Shown here: positions 1-64,000 of the stretch, one piece after another | Layout of the letters: each line of letters begins with the position of its first letter | How positions within the stretch are numbered: position 1 is the stretch's first letter | Assembly: GCA_003971905.1 (NCBI GenBank) | Contig: RSEE01000032.1 | Coordinates: 434,001 to 498,000, forward strand | Length of the DNA: 64,000 bases | Reading direction: 5' to 3' | Source: Moniliella sp. 'wahieum' | Lineage: Eukaryota | Translations under genes and position numbers: made by a program | Notes under the pieces: generated by a model | Seen by the model: only the letters and a program-made list of their open reading frames with translations | Databases searched by the model: none | Told to the model about the DNA's origin: nothing

Positions 1-77
1 TACCCACTCAATTGACCTCCCTACAGTCACCATCGCTGCCACCACCCCCGCCTTCACCTTCGCTTGTCTCCCTCACG

Positions 78-1124
78 ATGAACATGGACTCAAGCGCTAC
101 GGCGTCAACCATGATGGCCTCCATGGCCATGAGCACCATGGCAAGTATGTCCATGAGCCCCATGGCAAGTATGTCCATGAGCCCCATGGCAAGTATGTCC
201 ATGAGTCCAACCACACCCACTGCTTCTGCTTCTGCCGCTCACCATCATGGGAGTATGGACGGAATGGGAAGCATGAGCGGTATGGGTAGTGACAGCGGCA
301 GCGGCATGGGTATGGGTGGTATGCATCACGGCATGGGCGGCAATGCGTGCAAGATGTCCATGGTTGGCAATTGGTACACTATCAACACTTGCATTCTTTC
401 TCCTTCTTGGATGTATGTCCTCCGTATCCCCACCTTGTTCTCGTTCGCACCTTTAAGTTACTGACGTTCTTGGAATTGCACTAGCATCAAGACGCATGGC
501 CAATTTGCCGGTTCCTGCATTGGCATTTTTCTCATTGTCGTCTTGATTGAAGTAGTCCGTCGGTTGGGCCGGGAGGGGATCGTTACGTGGTGCGCCAAGC
601 GCTCTCGCGGGCAGCCAACCAGTTCGGTACGGGAAGGACTCGCTCCCCCTCCGACGATTCCGCCGAAAAGCCGACCGAACAGCCTCGAGAATTGACACTA
701 AACGTCGACAATGCTCTGTACGGTTACCCCTTTTGGCTGGTGCGCCCACCATGGCGGCCAAATTTTGGGCAAATCACCCGGGACGGTTCACCCCATCGTG
801 TGGCAACAAGTGGTGCGCTCCTTGTTATACGGAATCCAGTTTACTGGCGCGTATCTGGTGATGCTCATGGCCATGACATTCAATGGGTATATCATCATGT
901 CCATCTGTCTTGGAGGCCTCTTTGGACACTTTATCTCGACTTGGGATTCCCTCGCCTTTGACCTCTCTTCTGACGATGACCCTTACCTCTTGGCCAATGG
1001 CGGAGGTGTGGGTAATCCTGGAGCGGCCCTCTACACTGAACGTCGTCTCCTGGCTCAAAGTCGATACGAAAACGCAGCCGGTCGGGCGACGGATGCATGC
1101 TGTGGCAATGGTGCCTGTTGCTAA
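78..1124 (+). CDS. CTR: Ctr-family high-affinity copper transporter (one intron at 413-484; frameshifted in this assembly; start could lie further upstream)
   Basis: Met/His-rich N-terminus, then CKMSMVGNWYTINTCILSPSW spliced (GTATGT..CTAG) to IIKTHGQFAGSCIGIFLIVVLIEVVRRLGRE; TM2 MxxxM motif (YLVMLMAMTFNGY); GxxxG in TM3 (GGLFG); Cys-rich tail CCGNGACC*. Confidence 0.93.
136..206 (+). repeat. 24-bp coding tandem repeat, about 3 copies, encoding MASMSMSP (Mets motifs)
   Basis: ccatggcaagtatgtccatgagcc repeated in tandem inside the Ctr N-terminus. Confidence 0.9.
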
Positions 1125-1504
1125 AAAGGCACCCACGTTTGGCTGAAGACTATAAATGCTTGCCTCAGGTGTGACGACGTCAAAACCACGTTCTATACAC
1201 ACACACCTGTCCACCCTTTGCTTACCTTTATTGCCCTGTGTACTTGTTCATGAATGGAAAGAGGACGAGACATGGGTTTCCCCTGAATATACGATACATA
1301 TTCTTTCTTGTTCTGCTTCTGTCGACGCCTAGTTCCAGCATGCCAGAGGGACCCCAACATGTGCTCAGCAGGATCCTGATAGTGTCATAGACTGCACATC
1401 CCCTTCTCGGCTTATTACAGCTATCCCTCTCTCCCTTCTGAAAAGTACTTTATATACTAGTTGGCCGCCGGGCCGACACTACAGCGCTATAGAGGGTAGC
1501 CATC

Positions 1505-1620
1505 CCGATGGTCCGCCGTTCTATGGTCCTCCATCCGATGGTCCACCGTTCCATGGTCCTCCTTCCGATGGTCCACCGTTCCATGGTCCTCCGTCCGATG
1601 GTCCACCGTTCCATGGTCCA
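1505..1620 (+). repeat. 30-bp tandem repeat, 4 copies; probably coding (PSDGPPFHGP)
   Basis: ccNtccgatggtccaccgttccatggtcct units; lies in a stop-free + frame spanning 1333-1764. Confidence 0.85.
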
Positions 1621-2962
1621 CCCTGTTGTAGTACAAACGCCAAGAACACACTCATGAGCCATTCTTCCTCTTATTGTGGTCATTACGGGACACGCTATAA
1701 TGCCGTGCTGTATAGGAAAGGCTACACAAGGCGCTTCCGTGTAAGGCCGAAGGAAAAGGCCTAAGGCCTAAGGCCACCAAGGCGGGATGATCGATGATCG
1801 ATGATACATGGTGAAATGATGCATGATGAGGCTTGAAAGACGGAGGCATCCGATGGCCCCCTTCGATGAATCATCGATCAACGACACCACTCTTTTGTGG
1901 AGGGGGCGGTGGGTGGGTTCCTGGGCTGGCTGGTGGCTGGCCACCGGCCACCCGAAGTCAAAAGCGGGCTGGACAAGACGAGACAGCTGCTGCGAAGCTC
2001 ACGGTCACATGACTTGGGGTCGACATCACATGTCACATGTCGCATATCCAATCCCATAGCGGGCCTGAGTACACCAGAGTGCCTCTGTGCCTGAGGGCGC
2101 AGTTCCACGGGTTGTGCCGTATGGTGAAACCAACACTGGCGGGGTGCCCCAGTGGCCAGGCCTTGGCCTCGTGTTTTCCACCGCCCCGTTGCTGCGACGA
2201 GTCGTCTGGCTCCGCTCGGCCTCGCCAGTCTCTGCGACTGGTCACCGGTCATCGAGGTCATCGATCATCGGTCACCAATCCTGATGGACACGTGGTGTTT
2301 GCAATGAGCTCAACCGATGATCGATGAGTGAACGTTGAATTTGAACATGTTGAGTTGAACGTTGAATTAACTGCACGTTTAACACGTTTAACACGTCGAT
2401 CGCTCATCTCAACCTCAACGGGGCCAGCGAGCATCTGCTCATCGACGTCTTCTTCCAACACTACGGCTACCGCCCCCGCCACCACTACCACCACCACCAC
2501 TTGCTTCCATCCCACCACCCGTGCCGCACGCCCACGTCAGTCGCTTCATTCTGGAGACGTAATCCCGATGAACGCTGACGCTGCGGACGACACAGATGCC
2601 GGGCTCGTGCCTGCGTCTGCTCTTTCGCCTCCGCCAGCCGAAGTCCCAGCCTTAACCTCAGCTCCAGCCTCAACCTCAACCCCAGCATTAACACCCAACA
2701 CCTCTCATACCTGCTTTAGCCCCTGTTTCCGCTTCAAATTCTGCTCCAGGCTCCCTCCCCCCCCCTCCCCCGGATTCTGCCCCCGCATCCGCGCCCCCCT
2801 CTCCCGCACCGCCCACTCAGACTCTGGCGACAGGAGATCAGACCCCTTCTTCCAGCCCACGCCTCACCGCTCGGCGCCCGCGATCCCCCTTCTTCCGCTC
2901 CCCTCGCCCCTTTACACGTCTCCATTCTGCCCAAGTCCCTGAACGGAATCCCTCCAGCTCGG

Positions 2963-5900
2963 ATGCCAACCAGAGTGCGGCCAACAGCCCACAGAGGTCT
3001 GTCTCTGTCACAGGCAACCGCCCAGCCACCAGCCATGCTCCCCATGCATTCGCCACATCATCATCGCCTTGCCCTCAGTCTCTGGGGGGGTCGTCCAGCG
3101 ACTCCCAACCCGACTCTGGTACTGCAAGCGGTCGTTCCCTTCGCCCCCGGACAGGCGAAGAGATGGATCCGACAACGGCGGCACAGATTTCACCATCCGG
3201 TCTGCGCTTCATGCGCCTTCCCAGACGGTCCGGGTGTGGATGCCGAGACGGGGGGGTATTTGATCTACACCTCAAGCGCTCCGATCCGTACGCTATTCCC
3301 ACAGACGCCGGACCTGATCGACCAGCCAGCGTCCCGCTCATTCCCTCTTTTGGTGGGTCGCGTGTGCCCTCCCCCAAAGTGTCGCGCGCGACAACTCCCA
3401 AGATACACTCCCGCACTGCAACTCCCAGGATACACTCGCGCGCTGCAACTCCCAAAACCACCCTCCGCCATCCTCCATGCCCTTGACCAATCCCGCTGAT
3501 GGCACCACCGCATGATGCCTCCCGATCTCGACCGAAAATTTTACCTCTTCTCCGGCTTCTCCTTCTCCATACACAAGCCAGCCTTGACATGCTGGGAACT
3601 TCTGCTCTACACGACCAATCTACCTCAAACCGGTATCCTTCTTCAGCACAGGAGGGGGTATACGCTCAGCTGACACTCGACTGAAGAAATTCTCGCGTGT
3701 TGTGCCTCGGCCCAAGTCGCGCAGCCGCAGCCCCCCCGCGCGGATGTCGCCGACAGCAATGTTGACCCTCAAGACTCGGCCGATTCAGATGACGAGAGCA
3801 TTGCTTCTCGAGGCGCAGCTGCCAGGTCTATGATTTCGGACTTGCGTTCGGTCGAGGCGGCCCAACTGGAGGATGACGCAAACCTCCGGCGCCTGTTTTA
3901 CTTCCCCACGCCCCCCCCCTCCACCCCACAAAAGTTGTTGCAGTCCCTTCGGGAAGATCAAACTAGGCCGACAACTCTCCTGTCGGACCTGCCCCTCCCC
4001 AACTCGAGCCCAGTTCGCCCGAAGAGCTGAACTCACATGTTGATATTCCGAGCACATCACCGCAACCCGACCCCGAGGCCGCGAAAGAGGAGGCAACGCC
4101 TATTCCCCATTTCCACAGGAGCACCAAGCAACATCTGATTCTGTTCCAACTTCCCCTTCCCCTGGGCAGGAGGTGGAGAACGCGAAGGGGGAGAACGCTG
4201 TAACCCGACGCCAACCAACAAGACTCTACACAGCTTTAGAGGAACCTTTACTCTTCGCTCCACACTCTGAGCCCTCTGGAGCTGCTGTACCCCGTGTGAG
4301 CTCGACCAGTGATGAAGCCGAGGGGCGCACGTCGAGACCGACCAGCAGTTTAGCGTCGTCGTCCTCCCGTCCTTTGGCTCATCCGGTTGCACGCCATGGG
4401 GGCTTGATCCTCAATGCTCTGAACCCACCGAGACCTGCCATTCCTCAAAGGAGTGATTCGGGGATTAGCACCCAAAGTGAGACACGGCCTACTCGACTGC
4501 TAGCGAAAGCGTCTCTGGGCGCAGTTCAATCGAGCACACTGGTCCCGATTCCCCTTCCATGTCCCGACTGGGGCAGTCGGGTACAGAATCGCCCCCCAAA
4601 TCGACCAGCTCAGGCTTGGGCGCAGGGTTGGAGAGCCTAACCCAGCGAGCTCTTCAACCACGCCCCCTACCACTGTATCCACCCTTCGCTCTTCTCATTG
4701 GAAACCACACCCCAATGTCCCCCCTCCTTTGGAAGAGAGCTCCCAGAGAAGAGAATTCGCCGCCTTGTCCGCGGACATGAATGACTCGTCCCAGGGTCCC
4801 CCCTGGGGTTGAAGTGGATCCGTCCAATACTTCTTCAACGCATTTACCTCCTGCGCTGGACGAGGAGCAGCCACATCCTACCATTGGGTCTGCTCCCGGT
4901 GGGATGGCCACTGAAGCATCCGAGGTTACGTCTTCCTCGACCAGAGCTGGCCCAGAAATCAGCGGCGTGAACCCCCCTCACTTCCCCCTGGGATGCCTCC
5001 CCTGTCGCGACATCAGTCCAAGTTCCTCCCAAGTTGTATACTCCCAAGGCCCACAATCTCCCAGTTATCCATCCTCGTGGAACGCGAATGGCGTCGGTTG
5101 GCTCCGTGGGCGAATCAATTTTATCACCCACCTTTCCCCCCGGCTCAGCGGGAGCAGGTATCTTCCCTCACTCAAACCCGCGAAGACGCTCCACGTTGGT
5201 TAGCTCTGGGACTCAGCACTCTGGTCGTCCGTCACTGTCGACGATCTGCACCGGCGATGCTGGGTTTGACGAGGAGGCCAACAAGAATGCGGAAAGGTTG
5301 CGTCGTCAACGCCGTGCCAAGACGGAATCGGAGGATCCTCAATCTCCCACCTCTCCCATCTCACCGGGCTCCTCAGCGTTCGCCACTCCGGCGTCGCAAG
5401 CCCATCCACTGAGAGTCCCAGCACACGGGTCCGATGGCCTCGCTCGCACCCGGGTGAGGCTCAGCTCTGGCACCGCCACCGGTCGTTGTTACTGCCCCGC
5501 CCACCAGTCCCTTGGCTCATCGAGCCATATAGCGGATGATCCGGCGACCATGGCCAGCCAGGGGCAGAGCCCTCATCCTCCCGTGGGGAAACTCATTGAC
5601 GAGTCTCATGCGAACTATGTACTCATGTACCACATGCTTACTGGCATTCGCATTGCCGTGTCGCGGTGTGAGGCCAAACCCAAGCGTCCGTTGACAGCTA
5701 ACGACTACCGAGCACGACACAAGTTCACCTTTGACATGTACGTTTACTTTTTCCCAGTCTACATTGTTACTGACTCTACTCTGAATCACAGTGTAGGGAA
5801 CGAATTGGCGCCCAAGTCCAACTACGACTTTCGTTTCAAGAGATTGCAGCGAGGTGTTCCGTGACTTGCGGCGCGTTTTTCACCTGGACACTGCAGACTA

Positions 5901-7069
5901 TCTCTGTCGCTCACGTCTCAGTACATTCTTTCGGAGCTTGGTTCGCCTGGAAAAATGTGGCTCCTTCTTCTACTTCAGCGGAGACTACCGCTTCATTATC
6001 AAGACCATCCGCCATTCGGAGCATAGGTTCTTGTTGCGCATTCTCCTGCTTATCATGAGCATGTGCAGAAGAACCCCCATACGCTTCTCAGTCGCTTCTA
6101 CGGCCTTCACCGGGTCAAGTTACCCCATGGCAAAAAGATCCCTTTGTTATCATGAACAACCTCTTCCCGCACCGGGACATTCACGAGAACGATCTCAAAG
6201 GGTCTCTTGTCGGGCGCGAGTACCCAGAGTGGAAGTTGGTATCAAAAAGGGGGGGGTACTATGAAGGACATCAATGGCTTCGTCGCGATCGTCACATCGA
6301 GCTTGGCCCCGACAAGAAAAGCTATTCCAAGCGCAGCTGCGGTCCGATGTAGGCTTGCTCCAGCGGCTGAACGTGATGGACTACAGTCTGTTGATTGGTC
6401 TCCACGATTACGCAAGGGCAACTCGCAGAACCTGCGACAGGAGAAGCTTACTCTTTTCCAACCTCATCCCCTTTCTCTGGCCCAAACTGTCTCGCCGACC
6501 GGCTCAGCTCGAGGGGCGAATGCTCATCCTCTCAAGCGTGGCACCGACGCTACTGCGCTTCGGCAGGCCGTGCAGCAATCCGATCCACGCAGTTTTGATC
6601 ATGCGGACCGGCAACTTCCCGACAAGGATGGTCGGGAGAGATTGTACTGTGTCTTTTACCAAGAGGAAGGTGGGTTTCGTTCCACTTCCCCGGACAATCA
6701 ACCTGGGGAATGGATTTACTACATGGGCGTGATTGATTTGTTTACTCCTTATTCGCTGGCCAAACGAGCCGAGCATCTCTTCAAGAGTATCTGCAATGAT
6801 CGGAACATGATCAGTCCCGTGGCGCCGAAAAGTATGGAAAACGCTTCCTTCGCTTTATGCGTACAATCAGCGATCCCACAGGCGTCTGGCCGGGATGGCG
6901 CCACCAAGCTGAGCTGGCTGAGAAGCGAATGGAGAAATCTCCGCCTGGCCTGCCTGGGGACGCTGTGAAGGCGATTGAGCGCATCGAATCACAGGTTCAC
7001 CATTCTTCCCGCCTTGTTGATCCTGAGAAGCGGCGGAGCAAAATCGGTAGCCTCAACTCGCTCTCCTGA
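2963..7069 (+). CDS. MSS4: Phosphatidylinositol-4-phosphate 5-kinase with a long low-complexity N-terminus (start uncertain; intron 5738-5791; many indels)
   Basis: Motifs across frames: HANYVLMYHMLTGIRIAVSRC, GSFFYFSGDYRFIIKTIRHSEH, MNNLFP, DLKGS, MDYSLLIGLHD, IYYMGVIDLFTPY; 27-bp coding repeat (SRxxTPxIH) at about 3385-3460. Confidence 0.9.
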
Positions 7070-7519
7070 CTCTGCTCCTAATTCCCTCTGCTTTCGAGGT
7101 GAGGGATGTTCCCAATACCTATTTGCTGGGTGCGAGGCCTTGAAGTTGAGATTCGCTATCTCCGTTGTCATCTTCTTGTCCGTCATCTTGCTTCGCGCCC
7201 GTACCCCTCTCCTATCTTCATTGGACATTCCTTCTGCACCTTTCCTCTCCTTCCTTGTTCCGGCACCAGACCACCTCACCTGTACTACACGCCTTCTACA
7301 TCATCATTTATACTGAGTTTACTTCCTATGCATGAATTGTCTGGTGTCATTTTCTTTTTTCGTTGTGCCTCTTTTCCCTGTGTCCTATGCCAACACCCTT
7401 TTCCCTATCCTGTGCAACGGATCGATCGCCTACTGAACAGGCTGGAGTGGTACCGGGCCGAGCCGACTGTACTGGCTAGCCTTGTCCCATCTATGGAGTA
7501 CATCTCAGTATGAATGGAA

Positions 7520-10403
7520 TGTGTTACAGGAAAGGGTACGCGACGTATAGGAGCGAGGGCGGCCGTCGACCCTCGGCCACGGCGGGCTTAAGGTTCAGGA
7601 CTGGTGCTAGCCTGACTGAAGGAAGAACGAGAGGGAGAATGGCGTGTCTTCGATGGGTGCGGCGCATGGTGCGGGAGAGATGAGGATACCAACTCCTCCA
7701 CCCCATCGCCCCCTGACCTGCCGGGGGGTAGAGACTGCCGCTTCCTGTCCTCTTCCTCTTCCTCTCCCTCTTCCGCTTCCACACCGCTTCTTCCCCTCCC
7801 ATTCCCGGTGAGAAGAATGGCTAGCGCCCTTGTCAGCATGGTGGGAGGTCGGATAGGGAGCGTGCCGAGAGCGGCTGGAGCTCCACGCGCGGCCCTCGCC
7901 CCAGTGTTGCCGGGCGCGCGCGCGCACCTCGGGTGGGTGCAGCGGCGCATCAAGCCCAGGCGCGCCAATCGAATGACAAAACTGGTCCAGCTGGCTCTGC
8001 TCTTGGCGCGCAATGTCCTGTGGGCCGACGTGGCGGTGCCGGGCCAAGTACTGGTACCGATGCGCGCGTCGTTCGGCAATCGCATCCAAACCAAATCAAT
8101 CTCCTTTTGCATCTTATGCTGCTTGCGCTCCGCACGTTTCAGCAGCTCTTCGCATTCCGCTGACCCTGTTGCATCCATTCCACACCAGATCGCGCACGTC
8201 ACGTCAGCTTGCCAACTCGGAGAGGGAACGGCGCATCTCAACAAGACGCACCTCTAGAGCCCACTTGTACCGCTGCCGCAGGCCTGACCAGGCGGCTTGG
8301 TAGTCTTTGGGAGGAGCGTCGGACTTTGTCCCGCTCGGACGGTGGGAAGGGTGGGGAGGTTCGGCGCTGGACAGGCGATTGAGATCCGGGCATGGCGGTG
8401 GGGACGGGGGGAAGAAAGAACAGGTCACGACGAGGCAAGGGCTTGGCTTGGGCAGCTGTGCTTGCTGCTGTGCCCTGGGCTCCCTAGGCAGCGCGCAGCG
8501 GAATTTCTATTCCGCCGACGCAGTGGCCATTACCGGTTACTCACCATGAGCCAGTCCAAGTGCAAGCGGCGATGTATTTATTTGTCGTTTTGTTTGCCTA
8601 CCCGCCCACCATCTCGGCCATCATCGTTGAAGAGGATCACACGAGTCCCCTCAACTGGCTGCTTATGATGGCCCGATCATCGGGACACCGGCGTGCTGTG
8701 CACAGGAAACCGATTTGATCTTGATGTTGTACTTCCGTCAGTCCCTGCATCATCTTCACTGACGGATCCATCAAGCTACGTGTGCGTGCCACTAGTAAAA
8801 GCTGCCACTGCTGTCCTTTCCCGCTGAGGAGTAAATATCTTGCCCGGCACCCCATGGACCGTTTGCAAAAGTACGAGTATCCTGAATGGGAACCAAGGTG
8901 CGGAGGCTAACAGTCCTATGCCATGTGTGTGTCATGGCACAACGGCAGGGCTACCGTTGGTCTACCGTAGGTCTATCGACACAACGGTAGTTCTACCGAC
9001 TTCAGCGGTAGCGGCTATGACTACCACTCAACTACTAAAGAAAGATCGGGTACTGGGGTATGCCTGTTGAGAAGTGTCTTCAAACGAATAGATATAGTAG
9101 TTGGAGCAAGTGCCCGTAGGTCGGCAACCCCGGCGGGGACAAGAGTAGGGAATGGAGACCGAGCAAAAGTAGCGGAGAGATGGAGCACCAACCATTGTAG
9201 CTGCCCGCCAGCAAAAGTGGCAGCGTGGAAATCAATGGGGGCGAGACAATAATAGGACGAGACGGCCGCAGCATGTTATACCAACCGGACTAGAGCCGGA
9301 TCGGAACCGGGAACGCATTGACCTCGTTTTCTTGGTGGGAGAGCGCCTTGGGCAGCATAGACCGTCCCTCGTAACACGAGGGGTGGCCAGGCGCGCGTCG
9401 TGATGAGAGGGTGGAGCTGAGGGGAAAGGACGGGAGGACGAAAGAACGGGGACGGTGGAAGGTTTGCAAGAGAATCGCGAGCCAGATGGACGGGGAGTCC
9501 ATTTGCCAGGTGCGGAATCCTCGGAAGTGAGGCGATGGGCATTGCAGACAGTCTTGCTGGATGGAGTTCCCTCCTCGGCGGGTCGTCGGCATTGCCCTCC
9601 ATCTCCATGTCCATCTCAAAGACATCCTCCTCCCAGTCCGGACCACGGAGTATTGGTTCATGCCCCCATGTCTCCGTGGAGGAAGCATGCACGGGCCGCA
9701 CAGGAGACTCGATTCCTCGGCCATCACCGAGGTAGAACGAGCGCAGGAACGAGACTGAATACGAATCGGAGCGGCCGTTGCGGCATGAATATGAGAGCGG
9801 CCGGATGGAGTGGTGCGGTCTGGGTCACGGCCCCGAACCTTGCTGGTATTGCGCCCCATGTTGCGACCGCGACTCGCAGTACGGTGGGTGCGCGTGTCAT
9901 GCTCGACAGTTGGGGGCGAAGTTCCAAAGACATGCGTGTCGAGAGGAGTCCCAATCGACGAGTCTGGAGGGTGCAGAAAGGTTAGTCGCCATCTCCGAAG
10001 CACGCCCGGAAAACAGCAAACACATACCATCGTCAGGAGTTGACAAATGAACCGAAGGGGTGTACGAGAGAGACAGGCCAGGAGAGTGGGAGATCAGGGT
10101 AGGGCTCCTGCGTTGCGACTGGGGAATGGGAATAGCCATGGGAGTGACCGCAGGGGAAGAACCGAAGAACGTGGGTTCTGAGGCGAGGACCGGCGAGGTG
10201 CCCGACACGAGACTGGCGGGTTGAGCAGTGGCTGTAGCGACCGACACGGTGGCGCGAACGCCCGGGGCCTTGTAGGGCAGCGGGCCCTCGGCGTGTGAGA
10301 GGCGGAAGCATGTGGCTGCTGGTGCTGGGGGCGGAGGTGCAGAAGCGGTTGGATGGCAGCGGGAACGGATGTCCGTGAGGGGGGCGGTGCGAGGGAAGGC
10401 CAT
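7520..10403 (-). CDS. Hypothetical Ser/Pro-rich protein, fragmented; boundaries approximate
   Basis: Canonical minus-strand intron at 9964-10027 (GTATGT..CTAAC..CAG) and a chain of overlapping minus-strand ORFs; no recognised domain. Confidence 0.45.
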
Positions 10404-12968
10404 TGTGGTGGTGGTGGTGTGGGACTATGCTGGCATGGAGGAAGGGGTGAGGGAACAAAGAGCGAGCGTGGGCTGGTATATATATGCCTGCCCCAGCGTA
10501 CGCAGCGACAGGCGTCAGGCGCAGTCCAGCTTAACGCCGCGCACGTGCTGTGGAGTGCTGCCGACTGGTGATGATGCAATCGTATGACTCGACCGGAGGC
10601 GGCCAGGCCGAGATCTTTTGGGACGCGTTGTGCGCAGCAGAGCAGCCCAACACGGACAAGAGCAGCTGTGACACGTGACGTACCACATCACATCCGCGCG
10701 ATATGCACGTCATCGATCATCACCCATCGTGTCAGCAATCCATACTCCGCCCCAGTTAATACGTTAATGCCCGAGTGGCCGACGTCATGCCGTGCTGCGT
10801 AACGGAAAACGCCAGGAACGCGGCCCAGTTGGCCTAGCGTCTAGGCCACTGCTTGCCACTGGCTGGGCCACTGCTTGCCTCTCTCCGGCAACCCGGCCAT
10901 CTACCCCCGCACTCGCGAAGCACGATCCGTGCTGAGCTTAGACATTGAGACTAGCAGGCGCTAGGCCCGTAGAACTTGATTCCTCAAAATTTACAAGGTA
11001 CGGGGGTGCTGGCATGGCGTGTCACTAGCACTGCGTGTAATCCATGTCATCGCACTCAGGTATCCCCGGCCGAACATGGCCGGAGCCATTTTCGAAACGG
11101 AGGCGGCTATAGGGCCGAGCCTGGCCGAACACGCGGCATAATGTCAGGGCGTGGCTGAGCCTCAGCCTTCCTCAGGCCTCAGGGCCTCAGCCCCTCACAG
11201 TTTCAGCGGCTGAGCTGCGCTCGCGCTCTGCTGCGCTCAAGGTTCAAGCGGAGTTACCAGTACCAGCTGCGCGTTACGCGTTCCGCGGCATTACGCGTTA
11301 CGCTAATTTGAGTTGTCGCGGTCGCCTCGGAGGTGGGCGGAAAGGGGGAGGAGGGAGAAGAACGTGTGTCATTGTGGGTCCCAAAGAGGCATCTCCGACA
11401 ATGTACCGTTTCCGTTCTGTACAATAGAACGGAACGGGCCAGGGGGGCTGTCCTGGGATGTCGGGTGGAACGCGGGAGCAGGGATTTAACCGAGTGGCGG
11501 CTACTCAGTACTCAGTCTCAGTACTCATCGACGCCGACGTCGTGTAATACACACACTTGGCACTAAAAAGTACCATGTTGCTAGTTCTATATTGTGCCTT
11601 TTAGCCTGTACATCTCCCATCTGTGGCGTCCTCGAGCTTTCTGAGGCCTGATGCATGCCGGCTGTGTCATGATGATGCATCAGCTGCATCATCAATTAAA
11701 GATTGACTTCAAGCTTCAAGCTTCAAGCTTCCCCAGGGCGAAACAATGACCTTCTGTATTAGGACGGATACAATTAATGTGCAAAAGCCTACCTGTATTA
11801 TACAGCAAGCTGCCGTGTCTTGCAGTGCTGCATGTGCTGCGCCTAAACAGATCAGATCGATCAGAAAAAGCATGTGGCCATGCATGCATGACATGCGGCA
11901 GCACCTTATAAATGTTTCTCATCACTATAGTCACTGAATCTTGATGGGCCAAGCAAGGAATGGAGGGTTACCGGTTACTTGAAGAACGGAGAGGATGATT
12001 TTGATCTGTGTAATAGCTCTCTAAATAGAAAAAAGCATGCCGTTTTCATAGGTTAAGATGTGTCAAGAACACACACAACCATCGATGTATAGGGCTAAGA
12101 TGCACTGATAATTGCTGAATATGTGTGGACATTTTTGCGCCGTGAACGCTGCGGTAACCAAAAACTATGACTGCAATCAATCAGGTGGCCTCTCGACAGT
12201 GCGAAACAGAGGCAAAAGGCGCTGATCACGAGTACACAGGCAAAGGATGCATCGAGTAGGAGCGGTGTTGGTCGTGTGCGGAGAGGAAATGATAGGGGGG
12301 GATATTGAAGTCTTCAACACACGGGGGTACTACTTTCAGGCCTGCGGAGGAGGCAGTGATCTATAGAGCCAGCTTCGCAAAGGGTCGGTCTACGGAGATG
12401 CTGTCATGTTCATGACACTCATTACAATAATGGCAAACAAGTCGATGATATATTTATGGGTATGGTTCACCACAGGTTGACCACTCCTGTTTGGGGGGGG
12501 GCGCCCGGGTTTAATGTATAGAGATATCACCAATCCTGCCCTCGGCGGGAAAAGTGTCTCGATTTATTTGTGTTCGGCAACAGAGGCGAGATCTGAGACG
12601 TCATGCATCATGCGTCATGCAGAGATGAGATCGGGGGAATGAGACTGGGAATGGACTCTCCCCCCCGATCGGGAAACAAGGAGCCGGGCGAGAAGAGCTA
12701 TGGAGGGGGACTATGGGTTCTCAAAGAATCAAGGAAGATCCACCCAAGGAGGCAGGAGACACAGGAAGCGGGTGTGGTGGGAGGGAAGCAATAACTAGGA
12801 GAGGTTTTCTGGATTGACGAATGGTTGAGAGATGACGACAAAATCGGGACAGTGTGTAAGGATGGGGGGGTCTAAAGAGGGGAAACAGCGCAGTATAATA
12901 GACAAAAACGGGGGAAAAGGCACCAGTGGGATCGGTCAGAGGCTACCGAGATTTGTGATTCCTTCCAC

Positions 12969-13204
12969 TGTTGGCCTAGGGGAGCCGGCAGAAGGATGAG
13001 GAGAAGGTGATGGATTGGAGCCAGAGTTGGGTCTGGGTACAGAGGCATCTATATAGGAGGCTGGACTAGGCACAGGGACAGTGAGTCACACAGGAGAGAG
13101 TGCAGGGCACAGGGACAGTGACACGCAGGGACGTCAGCGTGGAAGCCGATGGAACCGAGGCGAACCTGGTCTACCGACTGGGAGCCAGAGGATCACAGTC
13201 AACA
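12969..13204 (-). repeat. LTR copy 1 (236 bp)
   Basis: TG..CA ends; differs from the other copies by small indels near 12980-12990. Confidence 0.92.
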
Positions 13205-13920
13205 CCCCCGCTGGCCAGGGAACCCGGAGACATCGGTTGTGGGATGAGCTCCTGCCAGTGGATGTAGAGAGGGGAGGACTTGAGTGGCAACCGGGACGAA
13301 TGGCCTGGAGTTGTGCATGGCCACACGACTGGCCTACACCCCGCTGTCCAGGATGACACCTGAACGAGCCGAGCGCTTGTGGTTGGTGTATTGTGCGACC
13401 GCCAGATGCTTGTAGAAGTCTTAGAAGTAAAAGTAGTAGGGGTTGCGCCCCGAAGCGATTTGGTGGGCAAAAGTAAAAAGCACCAGTTATAGGTGTAGTG
13501 AAAGAAAATTGGAAACTTGGAGTAAATGCGGTCCAAGGTCGTTTGGCATCAAAATTGGATGCGTTTGGTAGTTGTTTGGTTCCGCATGCCTGGTGCCAGT
13601 GGGGTCCATTGGGCATGGGAAATGAACGGGCGCTATGCGTCAACCGTCTTGATCTGTTTGGGTTCTCTTTGTGTTGAAAAAGAGGAGTGGAAGAAGTTGG
13701 GTGACCACCCCCCCCATCCTTTCCCCAGGTGCCCCGGATGAATTGGCAATCCGGGGCGTGTAGCCGTGGGTGGGGCACTTGATGAGCAGCCACCCCCGCT
13801 TTCTGCGATTCGCCTGCGCCGTTTTGTCGTTGGAGGAATTTCGTCTCGTTGACGATACCCGACACGTTTTGTTCCGTCGTGTGTTGTCCCTAAAAATCAT
13901 TGCCCCATCTGTGGGGGACG

Positions 13921-14000
13921 AGTGTGCCGATTGTGGCGGTAGTATGCCGATTGTGGCGGTAGTATGCCGATTGTGGCGGTAAGGTGCCGATTGTGGCGGT
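13921..14000. repeat. 20-bp tandem repeat, 4 copies, in the retroelement internal region
   Basis: agtatgccgattgtggcggt and close variants. Confidence 0.92.
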
Positions 14001-14122
14001 GGTGTTGTTGGGCGGGAGGACGGGTGTGTCTTGTGGGCTTGGCGGCTTAGCTTGGGCTTGTAGGCTTGGGGGTGGGCTTGCTTGAAGAGCGCTCCCCTTC
14101 CGGGGGGATCAGATTGTAGCTC

Positions 14123-14362
14123 TGTTGGCCTAGGGAGCCGGACGGGCAGAAGGATGAGGAGAAGGTGATGGATTGGAGCCAGAGTTGGGTCTGGGTACAG
14201 AGGCATCTATATAGGAGGCTGGACTAGGCACAGGGACAGTGAGTCACACAGGAGAGAGTGCAGGGCACAGGGACAGTGACACGCAGGGACGTCAGCGTGG
14301 AAGCCGATGGAACCGAGGCGAACCTGGTCTACCGACTGGGAGCCAGAGGATCACAGTCAACA
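14123..14362 (-). repeat. LTR copy 2 (240 bp)
   Basis: Full copy; followed by 134 bp (14363-14496) duplicating 13205-13338. Confidence 0.92.
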
Positions 14363-14496
14363 CCCCCGCTGGCCAGGGAACCCGGAGACATCGGTTGTGG
14401 GATGAGCTCCTGCCAGTGGATGTAGAGAGGGGAGGACTTGAGTGGCAACCGGGACGAATGGCCTGGAGTTGTGCATGGCCACACGACTGGCCTACA

Positions 14497-14723
14497 TGTT
14501 GGCCTAGGGAGCCGGACGGGCAGAAGGATGAGGAGAAGGTGATGGATTGGAGCCAGAGTTGGGTCTGGGTACAGAGGCATCTATATAGGAGGCTGGACTA
14601 GGCACAGGGACAGTGAGTCACACAGGAGAGAGTGCAGGGCACAGGGACAGTGACACGCAGGGACGTCAGCGTGGAAGCCGATGGAACCGAGGCGAACCTG
14701 GTCTACCGACTGGGAGCCAGAGG
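14497..14723 (-). repeat. LTR copy 3 (lacks 13 terminal bp)
   Basis: Matches LTR2 up to ...agccagagg, then 9-nt filler gttaaactc. Confidence 0.9.
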
Positions 14724-14732
14724 GTTAAACTC

Positions 14733-14972
14733 TGTTGGCCTAGGGAGCCGGACGGGCAGAAGGATGAGGAGAAGGTGATGGATTGGAGCCAGAGTTGGGT
14801 CTGGGTACAGAGGCATCTATATAGGAGGCTGGACTAGGCACAGGGACAGTGAGTCACACAGGAGAGAGTGCAGGGCACAGGGACAGTGACACGCAGGGAC
14901 GTCAGCGTGGAAGCCGATGGAACCGAGGCGAACCTGGTCTACCGACTGGGAGCCAGAGGATCACAGTCAACA
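14733..14972 (-). repeat. LTR copy 4 (240 bp)
   Basis: Full copy ending ...gtcaaca, immediately followed by the TSD tccac. Confidence 0.92.
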
Positions 14973-15083
14973 TCCACCTAGGAGAAGCAACCCGATGGGT
15001 GCACCATTCCGTATGGGGTCTGCCGCGTGACGGAGCATGGGAGGAACAGAGGAACAAAAAAGAAACCAGGGGGAGAAGCATAG

Positions 15084-15090
15084 AAAAAAA
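15084..15090 (-). terminator. Pol III oligo(dT) terminator of tRNA-Phe
   Basis: T7 on the minus strand directly after the discriminator base. Confidence 0.75.
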
Positions 15091-15188
15091 TGTCGTGTCC
15101 CGGGATCGAACCGGGGACCTTGAGGAATCCAGAGGATTTGCTATTGAATAGCTTCAATCTCACGCTCTCCCATCTGAGCTAACCCGAC
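15091..15188 (-). tRNA. tRNA-Phe(GAA) with intron
   Basis: Reverse complement reads GTCGGGT TAGCTCAGATGGGAGAGC G TGAGA TT GAA G [intron] ... AGGTC CCCGG TTCGATC CCGGG ACACGAC A; A and B boxes present; oligo-T terminator follows; two stem mismatches. Confidence 0.88.
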
Positions 15189-15912
15189 TGCTTAGAATCG
15201 GTTTCCTCTTGTACGGTTCTAGTCTGAAACCCCACGTAATGGAAGCCAGCACACGTACTGAGATTGAATCTCTCCGGCTATCGCCTGGCTCCGCGTCACT
15301 ATCTATCTTGTCAGCGACCGTGCCAGCCTCGAATTTCGAGAGTGATGCTAGTGATGCATGATGCGTGACATGGAGTACGCGTGATGCGTGACGCGTGACG
15401 CGGCAAACTGAGCGGCGCCCCTCAAAACTCAATAAAATTTGAAAGCTGATATCTGCGAATGCTTTCAGACCGCAGGACCAATCCTGAACGTTCAGCGCCA
15501 GCGCTGAGGCTCAGGTTTCCACTGCCGATGGGATTGCAGCGCAAGCGGCCCAGTGCGTCGAAGGCTAGCCAAGCACACGCTGCCCCGGCTCTTATTAGCC
15601 GGGGCCAGGGCCTGCCAGGTGTTGATGCATGATGCATGGCTCCCGATGCATGATGCCGATGAGAAACTCTGGCCGAAACAACGTGTTTGCAGGCAGACCC
15701 GTCGCGCGTCGTGCGAGGCTGTGAGCAACTAGCTGGTCAGGTGTGACATGTGACATGCATGACAGGGAGCATGCGAGCCTCTCGTCTGAGGCTCAGGCCC
15801 GGCTGTCCCTTCGTCCTCCATCTGCATCCCCCCACCATCTCTTTTTTCCCACACAGCTCCGCTTCCCCGCGTTTCCTGCATGCGCTTGGCCCCGCTCCAC
15901 CGCTAACCGCTC

Positions 15913-17928
15913 ATGACCGCCCCCTCGGCTGCTACGCCTTCCGATGACTCGGTGACCACCATAACGCACATCGCCCCTCCCGGAGCTGATAACGCTTCCG
16001 ACAACCTGTCGGGTACTACTGCTCCTCAGTCCCCTGTCCATGACCCCCGCACCATGGCCTCCATGTCCCTGCCGTGCTCGCTGATGCGGAATCACACTTG
16101 ATGGACGCATATGCCCGCGATGTGGAGCGCGAGGTGGACGAGGAAGTGGTTTTAGAGCGCGTGCGGAGTGGCGAGAGTGTACGAACCGCCCAAAGTCTGT
16201 CTGGCCCTCGCTCGGGCCTCGACCGTCTTCCCTCGATCGGAGCACGTGTCCAATCCAAGCTGCTCAGCCACAAGCATGCGCCCGATGCAAAGGGAACGGC
16301 ACAACGAGAGACGGAGAAGGACGAAGAGGAGCAGGATCCCAACCTGGTTACCTGGGATTCCCCCGACTCGCACGAGAACCCCCGCAACTGGCCGTATGGG
16401 AGGAAACTATTTTGCGCAGTAACTGTTGCTCTCTACGCATTCCTTTCGCCCTTTCTTCCTCCATTATCCCCTGCATTGGAGCAGATAGCCTCGGACCTCA
16501 ACATCCACAACAAAGCCGAGATCGACATGGTGGTTTCTATCTTTATTTTGGCGTACGCATTTGGTATGTCTTCTCAGTTGCTACCCCTTTCCCCCACGGC
16601 CACAGTTGTACTTTTTGCATTGGTCTCTAACCCTTTCTACGTCTTGCAGGTCCCTTTTTCTGGTCACCTTTATCCGAGATCTACGGGAGACGGCCTGTCT
16701 TGGTTGCTGGGAATCTTATGTTTCTCGCTTTCAACCTGGGCAGTTCGTTTGCCCATAAGGGCAACGGAGTGTCGGGAAAGGTACAGATTATGATTCTTCG
16801 GTTTTTTGCTGGATTCGGTGGCAGCGCACCTCTCGTTCTTGGTGGGGCCACCGTGGCAGACTTATTTGTGCCGTCGGAGCGAGGGACAGCGATGAGCATC
16901 TATACTGCTGCGCCTGTTGTTGCACCTGCCCTGGGCCCTCTGATTGGAGGCTGGGTGGCAGACCGGTTGACGGGCACATATCGCTGGAGGGTAACGTTGT
17001 GGGCCACCTCTGGCTTTGCTGCCCTGGTTGCGTCCGTTGGATATTTTGTGCTTCCAGAGACGTACCAACCGCGGATTCTGCATGTCAAGTGCGAGAAACT
17101 GAAACGCCAGACGGGCAACAACAAGCTATACACCGCGTTCAGCACAGTGGAGTTGTCTAATAAGGAACGCATTCGCCGTGCCATGGTCCGTCCCTACCTG
17201 ATGCTTGGCACAGAGGTGATCTTGATTGCGCTGGCAGTGGCCATGACCATCCTGTATGGGTGTTTGTACATTGCCCTTACCAGCTACGAGACCATCTTCA
17301 GGGATATTTACCATGAAACCACCGGCATTGCTGGGCTCAACTACATTGCCCTCTTTTTGGGCAGCTTCATCGGGGGACAGATTGGCGGACGCGCGGTTGA
17401 TATTATCTACCGCCGACTATCCGAACGTAACGGGGGTGTGAAAGTGCCCGAGTTCAAACTCCCCGTCTTTATGGTGGGCACCATCCTCTTTCCACTTGGG
17501 CTGATCATGTACGGCTTCAGTGCCCAATATCACGCTTTCTGGTTGGTGCCCGACATTGGAGCTAGCATCTTTGCGTTCGGCAACTTTATCTGCATGTTGG
17601 CCCTGCAAACATGTGCGTATTCTTCCTTCCCTATATCTCGTTCGTTCAATCACTGACGTTTGTTGCGTTCAGATGCGGTCGACTGCTATTCTATTTTTTC
17701 GGCTTCGGCTCTTGCTTCTCTCTGGCACGTCCGTGGTTTGTCTGGGTTTGGTTTCCCTCTCTTTTCGGTGTACATGTACGAATCACTCGGCTATGGATGG
17801 GGCAATGGCTTGGTCGCCCTGATCTTGCCATTGTTGGTCTACCCACTCCATTTTTGTTTTACAAGTATGGCCCTTGGCTCCGCAAACGGAGCAAGTATCA
17901 TCGCGCTGCCATGAAGGCAGGTATTTAG
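15913..17928 (+). CDS. MFS drug:H+ antiporter (DHA1 family); introns 16564-16649 and 17613-17672
   Basis: DPNLVTWDSPDSHENPRNW, PLSEIYGRRPV (motif A, across a frameshift), RFFAGFGGSAPLVLGGATVADLF..ERG, GPLIGG, PETYQPRIL, PEFKLP; multiple hydrophobic segments. Confidence 0.93.
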
Positions 17929-19180
17929 CGTCCCGCGCTCTATGCAAATGGCCGGTACGTGTACTGTTTGGCTCGCGCCGTGTCGTGAGCTCAGCTGGTA
18001 CTCATTATGAGCGCTATGCTCCGTGACCTGTGGGTCTCTCTTATGGTGGGCCCGGGGCATCCTTTCGCCAAAGTGCCAAGTGTATCTGTAAATGTTCCTG
18101 CCATCTGTCTCTTTTATCCAGGACTAACTTCAAGCGGTCTTGAATCCTTGAGGCTTGAGGCTTGAGTGCTCGTCAAGTCGTCTGCAAGACTCATCAAAAT
18201 AGACACTGTTCTCCAAGACACACTAACATTGACAAACAATGCACATTGCTTTTTTTTCTCGTTCATCTATCTCGTCCTTTCTAAATTTGGTCCCCGTGTC
18301 GATGAAGAGAGCTGATGAGGTCGATGAGATCAATGAGGGGTGGAACTAGCTTGGCGCTGATAAGGAAGTTGTACTGATGTGGTATTGATGCGACGGTGCA
18401 CGACGATCCGCACCGCGGAATGAATGCGATTACAAAGAAACTCGTCAGCTCTCCTCTAATATCCGAGCAGGTGTTGGCGTTGAGGTTCGATGGAAGATCC
18501 TTCTCGGCGTGTTCATATCAAAGGGCTGGGGGATTGGGTAGCCTCCACTGTTCTAAGCCATCAAACACGCCCAAAACACTGCTGCAACCCCGTAGTGGAG
18601 GTGATGTGACGCGCAGCTTAATCTGCGGCTTGGCAAGTGACGACAGAAACACGGCCATTATGCATTACCGATTATCGACATCATCGCTCGTCAACGCGTC
18701 AAGCTTCAAGGCGACGATGATACTCCGCGAGGGAAGCATGCTCGACGTTCAGCGTTCGTTCACTGACTCTCGCGCTGCTGGTGGATCTCTTGTAGAGCCC
18801 AGAGGCTGGCGAGCTTTCTTTAGCAGCCCTGCTGGAAATTTTCCGGCGGATAGTGGGTGACCGGTGACAGTGACCGGTGATAGTGACCCAGTGATGCAAG
18901 TGATGCGCACAAAACTATCCACGCCCGCAGTATGCCACTCTCCCCGCGTGTAGCAGCGCTGGCGCTGCGTGCTGGGATACCACTGGCATGCCACATGCTT
19001 CAGAGACAGAGCCATTTGTTCATTCCAGCGGGGCCTGCCCTTTCAAATTTTTCAAACTTCACTCATTAATCCACGCGTCACCGGCCGGCCGTTCATCGCT
19101 GATTTAAATCTGCCACTACCATCTTCTGTGGCGGTTGCTACGGCCTCTGCTGCATGCCAACTTCTCGCTCGCTCCAGATA

Positions 19181-20437
19181 ATGTGGAGGCTTCTGGTCGT
19201 GCTAAGCGTCGCCTTGGCTTCCGTGGTCGTTCAGGCGCACGAAGACGAGCCCCCCGCTGTCGTGGCCGGGGCTGAAGCTGTGCCCCTCGGCCAGGAATCC
19301 TACATGCAAAAGCACATGGCCAACGAGCACCACATCAACGCCTTTGACCTTGGCTCTTCTTTGCCTTGCATGATCTGAATCGCGATGGGGTTTGGGACCG
19401 ATCGGAGGTGGAGGCGATTTACGGTGTCCACCACTCCACCTCCATCCGTCACTCCCCCACAGCCGAAGTGCACGACGAGAAGGCGAATGCAATCGTGAAG
19501 GAAGTGTTTGGTCGGCTGGATACGGATGGCGACCGCTTGATCTCCAAGAGCGAGTTCCTCTCGGCTGGGGTGAACGCCTTGCCTACATTTGAAAACTATG
19601 GGGTGGGCGTGTTGGGCCACCACTACGACCCCGAGTCCGAGTTCTTTGTTCACCATGAGCAAAAGTACCACAACACCCCGAAACGCAAACCGAGGAATCG
19701 TACAACCACCCTGAAGACATTGAGCACTTCTTGGCACATCAGCAAATTGAAGACGAGGAGGAAAATCGGGTGCGGAAGGCAGAAGGTATGCCCTCCATCG
19801 AGGAAGAAAATGCATTGCGCCAAGCGGCCGAAGCCCGGGGGGAGACGTACACGTCCAAGTACCAGGAAACGAACCAAAAGCGGCCGGAAGACCAAGAGTT
19901 CCGGCAAGTCGAGCAAGACGGCTACTTTGGCGGGTACGCCCACGACGAAGCCGAGTCTACACAGCATGTTTTCCGCACTTCCAATGGCCACCATGTTGTC
20001 AAGAGCCAAGCAACAGCGAATGGGAGCCACGAAGAAAATGTGGTAGAATGGCTTCCGGGAGAGACGGAAGAAGGACACAAGCAGCGCCAGGACATGTATG
20101 CCCAACGCTTACAGGCCGCTGCCTACTTTGACAAGTTGGAGAAGGAGCAAAAAGCTCGTTTGGCCAGCACTATTGAGCAAGTTAAGATCGAGCCAGGAGA
20201 AAGCGAGGAAGCGTTACTTCGCCGCCTCAACAAGGTTAAGTGGGAAGCTGCCCATCTCGGGAAAGAAGCCCCGAGGGATGCGCGGATGCGCAAGGGGCCA
20301 CCCCAAAATAAGGTATGCTATGTCTGGGTCGTCGCATGTGCCTATGCGTCCTTCTGACACTTTATTCGCTTCAGTTCCCATCAATTGCCAAGCAGAACAA
20401 CCGGCTGAAAAAGGGGTCCTACTTTGGCGAGTTTTAG
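19181..20437 (+). CDS. SSP120: Secretory-pathway EF-hand protein, Ssp120/nucleobindin-like; intron 20313-20374
   Basis: Signal peptide MWRLLVVLSVALASVVVQA; HMANEHHI..FD; EF-hands DLNRDGVWDRSE and DTDGDRLISKSE; GHHYDPESEFFVHHEQKYH; HPEDIEHF; ends GEF*. Confidence 0.85.
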
Positions 20438-20869
20438 AAACAAAACCAGTCCCATCTCAGTATGCTTACGCCGCGCCGCTACGCGCTAATGTCTGCATTC
20501 CAGTGTCCTTGTTGCATTCGTCGTCGCTAGTGTTGCAGCATGTATCAGTTCCCTAATTTATTGTACCGCGGTATATCTTTCGGCGGCAGACGCCGGGCCA
20601 TCAATTTACTCAGGAACATCAGGGTCTCACCACGCTCGATGCGAAAGAGGACGAAACAAAAAGAAGGGATATAGTAAACTCATCCATCACCGGATCACCA
20701 GCTATTATATCTCTTCAATCCTCTCCTCATCGATGAAGAATGGAGGGTTTGGCCACTACAGTAGGCGTTAGGGGGGGACCGACAGAGACAAAAAGGAAAG
20801 CAAAGAAAAGATGGAGAAGGATACGATGACAAATTGCTACAGGTTCCCAGTCCGCGTGGGGGCAATTCA

Positions 20870-23800
20870 TAAAGACCACTGGTGCGAGACTAGGGAAAAC
20901 AGAATCCTCGAGAAATCAGAAGAACAACGGAAACGAGAGGAAGACTCAAGGTGGTGGCGACCACATTCTGCACAGTAGCGAGTGGAAAGTCCACCCAGCG
21001 AGCCAGTATAAACGAGGGGAGTAGGGCGGGGTAACGAGAGAGAAGAAACGTTCATGTTGGGTACGGTGGCCGCCCCGCCGCCGAGTCCTTGATGTACATC
21101 CGTCCTCGTCCAGGTCCTTGCTTGAACTTTCCCTCTGCTGCCGGATAGATCACGTGTGGGCCACCGTCGTCAGTCCGTCGGGCGGAGACGGTGGCACGGA
21201 GGGAGACGGGTCAATTCTTCCCTTCCTTGGGAGCGGCACCTGGGGGTTGTCAGCGGTAGGCAAAGCGGGACGCTGTGGCTCAACGAAGCGCGTCTTGCGC
21301 AGTGTTTTGGAAAAACTCTTCCGCGGGGGGGAAAAGGCAGGGTTGGACAGTCCTTGGGGCAAGGTATGGCTGCTGCCTGAGCTCTCGGACAGAGAGGAAG
21401 GGTACCGTCCACCACTGTTCCCCGTCTCGACAGAGACATTGTCCAGGACCCCGCGCTGCGCTCCGCGACCGGCAGGTTGAATGGGAATCCCTGCAGTCAA
21501 GGTGGGGGGAGAGGCCGAACTGCTAATTTCGTTTTGCAGCTGAAAGGCTCGCTCACGGGAGACGGTACTGGGTTCGTGGGAGGAATCCATAGGACTCAGC
21601 ATCGGCTTGATGTACAGTACTCCCCTATTTGCATCCATCACATGAGCGGCGGAGCGCCCACTGCTCCCCGTCGAGATGCTGGCCGTCGAGTAGGGGTGGG
21701 GAGAGCCGTCGGAGATGGGAGAGGCTGGGTAGGACGGTCGGACGGGAAGATTAGTGAGCTGTTCCAGACGCGACTCCAGAAACTGGATCTGCAACTGCAT
21801 TTGCCGTTCTCGTTCTTGAGAAGTGGGTGCCAATCCCAACTGCGTCGGTAAGAGCGGAGAGAGGAAACGGAGGTAGGGGGTGAGAAAACGGGTCCGGCAG
21901 GCTTCCGTTGCTGGCTTGCCCAAAGTGATTCAAGCATAGCTGTTGAACAGAGAAACGGTGGTCAGTACAAACCAAGATCGGGAAGCGGTTAACAGGACAA
22001 GGGGAACATACCAATCTTGTTGGCCAATTCAAGATAGTTACTTTGGCTGCTAGGAGGACTCGCTTCGGCTGGCGAGGTGGCGGCTTGGGTCACGCCATCG
22101 CAAGGTCCAATAGAGCTGAATATAGACTGCGATCGGCTATCCTCAGGGATGGAAGCAGCCGGGGGCAAAGGTACCTTTCCCGGATAGTAGGCCAAGCCCA
22201 CATCAACCCCCAGCGAGGGTTGATGCACCCCAGCGGTATGCTGTGCTTGCTTCCGTACGTCGTGAGGTAGCCCAGATTGCTGAGAGCGAGCCGGTACACT
22301 GCCATTTGGGAGAGAGGCAGAACGTCCATATGCCATTTCTGGACTCAGGCCCCGTTCGGGGTCCTCCATGCAAACCCTCGTGGCGACAGAATGAGAGCGA
22401 GCATAATGGAGGGGATCGTTTATAATACCCAACTCGGGCGAGAGAATTTGTGCATTGACGGTCTCCTGACTGAGGGGAGACAAGCCGGGCCCTTGGGACG
22501 GGGTGGAAAGCAGGCGACGTGGATCCATGGGTGGAGGAGACAAGTGCCCTGGACTAGAAAGAATCGGGCTGGAAGCATTAGGCTCAGTGACTGAAGCGGT
22601 TGAGAATGGGCGCTGCTCGCCTGTTCGGGGGAGCCACTCTGCGAGGAGGAGTTGCCCGAAAGAGAGTGGCCCGAAAAGGGCGAGAGAGCACGAATTTGCC
22701 CAGGAACAGAGGCATAAGGAATAGAACCGTTTCGAGGGTCCCGTTCGCTCATGGCCGGGCTGGGCCTGGGCGCTGAATGCAAAGAAGGCGTGGGAGACGA
22801 TCGAGGTGGGGAAAGGAAGGACGGAGGGTACGAAGTTGGGTTGTTCTTGCCCATGGGGGAGGCTGGGGGTGCATAAACAGCCGGGGGCGTCCCAGTAGGC
22901 GCAGATTGATTCTTAAGTCGCAAAGCCATTTGCAATTGAGCCACCTGGGCCCTCAGGGCCTCGAGCTCAAATGATTTCGGGTTGGGGTCTGGGCCGACCC
23001 CTTCCGAACGGTTAATTCCTTGCACAGCCGAAGGGTGATGGCTGAGGTGTCGCTGGATGTCCCCTGGCGTTGACGAGAACGGTGTGTGTCTCCTCCGTAT
23101 CGGTCAGTTGATCATCCTCGTCGTCATCCTGTAAAGGGTCGGAGGCGGGCCGGGTCGAAAAGAACCCTTCAGCTCTGCCATGCCAGGCGAGCGGGATTTG
23201 GGCGATGAGGACGAGTGGAAAGAAGACGGTGAGGTCGAGCCCACAGCATACGAGCCATGGGGAACGCGCAAACTGGCCCCCGAGTTCAATGGAGACGAAA
23301 GAAGAGCAAGTGTATTCGGATCCAAGTGGATATCGAGATGTGGGGTCTGTCGTCACTCGGCCGTTCAAAACTAGACGTGGCAACCGACGTCCCTGTCGAC
23401 TCCGTCGAGGAGCGCGAGAGTGCGCCAGAAACAGCTGAACCATCCAGCACACTTTCATCGTCCCATGCTGGCTCCTCTTGCTGGAACAATGCGGTGGAAG
23501 GGGCACTACTCTGAGCCATGCTCCTGTCTCGTCTAGGTCTTCCCGCCACTCGGGTTGCCATTCGGACAAAAAGCGCTCCACCACATTGACAGTGGCGTTG
23601 CCTCCGTTGTTGGGCTCGGTACCGGTCAAGTTGCCCACAAAAGAGGGCAGGTCGGATGGGGGCGATGGCATAACGCTAGTCAAAGTGGACGCTGCTGTTG
23701 AAGGTGGGCCACAGTTGGGTTGTTGTGGGATTGATACTGGGGAGAGGGTAGCTGCCATGGGGTATGCAAAGCAGGAAGTTGGGGGAAGAGCGACAGCCAC
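20870..23800 (-). CDS. Hypothetical Ser/Pro-rich low-complexity protein, fragmented
   Basis: Successive overlapping minus-strand ORFs of 184-262 aa with coiled-coil-like stretches (ELEALRAQVAQLQMAL; QMQLQIQFLESRLEQL); no known domain recognised. Confidence 0.55.
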
Positions 23801-25533
23801 GGGTAGACGATTGTTGCAGGAAGGAAGAGAACCCAGTCCTCGAGGACAGGGAGAGCTTTGGAGAAGGGGGGGAGCAAACCTGGGAAGAGTAAAGCACCGG
23901 CTCAGTTTTCTGCCCCCTGAATATAGATCTCAGTGCACAGCCGCGTGTGTAATAGGCGAGGTACGCGGACGAGTAGAGGCTGGAATGGTGGCACGATGGC
24001 GACAGAAGTGGATCCACACGGGTATGGGATAATAGAGCGGACAAGAGGCTAAAAAGGGGGGCAGAGAGGCAATAATCACGGAGCAACCCACCACTTGGGC
24101 TAAGCGCTAACAGAAGATGGGCCAGTATACCCAGTCCTCAGCGAATGCAAGCCGAAAGGTGCGATCTGACTGGGGAGTACCTTAAGATCTCAGATCTCAG
24201 ATCTCTGGGCTTGCGTGCTTACACTTCAAGCTCGAACAAACTGGAACCTTCTTGGAAACGAGATTCGGTCACGGGCAATCCCTTCTGGTGACAGTGGGGG
24301 GGCAATGCAAGGAAACCTTTGGCTCAGATGCTGCGACTTTGACAGTTGCAACCCCAGAGCTGTTGGGGGGTTGGGATCTAGAAAAGATAGAGGACAGAGG
24401 GAGGATACGGCTCGAGAATGGTGGATGATCGATGAGGAGTTACTAGTTCAGTTTGAACGCTCAGTGTTCCAACTAGTTTCTTGGTAACGTTTTAACTTTG
24501 GGCGGTGGAGATGTGGGATGTGGGTGTGGGATGTGTGCGGTGCAGAACGGATAGCACCAGTGTGGCACCTGCTAGCAAGACCGGCCGGCACGTGGTTTGT
24601 GAGGTAAGGCCTGAGGGGCAAGTGTTTTGGAGCTAGCCAAATGGGCACCGGTGAGGGGGGACGAGGCCCGGGGAGGGGCGAGATGTGAGGCTGAGGGCCC
24701 GACGAGAGGAAGCAGGGAGGTGGGAGTGGTGGGGCGGAAGAAAAGTGTGCTGGCTACAATCGGCGCCCACCCGGGGGCTCGGAGGAAAGGCAGGCGAGAA
24801 AGAGGCACGCTGGTTACTACTAGGTACTAGAAGGCGACATGCAAGCCACAGCCCGTCGCCTGTCGGCTGCTACTGCAACGTGCTGCAGTATAGGCTGCTG
24901 TGGCTGCATATAGCAGCACGATAGGAACCAGTGCCTAGGGCCTAGTGACTAGTGACTAGTGGCTAGGACTGGTGTGGTGCTGCGATGTTATGCTACGTGC
25001 TGCGTCCTGTCATGCAAGCCTCCTCTGTTCCGACCCGCTGCTGCGGTGGCAGGGACGGCGCAGGGACAGTCTGGGACAGTCGGAGAGCTGATGCTGATGC
25101 AAGCTCGACAGGCAGCACCGTAGCTGCTGCTCACGCATGCCACATGCCACTCGCATGTTCCTGTCTGTATAAGCGCTAATCGGGTCGCTTAGGTTTTAGG
25201 GGCGCTGCAGTGGCGCTGCAAGTACGCGTTAACCGCCGTCCAACGCTCAAATTAATCCCACCAGCCCGCCCACCTTTTGTTTGGACCGGGCGTGATGCAT
25301 GATCATCGATCAACGTACTTAGCCTGATTATATAATTCTCGAGTTCCCTGGAGCGGAGTATGTACAAGAAGTTCGTAGCGAAGGCTCAGCGCTCAGGCTC
25401 AGGCGTGAAGTGCTGAGGCGCGCTGGCCCGGACCTGCTCAGGCTGCCTGCTGGACTCTGCCTGCCTGCCTGCCTTTTTCTTGCCAGGCCGCCCACCCCGA
25501 CCCACCCTGCCCACCGGCCACCGGCCACCCTCA

Positions 25534-26660
25534 CTCAGTACTCATTCGTGCCTGACTAGCTGACTAGTAACTAGTAACTAGTGCCTGGTAGTACCTGGCC
25601 CATGGGGCATGTGTCACTTCGGATTCAGAAGGGTCTAGTTCTGAGAGTATCGTATGGACATCCGATTGTCGAGATCATGGATTGCTTAGTCGAGCGCTGA
25701 TCACGATCTGCTCCGGCGATCTTCCGTCCCCTTCCGTCCCGCGTCCAACGCCCAGATCCAAGATAATCGATATCGATAATCAGAACCACGCATCATGCAT
25801 CCCGTGTCACATATCTCAGACGCAGATGGAATATGGAGCACAGTAGCCGCGGGTAGCCAGTAGCCCCAGGTACCCCTGGCACACCCTGAGCCTGACGCGT
25901 GAGACGGCTCAGAGTGCTGAGGCTGAGCCGCTCAGGCTGAGCGAGCATGCTGAAGCTGACATGTGACATGCATGTGACAGATCTGGGCATCATGCATCAT
26001 GCATCATGTGCATCATGCGTCAAACGCCACGCGCCACGCCAATCTCCATGCGACACCATGAGCAAGTGTCGCGAGGCGTGACGGGACTTAAGCTCTAAGA
26101 TCCAACATGTGTATTGGACGCGATGCAGCTGTGCTGATGCACTGATGCATGAGAGCAGCACGCAGCACACAGCTGTGACGCACGGACGCAGCCCAAACAA
26201 GGTCTTAACAACTAAGATCGGGCATAACGTCCACAACGGTGATCTGGTGATGATGATGCTTGCAAGTCCCGCCCGGATTGAAGAGTGACTAGGCTAGTGA
26301 TTCCCATTGGATGGACAGCGATTATGCAGTGATCAAATGTTAATTCACAATTCCACGCTCCACCGTCGGAGGACCGTTACGCGTACGCAACACGTTTTAA
26401 AAACGCTTAACGCTAACGTTTAGCGTTTAACGTTTAAGGTTTAACGTTTAACCCGTAGCGCTTAACGTTAAGTTTAACGCTTACCGCTTACCGCTTACCA
26501 CTGAGCCACAGCGTAACTTAACCACAGCGTAACGCGTAACCGCGGGATAACCGGTCACGCGGTAACGGGCTAACCAGCAGGCGTAACGAGTAACGCGTGA
26601 AATGCAACAAGAGGGTGTAACCGGGTAAACGCCTGTTAATTTATAGCACGTGAAGCTTGA
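25534..26660. repeat. Dense cluster of 7-bp-period TNA-[4-bp palindrome] arrays
   Basis: TGA CTAG TAA CTAG TAA CTAG (25561); TGA CATG TGA (25957); TCA TGCA TCA TGCA TCA (25990); ACGT TTA GCGT TTA ACGT TTA AGGT TTA ACGT TTA (26416); TAA CGCG TAA (26530); TGA AGCT TGA (26651). Confidence 0.85.
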
Positions 26661-29213
26661 AGACACGGTAGCGCACAAATGCAGCTTGAGCAACTCTGTT
26701 TGGGTTGTATCTCCCCTCTGCTAGAGTGCGGCTTGGGGAGCGCTCGGGGATCCTATGGGATCAGCTGTAAAGCAGCCTGTAGACGAGGCGTAAAGCTTGA
26801 AGGCAAAGTGGTGAGTCATATGTCACAAGTCTTCAAGCAAGGAGACAGGAGAGACAGAAGGAGTTATTGGAGCGAGAAAAGGGGGTGCACGGCCAGCCAT
26901 CGGAACTCTTCCGGCTGGCTAGGCGAGCGTTACCGGTTACCGTTGATGAGCCCCAGCATTGAGGATTGAATATGGAGGACCGTGCAGGGAGACCCTAGTA
27001 CTTCCGTCAAAAAGCTTTCTCGAGAGAGCTAAAAGGTCTTTTTCTTGGCTCTGTCCGAGAGTAAGCCTATTTCAGCTAGCGCTATAGGCAACCCTCGGCT
27101 AATATGCCTGTGTATCAGGCGTATGGTGTCGTCGCAACAACGTCGAATGGTCACATGTCACAGCGAGCGTGTGGGTTGGTGGATGCTTTGGTTCCCACAT
27201 CATCACCAGAATCACCGGCACACCATGATCGCATGTAATCTCGATAGTCACGCCTGTGACAGATACCATTCTTTTACCAATTAATACGCGTTTCAGCTGT
27301 AAAAAAGCTTCTAACTCCATGATGTATGTGATAACGACTTATTAGCTTTTGAAGCTTGTCGAAGCCAGGGATCGTAATGGCGAGGGAGAGACGAGACTCT
27401 CCCCAACTTGGGCGGCCACCTCATCTGCGTGCAAACGTTGCAAGGCTGAGGCCCTGTGGTGACGCGGTGACGGCGCAGCGTGTGCGCATCGGCAAAGGGG
27501 ACCAGGAGATGCGAGCAAAAACCGTATCGAGTATCCTTGATCGTTTTACCCGATTACACCGCTTTCAAAGGTATATATATATATAGGCAAAGACTGAGGC
27601 GGAGACCTATAAGCTATAAGCGCTAAGCGAAGGGAAAAACACCCTCCTTGTGAGCCCGATGTAACCGGGGCCGGGAGTCAAACCGAATGGCCATTGATTC
27701 ATAAGCGTAAGGGTATAAAGAAGTGGGAGATGAAATGAAGAAAGGAGGGTGGAACCGTAATTGGAAGGATAAACCCAGCAGCATCGATAAGGGCGGCAAA
27801 ACGGGATCATCCATGATCGTGTTCGATAGGAAACAGGACGGTCGAGATAAGGACCACATACAGCAAAACCCTTTTATAGACAGAGAAAGATGCTTTATAC
27901 GTTGTATAGATCAAGATTAATTAGAAGGTAGGTGGGAGGAGCTTCGCATGTTACAACAGCGATGCAAAAACGACAAAAAAGCCAGTGCAGTAACGTGTTT
28001 ATATCTGTCACATGTCACGCGTCACGAGGTACACTTGAGGCCTGGTTCCTTCCGTATATATAAGCAGGCCTGCCTAAAAAGGCTTGCTAGCTGGTATGGT
28101 CCTTATCGACCATCCTTTGATGCTGGATAAGACCCGCACACGCCAGCGAGGCGGAGGAAGGGGAGATTCAAGCCTCAGTACGAAGAGCGTTGCATCACAA
28201 TGTGGAACGAGCTTTGGTAGGTGAAAAAATAATATGCGAGTCTGACGGACGCGATGGTTCGTTGAACACCGTACTAGCTGTGTACATTCATATTCAACTA
28301 CGCTTGTTGAACACGTTGAACCCCGCTATACTGCTTGTACTGTTGAATAAAGCGCACTTGCTCCAAACCTTGCGATTGTTTGAGCCAAGATACAAACTGC
28401 CTCAAACTTATTTGAAACTCGTTCGGGGTATGCCTCTCAGACCAAACCTAGCACCACTTATTGTTTCCGTTTTCCCCTTTTTCTATCATTGCGTTTCTAC
28501 TAGAGAGATACAGTCTAGACCCCTTTTGTTACACGCTTTGGTCCTATATAAGGGCAAAGCCAATCCACGTTTCTTTGGGACCCACCGGTCCCGCGCAGTG
28601 AGAAGTGCCTGCCGTGTGGTATAGCTTTCCCCTTCACCAACTCTCTCGATCACCCTCGACATCTCAACACGTACTATGTCTGGCTGACAGCTGACAAAAA
28701 GGTGTCTCCCTCAAGCTTACAGACCAATAAGTTCCGAATCTTTCAGATCTGCACCTTTTGTGCCGTTCCTCTACTTGATATCGTATAGCAAGCGCAAGGG
28801 TGAACCGTGGACCAATCATCGTTGGAGCTGATGTTGGCCACCACTGGCAGTAGTGCCTACATATTAGAACCTTAAGTTCGGGGTACTCCACGGTGGGGAA
28901 AATTCGCGAGAATAACGGGGGGGTTTCAGGTCTTCAGTGCACGCGTACTTCATGCCAATGCCGTTTGAGCCATCCTTCCTGGAGTATCGTTTTTTCCTTA
29001 CCACCCGGACCCGCTTTTCGACACCCACAGTCTAATGGGGAGGGGAGGGGGTATAGAACATACGATGATATATACCACGCTGTGCACACCAGCAATAAAA
29101 ACCAGGGAGGGAGGTGTGCAACAGTGTCTTCGCTCGCGCAATCACAGACGAATGGGAAATAGCCACGATGGAAAATGGTGGTGTCCGTGCGTGTGTTAAT
29201 ACTTTCTCTTGTG

Positions 29214-31222
29214 TTATCGGAGCACGTTCTTGTTGCGAGGGTAGTCTTTCCCAGGCACCAAGGCAAAATAGTCGTGTTCCAACGCTTCGCGAGCAGAGAT
29301 GCGCTTGCTGGGGTCGGGCTCAAGAAGACAAGTAACTAGTTCCGCGAAGCAACGGTCGTGGGCCGCATACCTAATCTCCATAGCGTTGGGGCGAAAATTG
29401 GCCAGTGGCTTCTTCGGGATGGCGTCGGAGGTACGGACTGACCCATCATGGCGAAACAGTTGGCGGCGCTTCCTGCGGGACAAACGGTCCAAGATACTGG
29501 TAGGCATGACCCCCAGCGCGCTTTCCAGTTCTGCTAAAATGGGCGTGTCGCTGGCTTCAAACAAGTAGGTTGTGGTCTTGTGCTGATTATACGCATCCAG
29601 CGTCGGGAAGAAGTCCTGCTCGGCAGGACCAAAGGGGAGCTTACCCTTCACCAGCTGCAGCATCAAACATCCTGATGCCCACATGTCGAGGGAAGTAAAC
29701 CAGGGTTCTGTGTGAAGCAACGCCTCCGGCGGCCGGCACGCCTTAGGAAGGGCACTAGGACTGTTCCTGGGGGGCGAGCACGAACCTGGGACACGCCAAT
29801 TACATGAATGACGGTAGAGAAGAGGAAAGGAACAAGCTCACAATGCGCATCGGGAATGAGGCCAGCAGTGGTGCTGTCAAACATGATGCGGTCGGCGGTG
29901 AGATTGCCATGAACAAGGCCTCGGTCATGAATCGACGAGAAAGACAAAGACTTGCTTCATGATGGACTGAACATGTTCCATCGGGAACGCACGGCCTTTC
30001 AAACCATCCTTGATGAATTGGCCCACCGGGCAAGCTTTGCTATCAAACACGGTGCAGAGTTGCTTGCGGTTGTATAGAAACACCTCCCGCACCCGAGCCC
30101 AGCCGATCACATCCAGCTTCAAGGCGCCAAGACTACGCAGAGCCGGGCCTGTCGGAAGGCTTCATCACGCATGGCCTTGTCTGTGCCACTCACCTTGATC
30201 ACCACCTCTTGGTTGGTGGTCATGTCAACGCCCTGGAATGCATCCCCGTACTTACACTGGCCACGGCGGCCCATGATGCGGTAGCGATGCGCTAAAATAA
30301 AAGAACAATCCCAATGGTACGTATACTTGAGGGCAGGACCGAGGACTTGCGTTCCGCCAACGCGGGAGAGATACTGCATCTCTAAGGGGTCGTCATTCTC
30401 TTCTTCGTCTGATGAGGGAGACTGACCACGGCAAAATGACGGTTAGTGGTACTACACGTCGCGGTTACGCAGGTACATACGCACGCTTGGTTCAGCATGA
30501 TGGGTATCGAGGCTGTCAAGATTTCCTCGCATGTTGCAGGGTGCTGGAGGGGTATCAAGGTTGTGCTGTGGCTGGGAAGAGGGGTTTACCGCGGCGGAGG
30601 CAAGGGGAGGGAATTGGAAAGAAGGAGCAGGGTTGACACTCTTGATGGTTGGACGATCAGATTCGAGGGAGCGGCGCATAGTAGCATGTGAAGGGCCATT
30701 GACTCTTCTGTCGTCTTCCATATGGACGCGATTGGTGCCAGCGATGGAGGGAAGAGGGTGAGAAATGAAACGAGGATGCATCACTTGGTGCTTGTCAGGG
30801 ACTGGGTCCCTATCACCCGTATCATCCGCCTTGCGCTTGCAATGCTCTTGTGCAGGCGTGGGACAAATGGTTGCAACAGTGGCGGCCGCGGAATCCGGCG
30901 GCAAGTCCGATCTCTGATGATGGATCGGTGATGGCCGACAGATGGAGCGGCGACGGCGGGGAGGATTGTGGACCGACCATGGGAGAGCGTAGGGATGGAT
31001 CTGCTTAGTAGCAGAAAAGTGGCGAGCGATGGGTGCGGGCACAGCACCTGAAAAAGGACGGGGATTCTGACGACGGCGTATGAGACCATCATTTGTAGCA
31101 AAACTGCTGCGCTGGTGCGGCAGGGCCACCTTGACGCGCCGGCTAAGCTGGGCGATGCTGGGAGGTGAGGCCGGGGTGCGTCGGAATCGGGTCGAGCTGG
31201 AGAAACTGGGCAGTGACACCAT
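29214..31222 (-). CDS. CMGC (LAMMER/CLK-like) kinase-fold protein lacking catalytic motifs; probable pseudokinase
   Basis: Subdomains in order across frames: RYRIMGRRGQCKYG, VVIKV, FPMEHVQSIMKQV, IHDRGLVHGNLTADRIMF, RPPE, LDMWASGCLMLQLVKGKLPF, LAELESALG, LLEPDPSKRISAREALEHDYF. Confidence 0.75.
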
Positions 31223-32119
31223 AGTCGTTGCTGTCGTTGGGGGTGTAGCGGACGTGGTATCAGTCTGCCTGCGCCAAAGGAGGTGGAAAAAGGGATGGAA
31301 GGCTGGGGGGGGGGGGGGGGGGGCACGCCCCGGGAAGCGTTGAGTGAGATTGTTTAAATGAGAGTCGCTTGTTAGTGGCTCGTGCTCAGAATGGTAACGC
31401 AGTTAATTCTGGTGGTAGCCGTCACCCGCGTCACCGGCCCTGACGGGTGACCGACGGGGCCGGGACAGGGCGGGGAAGCCGTTCGAGGGCACTCCGCGTT
31501 TCACGGCCAGCATAATCGATAATCCCACATTATTCGCCTTTATGTCGCGAAACAATCATTTGTTAACCTCTGTGGACAGTGAACATGGGCGCACCACCGA
31601 CAACAGACGCCAAAAACGGATTGCTATCATGAAAACAGGTGATGTGACGGTAATGTATACGGAATGAATGAACACAACATTGGGTGGGAGAGGGGAGAGA
31701 CTGAGAGATGTGATGGTGAAAAAGCATGATAGGGATCGAGAGAGAAAAGAAGAACGTGTTGTAAACTGCTTTTACACTTGTGTAGAATGATAGATGATGA
31801 ATGGTGGTAAAACCGTGCGAGCCGTTACAGCGGCGGAGTAATGGCCGCAGCCGCAAGCGAGAAGTGATGGAGTAAGGGGAATGTGGAAAGACAAAACAGT
31901 CAAATCATACGATGGGGATACCCTATGACTTGAAAAGGGGGCTGCCCGAAATGCACATCGAATATACACTAGTATACACTCTGTGCCTCTCGAAAAGTCT
32001 CTTCTTCGGCCTGCGGCGTGCCAAAGTTGAGACGTTCTCAGTGTCCGCTCATTAGGTGCGAATGAGGATAAGAAAGCGGTTAAGGGCGTTCCGGTTGATA
32101 GCAGAGTACGATTCCTCGT

Positions 32120-32243
32120 CATCGGGGCTAGTCACTTTGGTAACACCTTCTGCTCCCTGCAGTGCCTTGTGCACCGCATCTGTCGAAGGCACCCAGACGC
32201 GAGCCACCTCCCCTGTTCCGACTGCAATGTGAATGTGCGTCAT
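32120..32243 (-). pseudogene. Possible degenerate Atx1/HMA-type metal chaperone fragment
   Basis: MTHIHIAV...DAVHKALQGAEGVTKV resembles the HMA beta1-helix1-beta2 region; an out-of-frame SGC precedes the helix, but no intact CxxC. Confidence 0.3.
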
Positions 32244-33789
32244 TGGTAGAAAAGAAGATCTTCAAACAGAAGAGGAAACAGAATGTCAGTACTTCTCGTC
32301 TTACAAAAAGACGTCGGGCAATACGCTTCATTGAGAGAGAGGAATCTGCTAAAAAGCCCTGTAGCATGTTGCGAACAGGAGAGTACCGTAGCAGCCGCTC
32401 TCCATTGACCAAAACATCGTCCTTCTTTTTCTCTCCAGCCGCCACAATTCCGGCCTCTCTTCTTTCGCGAGAAATGGGTTGGCGGCACTCACCAGAGCCA
32501 GCACGGGATGATGGTTGGATGAGGTGGAGCGCGGGAGTAAGTCAACACGGAAAGACGATGTGGTAGTGAAGGTGAGGGCACATTCGCAGCATAGACGAAA
32601 GCAGAGGGGGCAATTAAATACGTTTGCATCTACCCCATTATGTGGCGCTACCTGTGTGGGCGCAGTTGTGGGGCAGGGTGCCCACAGGAGCCTCATTAAA
32701 TTTGCACACAGCCGATGTGCCGCCCTGTCCTCCGACCCCTACTAGTTCCGCATCGGCTCCTAGTGATATACATGTTCTCGTCCCCATCGTTATTGTGTGG
32801 AGCATATTGGAACAGAGGACACCAGACCCCTGTCCCCACGCCGAAAGGAGAACCCTCGGTCCGGTTCGGTCCGGTCCGGGTATCGGCATCAGCGCATTTT
32901 CTCTTTTTTGCCCTGCTCACATAACCAACACATCTCCTAAAGGAACCGCTCGATCGAGAGAGACATTCGTATGGTGCAAGATACTCTCCTGTTGGGTTCA
33001 GCTATATATCTTACGAGAGCTCGATCATGATATGCATGATCGCATGATCGGGCCTACGACCCGGGCTGTGCCCCGTATGTGTGTGAGAGGCTGTTGTGGT
33101 TACAGTTCCTTTGATTGCGTGTGTCTGGGGCTTCGCCCCATCAGCCTGTTTCATGAGATAGCGGCGGGGCCCATATTCTCTTTTCCTCGTTCCATTGCAG
33201 CATCAGGAATAATCTGGGCAAGCCGTGGCTGTCGATGACCATTCGGGATGAGGCCTGAGGAGGTGACAGAGGAACATGTTTTGGCGCTGAGAAAACTGAG
33301 TTATAAATGGCGAAGACTGGTTTGTGAAGGGGTGACGCAGGTGGAGAGTTTGTTGCGTATCATCGAAGGTGGACGATAGGTACAGTATGACGCAGGGCTT
33401 TTCACAGTCTCTACATCTTGTTCGGTCACAGCTGATCAATAACTCTCTATCACCTATATATCATTGTCGCAAGATGAACGGTTAGGTTTAGACGTAGCGT
33501 TCCCTGTCCCAGCCTTAAGCTCTGTCAATGAAATGGACGCATCATTGTCGAGCGCCTCTCCTTGTTTCGCTCCTTCTCTTCTCTGTGCAAAGTAATACAC
33601 CTCATATCCGTTACATGGCCACATAGATATGAGTTGATTGTGAATGACTCTTTAACGTTATGGTTCTCTGTTCTCGCAGTTTTTTCGAGTATGCGCATTG
33701 GGCTGAAGGATTGAGAGAGTGAATGAGACTCAGATGGATGAGCAACTATTTCTGTATTTAGGAAGAGTAGCAGCTGGGCTCAGCATTAC

Positions 33790-33883
33790 GGAGTAGTGAC
33801 GCAGCGGTTAGCGTGTGAGATTGCAATGTCCTTGAGGCGTGTGTATCATCTTGAAGTCGTTGGTTCAAGTCCGACCTACTCCT
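33790..33883 (+). tRNA. tRNA-Cys(GCA) with intron (about 33827-33847)
   Basis: Perfect acceptor stem GGAGTAG/CTACTCC; U73 discriminator typical of Cys; D-stem ACGC/GCGT; anticodon GCA at 33823-33825; T-arm GTTGG TTCAAGT CCGAC; T5 at 33886-33890. Confidence 0.88.
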
Positions 33884-34293
33884 GATTTTTAGATGTTTTT
33901 TGGATATGCCGGGTTCAGGGCGCCAGTTCTATGCTCTCGAAACTCTGAAAGGACCCGAGGATGGCGATGAATGGCCTGAGCCCTGAATCTCACAGAGATT
34001 CAACGCCAGAGTCGTCAGCACGCCTCCGCGCATGCTGATGAGCTGAGCGATGAACTTCATCTCGATGAGCCGCCGCTCAGGGTAAGATAATCACACACTT
34101 GGCAAATTGCACTTGAGCCTCTGACCTCAAATTTGAAATGGCAGGAGAATGATATGTCGCAGGTCGCATGAGAAGGCGGCAATCCCAAATTTTACGACTA
34201 TCGTTCCAACGGCCTCTTTTCCATCTCCATCTCATCACCAGGCGGGGACGACTGGCCCCAACGAGCATCGTCTTCTGCCTTCTTCTTCCGGAA

Positions 34294-36604
34294 ATGGGTA
34301 GGAAAGGTGGTGGCACAGCCAAAGGCGGTGCCAAGGGTGGCAAGGGCAGAATGCTGCTGTCCAGCAGGCTAAGCGGGAAGCGGCTCTTGCGGCGTGGAAG
34401 AGACGGCAGCAAACAGCCCACGCAGCCCAGCGTGAAGAGTCTGAATTTACTCGCCTTGACGCGGCCACGCTCGAGCAACTGAACCTCCATGCAGCCTACG
34501 ATCTTTTCCCCCGCCCCATTCCTGGACGCCTCACCGTGTTCGGGCATGAAGCGTATGAGTACGAGTTTGGCCCTAATGGGGACCAACTGTCTGGGGCCTT
34601 CCGATGGGACGGCTCCGACCGCCACCCTGAGCAAACGGAAGCAGCAACAGCGTCTCCAGCCTCGTCTGAACCTGCCCAAGAAGCCAAAGTGGAACAGAGT
34701 AATGAGCACCAAAGCGGTCCAGTCCAATGAGAAGGAGGCGTTTCGGGCATGGCTCGAACAGACTGATATGCAGGTTGCACAATTTTTTGGGCAGCAAGGC
34801 GTTGATGAAGAGCAAGAAGCGGAGGAGGAACGCAAGCTAAAGAAGATGCCTCTGGTTTCCTAGCTGCCCTCGAACGGAGAACAGGCGTTTCCAGCGAAGT
34901 AGCTCGGACGGACGGAGGAAGAGGATCCCCAGCGCGAAGCAACCTCTGCCCAAGCTCGGCGTTTGGCTATCCAAGACCCCTATCGGGCTCGGATTCCAAC
35001 ACAGTATGAACGCAACCTATTTGTATACCAGCAGCTATGGCGCGTTGTTGATCGTTCCCATATTTTGCTCGTCCTAATGGACGTTCGTGCGGCTCATCTT
35101 CACCTCCCCCCAGTTTGCAGGCCTACCTGCAGCGCAGGGCTCACAACCGCGTGCGACGTACCATCCTGTCTTGACCAAAACCGACCTAGTTACTCCTCAA
35201 ATCACCCAGGAATGGGTCAACTACTTGACACGCAAGTTTCCCCACTGGTCTGTCGTTCCAACTTCGAGCTACATGCGTCTCCAGCCTTTGGAAGGACAAG
35301 GTATGCTCACTCCAGGTTACTTGTGATTAAGGATTGTTTACTGATGAAGGTTATATATAGGTCAACGAATCCGTACCCAGCCTTTCATCTCGGACGATTC
35401 GCACGCACGTTTGATCGACGCAATTCAACGTGAATACGACACTCTCCTTCAGCAACCTGCCGGAAAGGAGAGTCACGACGAGCCTGCATTGGGAAAGGTT
35501 GACTTTGATCGTCTTCGCCGTGGGGTGGTTAGTGACCAGGACATGGCTGCTGGTGCTGCCGAGAGCAAGTCTGGCCCTGAAAACAAGAAGAATACCAAAG
35601 AGAGGGGTGATATCCCGTCATCTCTCCCTGCCGATTTGGTGGTGGGGTGTGTGGGACAACCCAACGTGGGTAAATCGTCATTAATTAATGCTTTGCTCGG
35701 GGCACGACGGGTTCACGCGAGCAAGACCCCAGGCAAGACAAAACACTATCAGACCCATGTCCTGGCGTCTCGGCCTCCTCGTTCGCCCAGCCCTTCATTG
35801 ACGGAATCGCAGGTGAAGGCTGGCGATCCTGCCTACTCTCGCGTCGTATTGTGCGACTCACCGGGGCTGGTATTTCCTATGTTTTCAGGGCTGGAAATGC
35901 AGGTCTTGGCTGGGGTGTACAACATTGCCCATGTCCAGGCCGCCAGCGCATGCGTCGAATTTGCAGGCCAGCGCATTCCGCTGGAGGAGGTATTCATCTT
36001 GCGGGGCCGGTGGAGGATAGTGACACGCTACGAGGCATGCGTACTCGCAAACCCGACCCTCGGATGGCCGAATCTGACGCCACCCCCTGGACGGCTGGCC
36101 TTTCCTCGAGGGCATCGCCCACGCCCGCGGGTTCCGGACAGCCAAGGCAGCTCGTCTCGATACCAACCGTGCTGCCAATTGGGTACTTCGTGCTTTGGCT
36201 GAAGGCCGGATCCATTGGGCCTTCCGTCCTCCACCCGACGATTTACATTTGCCTGATACGCGTGACGGGATATGGCTGCGAGATCTGGACTCGACCACGG
36301 AGGAACCCAGTGCCAGTGAAGAGGAAGAGGAGGACCTCCAGGGTGAAGATGACGGCGACAGGCACTCATGGGAGGCTAAAGCGGAGGCTGATCAGACCGA
36401 CCGGACCGATCAGGCGTCCAGGGTATCTGCCTCATATTTGCATGCCCCACCTGTTCCAGAGGCTTCCGAGACGGATTCTGACGTGGATTCCGAGTCCGAA
36501 GTTGAGTCTGGGTCTGAGTCCGAGGCAAGCGAGGGGCGCCCCCCAGCTGCGACGGCCAGTCGTTTGCTGCTTTGCAGATTGATGATGGTGAGGAGTCGGA
36601 GTAA
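34294..36604 (+). CDS. Circularly permuted GTPase, GNL1/Lsg1-like; intron 35301-35360
   Basis: YERNLFVYQQLWRVVDRSHILLVLMDVR, G4 LTKTD, G1 GQPNVGKSSLINAL, G2 TPGKTKHYQT, G3 LCDSPGLVFP; acidic C-terminus. Confidence 0.9.
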
Positions 36605-38011
36605 GCCTACTAGCAAAATAAGAGCCTTGTGTCAATCCCTGCATTAGGCATTTGTCTCCTAGGTACCGACGTTGGCACATGAAACACATTCAGATGATAG
36701 GACACTATTAACATCGTGTCGTTCGTTGAGCTGGGAGAGGCCGGCTGAGCCGCTGGCAACATATATTTCTAACAGTTTTCATGTGTAGTTGAGCGTATGC
36801 ATATGCTACCCCCCACTTGTAGTTGTTAGAGCAAAATGGCCAAAGAGTATTTGGACCGTTCGGTGCGCAGTGGAAAGTGATGAATGCATCAATATCAATA
36901 TACATCATCCCACTGCTTCCCCTGCGCTTTTCTTTCCTCGGTCAGGGACGCCTTATGGGGCCTTTGGTCTCGGGGTATATTAGCACCACAGGCCCCACCC
37001 TGCCCCACCTTGGCTCCGAAGGAAAACTTTTAATCGTTAAAAACCCCAACACATTCTCTTTTCCACAACAGTGGCAGCGCACACATCTCGTGTTGGGGTC
37101 CGCAGTCCAGACCCAGAGAAGGCGCGCGTGTATAACCCTGTGGATGTTGTACAAAGAATATCAAGGCCGATGCAGTGATTGGGCCACCGAGCGCACCGGG
37201 GGATCATCGGGCACTATACTTGTGGGCCATCCATCCCAAAGGCACAAATCCACACGCGAGACGCTCCTCTGCTCCACCGGCCTGGCCAGGCACCGCCGCC
37301 CTTCGCTGTCTCGGCTGGCCTTGGCGAAACGAGCGCAGCTTGGCGTCGTTTGGCGGCTGTCTGCTGCTACCCTTCGAAGTCTGAGATCTTGAAGCTTAAG
37401 CGGCTACACAGAGGGTACCGGTCTGTACCGGCTTGTACCGCCTGGCCCGCGGGACACCCTGGGTACAACGTTAAAACACCAGCGCACAGCAGGTGACATG
37501 TGACATGCGACATGCGATCTGCGACAACCGACAACCCTTGTCGCCACATATGTCACACACCATATCATACACCATTAAAGAGATCATCGATCACACCGAT
37601 CGTCTGGCAGGGATCGGCAGTGCGGCTTCTGCCATAACATGTCAAGGATTTTTGTGGCTTGTGGACACTCCGGCGGCGCCGTGTGGGACCACGTGCACGC
37701 GCCATGGAAGCGCCGCTTGCCCCACAGCAAGTCCAAACCCATAATGCATAGTGCGTAATGGATCATATGACCCATATCCGCGGTCCCGACCACCATCACC
37801 AAAAGGCAAAAGATCGTCATGCTTGGTCCATCAACACCCATATAAGCACCGTGCTGGACGCACAACCGCGGTCCTTGGCTCTCTCCACTCGCCATCCAAC
37901 AGTCGTTCTCTCTTCCTCTCGTTTTGCACCCCGCGCCACCCTTATCAACGCTCTTTTTGTCTCTCTGCCATACGATTGTGGCGGCCACCCTTTAAAGCCA
38001 CCCACCGCAAG

Positions 38012-39407
38012 ATGCAGCTCACCGCCTTGCTTTCCGTCGCCCTTTCGGCGGCTGCACTCGTTTCGGCTAGCAGCCTGTCCAAGCCGCAGCTGGCGCGCAA
38101 CATGCTGCGCGAACATTCCCTCCGTCGCAGCACCTGGCCCGCACCGACGTCTACACCCCGGGCCCCGGTCACTGGAACAAGACGACGCCTCTTTCGTACC
38201 CAAAGTGGGTGGGGAAAAAAACTCAGACGACATCATGTACGGTGTGAACCTAGGCAACTACTTTGTTCTGGGAGCAGTGGATGGATGCTGCCTGGTTCAA
38301 CAAAACGGCCCCTGGGGCGGAGGATATGTGGCACTTCGTTAGGTCGCTTGGGCCAACCAAGGCTGTGAAGTTTTGGAACACCACTACGACACGTGGATCA
38401 ATGAAGCTGCTGTTCAACGCATGTTTGAAGCGGGCATCAACACCGTTCGCATCGGAATGGGTTACTGGTCTTGGATGAAGACGAACAGTGACGAACCGTG
38501 CGTACCTCTCCTGCATTCTGTGGTTGGGTCAGTAGTGCTGACGATTTCTGGTCACGATGCTTTTTACAGCTACGTTTACGCCAATGATCTATATTATCTT
38601 GAGCGCCTGGGTTGGCTGTACCACCGTGGGATGTATGCCATGATCGATATGCATGCCATGCCTGGGGGTCAAAATGGTGGTCCCACCGGCGGCCATAACA
38701 CGGCTCATTACAGCTTCTTTACTGATGCCAACCAGCACAGGGGGACCATGTGATCAACTCGGTGGCTGACTACATCAAGAGCAGCAAGTACGGCAACGTT
38801 GTTTCCTCCGTTTGGTGGTGAACGAGCCTTGCGGAAGCACTGCCTGTGCCGGTCAAACTGGCACGCCCAACCAGGGAAAAGTCTTAAGGGAGTTTTACGA
38901 GCGTTCGTACAAGTCGCTGAGCCGGCGCCATATTCCCATGGTCTTTCATCATGGCTGGGTCAAAGACCACTTGCTGGGTTGGCTAGATTTCGTCAAGGAC
39001 AAGGATCCGAGCCTCCTCATCGGGTCTGACAACCCTACCCGGGTGGCTTCTCCGCGGGCATTTGACCAGCAAGGCGAAAGTCCTGAGCAAGGTGTGCAGC
39101 TATGCCAAGCAGTATGCCCAGTACCCATCCCAGTCGTGGCGACCGAGTTCTCTATGGTCAACACCATCTCCGATCCCAATTTACCGATGCCGACTACTAC
39201 AAGACACAGGTGTCTAACTATGCCAAGGCGGCTGGCAGTGCTTTCTGGTCCTACCGCGTCCGTGCCAACTACGACGCAGTCCAATGGTCTTGGACCGCCG
39301 CCTTGAACCGAGGACTGATCCCCAAGCCCAAACATACCCATCGCACTTCCTCTTCAGCCAAGAAGTTCATTGGCTCCTGGAAAGACGTACACCAATGCGA
39401 GTTTTGA
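38012..39407 (+). CDS. Secreted glycoside hydrolase family 5 (exo-beta-1,3-glucanase-like); intron 38498-38569
   Basis: Signal peptide MQLTALLSVALSAAALVSA; GVNLGNYFVLEQWM, HYDTWI, GINTVRIGMGYW, IDMHAMPGGQN, acid/base VNEP, nucleophile ATEFS, FWSY. Confidence 0.9.
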
Positions 39408-39899
39408 GAGCCTTTCTCTCTCTCGCCTTCTCTGCACCAACAATTTTTTTGCTGTTCAATTTGTCGAATTGTCCTTTGGATATTTCTCCCGCACCTTGTA
39501 CTCGCTCCCATGTGATTCTCCGGGGATTTTTGGAAACGGAATGGGATTGTCAAGTCATCGTCTAATGCATATATACTAACGAAGAATACGTGACCGATGT
39601 TGATGTTCGAAGATGCCGCGTATCATGTATGTGAGGCACAGAGAGAGAAAGAGAGTAGAAAAAGTATACAGTAGAAAGAACTAGTACTTTTTATTTTCAC
39701 AAAACCGCGTGCGGAGCCAACAACAATGAAGAGTCCTTCTACTATCTCCTCAGCAGTACCCACTGCTGCGTCAATTCGACGAGTAGGAATGTCTCTCCCA
39801 TCACTGATAGCATCCCCCGACGCAGAAGGGCACCAGGCAGAAAGAAGCTCATGGCGAGGATATATGCTGCTGGGAGAAGCGGACAATAAGACAGGCACA

Positions 39900-39995
39900 T
39901 GCATCGTGGTGTAGTTGGTTTATCACGTATCCTTAACAAGGGCACAGCGCGCTTGATAACGGATAAGGTCCCCGGTTCGAGCCCGGGCGAAGTCA
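39900..39995 (+). tRNA. tRNA-Val(AAC) with intron; imperfect acceptor stem
   Basis: TGGTGTAGTTGGTTTATCAC D-arm; anticodon stem TATCC/GGATA around TT AAC A plus intron; CCCGG TTCGAGC CCGGG T-arm; T7 terminator; 5' TGCATCG pairs imperfectly with CGAAGTC. Confidence 0.85.
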
Positions 39996-41466
39996 TTTTT
40001 TTATCCATGATGTCCTTCCTCTAGCATACTATCCCGACAGCCACAACTGATCTTTGACATGCTTGGCGCGACCAGAAGATGACCTCTCTCGTCTTTCAAT
40101 GTCATGGGCACCCTCCAGAGCGTCTTCGTGGTTTTGGGCAAATATATATACCTCTCTTCGATGGCAGGGAAGATATGTGTGAAATGACGATCATAACAGG
40201 GATGCAGGAGTTGGAATCGTCGCTATCTTCTCGTTTTTTGGTGCCAGCAGCAACTGAATGAGAAGGGAGAGGGGGGAGAAAGAAGACTATGAAGAGAAAA
40301 TATATGATTCTTTTTGGAGCTAGCTCTCCATCACCGGTATCAACTCGTCCTGCAAACGACTTAGTAAGACCTCAGTACCGAGGGTGAGGGCCCGTTTGGG
40401 GGTCATCGCCCGCCATAATCAACTCATATAACACAGAAACACGTTTTGGATGCGCTCCTGAGCACGGAAAGGCCACAGCCGGCAGCTTCAGCCAACGCCA
40501 ACGGGCACACACAAGCGGGCCCAAAGCCTGCATCGCCTTCTGCTCCGGACACACCTGTGGGCTGCCTGTTACGGAGGCTGCCACACCTACCTTGTCGAAC
40601 CTATACCTCTCGAAGCCTATCAGTATTAAAAGTCGTATAGTAGATATATACTAGGATGAATACTCGTAGTTGTTGGAGGATGTATGGTCCGTCAGTCGGA
40701 TTCGCATTCCGACAGACGCAAGGCAACGATGTACTGGTCGCCCTTGCGTTGATGTAAAGTTCCCTGCTGATGTTCATCTGCTCGATGCTGAGTTGACAGC
40801 CAGAGAGTTTTTCCTCTGCTGGACGGATGGCGGATCGAGGCTTCTCCAGCTCCATTGCCTCTGTTGTGGTTGCCGTTTGCGGACAATCCTATTTGATTCT
40901 TCATACATCCATCAAAACTTCTTCTAACACGCCTGTATACAGTGTATTACTAGAAGTGCACCGCGATCGCATCCTCGTCGCATCCTCGTTCTTTATATTT
41001 CCCATGTCTTCAGAGAGAGAAAGAATTAAAGCCCGTGTCAGACTCACGCCGTGCTAGGGGCCCCTTGGCCACTAGACCCGTATGGGCACTATGGCGTGAT
41101 TATTATCAGTTGGGAGATCCTGTGTCCACCTCTCGACTGTGCCCCCTTCCTGAGGAGGTACATATACCTCCTCTGCGTCCATAGATGCAATCAATCTGCG
41201 CCCTTTCCCCCATCTCCGTATCCTGACAGCCCGTTCATCGACTGGCCTGGATGCTCACTTGTGAGCTCTCTCACTTATACATTTAGAAAGGTACAAAAGG
41301 CTCACATGGACTATAGACCGGGGGCGTTGAACGTGCTGAGCCTTCAAAAGCTTCACTTGAATGTTGAGTACGTTGATCAATCGACGTCGCTCGTTTTCTA
41401 ACGGGTGAACGCGAGAAGGGCCGCCCTGGCGCAAAACTGGGGTGTCGCTCTCGTGGAAATGCGCGG

Positions 41467-41921
41467 TAATCGATAACCGGTAACCCGTAACCGGTTATAC
41501 GCCCCTGGGTGTGGTGTGGGGTACCATCATGCATCATGCATCATGCCACACCGGTGCTATATACAACACGCGTTATACGCTCTTCCACAGAGGCGCTCTC
41601 CCGCTCCGCCCCCGTGGCTGTATGCATAATGCTGGCATTTTTCGATCACACATTATATGCGTTGGACACCACCACTACCGCCTCTCCCCTCTCGGCTTGG
41701 GACGAGGGTCCTGTGAAACCACAAATCCATCCGGGCGGCGTATCCAGCCATGGCCTTTTTCCACCGACTCGCGGAGCAGAGTAGCTCGTGTCGGGAGTGC
41801 TCCACCATGCGTATTGCTTAATCACACGTAACTAGTAACTAGTGATGCATGATGCATGGTGTACGTACGCTGAACTTTCAGTTGAAACACTATTAAATAT
41901 ATTAAAGCTTAACGTTAACGT
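41467..41921. repeat. Cluster of 7-bp-period TNA-[4-bp palindrome] arrays with mixed cores
   Basis: TAA TCGA TAA CCGG TAA CCCG TAA CCGG TTA (41467); TCA TGCA TCA TGCA TCA (41527); TAA CTAG TAA CTAG TGA TGCA TGA TGCA (41829). Confidence 0.85.
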
Positions 41922-42498
41922 GCCGCATTTGGCGCGTAATGTTTTAAGCTTGTTTCCGGCTACCCTTTCCCCATTTGCCACCCAGCGCCGCGGAGTATCT
42001 GGGCGGAGTTGGCAGATGCCTGCAGAGCCGCGCAGGTCCGGCGACGCCCGGCTCTGAGACAACAGTGTTTGGATGCAACAAAGCGTGTGACCTGTGGCAT
42101 GCGAGGCTGTGATTGGCCAGCCAAACGGCCTCCGATGGCGGTGCGGCCTGGTGCGGCCCAGTACGAAGCGTAGCCGGTCGGCCCGCAAAGGCACCCCCTG
42201 GCACCCCGCTGTCACCGATCACCGGTCACCCCCGAAGGAGTTGCTCCGACAAAGCGGCCTGCTTCGCTCCGGCAGAGCGCCCAGGAGCGAGTGGCGCACG
42301 CACTGGGCCATGCCGCAACGCTATCGCACACAGGCGCCGTGCCCTTCTTCATGCATCACGCGTCACGCTACCCCAGCCAGTCGGAGTTTGCTCCGTGTCC
42401 TGCCGCCCCGCGCTTGGAGTAGCAGACTCGTCGGCTCTGTTGTTATTTTGCGCGCTCGCTTCCACGTTTCCTCCTTTTCTCCCTCCACCTCCCCCCTT

Positions 42499-44120
42499 AT
42501 GTCCTCCGGTCCACCCCCTACTCTTCCTTCGCCACGCCCACGCCGCATCCCATCTTCACCGCTGCCTCCGCCCCCACTTCCGCCTTGCTCCCCCCGGGCC
42601 GCTCTTCTCGCCTGCATCCGCCTCCCGCTGCAACCCCTCCACCCCTGCTGTCGTCATTGCCCTCGCCCATCTCCTTGGCCTCTGCAGTGCCACCCGTGTT
42701 CCCAGCCCCACCCGCCTCCCCAGTCCCTCTGGGTCAGCTTCCGTCCCCCGCCTTGGATCTGGCGCGGCCCGATCTGTCCTGGGACCACCATACCCGGTCC
42801 TCACCACTCTTCGGCCCCTGTCTCCTTCGACGTGTTTCCCATCAGCGACGACACGTCCTGCTCGTCAGGTTCCCCATATGACCTTGACCACAACTCCGAG
42901 AGTGGCAAATGCGCTGTCCTCTCCACCTCACCCCTTCAAGACTCAAACTCGGAACAGTCCCCAGCAATGTGGGTCGCACCCCAACTTGAGCTCAGCAGGA
43001 AATCAAGCTCTCCTCAAGTGGCCTGTCCTGTAGCCTTGCCCCCCGCAGGCAGCGTAACCAGCCAGGCAGCAAGGGCATCACAGGCAAACGCATACTTGGC
43101 GCCACCTGCTGCTTCCGCCCTTATGTACTCATCTTCCCCGCCCGCCTTGACCTCGGATGCGTTATCATCTTCTACCCGACTGTCAGTTCCGTCGTCGGGA
43201 TGTGTTCGTCCAGGGAAAGCACAACGTCACCGCCTTTCTCGTCTTGACACTACTGCGACTATGGATAAGTACCGCACTATCGACGCACCTCTTCCCCCCA
43301 CTGGGTTGTCATCATTTGCTGCCTCACCCAAGCCGGAACCTGCGATCCAACACAGCTCTGGACGTGAAAGCACCGTTCCATCTCCCTACCATGATCTGGC
43401 ATCGAAGGACCCTTGCATTAGCTGCATTGTCCCCGGCTTTCTCTTCCTCGGTCCGGACATTACATGTGCCTCGGACGTGGCACATCTGCACACGTTGGGT
43501 GTCCGGCGGATCATCAATGTTGCTTACGAGATCCCCGATTGGGGCCAGCCCAGACTCGACTTGCGAAAGCAGTTTGAGAGGTACCACTGTATCCCTCTCC
43601 AGGATTCAGTGGAAGCGGAAAGAGAGTAGAAGAAGTGATTGACGAAGCCTGCGCGTTGTTACGTACGTTTGGATCCCTCCTCGGCCTCAATGCCGCTCTT
43701 GATGCTTTTTGTTTCCCATTTTCTGACATACTAGTTGATCTCTCTCCAGACGAAGCCGAAGAGCAATCGGCTCCAACCTACGTACACTGTCATGTGGGCC
43801 AAAGTCGTTCAGTGATGGTAGTGATTGCGTATCTGATGTATTCCCGTCGTTGGACTTGGAAAAAGGCGTACCGCTACGTTTCCCTATCCCGTCCGTCAGC
43901 CTCGCCCAATCTTGGCTTTGTGTCGGAATTACTCAACTTTGAGCGCCGCTTGGGCCTCGACACGCCTGCACCGGGCTGGGACGAAATGCGCACCCAGGAC
44001 CAACAGTGGCATCCAACATTGTCTTCATCTCCTGCTCCATGTCGTAATGAGAGCAGAGAAGCGCCCCAGTGGCTTTCTCGTCCTCCAAGTGCGGTTTCTG
44101 GGCGTCTCTCCCATTCCTAG
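42499..44120 (+). CDS. Dual-specificity (MAPK-type) protein phosphatase; intron 43663-43749
   Basis: IVPGFLFLG, LGVRRIINVA, IPLQD, active-site VHCHVGQSRSVMVVIAYLM, SPNLGFVSELLNFE. Confidence 0.9.
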
Positions 44121-47003
44121 CGACACGGAGGACAGTGTGCACAGAAATGCCTCTCCCTCTTCCACCAGTCCTCACGTTCCGTTCGTTTGTGGAGACAACA
44201 CAGACCGTCAATTGAGGCACAGCGCCTTAATTGCGATCGCACCTTTCCTGTCTTTCTCCCACCTTGGGAAGAGGAATATTTTTATGACTACGGTGCTCAA
44301 CCCCCCTGAAAGCGGCCTCTCACGCCTTACCCACACGTCTCCGATCACCAAACTCTGACTCGCCTATATGCTGGGCGAAGCGCTCTATAGGGGTACTACC
44401 AAGAGCCACACTGCGTGGGCGTTCTCCGTCGTCTTTTGCCGTCGTTTATATATATTGTTCCTATCATTGGAACTCGTCTCCTCTTCATTCTGGTCTTTTC
44501 TCCCTCTTGGGGTTTACCCTACTCCCCCTGTTTTCTCTCCTATCGCCTCGACAGCCTTTCCTATTCGTTTCTCATCACCGCGGCCCCTCATCCTCTCATT
44601 TCACTGTGACGTTATTTTGTCTCTATACGCGTGGCTCTGCGCCTGAGCCATCTGTACATTTAGCTCTTCTCGTAGACGCCAGACCCCTTTTCGTGTGACC
44701 GGCGTGGATAGTCTCCACAGGGCACACCTCTCATACCATCGCAGCTCTGTAGTTTGCGTTGTCCTGGGATGGTGATCTGGATGATACTGGGATCGCTCTC
44801 TCTCTTGTCCTCGTAGGCTGTCCTGGCTCCCGGACAGAACTCTGACTGACAGATAAAAGGCTGCCAAGTCAAACATTCTTTCCCTCTACCATACCCATTT
44901 TCGAATCTGTGACAACTGGGTTGACCACATTGACTACCTCTCGAATCCTCTCTGTCGGCTTTTGGAGGAAATCGTTCTTTTACTCCGACCCACATGTATA
45001 TATTGCATCCATATCATTGACAGAGCTTAAGGCTGTGGGACAGGGAAACGCTAGGCCTAAACCGACCTGTTCATCTTGCGTTTGTTGCTTGGGTAGCGCC
45101 ACTACCCCTGTTGGGGAACCAGGGAATCACCAGGATATCAGGACCCTCTGGTGCACGCCAACCGTTCCCATACCCAAGGCAACAGCGCGTGTGGACACGG
45201 ATGAACGTGGTAGACATCCGAGCGAGGAACTATTCCCATTGAGAGAGTCAGTAGTCAAATCCTTCCAGTGTGCAAACATGGCTTGCCCGCTGTCTTGGCG
45301 CCGAAGTATCCCTTACGCATGTCTGTAAAACCACATTGAATCGAAACGCGTTCTGCCTTCGAATAGCATTTTTCTCTCTCCACATGGCAGTTACAGCAAT
45401 GCAACTATGTGTGTGACGCCGGGGGGTCACTGATATATTCCTCTGACAGATCTGACAGAGGCTAAATTTTGCTACTGTCGATTATTCACAGAATCAGATA
45501 ACTACTCCGGCACCGCGGCACCAATCGCATTGAATCTCTAAGAGGCTCTCAGCGATGAGGCATAAGGCTCGTCACGCTCATCAGTGTGGTGGTCACCTAC
45601 AATGTCAACGCAAGTGTGGCATTCTTAAATAATGTAGACCCAGTCACATGTATGTTAGAAACGCACGTGTAACATGCAGACACCGACACACTAATAGTAG
45701 GGACGAGGTATACCTCCGTATAACACACGTGCTAACTCATAGGACAGAAACCAGAATAGTGAAGACGTTGTGGGAAAAGGATGGGATGTTGTGTGGAAAA
45801 ATGAGAGTGGAAAAAAGCTAGCACGAAACTGACCACGCGTATGCGCGCGAGCAGCAGATCTCGTTGCCGTGTGCTGGACAGGGCCATAGCGAATCGTGTT
45901 CCCTCGGAAACCCCTCTCAGTCAGACAGACACCAGGGTCGCTGTAAGTAGGCCTGTCACATGTCACATGTCATCCATCATGTACCATTTTAGATTGCATC
46001 GTTATTAACCCCCATCACAGGCAGCACTGTTCTCCCGATGAGAATACTATCACAGTTGTAGCATACAGATGAACATAGATTAAGCTTTAAGTGGGATGTG
46101 TATGAAGCTGGCTTTGATGAAAGAGTATATCAGAGTGGGTGTGAACGCAAAAAAACGCTTTAATTTTGTTGTGGGTTGGAGTCGAGAGTTTTCGAGCACG
46201 TGCTTGCGTGCTGATGCGTAAAATGCCTGTCTGCACTAGAGGGTAAAGCGTCAACAAACGCGAGTAGAGAGCGAGGTCGATGATCGAGATGATTCTTGAC
46301 GCATTGATGTCCAAGTGTGGGTGGTCCGACGCATGTGAGGCTTGTAGCAACACCCTTTGTGTCTCGCTTTCTCTGGCATAGCCTCTGGAATAAAGTGCGG
46401 GGGCTGTGCTGCCGGAGTCAGAGCGCAAGGTTCATGCACATTGCTGGAGGCATGGTCCATGTTGTGTGGTCACCAAAGGAAAACTTAAGAATTGATGCCA
46501 CCACAAAAGTACTGAGAGATGCCTGTCACTCTTTGTACTTATATGTGATCTCACACGACACATTATATCTTTTACTTCGCCAAATCATATGGTGTCTAGC
46601 CTGGGGGCGGCAATCGTTGTGAGCGTTGAGCTCAGGGGGAGGGGGAAACCCGCTCAATATATGCTGCTTCGGACGAGTGAGACCGGCAAGGGAGGGTTGT
46701 TGGTGCAGCATCAGCTCTATTGCATTTCTGGGTGTGTACGTGAGCTGTGTATGGGCCAGGCGTTACTACGGATTATAATACTTGCAGACGCGTTGACATG
46801 CATGGTATTTCTCCGCACAATCCTCATTGTCCATAAACACCCGCCTTCACCTTTTTTCTTTCCAACACTTCATCCACCCGCACAGCCCCATCACCAATTC
46901 CCGCAAAGTGGCTACAGCGGTCTCCCCCATCATTCCAGCTTCCGCAGGGCCACATTTGATGGTTCGCGTCCTCTGTGCACCAACACTTGTATCATCCTCG
47001 CTC

Positions 47004-49225
47004 ATGGATCGCCAGCCAACAGAACCTCCGAAGGCGGGGCCGTCCGCTACTAAACCTGAACGTAAGGAACCGGCTACTGCAACGGCGGTGGACAACACTT
47101 CTTCCGCCACGGCAGCCACCAACAGAAACGTCGCCGAAACTTCGGTTGGTATCCTTCCCAAACGTCGCACCCGCCCCATTCGAGCGTGTGAGCCATGGTA
47201 AGTGCACTCTTTTTCTTTCTTTTGAGCCGCCCTTGTCTTCTGACCCCTTCTCTGCTGTGAACCGCTTGAACGTCTGTGGACTACATGAACAGCCGCATGC
47301 GCAAAACCAGATGCGTGCTACCCAAAGACGCCAATGCCTGCCTCTTTTGCCAAAGTCACATGTACACGTGTGTGTTTCGCATTGACGATCTATCCCCGCG
47401 CATGCGTGCTCAGCGCTTCAGCCATTACGGACCGGCTCAGACCAAGACCCCGATTTTGGTACCCAGCCCGCCCCTTGCTGGTGCTATTGACTATTCGGAC
47501 CCCCTTGACACCATGACGGAAGAGGCACGACACCTGGTGTCCATCAGTGACCTGGACTTGTTGCCAGTCCCCGGAGATCGTGGGCTCGTTTCTACCTTTG
47601 ATGATACCACTCCCGGCCAGGTCGCAAAGACCCCGCAGACGGTCGAGGGATGGGATGCTGGGGCAGAGGGATTAGACAATATGCATATTGGAGCGAACCG
47701 TGCCGCCATCTTTCCTGATCAACGCACCAATTCTTCCATCAAAGCCAGACACGCCACCCTTTATCGGTCGTTTGCCAACCCCTTTCGTCTGGGTACACCG
47801 TTGCCTGTCCCCGATCCTTCGGAGATCGACCCTCTTACTGGACGAGAGGCACCGGGTTCTCCTCGTTCTTCCCACACCATCTCCAGCCTCCCTGCCCCTG
47901 AGAAGTTTGCTCATTCCTATGATACCATTCACCCTTACCATAACGATTCTACCTACCCTTCCTTAATAGATCAATCGCTATTTGGCCTGATGCCCATGTT
48001 CCCAGAACCTGGTCCCAATTCCACCGAATTGACTTTCCAACAGACTTGGCAGCAACCTTCGTTTAACTCTAAGATCCTTGCTCCCCGCACCTCGCTGAGG
48101 AGTCATTGTTCCTCGATGGATGCCTCTTCTGCGTCCTTGGGCCTTAGTCTAGATGTCCCTCCCACAACACTATCATCTACCTATTACCACCAACCCCTGT
48201 ATGATCCTGTACCTGTCGAAGATGAGCCTAACATCGGTTGGGATACCCTGCCTATGACACTATCGCCGTCCATGATGGCATCCACGCACTGCAGTTTCTG
48301 CCCACTGCCCCTCTCAACCAGCTCATTCTCCGAAATGGGAAGTGCAGCCACTATGCAGCCGGCCACCATTGCCCTCTCTACCCCGGTCATGACCTCGCGC
48401 ATCGCTCCGGTTGAGTTCAACAGAAGGGAGCCTCATTCTGGGCAACCTTACTCATACACCTCGTACAACGAAATGCTGCTGGACCGGCAGAGGGGGATGG
48501 ACTTGGACTTAGCAGTGCCCACGGAGGGGCCGTGGCTATCCATGCCAACCACAATGTCCATTGATATGAAAACGGAGAAGGCACCATCCACGCACCCTGC
48601 TCAACGGTATCTCTTTCATCAGGACCCATCAGTTTCTCATATCCCTCCACCCTTAATACCGATTCAGGATACTAAGCAGCTGCACCCAGCCCCCGTGGGG
48701 TCGGCTCGCGCCTTGTCCCAACATGTTCCTTCCCTTCCTGTGAGAGGCGATGGCGAACCCACCTCATCTCACCTTGACTTATTGCCTTCCCCCTTGCTTC
48801 ATGCTACGCCGTTGAAAAATTCGAGCCTGAAGCTGGCTGCGTCGACAACACTGATCTCTTCAACCAAGGAGGAGAATGAGGTGGAGCGATCGTTGCAGCC
48901 CTCTTCAAAAGGAAGCTCCACACGAATTCAGATGCCCATCTCTACTGAGCAGGCGTTTTCCCCCTGGACTCCTCACGGATCGTCACCTTGCCCGGGACCA
49001 TCTCTCTCCCCCCATGGCCCAGCCTCTCTTCCCCCCTGTGACTGTATGTATAGATTGGCCCCCGCATCCTGTTGGGACACTAGTGCGGTGTGCCAAAGGC
49101 ATAGCCGGACTCTGGCGCTCCCAGCCACTTCAATCCAGCGGCTAGCTCCGCTAGTTCCGCTCGGGCGGAAATGTGGCTGGCTGACTGGCCTCCTATCTAG
49201 CAGCCCCGGCAGCCGTAGCTCTTAG
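47004..49225 (+). CDS. Zn(II)2Cys6 transcription factor; intron 47198-47292 splits the cluster; 3' end approximate
   Basis: Spliced sequence RACEPC-RMRKTRC-VLPKDANAC-LFC-QSHMYTC gives the six-Cys pattern; long Ser/Pro-rich remainder. Confidence 0.88.
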
Positions 49226-49799
49226 TTTTCCCTCTTCCACTCCCTCCTCCTCCTCCCTCTCCGCTACTCTCTACTATCGCTCACCAGCAATCAATCCCTA
49301 TCGTCTATTGGCCCAGTTCTTGATTGCTGTCTCGCTTGGCATCGGATGGATCCGGTCACATCAATCCTCTCCTCTGTATATATACAACCTGGACCCAAGC
49401 ACCATATGCCAATTGATGGCCACTGTTTTGCACGGTCATCGTATGTCAATATGGCGCCAACGGAGGTGAATTCTCTGTTGATCATGTGTCATGATAGATA
49501 CAGGACCGCCCAATGATGATGGCTATAAAATAAGGCCTGGGGAAAACAGAGGTGGCAGTATCACGAACGAGGAGGCGGGCCGGGGAGCTCGGGGCAGCCA
49601 AGCGCCCCATCTCTACCTTGCCTGGGTTGTGTCTACGCGGTAGCTGAACGTTGAAATGCCTCCTTGTATTCTGCTGCGTCTACAAGGGTGGACCATACCC
49701 CCTTTCTTTGGCATGTGCAACCTGGATTGAATCCCTTCCGAAAGGATATGTGGCCCGTGCAGGGTGCACTGCTTCCAGTGTTTGGGGGTTCCTATGCTT

Positions 49800-52700
49800 T
49801 CATCCTGCGTTCAAATCTGCGATTGGTACCAAGGGGGGGTGGAGGCGGTGGCGGTGGCGGTGGCGGGAGAGAGAGCGGGCAAAGACAGGATAAAGTGAGG
49901 CCGTTGACGGCACCACAAGCTTGTTCAAGTAGCCCCCACCCATCCGTGCCTAGATGCGGTGGTCTGGCCTGCTGCTGTCCCCCTGTTGGGGGCAGTGTCG
50001 ACAAGCCACTCTGTTCGGCGATTGCGCCGCTTGAACTTGAAGTTGAAGCGAGGGAAGGAAATGGGGGACAGCACGGCGAGAACCGTACCAGGTGTTGGCT
50101 GCGATCATGGCAAGACGATGCTGGATTCCAGCCATCCTGCCCCCCGCCGCGGCTATTACGGCCCAGAACAGACGACGGGCCGAGCGAAGAGTATGCATTG
50201 TGCAGCCAAATGCCGAGTGGCGCATGCACTGCCCATCCCCAACTCCGATCCCCCAACTCCGACCCCCCCCCCCCAACCCGATGGCTGGCCCCGTCGCTCG
50301 CATGTAGCGTGCAATCGGCCGTCCCAGCCGCAGCGCCCACCCCGCGAGCGGAGCGGCGCTTAGGCTGGCGGGTGGCCCACTGGCACCCGCCCGTTCGCTG
50401 CGCGCGTTCCAGCCCCCGCCTTGCCCCGCCCTCGGCGTGCGCTGGGAAGAGCGGCATAGAGCCCCCCCGGTGCGGCTGCTGCTGCCGGTCCCACACTCGC
50501 CACGCCCGCAGGTGCCACCGCCGTCTCCCGCGCTGTCCCGCCCCCCTGGCCACCGCCTGCTCCTCTCCCGTGTTCTCTCCCTCCTCCGGCTCCCCATCCG
50601 CATCCGCATCCACATTGGACCGTCGGTGGAACTTGTACACATGCTGGCTCAGCGCATGGCGCGTTGGCCCCGCATAGTTGTTGCACAGCACCACTCGTAG
50701 GGACGTGCGCCAGTGTGGATACGCATGTGCCACGCCAGCGCAGGAGGGGAGCGAACGGTGCGGTTGCAGATCGGACAGGTGACGCCTTCGCCCCCCTTGC
50801 CCTCTGAGCCCATTTTGAAAGACGTGCGGGCGCCCGCGCAGACACACGCGCCCGCTTGCCCCCCGGCCGGCTGATTGCTTCCCCCCGCCCGCGCTCCCGT
50901 CGCAGCAAGGGGAGCAGCCGAGCCAGTGGAAATGTTGCCCTCGTCAGAGACAATGGGTTTGTTGCTTGGGACAGGAGCCGATTTGCGTCGCTCCTTGGCG
51001 TTCTGGTTCTGCTCGCGATGGTGCTTGTAGATGTGCTGGTGAAGAGCATGGCGGGTAGGGCCTGCATACTCGGAGCAGAGCGTACACTGAAACGGTCGAG
51101 GCCCTTGGTGCGTGCGTATGTGCCAAGCTAACGCAGGAGGCGAGCGAACACCTTTCCCACATATAGAACACTTCAACGCAGAACGACCCTCTGCGCCCGC
51201 TGCCGTGGCCATGGCAGCCGTGTCTGCATCAGCGGATTTCCCCGTTCGTTCGCAACGACCGTCGCGGGAGAAGACATTCCAGACAGCCCACTTCCCATTT
51301 GATCCGCACCAGGCACGCCTCGAACGGGCGCGGGACCAGGGGGGGGCATCGGTCCAACGGCAGGCGATTGGAGCTGGTCTTGCCATTGGCATGCAGACGA
51401 GATCGCTTCGTGGGCCGTGCGGATTGCTTAGCACCCCGCTTCGACTTGGCTCCTTGTGCATTGGAAGGAGGTGCGCCGGACACAGAAGCTCCGTCCTCGG
51501 CTAGGGGACGACCTGTAGAATTGCGACTGGGCGCATATGAGCCCGAGTCCACCGCCACCCCTGCGTACGGCGCATTGTTCCTGGCTCGTCCTGCATCCCG
51601 AGAGCCAGGGGCAGACTGAATCGGCCCAGAAGGCTTGGACAGCGATGCTGTCGAGATCGATTTGGGGTTGACCGACGTTACACCTGAACTGATCGAGGTG
51701 AGTGGGGCTGATGCGTCGGTATCACCAACGGAGGAAGAATGATGATGTGCCGAATAGTAGGGCGAAGATGGGACCTGAGACCCCGACTTTGCCCTCGACG
51801 AAGGATGCGGAGCTTGGGCCTGCAGCATTGACATACTGGGCGGCAAGCCAGACGCCGAGACAGCAGGTAGCATACCCGATCCAGCCAACGTCCCTGCCGG
51901 AGGCAAGCTCGGGACCGTGGCTGGTAGGGGGCTAGTTCCTGAAAAAGACGCATCAGGAGATCCCACTGCAGGCGCAGCGCGGGTCTGAGTGCGCCGCCGC
52001 CCGTTTCCCCGTGCAGGCCGTCGCGAAGAAGATGGGGCCGCCGTAGGAGGAAGAGTCGATTCAAGCTGCAGGCCGGTGAAACCAACAGGAGACCCTTGGA
52101 GTCCCACATTTGCGGAAGCAGCCAATCCGGCAGGGGACATGGCTACTTGAGTTGAAGCCATGTCGGGTTGATGGTGTGGCCCGGTGCTGGAAAGGAGATG
52201 GGGTGAAGAGGTGTACATAGGTTGCCCGTATTGGTTGAACTGAGGAGAGTATTGCTGCTGCTGTGCGACTTGGGCCTGGAACTGGGCTTGCATCTGGGCC
52301 TGTGCCTGTGCTTGAGCTTGAGCTTGGGCTTGAACTTGAGCTTGAGCTTGAGCTTGGGCCTGGGCCTGGGCCTGGGCCTGAGCTTGGGCTTGGGCTTGCG
52401 CAGCTTGAGCTTGAACTTGAGCTTGGGCTTGGGCCTGAGCGTCTGCCTGGATTTGAGCTTGGGCTTGGGCTTGAGCCTGAGCGTCTGCCTGGATTTGAGC
52501 TTGGGCTTGGGCTTGAGCCTGGTGTTGTGCATAGTGCTGCTGGTACTGCATCTGAGGCTGGGTATACTGACCGTACGGCAAAGGTTGCGTGTGCTGAGAA
52601 GGGGTGCTTTGGGAAAGGGGAGTATGGGCCTGAGCTTGTGTACCGTGCATCTGGGATGAGAGAGCAGGCGACGCAGCGGGGGGAGGAGACCAACCCCAGG

Positions 52701-53118
52701 TACGGTCAGAGTAACCGCGTTTGGATCGCGAGTCTTCCTCTAGTGACTGGAAGGCAAGCATGGGATCGGTCAGACCCATGTATGTACCCTGTGTGCGGTA
52801 CGACGAATCGGTTCGCGCTGGACGGCCATCGTATCCGCGCACCTCACTCGCCCCCGGAGGCGGAGGGGGGAACGGAGGGATGGGCGGCGTGCTGGACCAG
52901 CGAAGCGGGCCCAGGGCTTGCAGTTTGAGCTTGGGACAAAGCAGAATAGTTGTGTGCTGCTGGATACGTGCCAGCAGTGTTGGCAGCGCCATGGGCGTAG
53001 CCGGGGACAGGAGGCGGGATACCGCTGCTGCTGGTCGTGGCGGGGACGGCGCGTGAATAGGCAGCGGCGGGAAAACGCGGTCGTCACCCGCACGCATTGG
53101 CCAGCGGTCGCGGGACAT
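49800..53118 (-). CDS. C2H2 zinc-finger transcription factor with a poly(QA) tract; 3' end approximate
   Basis: CSICGKGVRSPPALAWHIRTHQGPRPFQCTLCSEYAGPTRHALHQHIYKHH and a second similar pair CPICNRTVRSPPALAWHMRIHTGARPY..LCNNYAGPTRHALSQHVYKFH. Confidence 0.85.
52270..52520 (-). repeat. Coding hexanucleotide repeat encoding (QA)n
   Basis: ttgagc/ttgggc/ctgggc units; includes a duplicated 42-bp QIQADAQAQAQAQA block. Confidence 0.9.
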
Positions 53119-54722
53119 GGATCCACGCGGGGCAGGGTGGGGGGGGGGGTGATCTGGATGGGGGGAGGGGCGAGGAGAGACGCGGGGTGGGACGGCTGGT
53201 GGTGTGGTGGCGGGAGCAGGCGGGAGTGCGCGAGCAGGGGATGGGATGGGAATGCGCGCTGGGCCGCTGAGCCCACGCGCCGAACGCCTGGGTCAGCATC
53301 CACGGCGCACCTGTCGCCCAAGCAAGGCGGCGGGCACCACACAGGCGCCGTGCGGGCGTGAACCATCCACGGACACTCGCCTGGTGCGCTGTCCGAGCGC
53401 CGCGAATAATGTGCTACTTGAGAGCGTGAGGTCTGAGACTTGGAGATGAGGCTTGTTCGAAGGGGCTTGTTTTTAGTAGCAGGCCAAGATGGGTTAAGCC
53501 ATTGAGGCTTCGAGTCTTGAGGAGCTTGAAGCTTTAGGCATGGCGAGGCAGAGTTACATTTACAGGTGGCAACTGGGGGCCTTCCTCGTCACTAGCACTG
53601 GCACTAGCGCCCGGGTGACTATAGTGATGTAGTGACTAGTCAAGCTCAGCGGCTCAAGTGGCTCGTCCAGTTGACTGGTGGCTTCGTGACTACTAGCCAA
53701 GTGACAGTAGTAGTCACAGCCAAGTGACCCCTAGGAGTGGCTACATCACTGGGGAGAACACCCACGGCTAGTTCTCAGGCCGAGGCGGACGCGTTCAACT
53801 AACGTGGAAGCAACACCAATTCCGCCATTGGGCAGTTTGAGTTGTCAGATCATGATGATCGATCAGTTGTGGGGTTACCGGTTACCGGTTGCCGGTTAGT
53901 ACTTCTTAGTGTTTAGCTACTAGTAGCGAGCGAAAACGGGGAGAGGAAGGAGAAGAAGGGCAAGGAAGTAATAACAGAGGGCAGACGAAGCCATGATGTA
54001 TACTGAGGCAGTCTGAGGCTGCGGAAAGGGCGCGTGCCCAGGCCGAAGCCGTGCGCCTCAGGGTTCTGGGGCACAGCGCCCACGCGCGCGCGGCCTTCCC
54101 TTTCTGTCCTTCTCCCTCCTGTGTCGCTACCAGTACCCACTTCCTTACCGCTCCTATCGTCGGGTCTGCTACTAATTACACAGCCGAGTGGTTGCTAGTG
54201 TCAAGCTCAAGCTTCAAGCTTCAAGGAAGCTTCAAGTCCACGGCGCAACAGGGGCATGCCACTGGTATGCCGGCGGCGGGGCTTCCATCCAGGCGGAACG
54301 TGAAGCTTGAAGGCTTTGCTGGCTGTGGCGCTTATATGCGCCCATGCGTGATGGGGGTGGAAAAAGACTGAGAGCACCGCAGTCAGGCTATTTGCTATTT
54401 ATAATGCCCTTGAATTGACATCCCGCACTACTGCCCCAACAATTGGGCTTAGTGTATGTGAGTTGTGAAGCTGAGCGAGCTGAGCGCGCTGAGCACAGAC
54501 CGAGCGTGCAGCACTCGCCCAAGTAAACTTAGTAACTGGTAGCGCCATATATAACGCGCAACGAGGACCAGTGGTAGAGGTGATATAGCCTCTTCTCGAA
54601 TATAATTGCTGTCGGTCGACTGCGCTAAATAAAACTCTAGCTCCGCTTCGGTGCAAGAGCCCCACCACCACTCGCCGCCCCAAGTGGGTTTACTCCGCCC
54701 CCTCCACCACCACCTAGCGGCC

Positions 54723-56101
54723 ATGCTGTGCTCGCCGCAGCAGGCCTTAACGGCTCCCGCGCCGCCCCGTCGCCACCCTCCGTGATTTCATGGCCGTCAC
54801 TCTGGCTCCGCTTGCCGTCACCATCGTCCAAGCGGTTCTTGTCGTCCAGCCGGCATCCCACCTCCGCACGTGGCCCAGCCGCCTGCTCCGCCTGGGCTGG
54901 TTAGCCGTGGCATTGGCGGTCCATGTGGCGGTCGGACTCCACTTGCGCTTTCCCATCCCAGGGCTCAACCAACCCTCCGAGCCTGCTTCCGGCTCTGCCT
55001 TCGGCGCTGGCGTAGCATGGCATTTTGGCTTTGGCGTGCTGCTAGCCCTTAAACGCGTCCCGCCTCTGCTTTGGGCTTTTTCGACCCGCCAGCGCCATAC
55101 GACACACTCCTTCGTCTACGTCGTCTCCTCCTACTAGAACTGACCACAACCCAGACACACCTCTCTTCGTCCTTGCCAGCCGTGGCTGCCACTCCCGGTC
55201 GACCTAGTCTTCATCTGCACCTCGCCCCCGGGACCTGGGTTGCAGGAACTATGCGCAGCCCACGGCGAGTCGGCCAAGAGTCTTCGCCAGCGATTTATTG
55301 TACACCGCATTATCACAGCTGTCACCGTGTGGATTGCATTGGACGTGATCGAGAGTGTGGCGCGCAACCGATGTGTTCCCTCCCTCCAACCCCGGTGTTG
55401 CTGCACCGCTATCAGCGGCCCGGAAGGGTATCTTTGGCGCTTGGGGACCACTTGTTGTCGCTGCGCTCTTTGTCTTGGAGATCAACTGGGCCTTAACATG
55501 CGCGTTTGCTGCGGCAGGGGCTGGCTATTGCTTGCTCTGGTCGAACCCAGACCTTGAACCCTGGCAAAACTGTACCGGCAATGTACGTGCTGGGGCTACG
55601 TCAATTCGAGCACTATGGAATCGCTCTTGGCATCAGCTGCTGCGTGCAACACTGGTAGACCTGGGAGGGCGTCCTCTTGCTTTTCTGGTGCGCAAGTTGG
55701 GCGGGAGCAAACCCTGGCTCAGGCTTCATTCGTTCTGGGTGTCTTCGTGCTCTCGGGTCTCATCCACGAGGTCGGGCATCGTACATGAGCACCTGCTCCC
55801 TGTTGGACCAGCCTCCTGGACCAGCGATGAAGTTTTTCCTTTGGCAAGGAATTGCTTCGGTCACAGAACACGCCATTGCCCACACTGTGGTGGAACCGCG
55901 TTTCGTCTCACATTCCGCATTGGATCCGCGCCACGCTGGGGTGGACCTACACCTACGCCTTCTTAGCCTGGTCAGGCATGGACATGGTCAATTCTTGGTT
56001 CCTCTATGGCTGCTCAGCTGTCAGTCACCACGCGCCATGACGGTGCTCACAAGTCGCCTGCTGCATTGGCTCCCGTTACCCGGTCCTGTTCCTGATGCTT
56101 A
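54723..56101 (+). CDS. Membrane-bound O-acyltransferase, wax-synthase (MBOAT_2) type
   Basis: ATSIRALWNRSWHQLLR, FVLSGLIHE with the catalytic His (shifted frame), KFFLWQGI, LGWTYTYAFLAW; hydrophobic segments. Confidence 0.82.
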
Positions 56102-57959
56102 GCCCTCCGTCTCCTCGTCTCTCTTGTGATGCGTGATGGAGGTGCTGTGGCTTCCCGGGCAGTGGCCTTGGCTGTCCAACATCTCATTGGAAACTGTATG
56201 CATTGCAATTATCTATCTGCCCTCTACTGGGGTACCCGTCGAGGGGGTCGTGAGCAGGCCTTGCTAGGCGCCTGGCTGAGCCAATCAGCTTCTGCTGCAA
56301 CATACCTTCTTAAGGTCAGGGTTTAGAAGAAACGACAGGGACTATGGCAGGGAAGGATCGAGTGTGACCACAACTTTTGATACCAGGAGCTACCACCTTT
56401 TGAGAGCAAAAGCTGGCGACCCATATCACCCTGTTCTATTATGAGGACGGAAGTGATAGGGTGGTAGCAAGACGTTACAGCTATGGTGATCATCTCGACG
56501 ATCTCTATTATCGGAGACTGATGGCACTTTGAACAGGTCCGATTTCGAGTACCTCGCGTCAGGCCTCCGAACGCTGCATCTCAATCATTCGGACGAGTTC
56601 GGTTGGTTTGCATGATGCGTAACCCGCTGCGGTTCCTATATATTTGGAGGGGGTTGAGGCTCAAGGTAAAGTTTGGGGGATTCACGAGCCGCGTAACATT
56701 CTCCTCTTCCTGGTCGATGTTCATGTAGATGGTAAGGAGCGACGCCCCTATGTTGCATACTTATTTGAGTTCTCTAACATGGACTGCTGGACATGGGTAA
56801 ACCCAAGCAGGTGTCATATTCCAGAGGTATAACTGCGAGGAGTAGTAGGGCAGGGGGGCAGAACTCATACGTGCAGAATACGCCGAGTCCCGGTCCAAGC
56901 TCGTCTCCATACTGAGGGTTGGGTCGGTTGTGGGGGCGTTGCTCGGGTGGGGCTGATTCGGCCGCTTGCGGAGAATCCACGGCATCGGTTTGCCTTTGTT
57001 CGGGGGGGGTGGGATGATCCCTTCCTGCTGGGATGGACCCGGTAGATCGGAGCTAGGAATAGAATGATGGGGTAATGAAGGAGCGAGGGCGGGAGGGGGT
57101 GGGGGATTGGGAGCGTCTCACTTGCGGCGGGGGTAGCAGTGGGCATGGATGGCAGCTTGTCCTGCGGAGTGAGTGCAGTCTCTGATGCTGGCTCGTCTGC
57201 ATTGGACGGGGTCCGATTCCAATGATAAAAGGTCCATCCTGCGATGCGGATCAAGTTGACTCCCATTTGGGCGCACAAGGGAATGAGAAAGTTAGGAACG
57301 ACCAAGCTAAAGTTAAGTGCGACAGCCGCCGAGGAAATTTGGGCGGCCAAGATGGAATCGGGAACGAGGAAGAACAACGAAGGCCGTTCATCCTGGAAGA
57401 TGCTGATGCGCCGGGTGTTATCCCAGCTTTGCATGTGCAGAACAGGCGAGACAAAGTACTCGCGTACGCAAAATGCAGGGAAGACGAACACAGACGCATC
57501 GCGTACTGACAGTCTCGCTCGACCCAGGAAGCGGGACGCGAGTACGATAGCTCCCGTACCATAGAAAGACCCTTTGACTACCCGTAGTGCCGCATGAGAG
57601 TCAAAGTCAATCGCCCTGATAGGCTGCGCGTCGAGGGGCGGGTTGCGGGGGCAGTTCCGCAGCGGCGGTGGCGCAGGGGCATGGTGTTGACGTTAATGAC
57701 GAGAAGAGCGAAGGCGCTTAGCGCTTTTCCCGACCAGCCCAGCTTCAAAATAACGTGAATGTTTCAAGGAGGTTTTCAATCCTTCAATATTGCAACGCAC
57801 TGTCCCCTAGGTTCGGCCCACTAATCTGCTAACCTCCAATCCCAAGGCTCTCCTGATGCAAGACGAACCGCTACCATATAAAGAACGATCTATGCTCCAT
57901 CGAAAACAGTTGAGAGAACGTAGCGATTTGGAATGGGCCGGAGGGCGCGCGACGCTGCC

Positions 57960-58267
57960 TTACTGCGTCGTGATCCTGGTCCTGTTCGATGTGAACTGCA
58001 CAGGTGTGTGTGGGGGCTCGGTCAGGTAACGCAGCATTGGGCAGCCCATGGTTGAAGACGTACATGTACTTGTGATCACCTCCAGCGGGTAGCAGCAGTA
58101 AATGCGTTGATCTTCTCCTCAGGTAGAACGGCAGCAAAACCTTTGAGGAAGTCCGAGTCGTATTGCTGACGGATGGACCCGCCCTTGGCCTTAACATCGG
58201 CAATTTCCGCTTCGATGACCGAAGCCGGAGTGTCGGGCTTGAAAACAACCATGTAGGGCTTGCTCAT
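57960..58267 (-). CDS. Peptidase inhibitor I9 (POIA/PBI2-like subtilisin propeptide-type); intron 57996-58063
   Basis: MSKPYMVVFKPDTP..GGSIRQQYDSDFLKGFAAVLP..HIEQDQ..TTQ*. Confidence 0.85.
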
Positions 58268-58875
58268 AGTGAGACGTGCGCTTGAAAAGAGACGGGGAAG
58301 AATGATGGTCGTTGGTGGTTGATGGAGGAGACGAAAGCAGAGCCAGATTGAGCAGCTGTGTGCATCGCAGGCGACTCGCAGTCAAGCACCAGCTGCATCA
58401 TGCATCATGCGACCTGCCATCAGTGACTAGTGAACGATGAGCGTGTGGTCGATGAATCGTGACATCATGCAATTAACGATCGTCTTGTGGGGCTGTCCCA
58501 ATCCACGGGCGGCATCGGGTGCACACAGACCACACCTGCCTCTGAGACTTCATCTGAAGTGCATGGGACATGTGACATGTGACGAGTCAGTGACTTGCGA
58601 TGTGATCGATGGTCGATGATCGATGATCGATGATCCTGGTTCCTGAGTCGGTTCTTGAAACATGCAATTCGAACAATGGCGAGAGAGAGGAGAGGCACCA
58701 AGGCGAACTGGCGAATTGGGAGCGCACGTGACGCGCGTGACGGTACCGAGGGCGCAATCAATTCAGTAACACTGCAACCCTATGACACAAGCCTGATTAT
58801 AAACCTACTTCTTCCCATCCACCCGCCGTTGGGTTGCCCTTGCAATAACACCACTAGCCAGACCAACTGCCCAAC

Positions 58876-59534
58876 ATGTGAGTACTGATCCCGATTCTTA
58901 TGTCCGCTGGGGAGGGGTGTACTACCACCTGAAGGGTGTGCACGGGTATTCAGTTGCTGGCTGCTTGGACTTGTACCCCAACTTTCGATACACCGTCAAC
59001 CTCCCCTATGTCTCCGCCTGGCGAGACCATTCCTAGTCCTAGAATTCGCCATGGACAAGATGAGGACATCGTTATTGACACGGCTCGTGCAGGATTCTTA
59101 CGATGTGCTGAGGCGGCTGCCTCAAGGCCCGCCTGACGTTCAAGAAGTCCTTACTACCGCGGGATTGAGCTCTCGAAGCTGTTGATCTGAGCAACGAGGA
59201 GTTTATGGGCATTGTCCATGCCCGTGCTCGCCGTCGCTTCCCAGCGCGGCTGAAGCGCAAGCCCATGGGTCTCATCAGAAGCTGCGCAAGGCGAAGCAGG
59301 AGGCCCTCCAATGAGAAGCCTGCGCTTGTCAGACGCACCTTCGCAACATGATTGTTGTTCCTGAGATGATTGGCTCCGTGATCGGCATCTACACGGGTAA
59401 AGTTTTCGCCACGGTCGAGATCAAGCCCGAAATGGTGGCCCACTACCTCGGCGAGTTTGCCATGACCTACTTGCCCTCCGCCCATGGTCGTCCCGGCCTC
59501 GCGCCCAGGCGGCCGCTTTATTCCTCTAAAGTAA
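58876..59534 (+). CDS. RPS15: 40S ribosomal protein S15 (uS19); intron about 58879-59091; many indels
   Basis: [68 protein letters not shown]. Confidence 0.93.
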
Positions 59535-60120
59535 ACGTGGAGTCCGATTTCCATCGACTCCGGTTGGAGCACACTTGCCCAACGGGCTTGCATGCTTCCC
59601 CCTGCTGTCATGTACAGCTTATGCCTCTCCCCAAAATGTTGGTCCTATCCCAATCATACAGCCTCTCACCAGCATCTATCTTTGTGCATTAACTTAGATG
59701 CTATTGGAGCACAGCCCATGTCAACTGGAACAGTATGGCATTCATCCCGCTGTACAGAGGATGGATGCCTTCTGAGCCTGATCTACCTAGGAATCGTGTG
59801 CGTGGTTTCATTGAATAGTGGGCAGGTGGGAGAATAGAAAGCACATGGATCGCTTGGCGGGGGTGCAGTCTCGTGATACACTCAGGAAAAGACACACGAG
59901 ATCAAATCGAAGTGGACAGAACCCGAAAGTGGAACAGAGAAATGCAAGAGAAAGACAGGGTGTAGGGGTATTGATGGTGAGGGCGGTGAGGGCGGTGAGG
60001 GCGTTCGTAGTGAGGACCATGGTGTTCGACACTTGCTTCAGTTTGGCGCAACGTGCCTGCAGAAATATCCCATTTCAAGGGGCGGAATGGAGCGGAAAAA
60101 AGGGGGGTAGCTCATTACAA

Positions 60121-61093
60121 ATGGCTGGACGCGGAGAAGACAGGCGCCATGCGGCCGCTCCTCCCGTTGTAGACATCGAGTCGAAGCTGCCTGGCGGCCG
60201 AGGCTCACACCGCTGTCTGCTCGCTGCACCCGACCATCCAATCGGACCAACACCAGTCCAGGGGCCGAGCTGGTCACCCACCATGTGTGCGTGTTCTCCC
60301 TGCCTCTCTCGGCTAGTACTGACCCTTCTCAGCATCTGATTCCTCAACCTCCGCTGCCCGCACGCCCGAGTCGGTCATCAACCCAAAGAATGACACTCCC
60401 TTCCCGGCCAAGTTCCCAGTCATTGACAAGGACCCCCACTTCAACCGTGTCATCAAGTTTTTCCGGGCCTCGGACTATGCTATGTGGGGTGGTATCACTG
60501 CCCTCGTCCCCGGTCTGCTGACTTTCATGGGTGCGTTCCCTCTCGTCTTCCTTGCCACCAACGTGCATGTGCGCTTTCTAATTCTTTCTCTCCACAGAGT
60601 ACATTGACCCCCCTCACGGCGGAACGGGAAGCGTCGATCATTCGTATTGGCTGGTATGGTGCGCTGCTATGGGCTTCTGCTGCGCGTACCAACGTAGTAG
60701 CTGTGCGTATTTTTCCCCTGTTCAGCACGGCTTTAGTGTGGCCACTGACTTGAGCCTCACCCAGACCGCTTCTTTGGCTGGACCGAGAATATTCGTGAAG
60801 TGGCCATGGCTAAGAAGGATGGGCGGATGCCAAATGCCTGGAGGGAAGAAGCCTTGGGGATACCGCGAGACGATCTGTCCCCCGGCTACAGGGTGTTGCT
60901 TTCCGTAACTCGTGTACATGGCCACTTCGCTGAGTTTGTTCCCCTGTTCAACTTCACGAACCATCCTTATCACTTTGCCGACGAAGGACTGGAGGGTATG
61001 TGGCATGATAATTGGCCATGCGGTATGCCGGACGGCCATCGAAGACAGTGCCTGCCCTCCTGTTCAGGCTCGGAATTTGTTCTGTTCTACTGA
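60121..61093 (+). CDS. NADH:ubiquinone oxidoreductase 21 kDa (NUXM-type) accessory subunit, about 3 introns
   Basis: FPVIDKDPHFNRVIKFFRASDY, AYQRSS-RFFGWTENIREV, LQGVAFRNS, PLFNFTNHPYH; GTGCGT..CAG introns near 60287, 60531 and 60703. Confidence 0.85.
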
Positions 61094-61565
61094 GGCCTTC
61101 ATGTTCCCCTTGCCTCTATCCTGAGCGTGTTGGCCTACTTTGTACTGCATCGGAATTTTGAACCATGGGGCAGTGTATTGGAGCTCTGGACAACGGCGGG
61201 GCCAGTGGGAGCGGCTGCAGTGAGAAGAAACAACGGGAATGCGAAGGCCAGCTGTGGCAGGCGCGAGCGCCACCCTCCAAGTGATTGCCAGCGTATAGTG
61301 AGTGCTCCGACTGAGCAGAAACTGCGCTCAACACGCCGCGGCGTGCTGGCTGGCACAATCTAGGTCGGCTGCTCGGCCCCACTTGGAGAGCGAAGTGGCA
61401 GGGTGAGCGATGCTAGTGGCGCCTACGACCCCTGGGCGCTGGGCGGAATTGATAGATCGCTGGCTGAGCCACGCTGTACCAGTGCTGTATCGTCAGCACA
61501 TGCAGATCGGTGAGGGGGTCGGTGACAGATAGACACGCCTTGCCAGCGCTGAGGCGCTGAGGTCC

Positions 61566-61670
61566 GCCTGGTGCTGCCTGGTGCTGCCTGGTGCTGCCTG
61601 GTGCTGCCTGGCCCTGTCCGAGGCTCAGCCGCGGGGTGTATGGCCTATGGCCTGTGGCCTGTGGCCTGTG
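61566..61670. repeat. 10-bp (gcctggtgct, about 4.5 copies) and 7-bp (tggcctR) tandem repeats upstream of the CreC-like gene
   Basis: Read directly from the sequence. Confidence 0.85.
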
Positions 61671-61820
61671 CCCTGCGGGCGGCTGCGGCTGCTGTTGCGC
61701 ACCAGCTGGCGTCACCGGCACCCTCCTCCCTTCGCCTGCCAACCTCAAACGTCCCCCCACCATCTCGGTTGCGCTGCTGCTCCTCCTGTGCTTGCTGCCC
61801 CCACCACCTCATCATTGGCC

Positions 61821-64000
61821 ATGGCCGCTGTCCCGCAACAAGCCCAGGCCCAAATCCATGCCGGCCCGCCCCTGCGCGCGCGCCAGGTGGGCCAGGCCAT
61901 CATGGCGCCTGAGGGTGTGTACAAATGCGTCTCGTCCCTTCCACCCCCAGGTAGTTCACGTTCACCGGCGTGGTCGGTGCCTCTTTCGGCGGTTCTTCCC
62001 TAGGCGCAGACAACAAGCCCGCCGCGCCGGTTCAGCCCCCCCGCCCTGGGCACTACGACAAGCATCACGATTCTCACGGACACCCGGCGTACCAAGGCGG
62101 CATGCTCGGCGTGAACGGCTCTTCTGGCTTGCCGGCTATGTCCTCATCGGCTTTGACTTCTTCAGGGTCAGCCTTAAACCAGATCACGGGCGGCAATGCT
62201 CCCCTCAGCGTGTTGGTTCAAGCACAGCAGCCACGCCAACCCCCCCCGCCTCGAGTGGCACTCCTTACTTTGCGTTATCACAAGAACGGTAGCCACCACA
62301 TCGAGTTTCCCTCGGAGGCCCTGCATGCCGCTGCGCTCTCTCGCGTCCTTCGTGACGCAACTTTCATTGGCCAGGGAACCATTCCCACTCCACCCCCACA
62401 AGAGGAGCAGCCTAGCAATCCAATTGCTGCCATTGCTCAGTATCGGCAGCAGACGGCCACAGGCCTCTCCTCACTTCTCCAGCCTCAACTGGCCGAGGTG
62501 GGACCCTCACTTCCCCTGTCCGACCCGGATGAGCAAGCTGGGGCGGATGCGTATGGCAAACGTGGGTCCGCCGCACCTTCCGCAACGTCCGAGCCATTTG
62601 TCACACGTTACTCGCCCAATCCCGACCTGCAGCGCATTCTCGCCAAGCCCGAAGGATCTGGGGAGAGTGAGACGTTCGCATTTGTCAGTTTGGACAAGAT
62701 GCTCGTCTGGCTCCTGGATGTCGGGGGGCGCAAGTCTAAAGAACCTTTAACCAGGGTCACCTTTGCCCAACCCATCACCGCGGTTAGCGTCAATGGTGCC
62801 TCGGCCCGTCCCGGACCTCGCCCTGCATCCAAGGTCGAGACTGGTTCTGCTGCTCTTTCACCTGAATTTTCGAGCCAGGGCAGCCCGAACAGCGACGCGA
62901 CACCAGATAAACGATCTTCCCGCCTGCTCGTGGCCGGGTGGACGTTGCTTTGGGCTTTTCCACGGGGGACGTGGTCTGGCTCGACCCAGTCAATGGCCGC
63001 TGGTCCCATATGAACGCCGGGGGCTGCCTGCACAAGGCACCTGTCACGAGTCTCAAGTGGGTGCCGGGCACGTTCCTCATCTTTGTCGCATTTGCTGATG
63101 GTTTTGTTCTACTGCTCGAGGCTGGTCGGGCTGATTGGCGCCCACACATCCCCAGTTTGAACCAAGCCCGGCCCAAGCCCACTGATGCTTACTGCCACGC
63201 ATGGATCCCGAAGCAAAGTCGTCCTATGCTTGTGCAGAGAATTACGAAAGATAAGTCACCCAAGGCCAAGCCCATTCAGCCGACGAAAGACCAGCAACGG
63301 GGGATTCCAGGGGCTGACGATGATCAAGAGATTTAGAGGATGCAGGTGGAATGGCTTCCTTTGATCCACCCCCAAATGTAAACACCGACCAAAATGACTA
63401 CGCCTTGGTCGATACCTGGGACGAAGAAAAGTGCTTGTAACCCACCCGGGCGACCCCGTACAAACTGAACATGGGCCCAACCTCCTTGATGGACTGGCAC
63501 AGGCCGTTCCCATCTCAATGTTGGGTACACCCTCCGCTGATATGCCCCGAGCAGGCGACCAAATGCCGTTCAAGTTGGTAAACCCCGTCAGCGCATGGCG
63601 CGTGTCCAAACATCGGATCACCGATTTTGCGTTTGCCCCACCCGAGCCGAACGAGGGATCGGATCCGAGCATGGTCAGTCTCGGGACATCGGCTGGCCAA
63701 ACGGAACCGTCTCTCTCCCATGGTCTCCTCTTGTGGCTGTTACGGACGCCGCGGGCAACCTGCGGGTTATTGACATGGAGAACGAGGCGCCACTGCACAC
63801 TTGGAAGTCCTACTTCGGAGGGTTAACTTCGGTCGCTTGGTCCCCTGACGGTCGCTTCCTTGCCACTGGAGGAGAAGATGATCTTCTCACACTTTGGGCC
63901 CCACGGGAAGGACGGTTGGTGGCGCGAGCCCAAGGCCATACGAGCTTTGTGTCGAGCCTTGCGTTTGACCCATGGAGGTGGCCGGTGGAAAAGCGTACCT
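61821..64000 (+). CDS. creC: WD40 protein, CreC/WDR20-like; runs off the window end
   Basis: KEPLTRVTF, LDVALGFSTGDVVWLDP, VTSLKWVPG, NPVSAWRVS, KSYFGGLTSVAWSPDGRFLATGGEDDL, VARAQGHTSFVSSLAFDPWR. Confidence 0.88.

Follow-up and report, generated by a model that had tools for sequence, protein, structure and literature searches.

Heptamer arrays between genes of a Moniliella contig: candidate excision scars of a DNA element with a 7-bp target-site duplication

What kind of process writes a 7-bp period between genes while leaving the repeated sequence free to vary? The window analysed here, a 64,000-nucleotide stretch of a contig from Moniliella sp. 'wahieum', carries short arrays in which a TNA triplet is followed by a self-complementary tetramer. 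The observation is confirmed and is stronger than the preliminary description stated. The arrays are best read, with a probability of roughly 0.6, as stacked excision scars of a DNA element that moves by cut-and-paste, with a 7-bp target-site duplication (TSD) and even hairpins. No published description of the pattern was found.

Enrichment and position of the arrays

The TNA-palindrome unit described earlier at period 7 is present at every example coordinate checked (Table 1). Perfect arrays with two or more units plus 3 bp number 19 at period 7, 10 at period 6 and 0 at period 8; 20 shuffles that preserve dinucleotide composition give 0.0, 0.2 and 0.05. Perfect period-7 runs that reach 14 bp or more number 48, and 28 of them have this unit, where 7-mer counting predicts about 2.7%. 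Two-unit arrays have palindromic cores in 10 cases and non-palindromic cores in 2, against 0.00 and 0.02 in 100 shuffles. The earlier figure of 13 or more perfect two-unit arrays slightly overstates those with one core throughout (10); 14 are found if differing cores are allowed. 10-mers of the form TNA-palindrome-TNA with the same N number 82 against 2.54 (maximum 7 in 100 shuffles); non-palindromic cores in the same frame number 70 against 40.9.

In-phase chains of TNA units are homogeneous in 21 cases (0.08 expected) and of mixed core in 16 (1.1 expected, maximum 4 in 40 shuffles). Among the 16 XNY triplet classes such chains come from TNA only; the other 15 give chains near expectation or rotations of TNA units. 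Six-bp palindromes of the form A....T number 327 against 184.5 in shuffles, and none of the remaining three outer pairs exceeds its expectation. Twelve distinct 4-bp cores occur in the arrays. About 100 loci in 20 clusters share one architecture of small insertion, and the arrays are the multi-hit end of this single class.

Table 1. Scar clusters and units in the window
Feature	Position	Strand
Scar cluster, 14 indexed units	1756..2396	.
TAA-GGCC array x2.9	1756-1775	.
TGA-TCGA array x2.9	1788	.
TCA-CATG array x2.9	2026	.
TCA-CCGG unit	2242	.
+9 product GGTCATC-GA-GGTCATC	2247	.
TGA-ACGT unit	2329	.
Period-9 array	2374-2396	.
Scar cluster	10710..12621	.
TCA-TCGA	10710	.
CCTCAGG x2	11170	.
TTA-CGCG	11270-11303	.
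TCA-GTAC	11505	.
TCA-AGCT x3.6	11707-11731	.
+9 product GATCAGA-TC-GATCAGA	11850	.
TCA-TGCA	12601	.
Scar cluster upstream of MFS transporter gene	15341..15760	.
+9 product AGTGATG-CT-AGTGATG	in 15341..15760	.
Arrays TGA-TGCA, TGA-CGCG, TGA-CATG	in 15341..15760	.
T[CG]A-TGCA unit	15623	.
Mixed chain CTAG-TGA-TGCA-TGA	in 15341..15760	.
Scar cluster	18147..19057	.
CTTGAGG x2.9, TNA-centred 7-mer duplicated, junction not palindromic	in 18147..19057	.
TTA-TGCA and TCA-AGCT	in 18147..19057	.
TGA-CCGG x2	18858	.
+9 products AGTGATG-CA-AGTGATG, TTTCAAA-TT-TTTCAAA	in 18147..19057	.
Largest scar field, 29 indexed units	24101..28322	.
Arrays TCA-GATC, TGA-CTAG, TAA-CTAG, TCA-TGCA, TTA-ACGT	in 24101..28322	.
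TCA-GATC	24183	.
CTAG-core units	24942 and 25561	.
TCA-GCGC	25386	.
+13 product, palindromic nucleotides from both sides	25762	.
+11 product, palindromic nucleotides from both sides	25962	.
T[CG]A-TGCA unit	25990	.
Degenerate tract TTA/TAA + ACGT/GCGC/CGCG	26402-26567	.
Two isolated scars: +9 CGTCACC-CG-CGTCACC; TAA-TCGA-TAA-TC	31420..31529	.
+8 product CATGATC-G-CATGATC; single scar TGA-GGCC-TGA-GG	33026..33265	.
TGA-CATG array, then CGA-CATG, CGA-CAAC units; TCA-TCGA-TCA	37493..37600	.
Scar cluster upstream of dual-specificity phosphatase gene	41464..42372	.
TAA-TCGA-TAA-CCGG-TAA	in 41464..42372	.
TCA-TGCA x3.1	in 41464..42372	.
T[CG]A-TGCA unit	41527	.
8-element mixed chain TAA-CTAG-TAA-CTAG-TGA-TGCA-TGA-TGCA	41829-41856	.
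TCA-TGCA-TCA-CGCG-TCA	in 41464..42372	.
+9 product TCTGACA-GA-TCTGACA; TTA-AGCT-TTA-AG	45442..46096	.
TCA-CATG x2.7	45956, in 45442..46096	.
Scar cluster between divergent C2H2 zinc-finger (-) and MBOAT_2 (+) genes	53523..54495	.
TTA-CCGG x2.6	53875	.
TCA-AGCT x2.7	54207	.
TGA-AGCT; GCTGAGC +9 products	in 53523..54495	.
Scar cluster upstream of uS19 ribosomal protein gene	58394..58895	.
TCA-TGCA x2.4; TGA-CTAG; TGA-CATG x2.4	in 58394..58895	.
TGA-TCGA x4.7	58603-58635	.
+9 product CGTGACG-CG-CGTGACG; CATG-TGA-GTAC-TGA	in 58394..58895	.

The scars lie between genes, in promoter-like DNA, and recognisable coding segments lack them: none of the 82 same-N units lies in the 13 Pfam-supported ORF segments (8,309 nt), where 10.6 would be expected. 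The earlier statement that none falls inside coding sequence thus stands for these segments, as distinct from full gene models. Two related metagenome contigs (33 kb in total) contain no same-N unit. A selected cis-regulatory or structural grammar, whether sites for dimeric factors, stops in all frames from TGA or TAA every 7 bp, or hairpin terminators, would suit the promoter-like location, and TNA yields TGA or TAA on either strand. The A-palindrome-T hexamers also include known fungal motifs such as ACGCGT. Such a grammar is nevertheless very unlikely, given twelve unrelated cores, a free central N and the absence of the pattern from the two related contigs; the partial 12-nt products and flank-dependent core described below indicate a mutational process, not a binding site.

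In this assembly the MFS transporter gene needs at least one frame change, and the conserved PIP5K kinase gene has repeated frame changes without introns. Because of those inside the kinase gene, base-level accuracy is uncertain. An artefact of sequencing, basecalling or assembly in unpolished long-read data could draw on such frame changes, and the assembly may carry indel errors; however, indels at random would break down such structures rather than create them, the scars have an exact internal logic (direct and inverted templating, a symmetric target), they come in several length classes, and the pattern is confined to non-coding DNA, as judged by the Pfam-supported segments. No basecalling error mode known to us yields such a pattern, and an artefact is hardly credible.

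Structure of single insertions and their target

Isolated TNA-palindrome-TNA structures number 52 against 8.2 in 30 shuffles, and those with an identical N on both sides 39 against 2.7; the reverse arrangement, palindrome-TNA-palindrome, is found 15 times against 9.0 (same palindrome, 3 against 0.67). The half-palindrome is repeated beyond one TNA in 30 of the 39 isolated same-N units, where chance gives about 5 (~12%): wx follows the right TNA in 14, x'w' precedes the left TNA in 13, both occur in 3 and neither in 9. The palindrome is templated by the flank.

Of 174 perfect period-7 runs 12 nt or longer, 60 contain a same-N unit, and their lengths peak at 12 and 13 (16 runs each). The commonest phases, (0,4) and (5,2) with 9 runs each, have two extra matches on one side; no length-12 run among the 60 has one extra match per side. 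Most loci are not arrays: they are 12-13-nt structures in fixed phase, with 5 directly repeated and 2 inverted-complement bases. Full TNA-centred 7-mers (nnTNAnn) are repeated at period 9 in 17 cases (0.2 expected), and in 13 of these the 2-nt spacer exactly matches the inverted complement of either the end of the left copy or the start of the right one. Period-9 7-mers that are not TNA-centred have such a spacer in 7 of 41, of which 6 are rotations of the same arrays. At period 8 there are 3 TNA-centred 7-mers (0.07 expected), all with a 1-nt spacer of this kind, while period 11 is represented by TGTGACA-TG+CA-TGTGACA and period 13 by GATAATC-GAT+ATC-GATAATC.

Read from the sequence, these products show direct duplication of a 7-bp site pq-TNA-wx, with nucleotides at the junction that are inversely complementary to the copy beside them. 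There are 1-3 of these, resembling P-nucleotides; since they copy the adjoining flank, any 4-bp palindrome is possible. Most often the product reads pq-TNA-wx-x'w'-TNA-wx, or the mirror image of this, a net gain of 7 with a 4-bp palindrome between identical TNAs. Minor products gain 8 or 9 (both full 7-mers, 1-2 palindromic nucleotides) or 11 or 13 (palindromic nucleotides from both sides). The earlier formula of TNA plus palindrome at period 7 describes this commonest product, but not the underlying event, a 7-bp duplication with a palindromic junction. Even-hairpin products number 78 against 4.3 for an assumed TSD of 7, 47 against 16.6 for 6, 9 against 0.87 for 8 and 11 against 0.17 for 9, the last two being the +8 and +9 products.

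The target was reconstructed from 35 isolated single events among the 82 units (both strands; repeat on one side only, no further unit). Its consensus, S-R-T-N-A-Y-S, is symmetric about N: S at -3 in 24/35, R at -2 in 28/35, T at -1, A at +1, Y at +2 in 24/35 and S at +3 in 31/35, with the central base free (C13 G11 A6 T5). Some arrays continue with CGA or CCA instead of TNA (37502-37536, 25136 and 25511), so array growth does not always need the T.

The first idea of the preliminary description was a 3-bp TNA duplication, as made by PIF/Harbinger or CACTA elements (PMC12730594), with 2 nt from the tip of each inverted end left behind, the core being xy plus its reverse complement. In its favour, the commonest product has the form TNA-palindrome-TNA with the same N on both sides. 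However, that model predicts a core independent of the flank, contrary to the flank repeats above; the duplicated stretch is 5-7 bp rather than 3, with full 7-mers in the +8 and +9 class; twelve cores would need twelve different terminal dinucleotides; and no such element was found in the window. The flank-dependent core and the duplicated 7-mers contradict the idea, which is now highly improbable.

Replication slippage of heptanucleotide microsatellites, with near-palindromic units favoured through hairpin folding of slipped strands, is also an unlikely source. Period-7 arrays do reach 4.7 units, and variants such as CGA-CATG and CCA-CCGG continue some of them as if copied regardless of target; where two units are already present, slippage probably helps an array to grow. 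It does not account for loci that are mostly fixed-phase 12-13-nt structures, it cannot make +8, +9, +11 and +13 products with palindromic spacers, and neither slippage nor duplication of a single motif can make mixed-core in-phase chains. Palindromic microsatellites of period 6 or 8 show no excess.

Proposed mechanism and search for the element

Under the excision reading, an element would insert through a 7-bp staggered cut, and at excision its transposase would seal each flank into a covalently closed, even hairpin whose tip lies exactly at the element boundary. Host nucleases would nick these hairpins 2 nt from the tip, giving two 4-nt self-complementary 3' overhangs; end joining would overlay the overhangs, and mismatch resolution would fix one of the two palindromes. 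The resulting scar, x'w'-TNA-wx, would reproduce the preferred target with perfect symmetry, and because it recreates that target, repeat hits, possibly aided by slippage, would build period-7 arrays, while hits at neighbouring sites would give in-phase chains with different cores. The earlier view of the arrays as scars of a repeated cut-and-rejoin process is partly supported: of its two candidates, the second, repair with P-nucleotides after hairpin opening, time and again at one site, agrees well with the flank-templated units.

Against this reading, no element was seen in the window: direct repeats of 7 bp, TNA-centred and 40-8000 bp apart, that bracket inverted ends matching at 10/14 or better gave one candidate, inside a scar tract. 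Inverted- and direct-repeat searches of the window gave no MITE-like family, and none of its 282 stop-to-stop ORFs of at least 90 aa has a Pfam match to a transposase family. About 100 scars with no element in 64 kb, concentrated in promoter-like intervals, would suit the same chemistry performed by a hairpin-forming transposase retained by the host, or by an extinct family, as past or endogenous promoter-directed cutting. Domesticated hAT- and MULE-type transposases make hairpin-capped breaks in Kluyveromyces lactis (Kat1, alpha3). This remains doubtful, as a direct 7-bp duplication arises most simply from integration, and cutting alone would leave the nuclease's site unduplicated; no such protein is encoded in the window.

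Relation to known systems

Transposases of the hAT, Transib, RAG and MULE types form hairpins on the DNA that flanks the element; once host enzymes have opened these, NHEJ seals the ends and footprints result (PMC5499845). The scars resemble those of Ac/Ds, Hermes, the MULE Muta1 and Transib in keeping both TSD copies, in flank-templated palindromic P-nucleotides at the joint, in a few predominant junction types with rarer variants and, by inference for the scars, in joining by hairpin opening and end joining (PMC5499845, PMC5873905). In haploid yeast, 128 of 128 Ds excision sites had short deletions or palindromic P-nucleotide insertions, with two footprints predominating (PMC5873905). A rice genome comparison reports 94 excisions, mostly with deletions or filler and only 8 'perfect' (PMC4423477); the scar density and junction uniformity found here are far beyond these, which counts against the excision reading. 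The canonical hAT scar is centred on the complement of the element-adjacent base (PMC5873905), whereas the palindromes here are even and centred between bases.

The canonical odd-centred scar with a TSD of 7 is not enriched (3 against 4.6), and PIF/Harbinger, CACTA, hAT and RAG, all named earlier as possible agents, are unconfirmed. The present scars differ further from hairpin transposons in the 7-bp TSD with the consensus SRTNAYS and in stacking in tandem arrays at ~100 per 64 kb, with the element itself unseen. TSDs are 8 bp in hAT (nTnnnnAn or nnnTAnnn), 8-10 bp in MULE and 5 bp in Transib elements, and we know of no described superfamily in which even hairpins go together with a TSD of 7 bp. 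The only hairpin-type transposons with 7-bp TSDs found described are the hAT7 families of rust fungi, which are Basidiomycota (Kojima 2025, PMC12730594); searches of that paper gave neither their target consensus nor their footprints. They are reported in Pucciniales, not the lineage suggested here, and the odd hAT-type footprint is not what the scars show.

The coding joints of V(D)J recombination (RAG) share an even hairpin exactly at the boundary (inferred here), and off-centre opening with 1-3-nt palindromic additions and variable trimming; their diversity is mirrored by the +7, +8, +9, +11 and +13 spectrum. V(D)J joins, however, lack a target-site duplication and are somatic, locus-specific and vertebrate, while the scars are germline, genome-wide and fungal. 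PIF/Harbinger and CACTA elements share the central T-N-A at the target (3-bp TNA/TWA duplications), but here the duplication spans 7 bp and the palindromes come from the flank, not from element ends. Bacterial heptanucleotide repeats (cyanobacterial STRR) likewise have a 7-bp period in intergenic DNA, but form long arrays or hairpins of one non-palindromic unit in prokaryotes; the eukaryotic scars have mostly 1-3 units, many cores and flank-templated junctions. The scars are probably without designed function, although each adds about 7 bp, and regulatory DNA gains A-[4-bp palindrome]-T hexamers through them.

Statistics and location of the heptamer pattern

A preliminary description of the window reported short tandem arrays in which a TNA triplet alternates with a self-complementary 4-mer (the core), and this pattern is real: the units are present at every coordinate checked. 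With expectations taken from dinucleotide-preserving shuffles of the window, perfect arrays of at least two units plus 3 bp number 19 at period 7 (0.0 expected), 10 at period 6 (0.2 expected), and 0 at period 8 (0.05 expected). Two-unit arrays occur 10 times with a palindromic core and twice with a non-palindromic core, against 0.00 and 0.02 expected, respectively; the figure of at least 13 such arrays proposed earlier is reached when differing cores are allowed (14), but not under the strict definition (10). When TNA-core-TNA units are restricted to those with the same central base in both triplets (same-N units), 82 have a palindromic core against 2.54 expected, and 70 have a non-palindromic core against 40.9 expected. 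Among perfect period-7 runs that reach 14 bp or more, 28 of 48 have a TNA triplet with a 4-bp palindrome, while counting of 7-mers predicts about 2.7%, and TNA alone among the 16 triplet classes XNY builds chains. The 6-bp palindromes of the form A....T number 327 against 184.5 expected, while the counts for the other three outer pairs do not exceed expectation.

Coding DNA was defined as 13 Pfam-supported ORF segments (8,309 nt), ORF-length classing being too noisy in GC-rich sequence. All 82 units fall outside these segments, where 10.6 would be expected, which bears out, as far as they reach, the earlier remark that arrays are missing from coding sequences. The units gather into 20 groups, most of which occupy intervals located upstream of one or more genes, although this assignment is rough and was made without gene models. 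Same-N units are absent from two distant metagenome contigs (33 kb; MFS ORF with 42% and 35% identity).

The duplicated site and its junctions

The arrays themselves are not the elementary object; single units dominate. Isolated TNA-palindrome-TNA units number 52 against 8.2 expected, 39 of them with the same N on both sides against 2.7 expected, while isolated palindrome-TNA-palindrome units are barely enriched (15 against 9.0 expected), so the event duplicates the TNA and sets the palindrome between the copies. The converse arrangement, with the palindrome as target site duplication (TSD) and the TNA as a remnant of the element, was rejected on this weak enrichment and is also contradicted by chains of mixed cores. 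Such in-phase chains number 16 against 1.1 expected, with a maximum of 4 in 40 shuffles; they cannot arise by copying a single motif.

If the site is written as pq-TNA-wx, with primes for complements, wx is repeated after the right TNA, giving [TNAwx]x'w'[TNAwx], in 14 of the 39 isolated same-N units; the mirror form [x'w'TNA]wx[x'w'TNA] is found in 13, both forms at once in three, and neither in nine. The junction bases are the inverted complement of the adjoining flank in 30 of the 39, against a chance of about 12% for either form. Each palindrome thus has two "new" bases that are the inverted complement of their two neighbors and so are P-nucleotides by definition, and twelve different cores occur because the palindrome is formed by P-nucleotides templated by the flank. 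Of 174 perfect period-7 runs that are 12 nt or longer, 60 contain a unit, with lengths peaking at 12 and 13 nt; these 60 fall in two phases matching the templated forms, and none of the 12-nt runs among them extends by one base per side. Slippage, as in microsatellites, would copy whole units in arbitrary phase, and alone it can yield neither the 12-nt products, nor the mixed chains, nor the P-nucleotide spacers. A grammar of motifs maintained by selection would leave both the flank dependence and the free N unexplained.

Direct repeats of TNA-centered 7-mers show what is duplicated. They number 27 at period 7 (0.23 expected), three at period 8 (0.07 expected), all three with a 1-nt P spacer, and 17 at period 9 (0.2 expected), 13 of which have an exact 2-nt P spacer from the left or right copy. 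There are two at period 11 (0.17 expected) and two at period 13 (0.07 expected), one of each pair having P-nucleotides on both sides. For 7-mers not centered on TNA, the exact P pair is found in seven of 41 period-9 spacers, and six of those seven are rotations of the same arrays. Many products with a net gain of 9 nt (+9) have 7-mers with non-complementary outer pairs, such as GGTCATC-GA-GGTCATC, and the 7-mer is therefore an earlier site rather than a product of palindrome formation. An initial suggestion of PIF/Harbinger or CACTA elements, which duplicate 3 bp and would leave terminal inverted repeat (TIR) remnants as a core independent of the flank, is contradicted by the duplicated 7-mers with their P spacers (13 of 17 at period 9) and by the flank-templated cores (30 of 39). 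A 5-bp TSD (TNAwx) with two P-nucleotides was also rejected, being asymmetric and at odds with the 7-bp duplication of the +9 class.

The ancestral site rebuilt from 35 isolated single events has S in 24, R in 28, T, N, A, Y in 24, and S in 31. The resulting S-R-T-N-A-Y-S is a symmetric target preference centered on the duplication, and the favored S at +3 also accounts for the absence of the four all-AT cores. As a structural description of this sequence, a 7-bp duplication with a flank-templated junction is close to certain.

Gene content, sequence quality, and other features

The window carries eukaryotic sequence densely packed with genes, at a GC content of 0.50-0.65. Among 282 stop-to-stop ORFs with a minimum length of 90 aa, Pfam matches were obtained for the Ctr copper transporter, PIP5K, MFS_1, EF-hand, protein kinase, MMR_HSR1 GTPase, GH5 (weak), DSPc, C2H2 zinc fingers, MBOAT_2, ribosomal uS19, the 21-kDa complex I subunit, and WD40, and for no transposase family. 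The closest named relatives of two proteins are from Ustilaginomycotina, at 40-45% identity, which points to a basidiomycete near that group. The best named relative of the MFS protein is from Ceraceosorus guamensis, and those of the PIP5K protein are from Ustilago loliicola and Malassezia yamatoensis; a Logan protein (P0001) is 83% identical to the window MFS.

The MFS gene requires at least one frame change, and the motifs of the conserved PIP5K gene also change frame, so the window assembly probably carries indel errors, or else some genes are decaying. A possibly error-prone assembly would favor reading the heptamer pattern as a sequencing or assembly artefact, but an artefact would neither be restricted to non-coding DNA nor show such internal logic.

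Several other features were noted (see table). The LTR-like repeat has the appearance of a degenerate LTR retroelement that went in beside a tRNA gene, the 94-nt tRNA probably contains an intron, and the GCTTGA repeat is probably a coding low-complexity repeat.

Coordinates of arrays, genes, and other features in the window
Feature	Position	Details
Mixed-core in-phase chain	41829	TAA-CTAG-TAA-CTAG-TGA-TGCA-TGA-TGCA
Period-11 repeat, P on both sides	25962	TGTGACA-TG+CA-TGTGACA
Period-13 repeat, P on both sides	25762	GATAATC-GAT+ATC-GATAATC; 3-nt P
Arrays running on with CGA or CCA	37502-37536, 25136, 25511	
PIP5K motifs	5790-6970	Successive in three reading frames; no intron room
PIP5K region in tblastn	5244-6860	Ustilago loliicola protein as query; 39% identity
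Open frame	47270-49222	651 codons; no Pfam family; no homologue among 8000 candidates scored
tRNA-Val gene	39900-39995	
Non-coding-like interval around/downstream of tRNA-Val gene	39623-41029	1.4 kb; no scar, unlike similar-sized promoter-like intervals
LTR-like repeat	12968-14980 and 15084-15190	Starts TGTTGG, ends CCTACA; adjoins minus-strand tRNA-like sequence matching 3' half of tRNA-Val gene
LTR-like repeat, identical copies	12987-13338, 14145-14496	352 nt; about 800 bp between
LTR-like repeat, further copies	14497-14959	Two, partial, tandem
tRNA	33790-33883	94 nt; Rfam 48 bits; ARAGORN: four-base anticodon (gcaa), type unknown
GCTTGA hexamer/42-bp repeat	52232-52554	About 34 units; within minus-strand 687-codon open frame, upstream of C2H2 zinc-finger domain
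In-frame coding repeats	1490-1652 and 114-208	15/30-nt and 24-nt; proline-rich extensin-like; Met/His-rich beside Ctr copper transporter
G run	31305-31323	19 G

Transposon excision as the proposed source of the scars

A duplicated symmetric site of fixed length with a flank-templated palindromic junction of variable length is the signature of a cut-and-paste element that excises through hairpins. We therefore favor, with a probability of roughly 0.6, the reading that the scars were written by transposon excision through hairpins on the flanks. Confidence is kept near this level because the element is unseen in the window, where direct and inverted repeats and a TSD plus TIR scan gave nothing convincing; because the assembly is possibly error-prone; and because the scars are far denser and more uniform than in rice, where a genome comparison reports 94 excisions, of which eight were "perfect" while most carried deletions or filler (PMC4423477).

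Insertion by a staggered cut would duplicate 7 bp, leaving pqTNAwx on each side of the element. Excision would then leave hairpins on the flanking DNA, to be opened by host nucleases and joined by NHEJ, as set out in two studies (PMC5499845, PMC5873905). A nick in each hairpin, 2 nt from its tip, would give two self-complementary 4-nt 3' overhangs, wxx'w' and q'p'pq, and their complete overlap would produce pqTNA-[4 bp]-TNAwx with a net gain of 7 nt. Mismatch resolution would fix one or the other palindrome, in keeping with mirror classes that are equally frequent (14 and 13). If one overhang and the whole of the other copy were kept, the gain would be 9 nt; with both overhangs kept it would be 11 nt, and with hairpins opened at 3 nt on both sides 13 nt. 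The scar x'w'TNAwx would itself be a perfectly symmetric target, at which re-insertion and excision would add identical units and so build arrays. Arrays that run on with CGA or CCA suggest that slippage also contributes to them.

Like hairpin-type excision footprints in general, the scars keep a target duplication of fixed length in both copies, have P-nucleotide junctions, and show a symmetric target preference. In a study of Ds excision in haploid yeast, deletions or P-nucleotide insertions occurred at 128 of 128 sites, with two footprints predominant, and hAT scars are centered on the complement of the base beside the element (PMC5873905). The present scars differ from the hAT footprint, with its 8-bp TSD and 1-nt offset nick: even-type products (hairpin closed exactly at the element boundary) number 78 for a TSD of 7 and nine for a TSD of 8, and at a TSD of 7 the even-hairpin pattern is found 78 times against 4.3 expected while the apex-complement pattern of hAT type is not enriched (three against 4.6 expected). 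Odd palindromes of hAT type centered on N were likewise rejected, as they require pre-existing palindromes and show no enrichment. The chemistry is therefore closer to that of RAG, Transib, or Muta1, whose nick falls precisely at the boundary, than to that of classical hAT elements. The RAG, Transib, and Muta1 families have duplications of 5 bp or 8-10 bp. Also rejected were repair by fold-back or template switching with no covalent hairpin, which would need a zero-length loop for priming, and fill-in of staggered cuts made by topoisomerase II or Spo11, for which the expected duplication is +4 or +2, with no palindrome. Families of hAT7 with 7-bp duplications are present in rust fungi (PMC12730594).

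A host-retained or extinct transposase may stand in place of a live element. A more specific version of the excision reading is tentative and rather doubtful: an undescribed hairpin-forming transposase or element that cuts with a stagger of 7 bp, targets SRTNAYS, and leaves an exactly even hairpin on the flank, unlike any named superfamily and maybe retained by the host, would re-hit its own symmetric scars and continuously make palindromic heptamer arrays in promoters. No account of heptamer scars centered on TNA, or of fungal P-nucleotide footprints on a genome-wide scale, was found in the full-text literature outside subscription journals. Excision footprints as such are familiar; a genome with promoters saturated by one uniform, self-reinforcing, heptamer-seeding type of scar, left by an element type unmatched among described superfamilies, would be a new form of them.

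If the scars are indeed excision products, this genome documents its own transposon excisions in a dense record, and each scar reveals, without experiment, which site was targeted, where the hairpin was opened, and how the ends were joined. A measurable share of promoter DNA would consist of scars, with roughly 15-20 kb of non-coding DNA holding about 100 events, each of 7 bp or more, and the flank-templated junctions would provide a simple sequence test applicable to any genome. By recreating their preferred target the scars would seed tandem repeats, a concrete mechanism for the birth of microsatellites with odd periods, and they would point to a type of transposon, with a 7-bp TSD and an even hairpin, that is unmatched by described superfamilies. 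Should an undescribed transposase be responsible, de novo microsatellites and regulatory hexamers would have a transposase-driven origin, and the genome would hold a natural record of thousands of hairpin openings.

Follow-up and report, generated by a model that had tools for sequence, protein, structure and literature searches.

Mixed-core palindromic arrays at T-N-A sites as probable stacks of separate seven-base insertions

Genomic context of the two arrays

The window, by which we mean the whole stretch of DNA analyzed, is 64 kb long, and the counts given below are from this single sequence. It is eukaryote-like, with copper transporter, PIP5K, MFS, EF-hand, kinase, C2H2, MBOAT, and WD40 domains in interrupted frames. 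Two arrays of 7-bp units, in which three-base TNA anchors alternate with 4-bp cores, lie inside a frame-poor gap of approximately 2.8 kb. Downstream of this gap are open frames with a phosphatase domain at their end. The distance from the arrays to the downstream open frame is 230–620 bp. The features of this region, with anchors in capitals and with cores and flanks in lower case, are as follows:

41467–41497: array 1, gg TAA tcga TAA ccgg TAA cccg TAA ccgg TTA ta (read from the sequence)
41527–41545: same-core array between arrays 1 and 2, ca TCA tgca TCA tgca TCA tg (CATCATG, 3.1 copies)
41822–41828: TCA cacg, its TNA in register and its core not a palindrome (read from the sequence)
41829–41861: array 2, cg TAA ctag TAA ctag TGA tgca TGA tgca TGg tg (read from the sequence)
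41903–41918: links TAA agct TAA and TTA acgt TAA, overlapping at an offset of 6, out-of-register neighbors of the arrays
42091–44117, plus strand: open frames downstream of the arrays (frame listing and Pfam)
42349–42365: different-core chain ct TCA tgca TCA cgcg TCA cg, 500 bp downstream of the arrays
43578–44117, plus strand: dual-specificity phosphatase domain (Pfam)

Array 1 holds five TNA anchors in a single 7-bp register, and its cores are tcga, ccgg, cccg, and ccgg, the third of which (cccg) is non-palindromic. In array 2, the core changes from ctag to tgca and the N from A to G at positions 41843–41845, and the array extends past 41856 to TGG tg (41857–41861). TCA cacg (41822–41828; core at 41825–41828) is not demonstrably part of array 2. 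The sequence-only reading had reported both stretches, their core switches, and the constant 7-bp register, and all of these are exact in the sequence, with the qualification that cacg and cccg are not palindromes.

Other repeats were also present in the window. A homopolymer of 19 G occurs at 31305–31323, and a GCTTGA hexamer repeat of approximately 34 copies, with a 42-bp higher-order unit, occupies 52310–52518 within a long minus-strand open frame (51232–53292). The region 12968–15054 contains a dispersed and tandem repeat family of approximately 230–375 bp, with four copies that are 97–100% identical; two of the copies are separated by 1.15 kb, and one unit, of 236 bp, occurs in tandem. 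This family may be LTR-like or a recent segmental duplication. When its copies, which form the sole repeat family in the window, were compared with one another, they revealed no 7-bp indel at TNA and one 4-base gap.

Abundance of TNA-palindrome-TNA links and the 5+2 insertion rule

The arrays belong to a pattern that extends throughout the window. Six-base palindromes were enriched at spacings of 7, 14, and 21 (45, 40, and 27 pairs, respectively), and the other spacings from 8 to 30 contained 14 to 30 pairs. Two TNA anchors separated by a 4-bp palindrome, referred to here as a link, were observed 103 times in the window, against 6.8 expected from simulations with an order-2 Markov chain, which was the null model for the expected counts. 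The runner-up anchor pair was TNG (34 vs 14.8 expected), and no other pair came near the enrichment of TNA. Palindromic cores were present in 103 of the 262 TNA-4N-TNA sites and comprised 14 different sequences. The links grouped into 89 chains, of which 76 were single, 12 double, and one triple, the longest chain thus consisting of three links. As a small control, three unrelated eukaryote-like metagenome contigs with similar G+C contents were searched, and their 19.8 kb contained two links and no strict event; these contigs correspond to three loci with 37–40% protein identity and are too distant for orthologous spacers to be compared. Open frames span 62.6% of the window and contained 12 of the 103 links; the other 91 were located in approximately 24 kb outside the frames, a non-coding space that is a crude estimate derived from the open frames themselves.

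The links obey an insertion rule at T-N-A, which we state with high confidence: TNAcd becomes TNAcd + d'c' + TNAcd. Five bases are copied directly and two are inverted, so that seven bases are added and a 4-bp palindrome is built from the flanking dinucleotide; the mirror-image 5+2 event takes the left flank. The exact 12-mer predicted by the rule was found 89 times on both strands of the window, compared with 0.2 expected, whereas plain 5-bp duplications at TNA were unenriched (4 vs 4.8 expected). Among the plus-strand repeats of the form TNAcd-xy-TNAcd, xy was the reverse complement of cd in 48 of 62, and most of the 14 exceptions differed from it by one letter. The flank was equal to the half-core in 67 of the 82 links with the same N on both sides (right only, 26; left only, 19; both, 22). 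Because matches to one flank dominate, the palindrome was usually built from a single flank. The first anchor letter was T in 89 of 106 cases, which indicates that T belongs to the site. Inverted bases derived solely from the TNA end were seen in two cases.

Several alternative geometries were tried and rejected. A plain 7-bp duplication of a pre-existing palindrome conflicts with the 45 of 82 links that match on one side only, and the k = 3 classes, which would arise if the 3-bp TNA were duplicated and the inverted bases lay next to it, were unenriched. A 4-base copy with three inverted bases was discarded in view of T as the first anchor letter (89/106), and one inverted base per side fitted only one of the 14 exceptions. 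The cores matched the flank, which ruled out the remnants of element ends as their source.

Minor classes accompanied the dominant one. Insertions with one inverted base (the +6 class, TNAcd + d' + TNAcd) numbered 15 against 1.3 expected, approximately tenfold over the simulation, with the limitation that four of the 15 lay within the coding hexamer repeat at 52310–52518 and are false hits. The events of this class were located as follows:

24686, 25089, 25393, 26408, 36889, 41909, 53554, and 54201, plus strand: +6 events with one inverted base
61964, 28296, and 25895, minus strand: +6 events with one inverted base

Classes with three and four inverted bases contained two and three cases, respectively, against 0.0 expected. 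Half-cores composed only of A and T (cd = AA, AT, TA, or TT) were found in none of the 89 strict events, compared with 18.6 expected, whereas TG, TC, CA, and AG were approximately twofold over-represented as cd, and the N of TNA matched the background. The absence of A/T-only half-cores may reflect the choice of target or the position of opening at hairpin tips composed of A and T only. A search of the literature, covering main articles, returned no earlier description of such arrays or scars, and the genome-wide scar pattern is apparently undescribed.

Junctions between different cores

Of 14 internal junctions, 10 connected the same core and four connected different cores (at 28008, 41467, 41836, and 42349). 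Two of these four strict different-core junctions are arrays 1 and 2 themselves. At 42349, the second core is mirrored by the right flank, and the left flank is off by one letter. The remaining chain is:

28008–28024: different-core chain tg TCA catg TCA cgcg TCA cg, each core mirroring its own outer flank

Two 5+2 events at the same TCA, the first left-handed and the second right-handed or vice versa, are predicted to give exactly this chain.

Junctions between different cores in the same register exceed chance. Different-core link pairs at an offset of exactly 7 numbered four, a small count from this one 64-kb window, against approximately 0.6 expected (Poisson P of approximately 0.004, lambda 0.64), the baseline being 21 different-core pairs over 36 offsets (1 to 42, with multiples of 7 excluded). 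When one anchor letter at most was allowed to be off, nine in-register triples with two different palindromic cores were found, whereas 40 simulations with the order-2 Markov chain averaged 0.4 and never exceeded 2. In these nine triples, seven of the 18 outer flanks mirrored the adjoining core, where approximately 1.1 were expected. The sequence-only reading had named chance juxtaposition of independent arrays as the outcome that would speak against it, and the strict and relaxed counts both lie above the chance expectation (4 vs approximately 0.6 and 9 vs 0.4).

The excess can be understood from the rule itself. After a first event, the locus has the form ab-TNA-cd d'c'-TNA-cd and offers four possible second events, at either TNA and with left or right handedness. 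Three of the four reproduce the same core, and the fourth copies the outer flank ab and creates a new palindromic core. In general, the core stays the same when an inner half-core is copied, and a new core arises when an outer flank or a point-mutated half-core is copied. Since each new event is anchored on a TNA of the existing array, it falls in register by construction. The preservation of phase through a core switch, to which the sequence-only reading had attached weight, is therefore automatic and calls for no separate explanation.

Independent 5+2 events were simulated at random TNA sites in 24 kb, with and without substitutions, and tuned to approximately 100 visible links. The simulated sequences contained 6.1–6.8 same-core and 1.9–3.0 different-core junctions, compared with the 10 and four observed. 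At least four different-core junctions were present in 10–33% of the simulations and 10 same-core junctions in 12–18%, and the total of 14 observed junctions compares with 8–10 in these slippage-free simulations. Because independent events fit the junctions, neither slippage nor hot spots are required. The mixed share (4 of 14) is near the expected quarter. Mixed-core arrays are thus an expected by-product of the 5+2 rule and not a separate phenomenon. The count of heterotypic against homotypic neighbors that the sequence-only reading had proposed accordingly gave four versus 10 in the window, a ratio that is reproduced by independent events.

Stepwise dissection of arrays 1 and 2

To dissect the two arrays, exact 5+2 events were removed step by step with substitutions allowed, and the results were compared with those of a model restricted to duplication. 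Under the 5+2 rule, one, two, and three units were removable from array 1 with zero, one, and two substitutions, respectively. One such path treats the left flank gg as a mutated ga and the core cccg as a mutated ccgg, and leaves the remainder TAA ccgg TTA:

41488–41497: residual link TAA ccgg TTA of array 1 after 5+2 removal, a perfect 10-bp palindrome with N changed from A to T

From array 2, two units were removable with no substitution and three with one (TGG from TGA), and the remainder was TAA ctag TGA. Duplication alone removed 0, 2, and 2 units from array 1 and 2, 2, and 3 units from array 2 with zero, one, and two substitutions, respectively. For these arrays, the 5+2 rule saves only about one substitution relative to slippage alone. 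In each array, the rule left one link unexplained, in which N has changed (TAA ccgg TTA and TAA ctag TGA); the former, at 41488–41497, can be accommodated if one more substitution is assumed.

The statement of the sequence-only reading that slippage is insufficient therefore survives, in the modest sense that slippage alone fits the arrays worse by approximately one substitution. Its estimate of the arrays as the strongest evidence for independent addition was too high, considering that each requires one or two substitutions and retains an unexplained link; the templating of cores by flanks throughout the window is the stronger evidence.

Decay of the units after insertion

Links that differed only in N showed an excess of 16.1 over two positions (8.0 per position, with the simulated background subtracted). 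The corresponding values were 28.0 over four positions (7.0 per position) for links with one anchor letter off and 26.1 over four positions (6.5 per position) for links with one broken core pair. The 21 N differences included eight transitions and nine complements, without clear bias. Because changes in N accrue like those at other positions, they are ordinary substitutions that followed insertion, and the view that the switching of N is a special feature of the arrays is not upheld (excess of 8.0 at N, 7.0 in the anchor, and 6.5 in the core).

Broken cores likewise persist at the per-site rate of other positions, which means that nothing maintains their symmetry. The symmetry of the palindromes is made at insertion and is not maintained afterwards. 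The proposal that units are added independently or that symmetry is actively generated is thus supported, since palindrome-making addition proceeds unit by unit (48/62; 89 vs 0.2), with the qualification that broken cores persist and symmetry receives no upkeep after insertion.

From the ratio of one-off to perfect links, we estimated a decay of approximately 8% change per site. This is enough for a flank or a half-core to mutate and then to be mirrored by a later event. In chains such as the following two, a perfect core stands beside an imperfect one and mirrors its first half:

15352: TGA tgca TGA tgcg, in which the perfect core mirrors the first half of the imperfect neighbor
26930: TTA ccgg TTA ccgt, in which the perfect core mirrors the first half of the imperfect neighbor

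Proposed mechanism and comparison with known systems

On balance, we favor the interpretation that the arrays are stacks of separate rule-bound insertions, each of which would have passed through a 5-base staggered break with a hairpin, most likely in the course of repeated insertion and excision of an element. A hairpin break is the likeliest chemistry of the scars. The break would be made with a 5-base stagger at a TNA site, and the end away from the TNA would be sealed as a DNA hairpin. Opening of this hairpin two bases off its tip would produce P nucleotides, and the opened end would then be joined by end joining, leaving TNAcd-d'c'-TNAcd. The classes with one, three, and four inverted bases correspond to the spread expected from variable hairpin opening. 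The agent could be a cut-and-paste element that hairpins its flanks and is repeatedly inserted and excised, and transposon excision is the likeliest, though unproven, source of the scars.

Joints of the RAG/Transib type, such as V(D)J coding joints and Transib excision sites, likewise combine a 5-base duplication with a flank hairpin and a short inverted copy of the flank end at the joint. P nucleotides of two bases are of typical length at such joints. Unlike these joints, the scars have T-N-A at one end of the 5-mer and inverted bases only at the other, and they are far more uniform than V(D)J coding joints and are stacked into arrays. The hAT footprints of Ac/Ds and Hermes also retain a target duplication and inverted flank bases at the empty donor site. 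Canonical hAT elements duplicate 8 bp at nTnnnnAn and nick one base into the flank. In the scars, by contrast, the copy consists of five bases, with T and A one base apart and not four; no class with an 8-base copy was present among the 39 classes listed. A footprint worked out by hand from the one-base offset nick of canonical hAT differs from TNAcd-d'c'-TNAcd, and this candidate was rejected. The geometry of the scars thus fits RAG/Transib better than canonical hAT. Two characters of flank-hairpin footprints are present in the scars: a direct 5-base copy starting at the TNA is retained (89 vs 0.2), which would correspond to a target duplication, and an inverted copy of the flank end lies between the direct copies (48/62).

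Footprints of the Tc1/mariner type, which consist of the target duplication and a few element-end bases from each side, would also give TNA-[4-bp palindrome]-TNA, and would be palindromic because the ends of the element are inverted copies of each other. However, their core would be constant within a family, whereas 14 cores were found here and they followed the flank in 67 of 82 same-N links. A template switch at a quasi-palindrome likewise makes a direct and an inverted copy in one event and yields paired, seemingly compensatory changes, but it needs an imperfect inverted repeat and gives variable lengths, whereas the scars have fixed lengths, a TNA site, and usually no partner arm. Microsatellites that grow by slippage share with the arrays the short head-to-tail 7-bp units and differ in that the cores of the arrays are not uniform and most loci have one extra unit; the number of arrays is accounted for by the slippage-free model.

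According to PMC5499845, transposases of the hAT, Transib, RAG, and MULE kinds form hairpins on the flanking DNA; these are opened by enzymes of the host, Artemis among them, and footprints remain after end joining. Target duplications of 5 bp are described for Transib and RAG in PMC8355894. Transib, the superfamily with a 5-bp duplication and a flank hairpin, is reported to be absent from fungi in PMC5751038. PMC12730594 describes fungal EnSpm/Plavaka-like groups with duplications of 2–5 bp and CA..TG ends, and hAT families with duplications of 5, 6, and 7 bp, some of them in rust fungi.

No transposase domain was detected by Pfam in any of the 123 stop-free frames of at least 130 amino acids in the window, and no RAG1-like gene or CAC-type ends were seen there. 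A search for terminal inverted repeats with target duplications considered pairs of equal 5-mers within 12 kb whose inverted ends matched at 12 or more of 14 positions. It gave two hits, which we estimate to be about the chance number; one of them had a TNA-type duplication:

27253–28014: candidate of 762 bp, A+T-richer, with TCACG on both sides and 12 of 14 end matches

Its inverted ends read C[C/A]TGTGACAGATA, with CA..TG-like termini. Approximately 0.3 such hits are expected by chance according to our estimate; the segment is single-copy in the window, and a similarity search beyond the window gave no look-alike. The 11-mer end of the candidate, which includes a scar-type heptamer, occurred five times with at most one mismatch, against 0.67 expected. 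The right end of the segment adjoins the mixed-core chain at 28008. The segment might represent a small non-autonomous element capable of leaving such scars, but its match is at chance level. Membership of the scars in any transposon family is unsupported. The one-sided origin of the inverted bases, always the end opposite the TNA, argues against a transposon, as a symmetric transposase dimer does not predict this asymmetry; a TNA at one end of the 5-mer is also odd for such an enzyme.

Alternative explanations

The one-sidedness of the inverted copy would be less surprising if the cut were made by a nuclease encoded by the host, for example a domesticated one, that produces a 5-base staggered break at TNA and hairpins one end with no mobile element involved. 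The scars would then result from an endogenous, TNA-directed, hairpin-forming process of break and repair, of an undescribed kind and without a conventional mobile element. The lack of an element or transposase in the window and the high density of scars (91 links outside open frames in approximately 24 kb) are compatible with this, and domesticated hAT transposases that make hairpin-capped breaks exist in yeast (Kat1, PMC4763223). Nevertheless, we regard such a process as rather unlikely: it lacks a known candidate gene, the window offers nothing to set its scars apart from those of transposon excision, and scarring promoters this densely should cost the host. If it were true, an endogenous activity would keep writing 7-base palindromic insertions into gene-flanking DNA, make palindromes at which dimeric factors might bind, and seed 7-bp arrays from any sequence, and the mixed-core arrays would be the clearest record of successive hits at one spot. 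A replication error (a short-range, quasi-palindrome-type template switch), in which the polymerase switches template, copies two bases on the opposite strand, and re-copies five, would dispense with both the double-strand break and an enzyme-made hairpin, and its product is a direct plus an inverted copy of adjacent sequence. We give this a small chance, below that of a host nuclease, because the events are tied to T.A anchors, their lengths are fixed with 5+2 strongly dominant, broken palindromes are left uncorrected, and A/T-only half-cores are missing (0/89 vs 18.6 expected). Moreover, 45 of the 82 same-N links match one flank only (26 on the right and 19 on the left), and a match to one flank alone means that there was no pre-existing partner arm or microhomology for switching back.

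If the arrays were ordinary 7-bp microsatellites that expanded by slippage, their cores would have to have diverged by paired compensatory substitutions or gene conversion. Same-core pairs can indeed be removed equally well as tandem duplications (two units of array 2 with no substitution under both models), but the cores tcga and ccgg, like ctag and tgca, differ by paired changes, and at a decay of approximately 8% a paired core change is expected well under once across all units of the arrays, whereas four strict and nine relaxed junctions were seen. In addition, 76 of the 89 chains consist of a single added unit and the longest of three links, and a flank is mirrored even where no earlier palindrome was present. 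With two substitutions, slippage removes two units of array 1 where the rule removes three, and three units of array 2 cost it two substitutions instead of one. Slippage is therefore very improbable as the source of the arrays. Selection for cis-regulatory elements, that is, promoter rows of palindromic sites for dimeric factors, would suit the location of the arrays 230–620 bp upstream of an open frame and the concentration of links in frame-poor DNA. The avoidance of coding frames is, however, equally expected of neutral scars that shift the frame, and a regulatory role is difficult to reconcile with 14 different cores, with a core set by the neighboring dinucleotide and not by a consensus, and with uniform decay at all positions; it is the least credible of the explanations considered.

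If the arrays are instead stacks of separate insertions made through hairpin-ended breaks, the window holds a dense natural record of one stereotyped repair outcome, its 64 kb containing approximately 90 clean events and a roughly similar number of decayed events. A simple insertion rule would then yield palindromes and short tandem arrays from arbitrary sequence, and core changes that look compensatory would need neither selection nor structure-dependent correction. The scars would also give a direct read-out of the position of hairpin opening, two bases off the tip in most events, and would point to a very active DNA-cutting agent that acts next to genes.

Complex structures elsewhere in the window

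Two further structures with related units were observed elsewhere in the window. The 200-bp segment at 26400–26600 is a tangle of TTAACG, TAACGC, and TTACCGC units in several overlapping registers, and Tandem Repeats Finder reported it as 14 copies of a 7-mer with 78% matches. Decayed events appear to be stacked more densely here than anywhere else in the window. At 25957–25983, the sequence TGA catg TGA catg catg TGA ca contains two TGA anchors 11 bases apart that enclose a doubled core, catgcatg; inverted bases retained from both ends in a single event would fit this arrangement.
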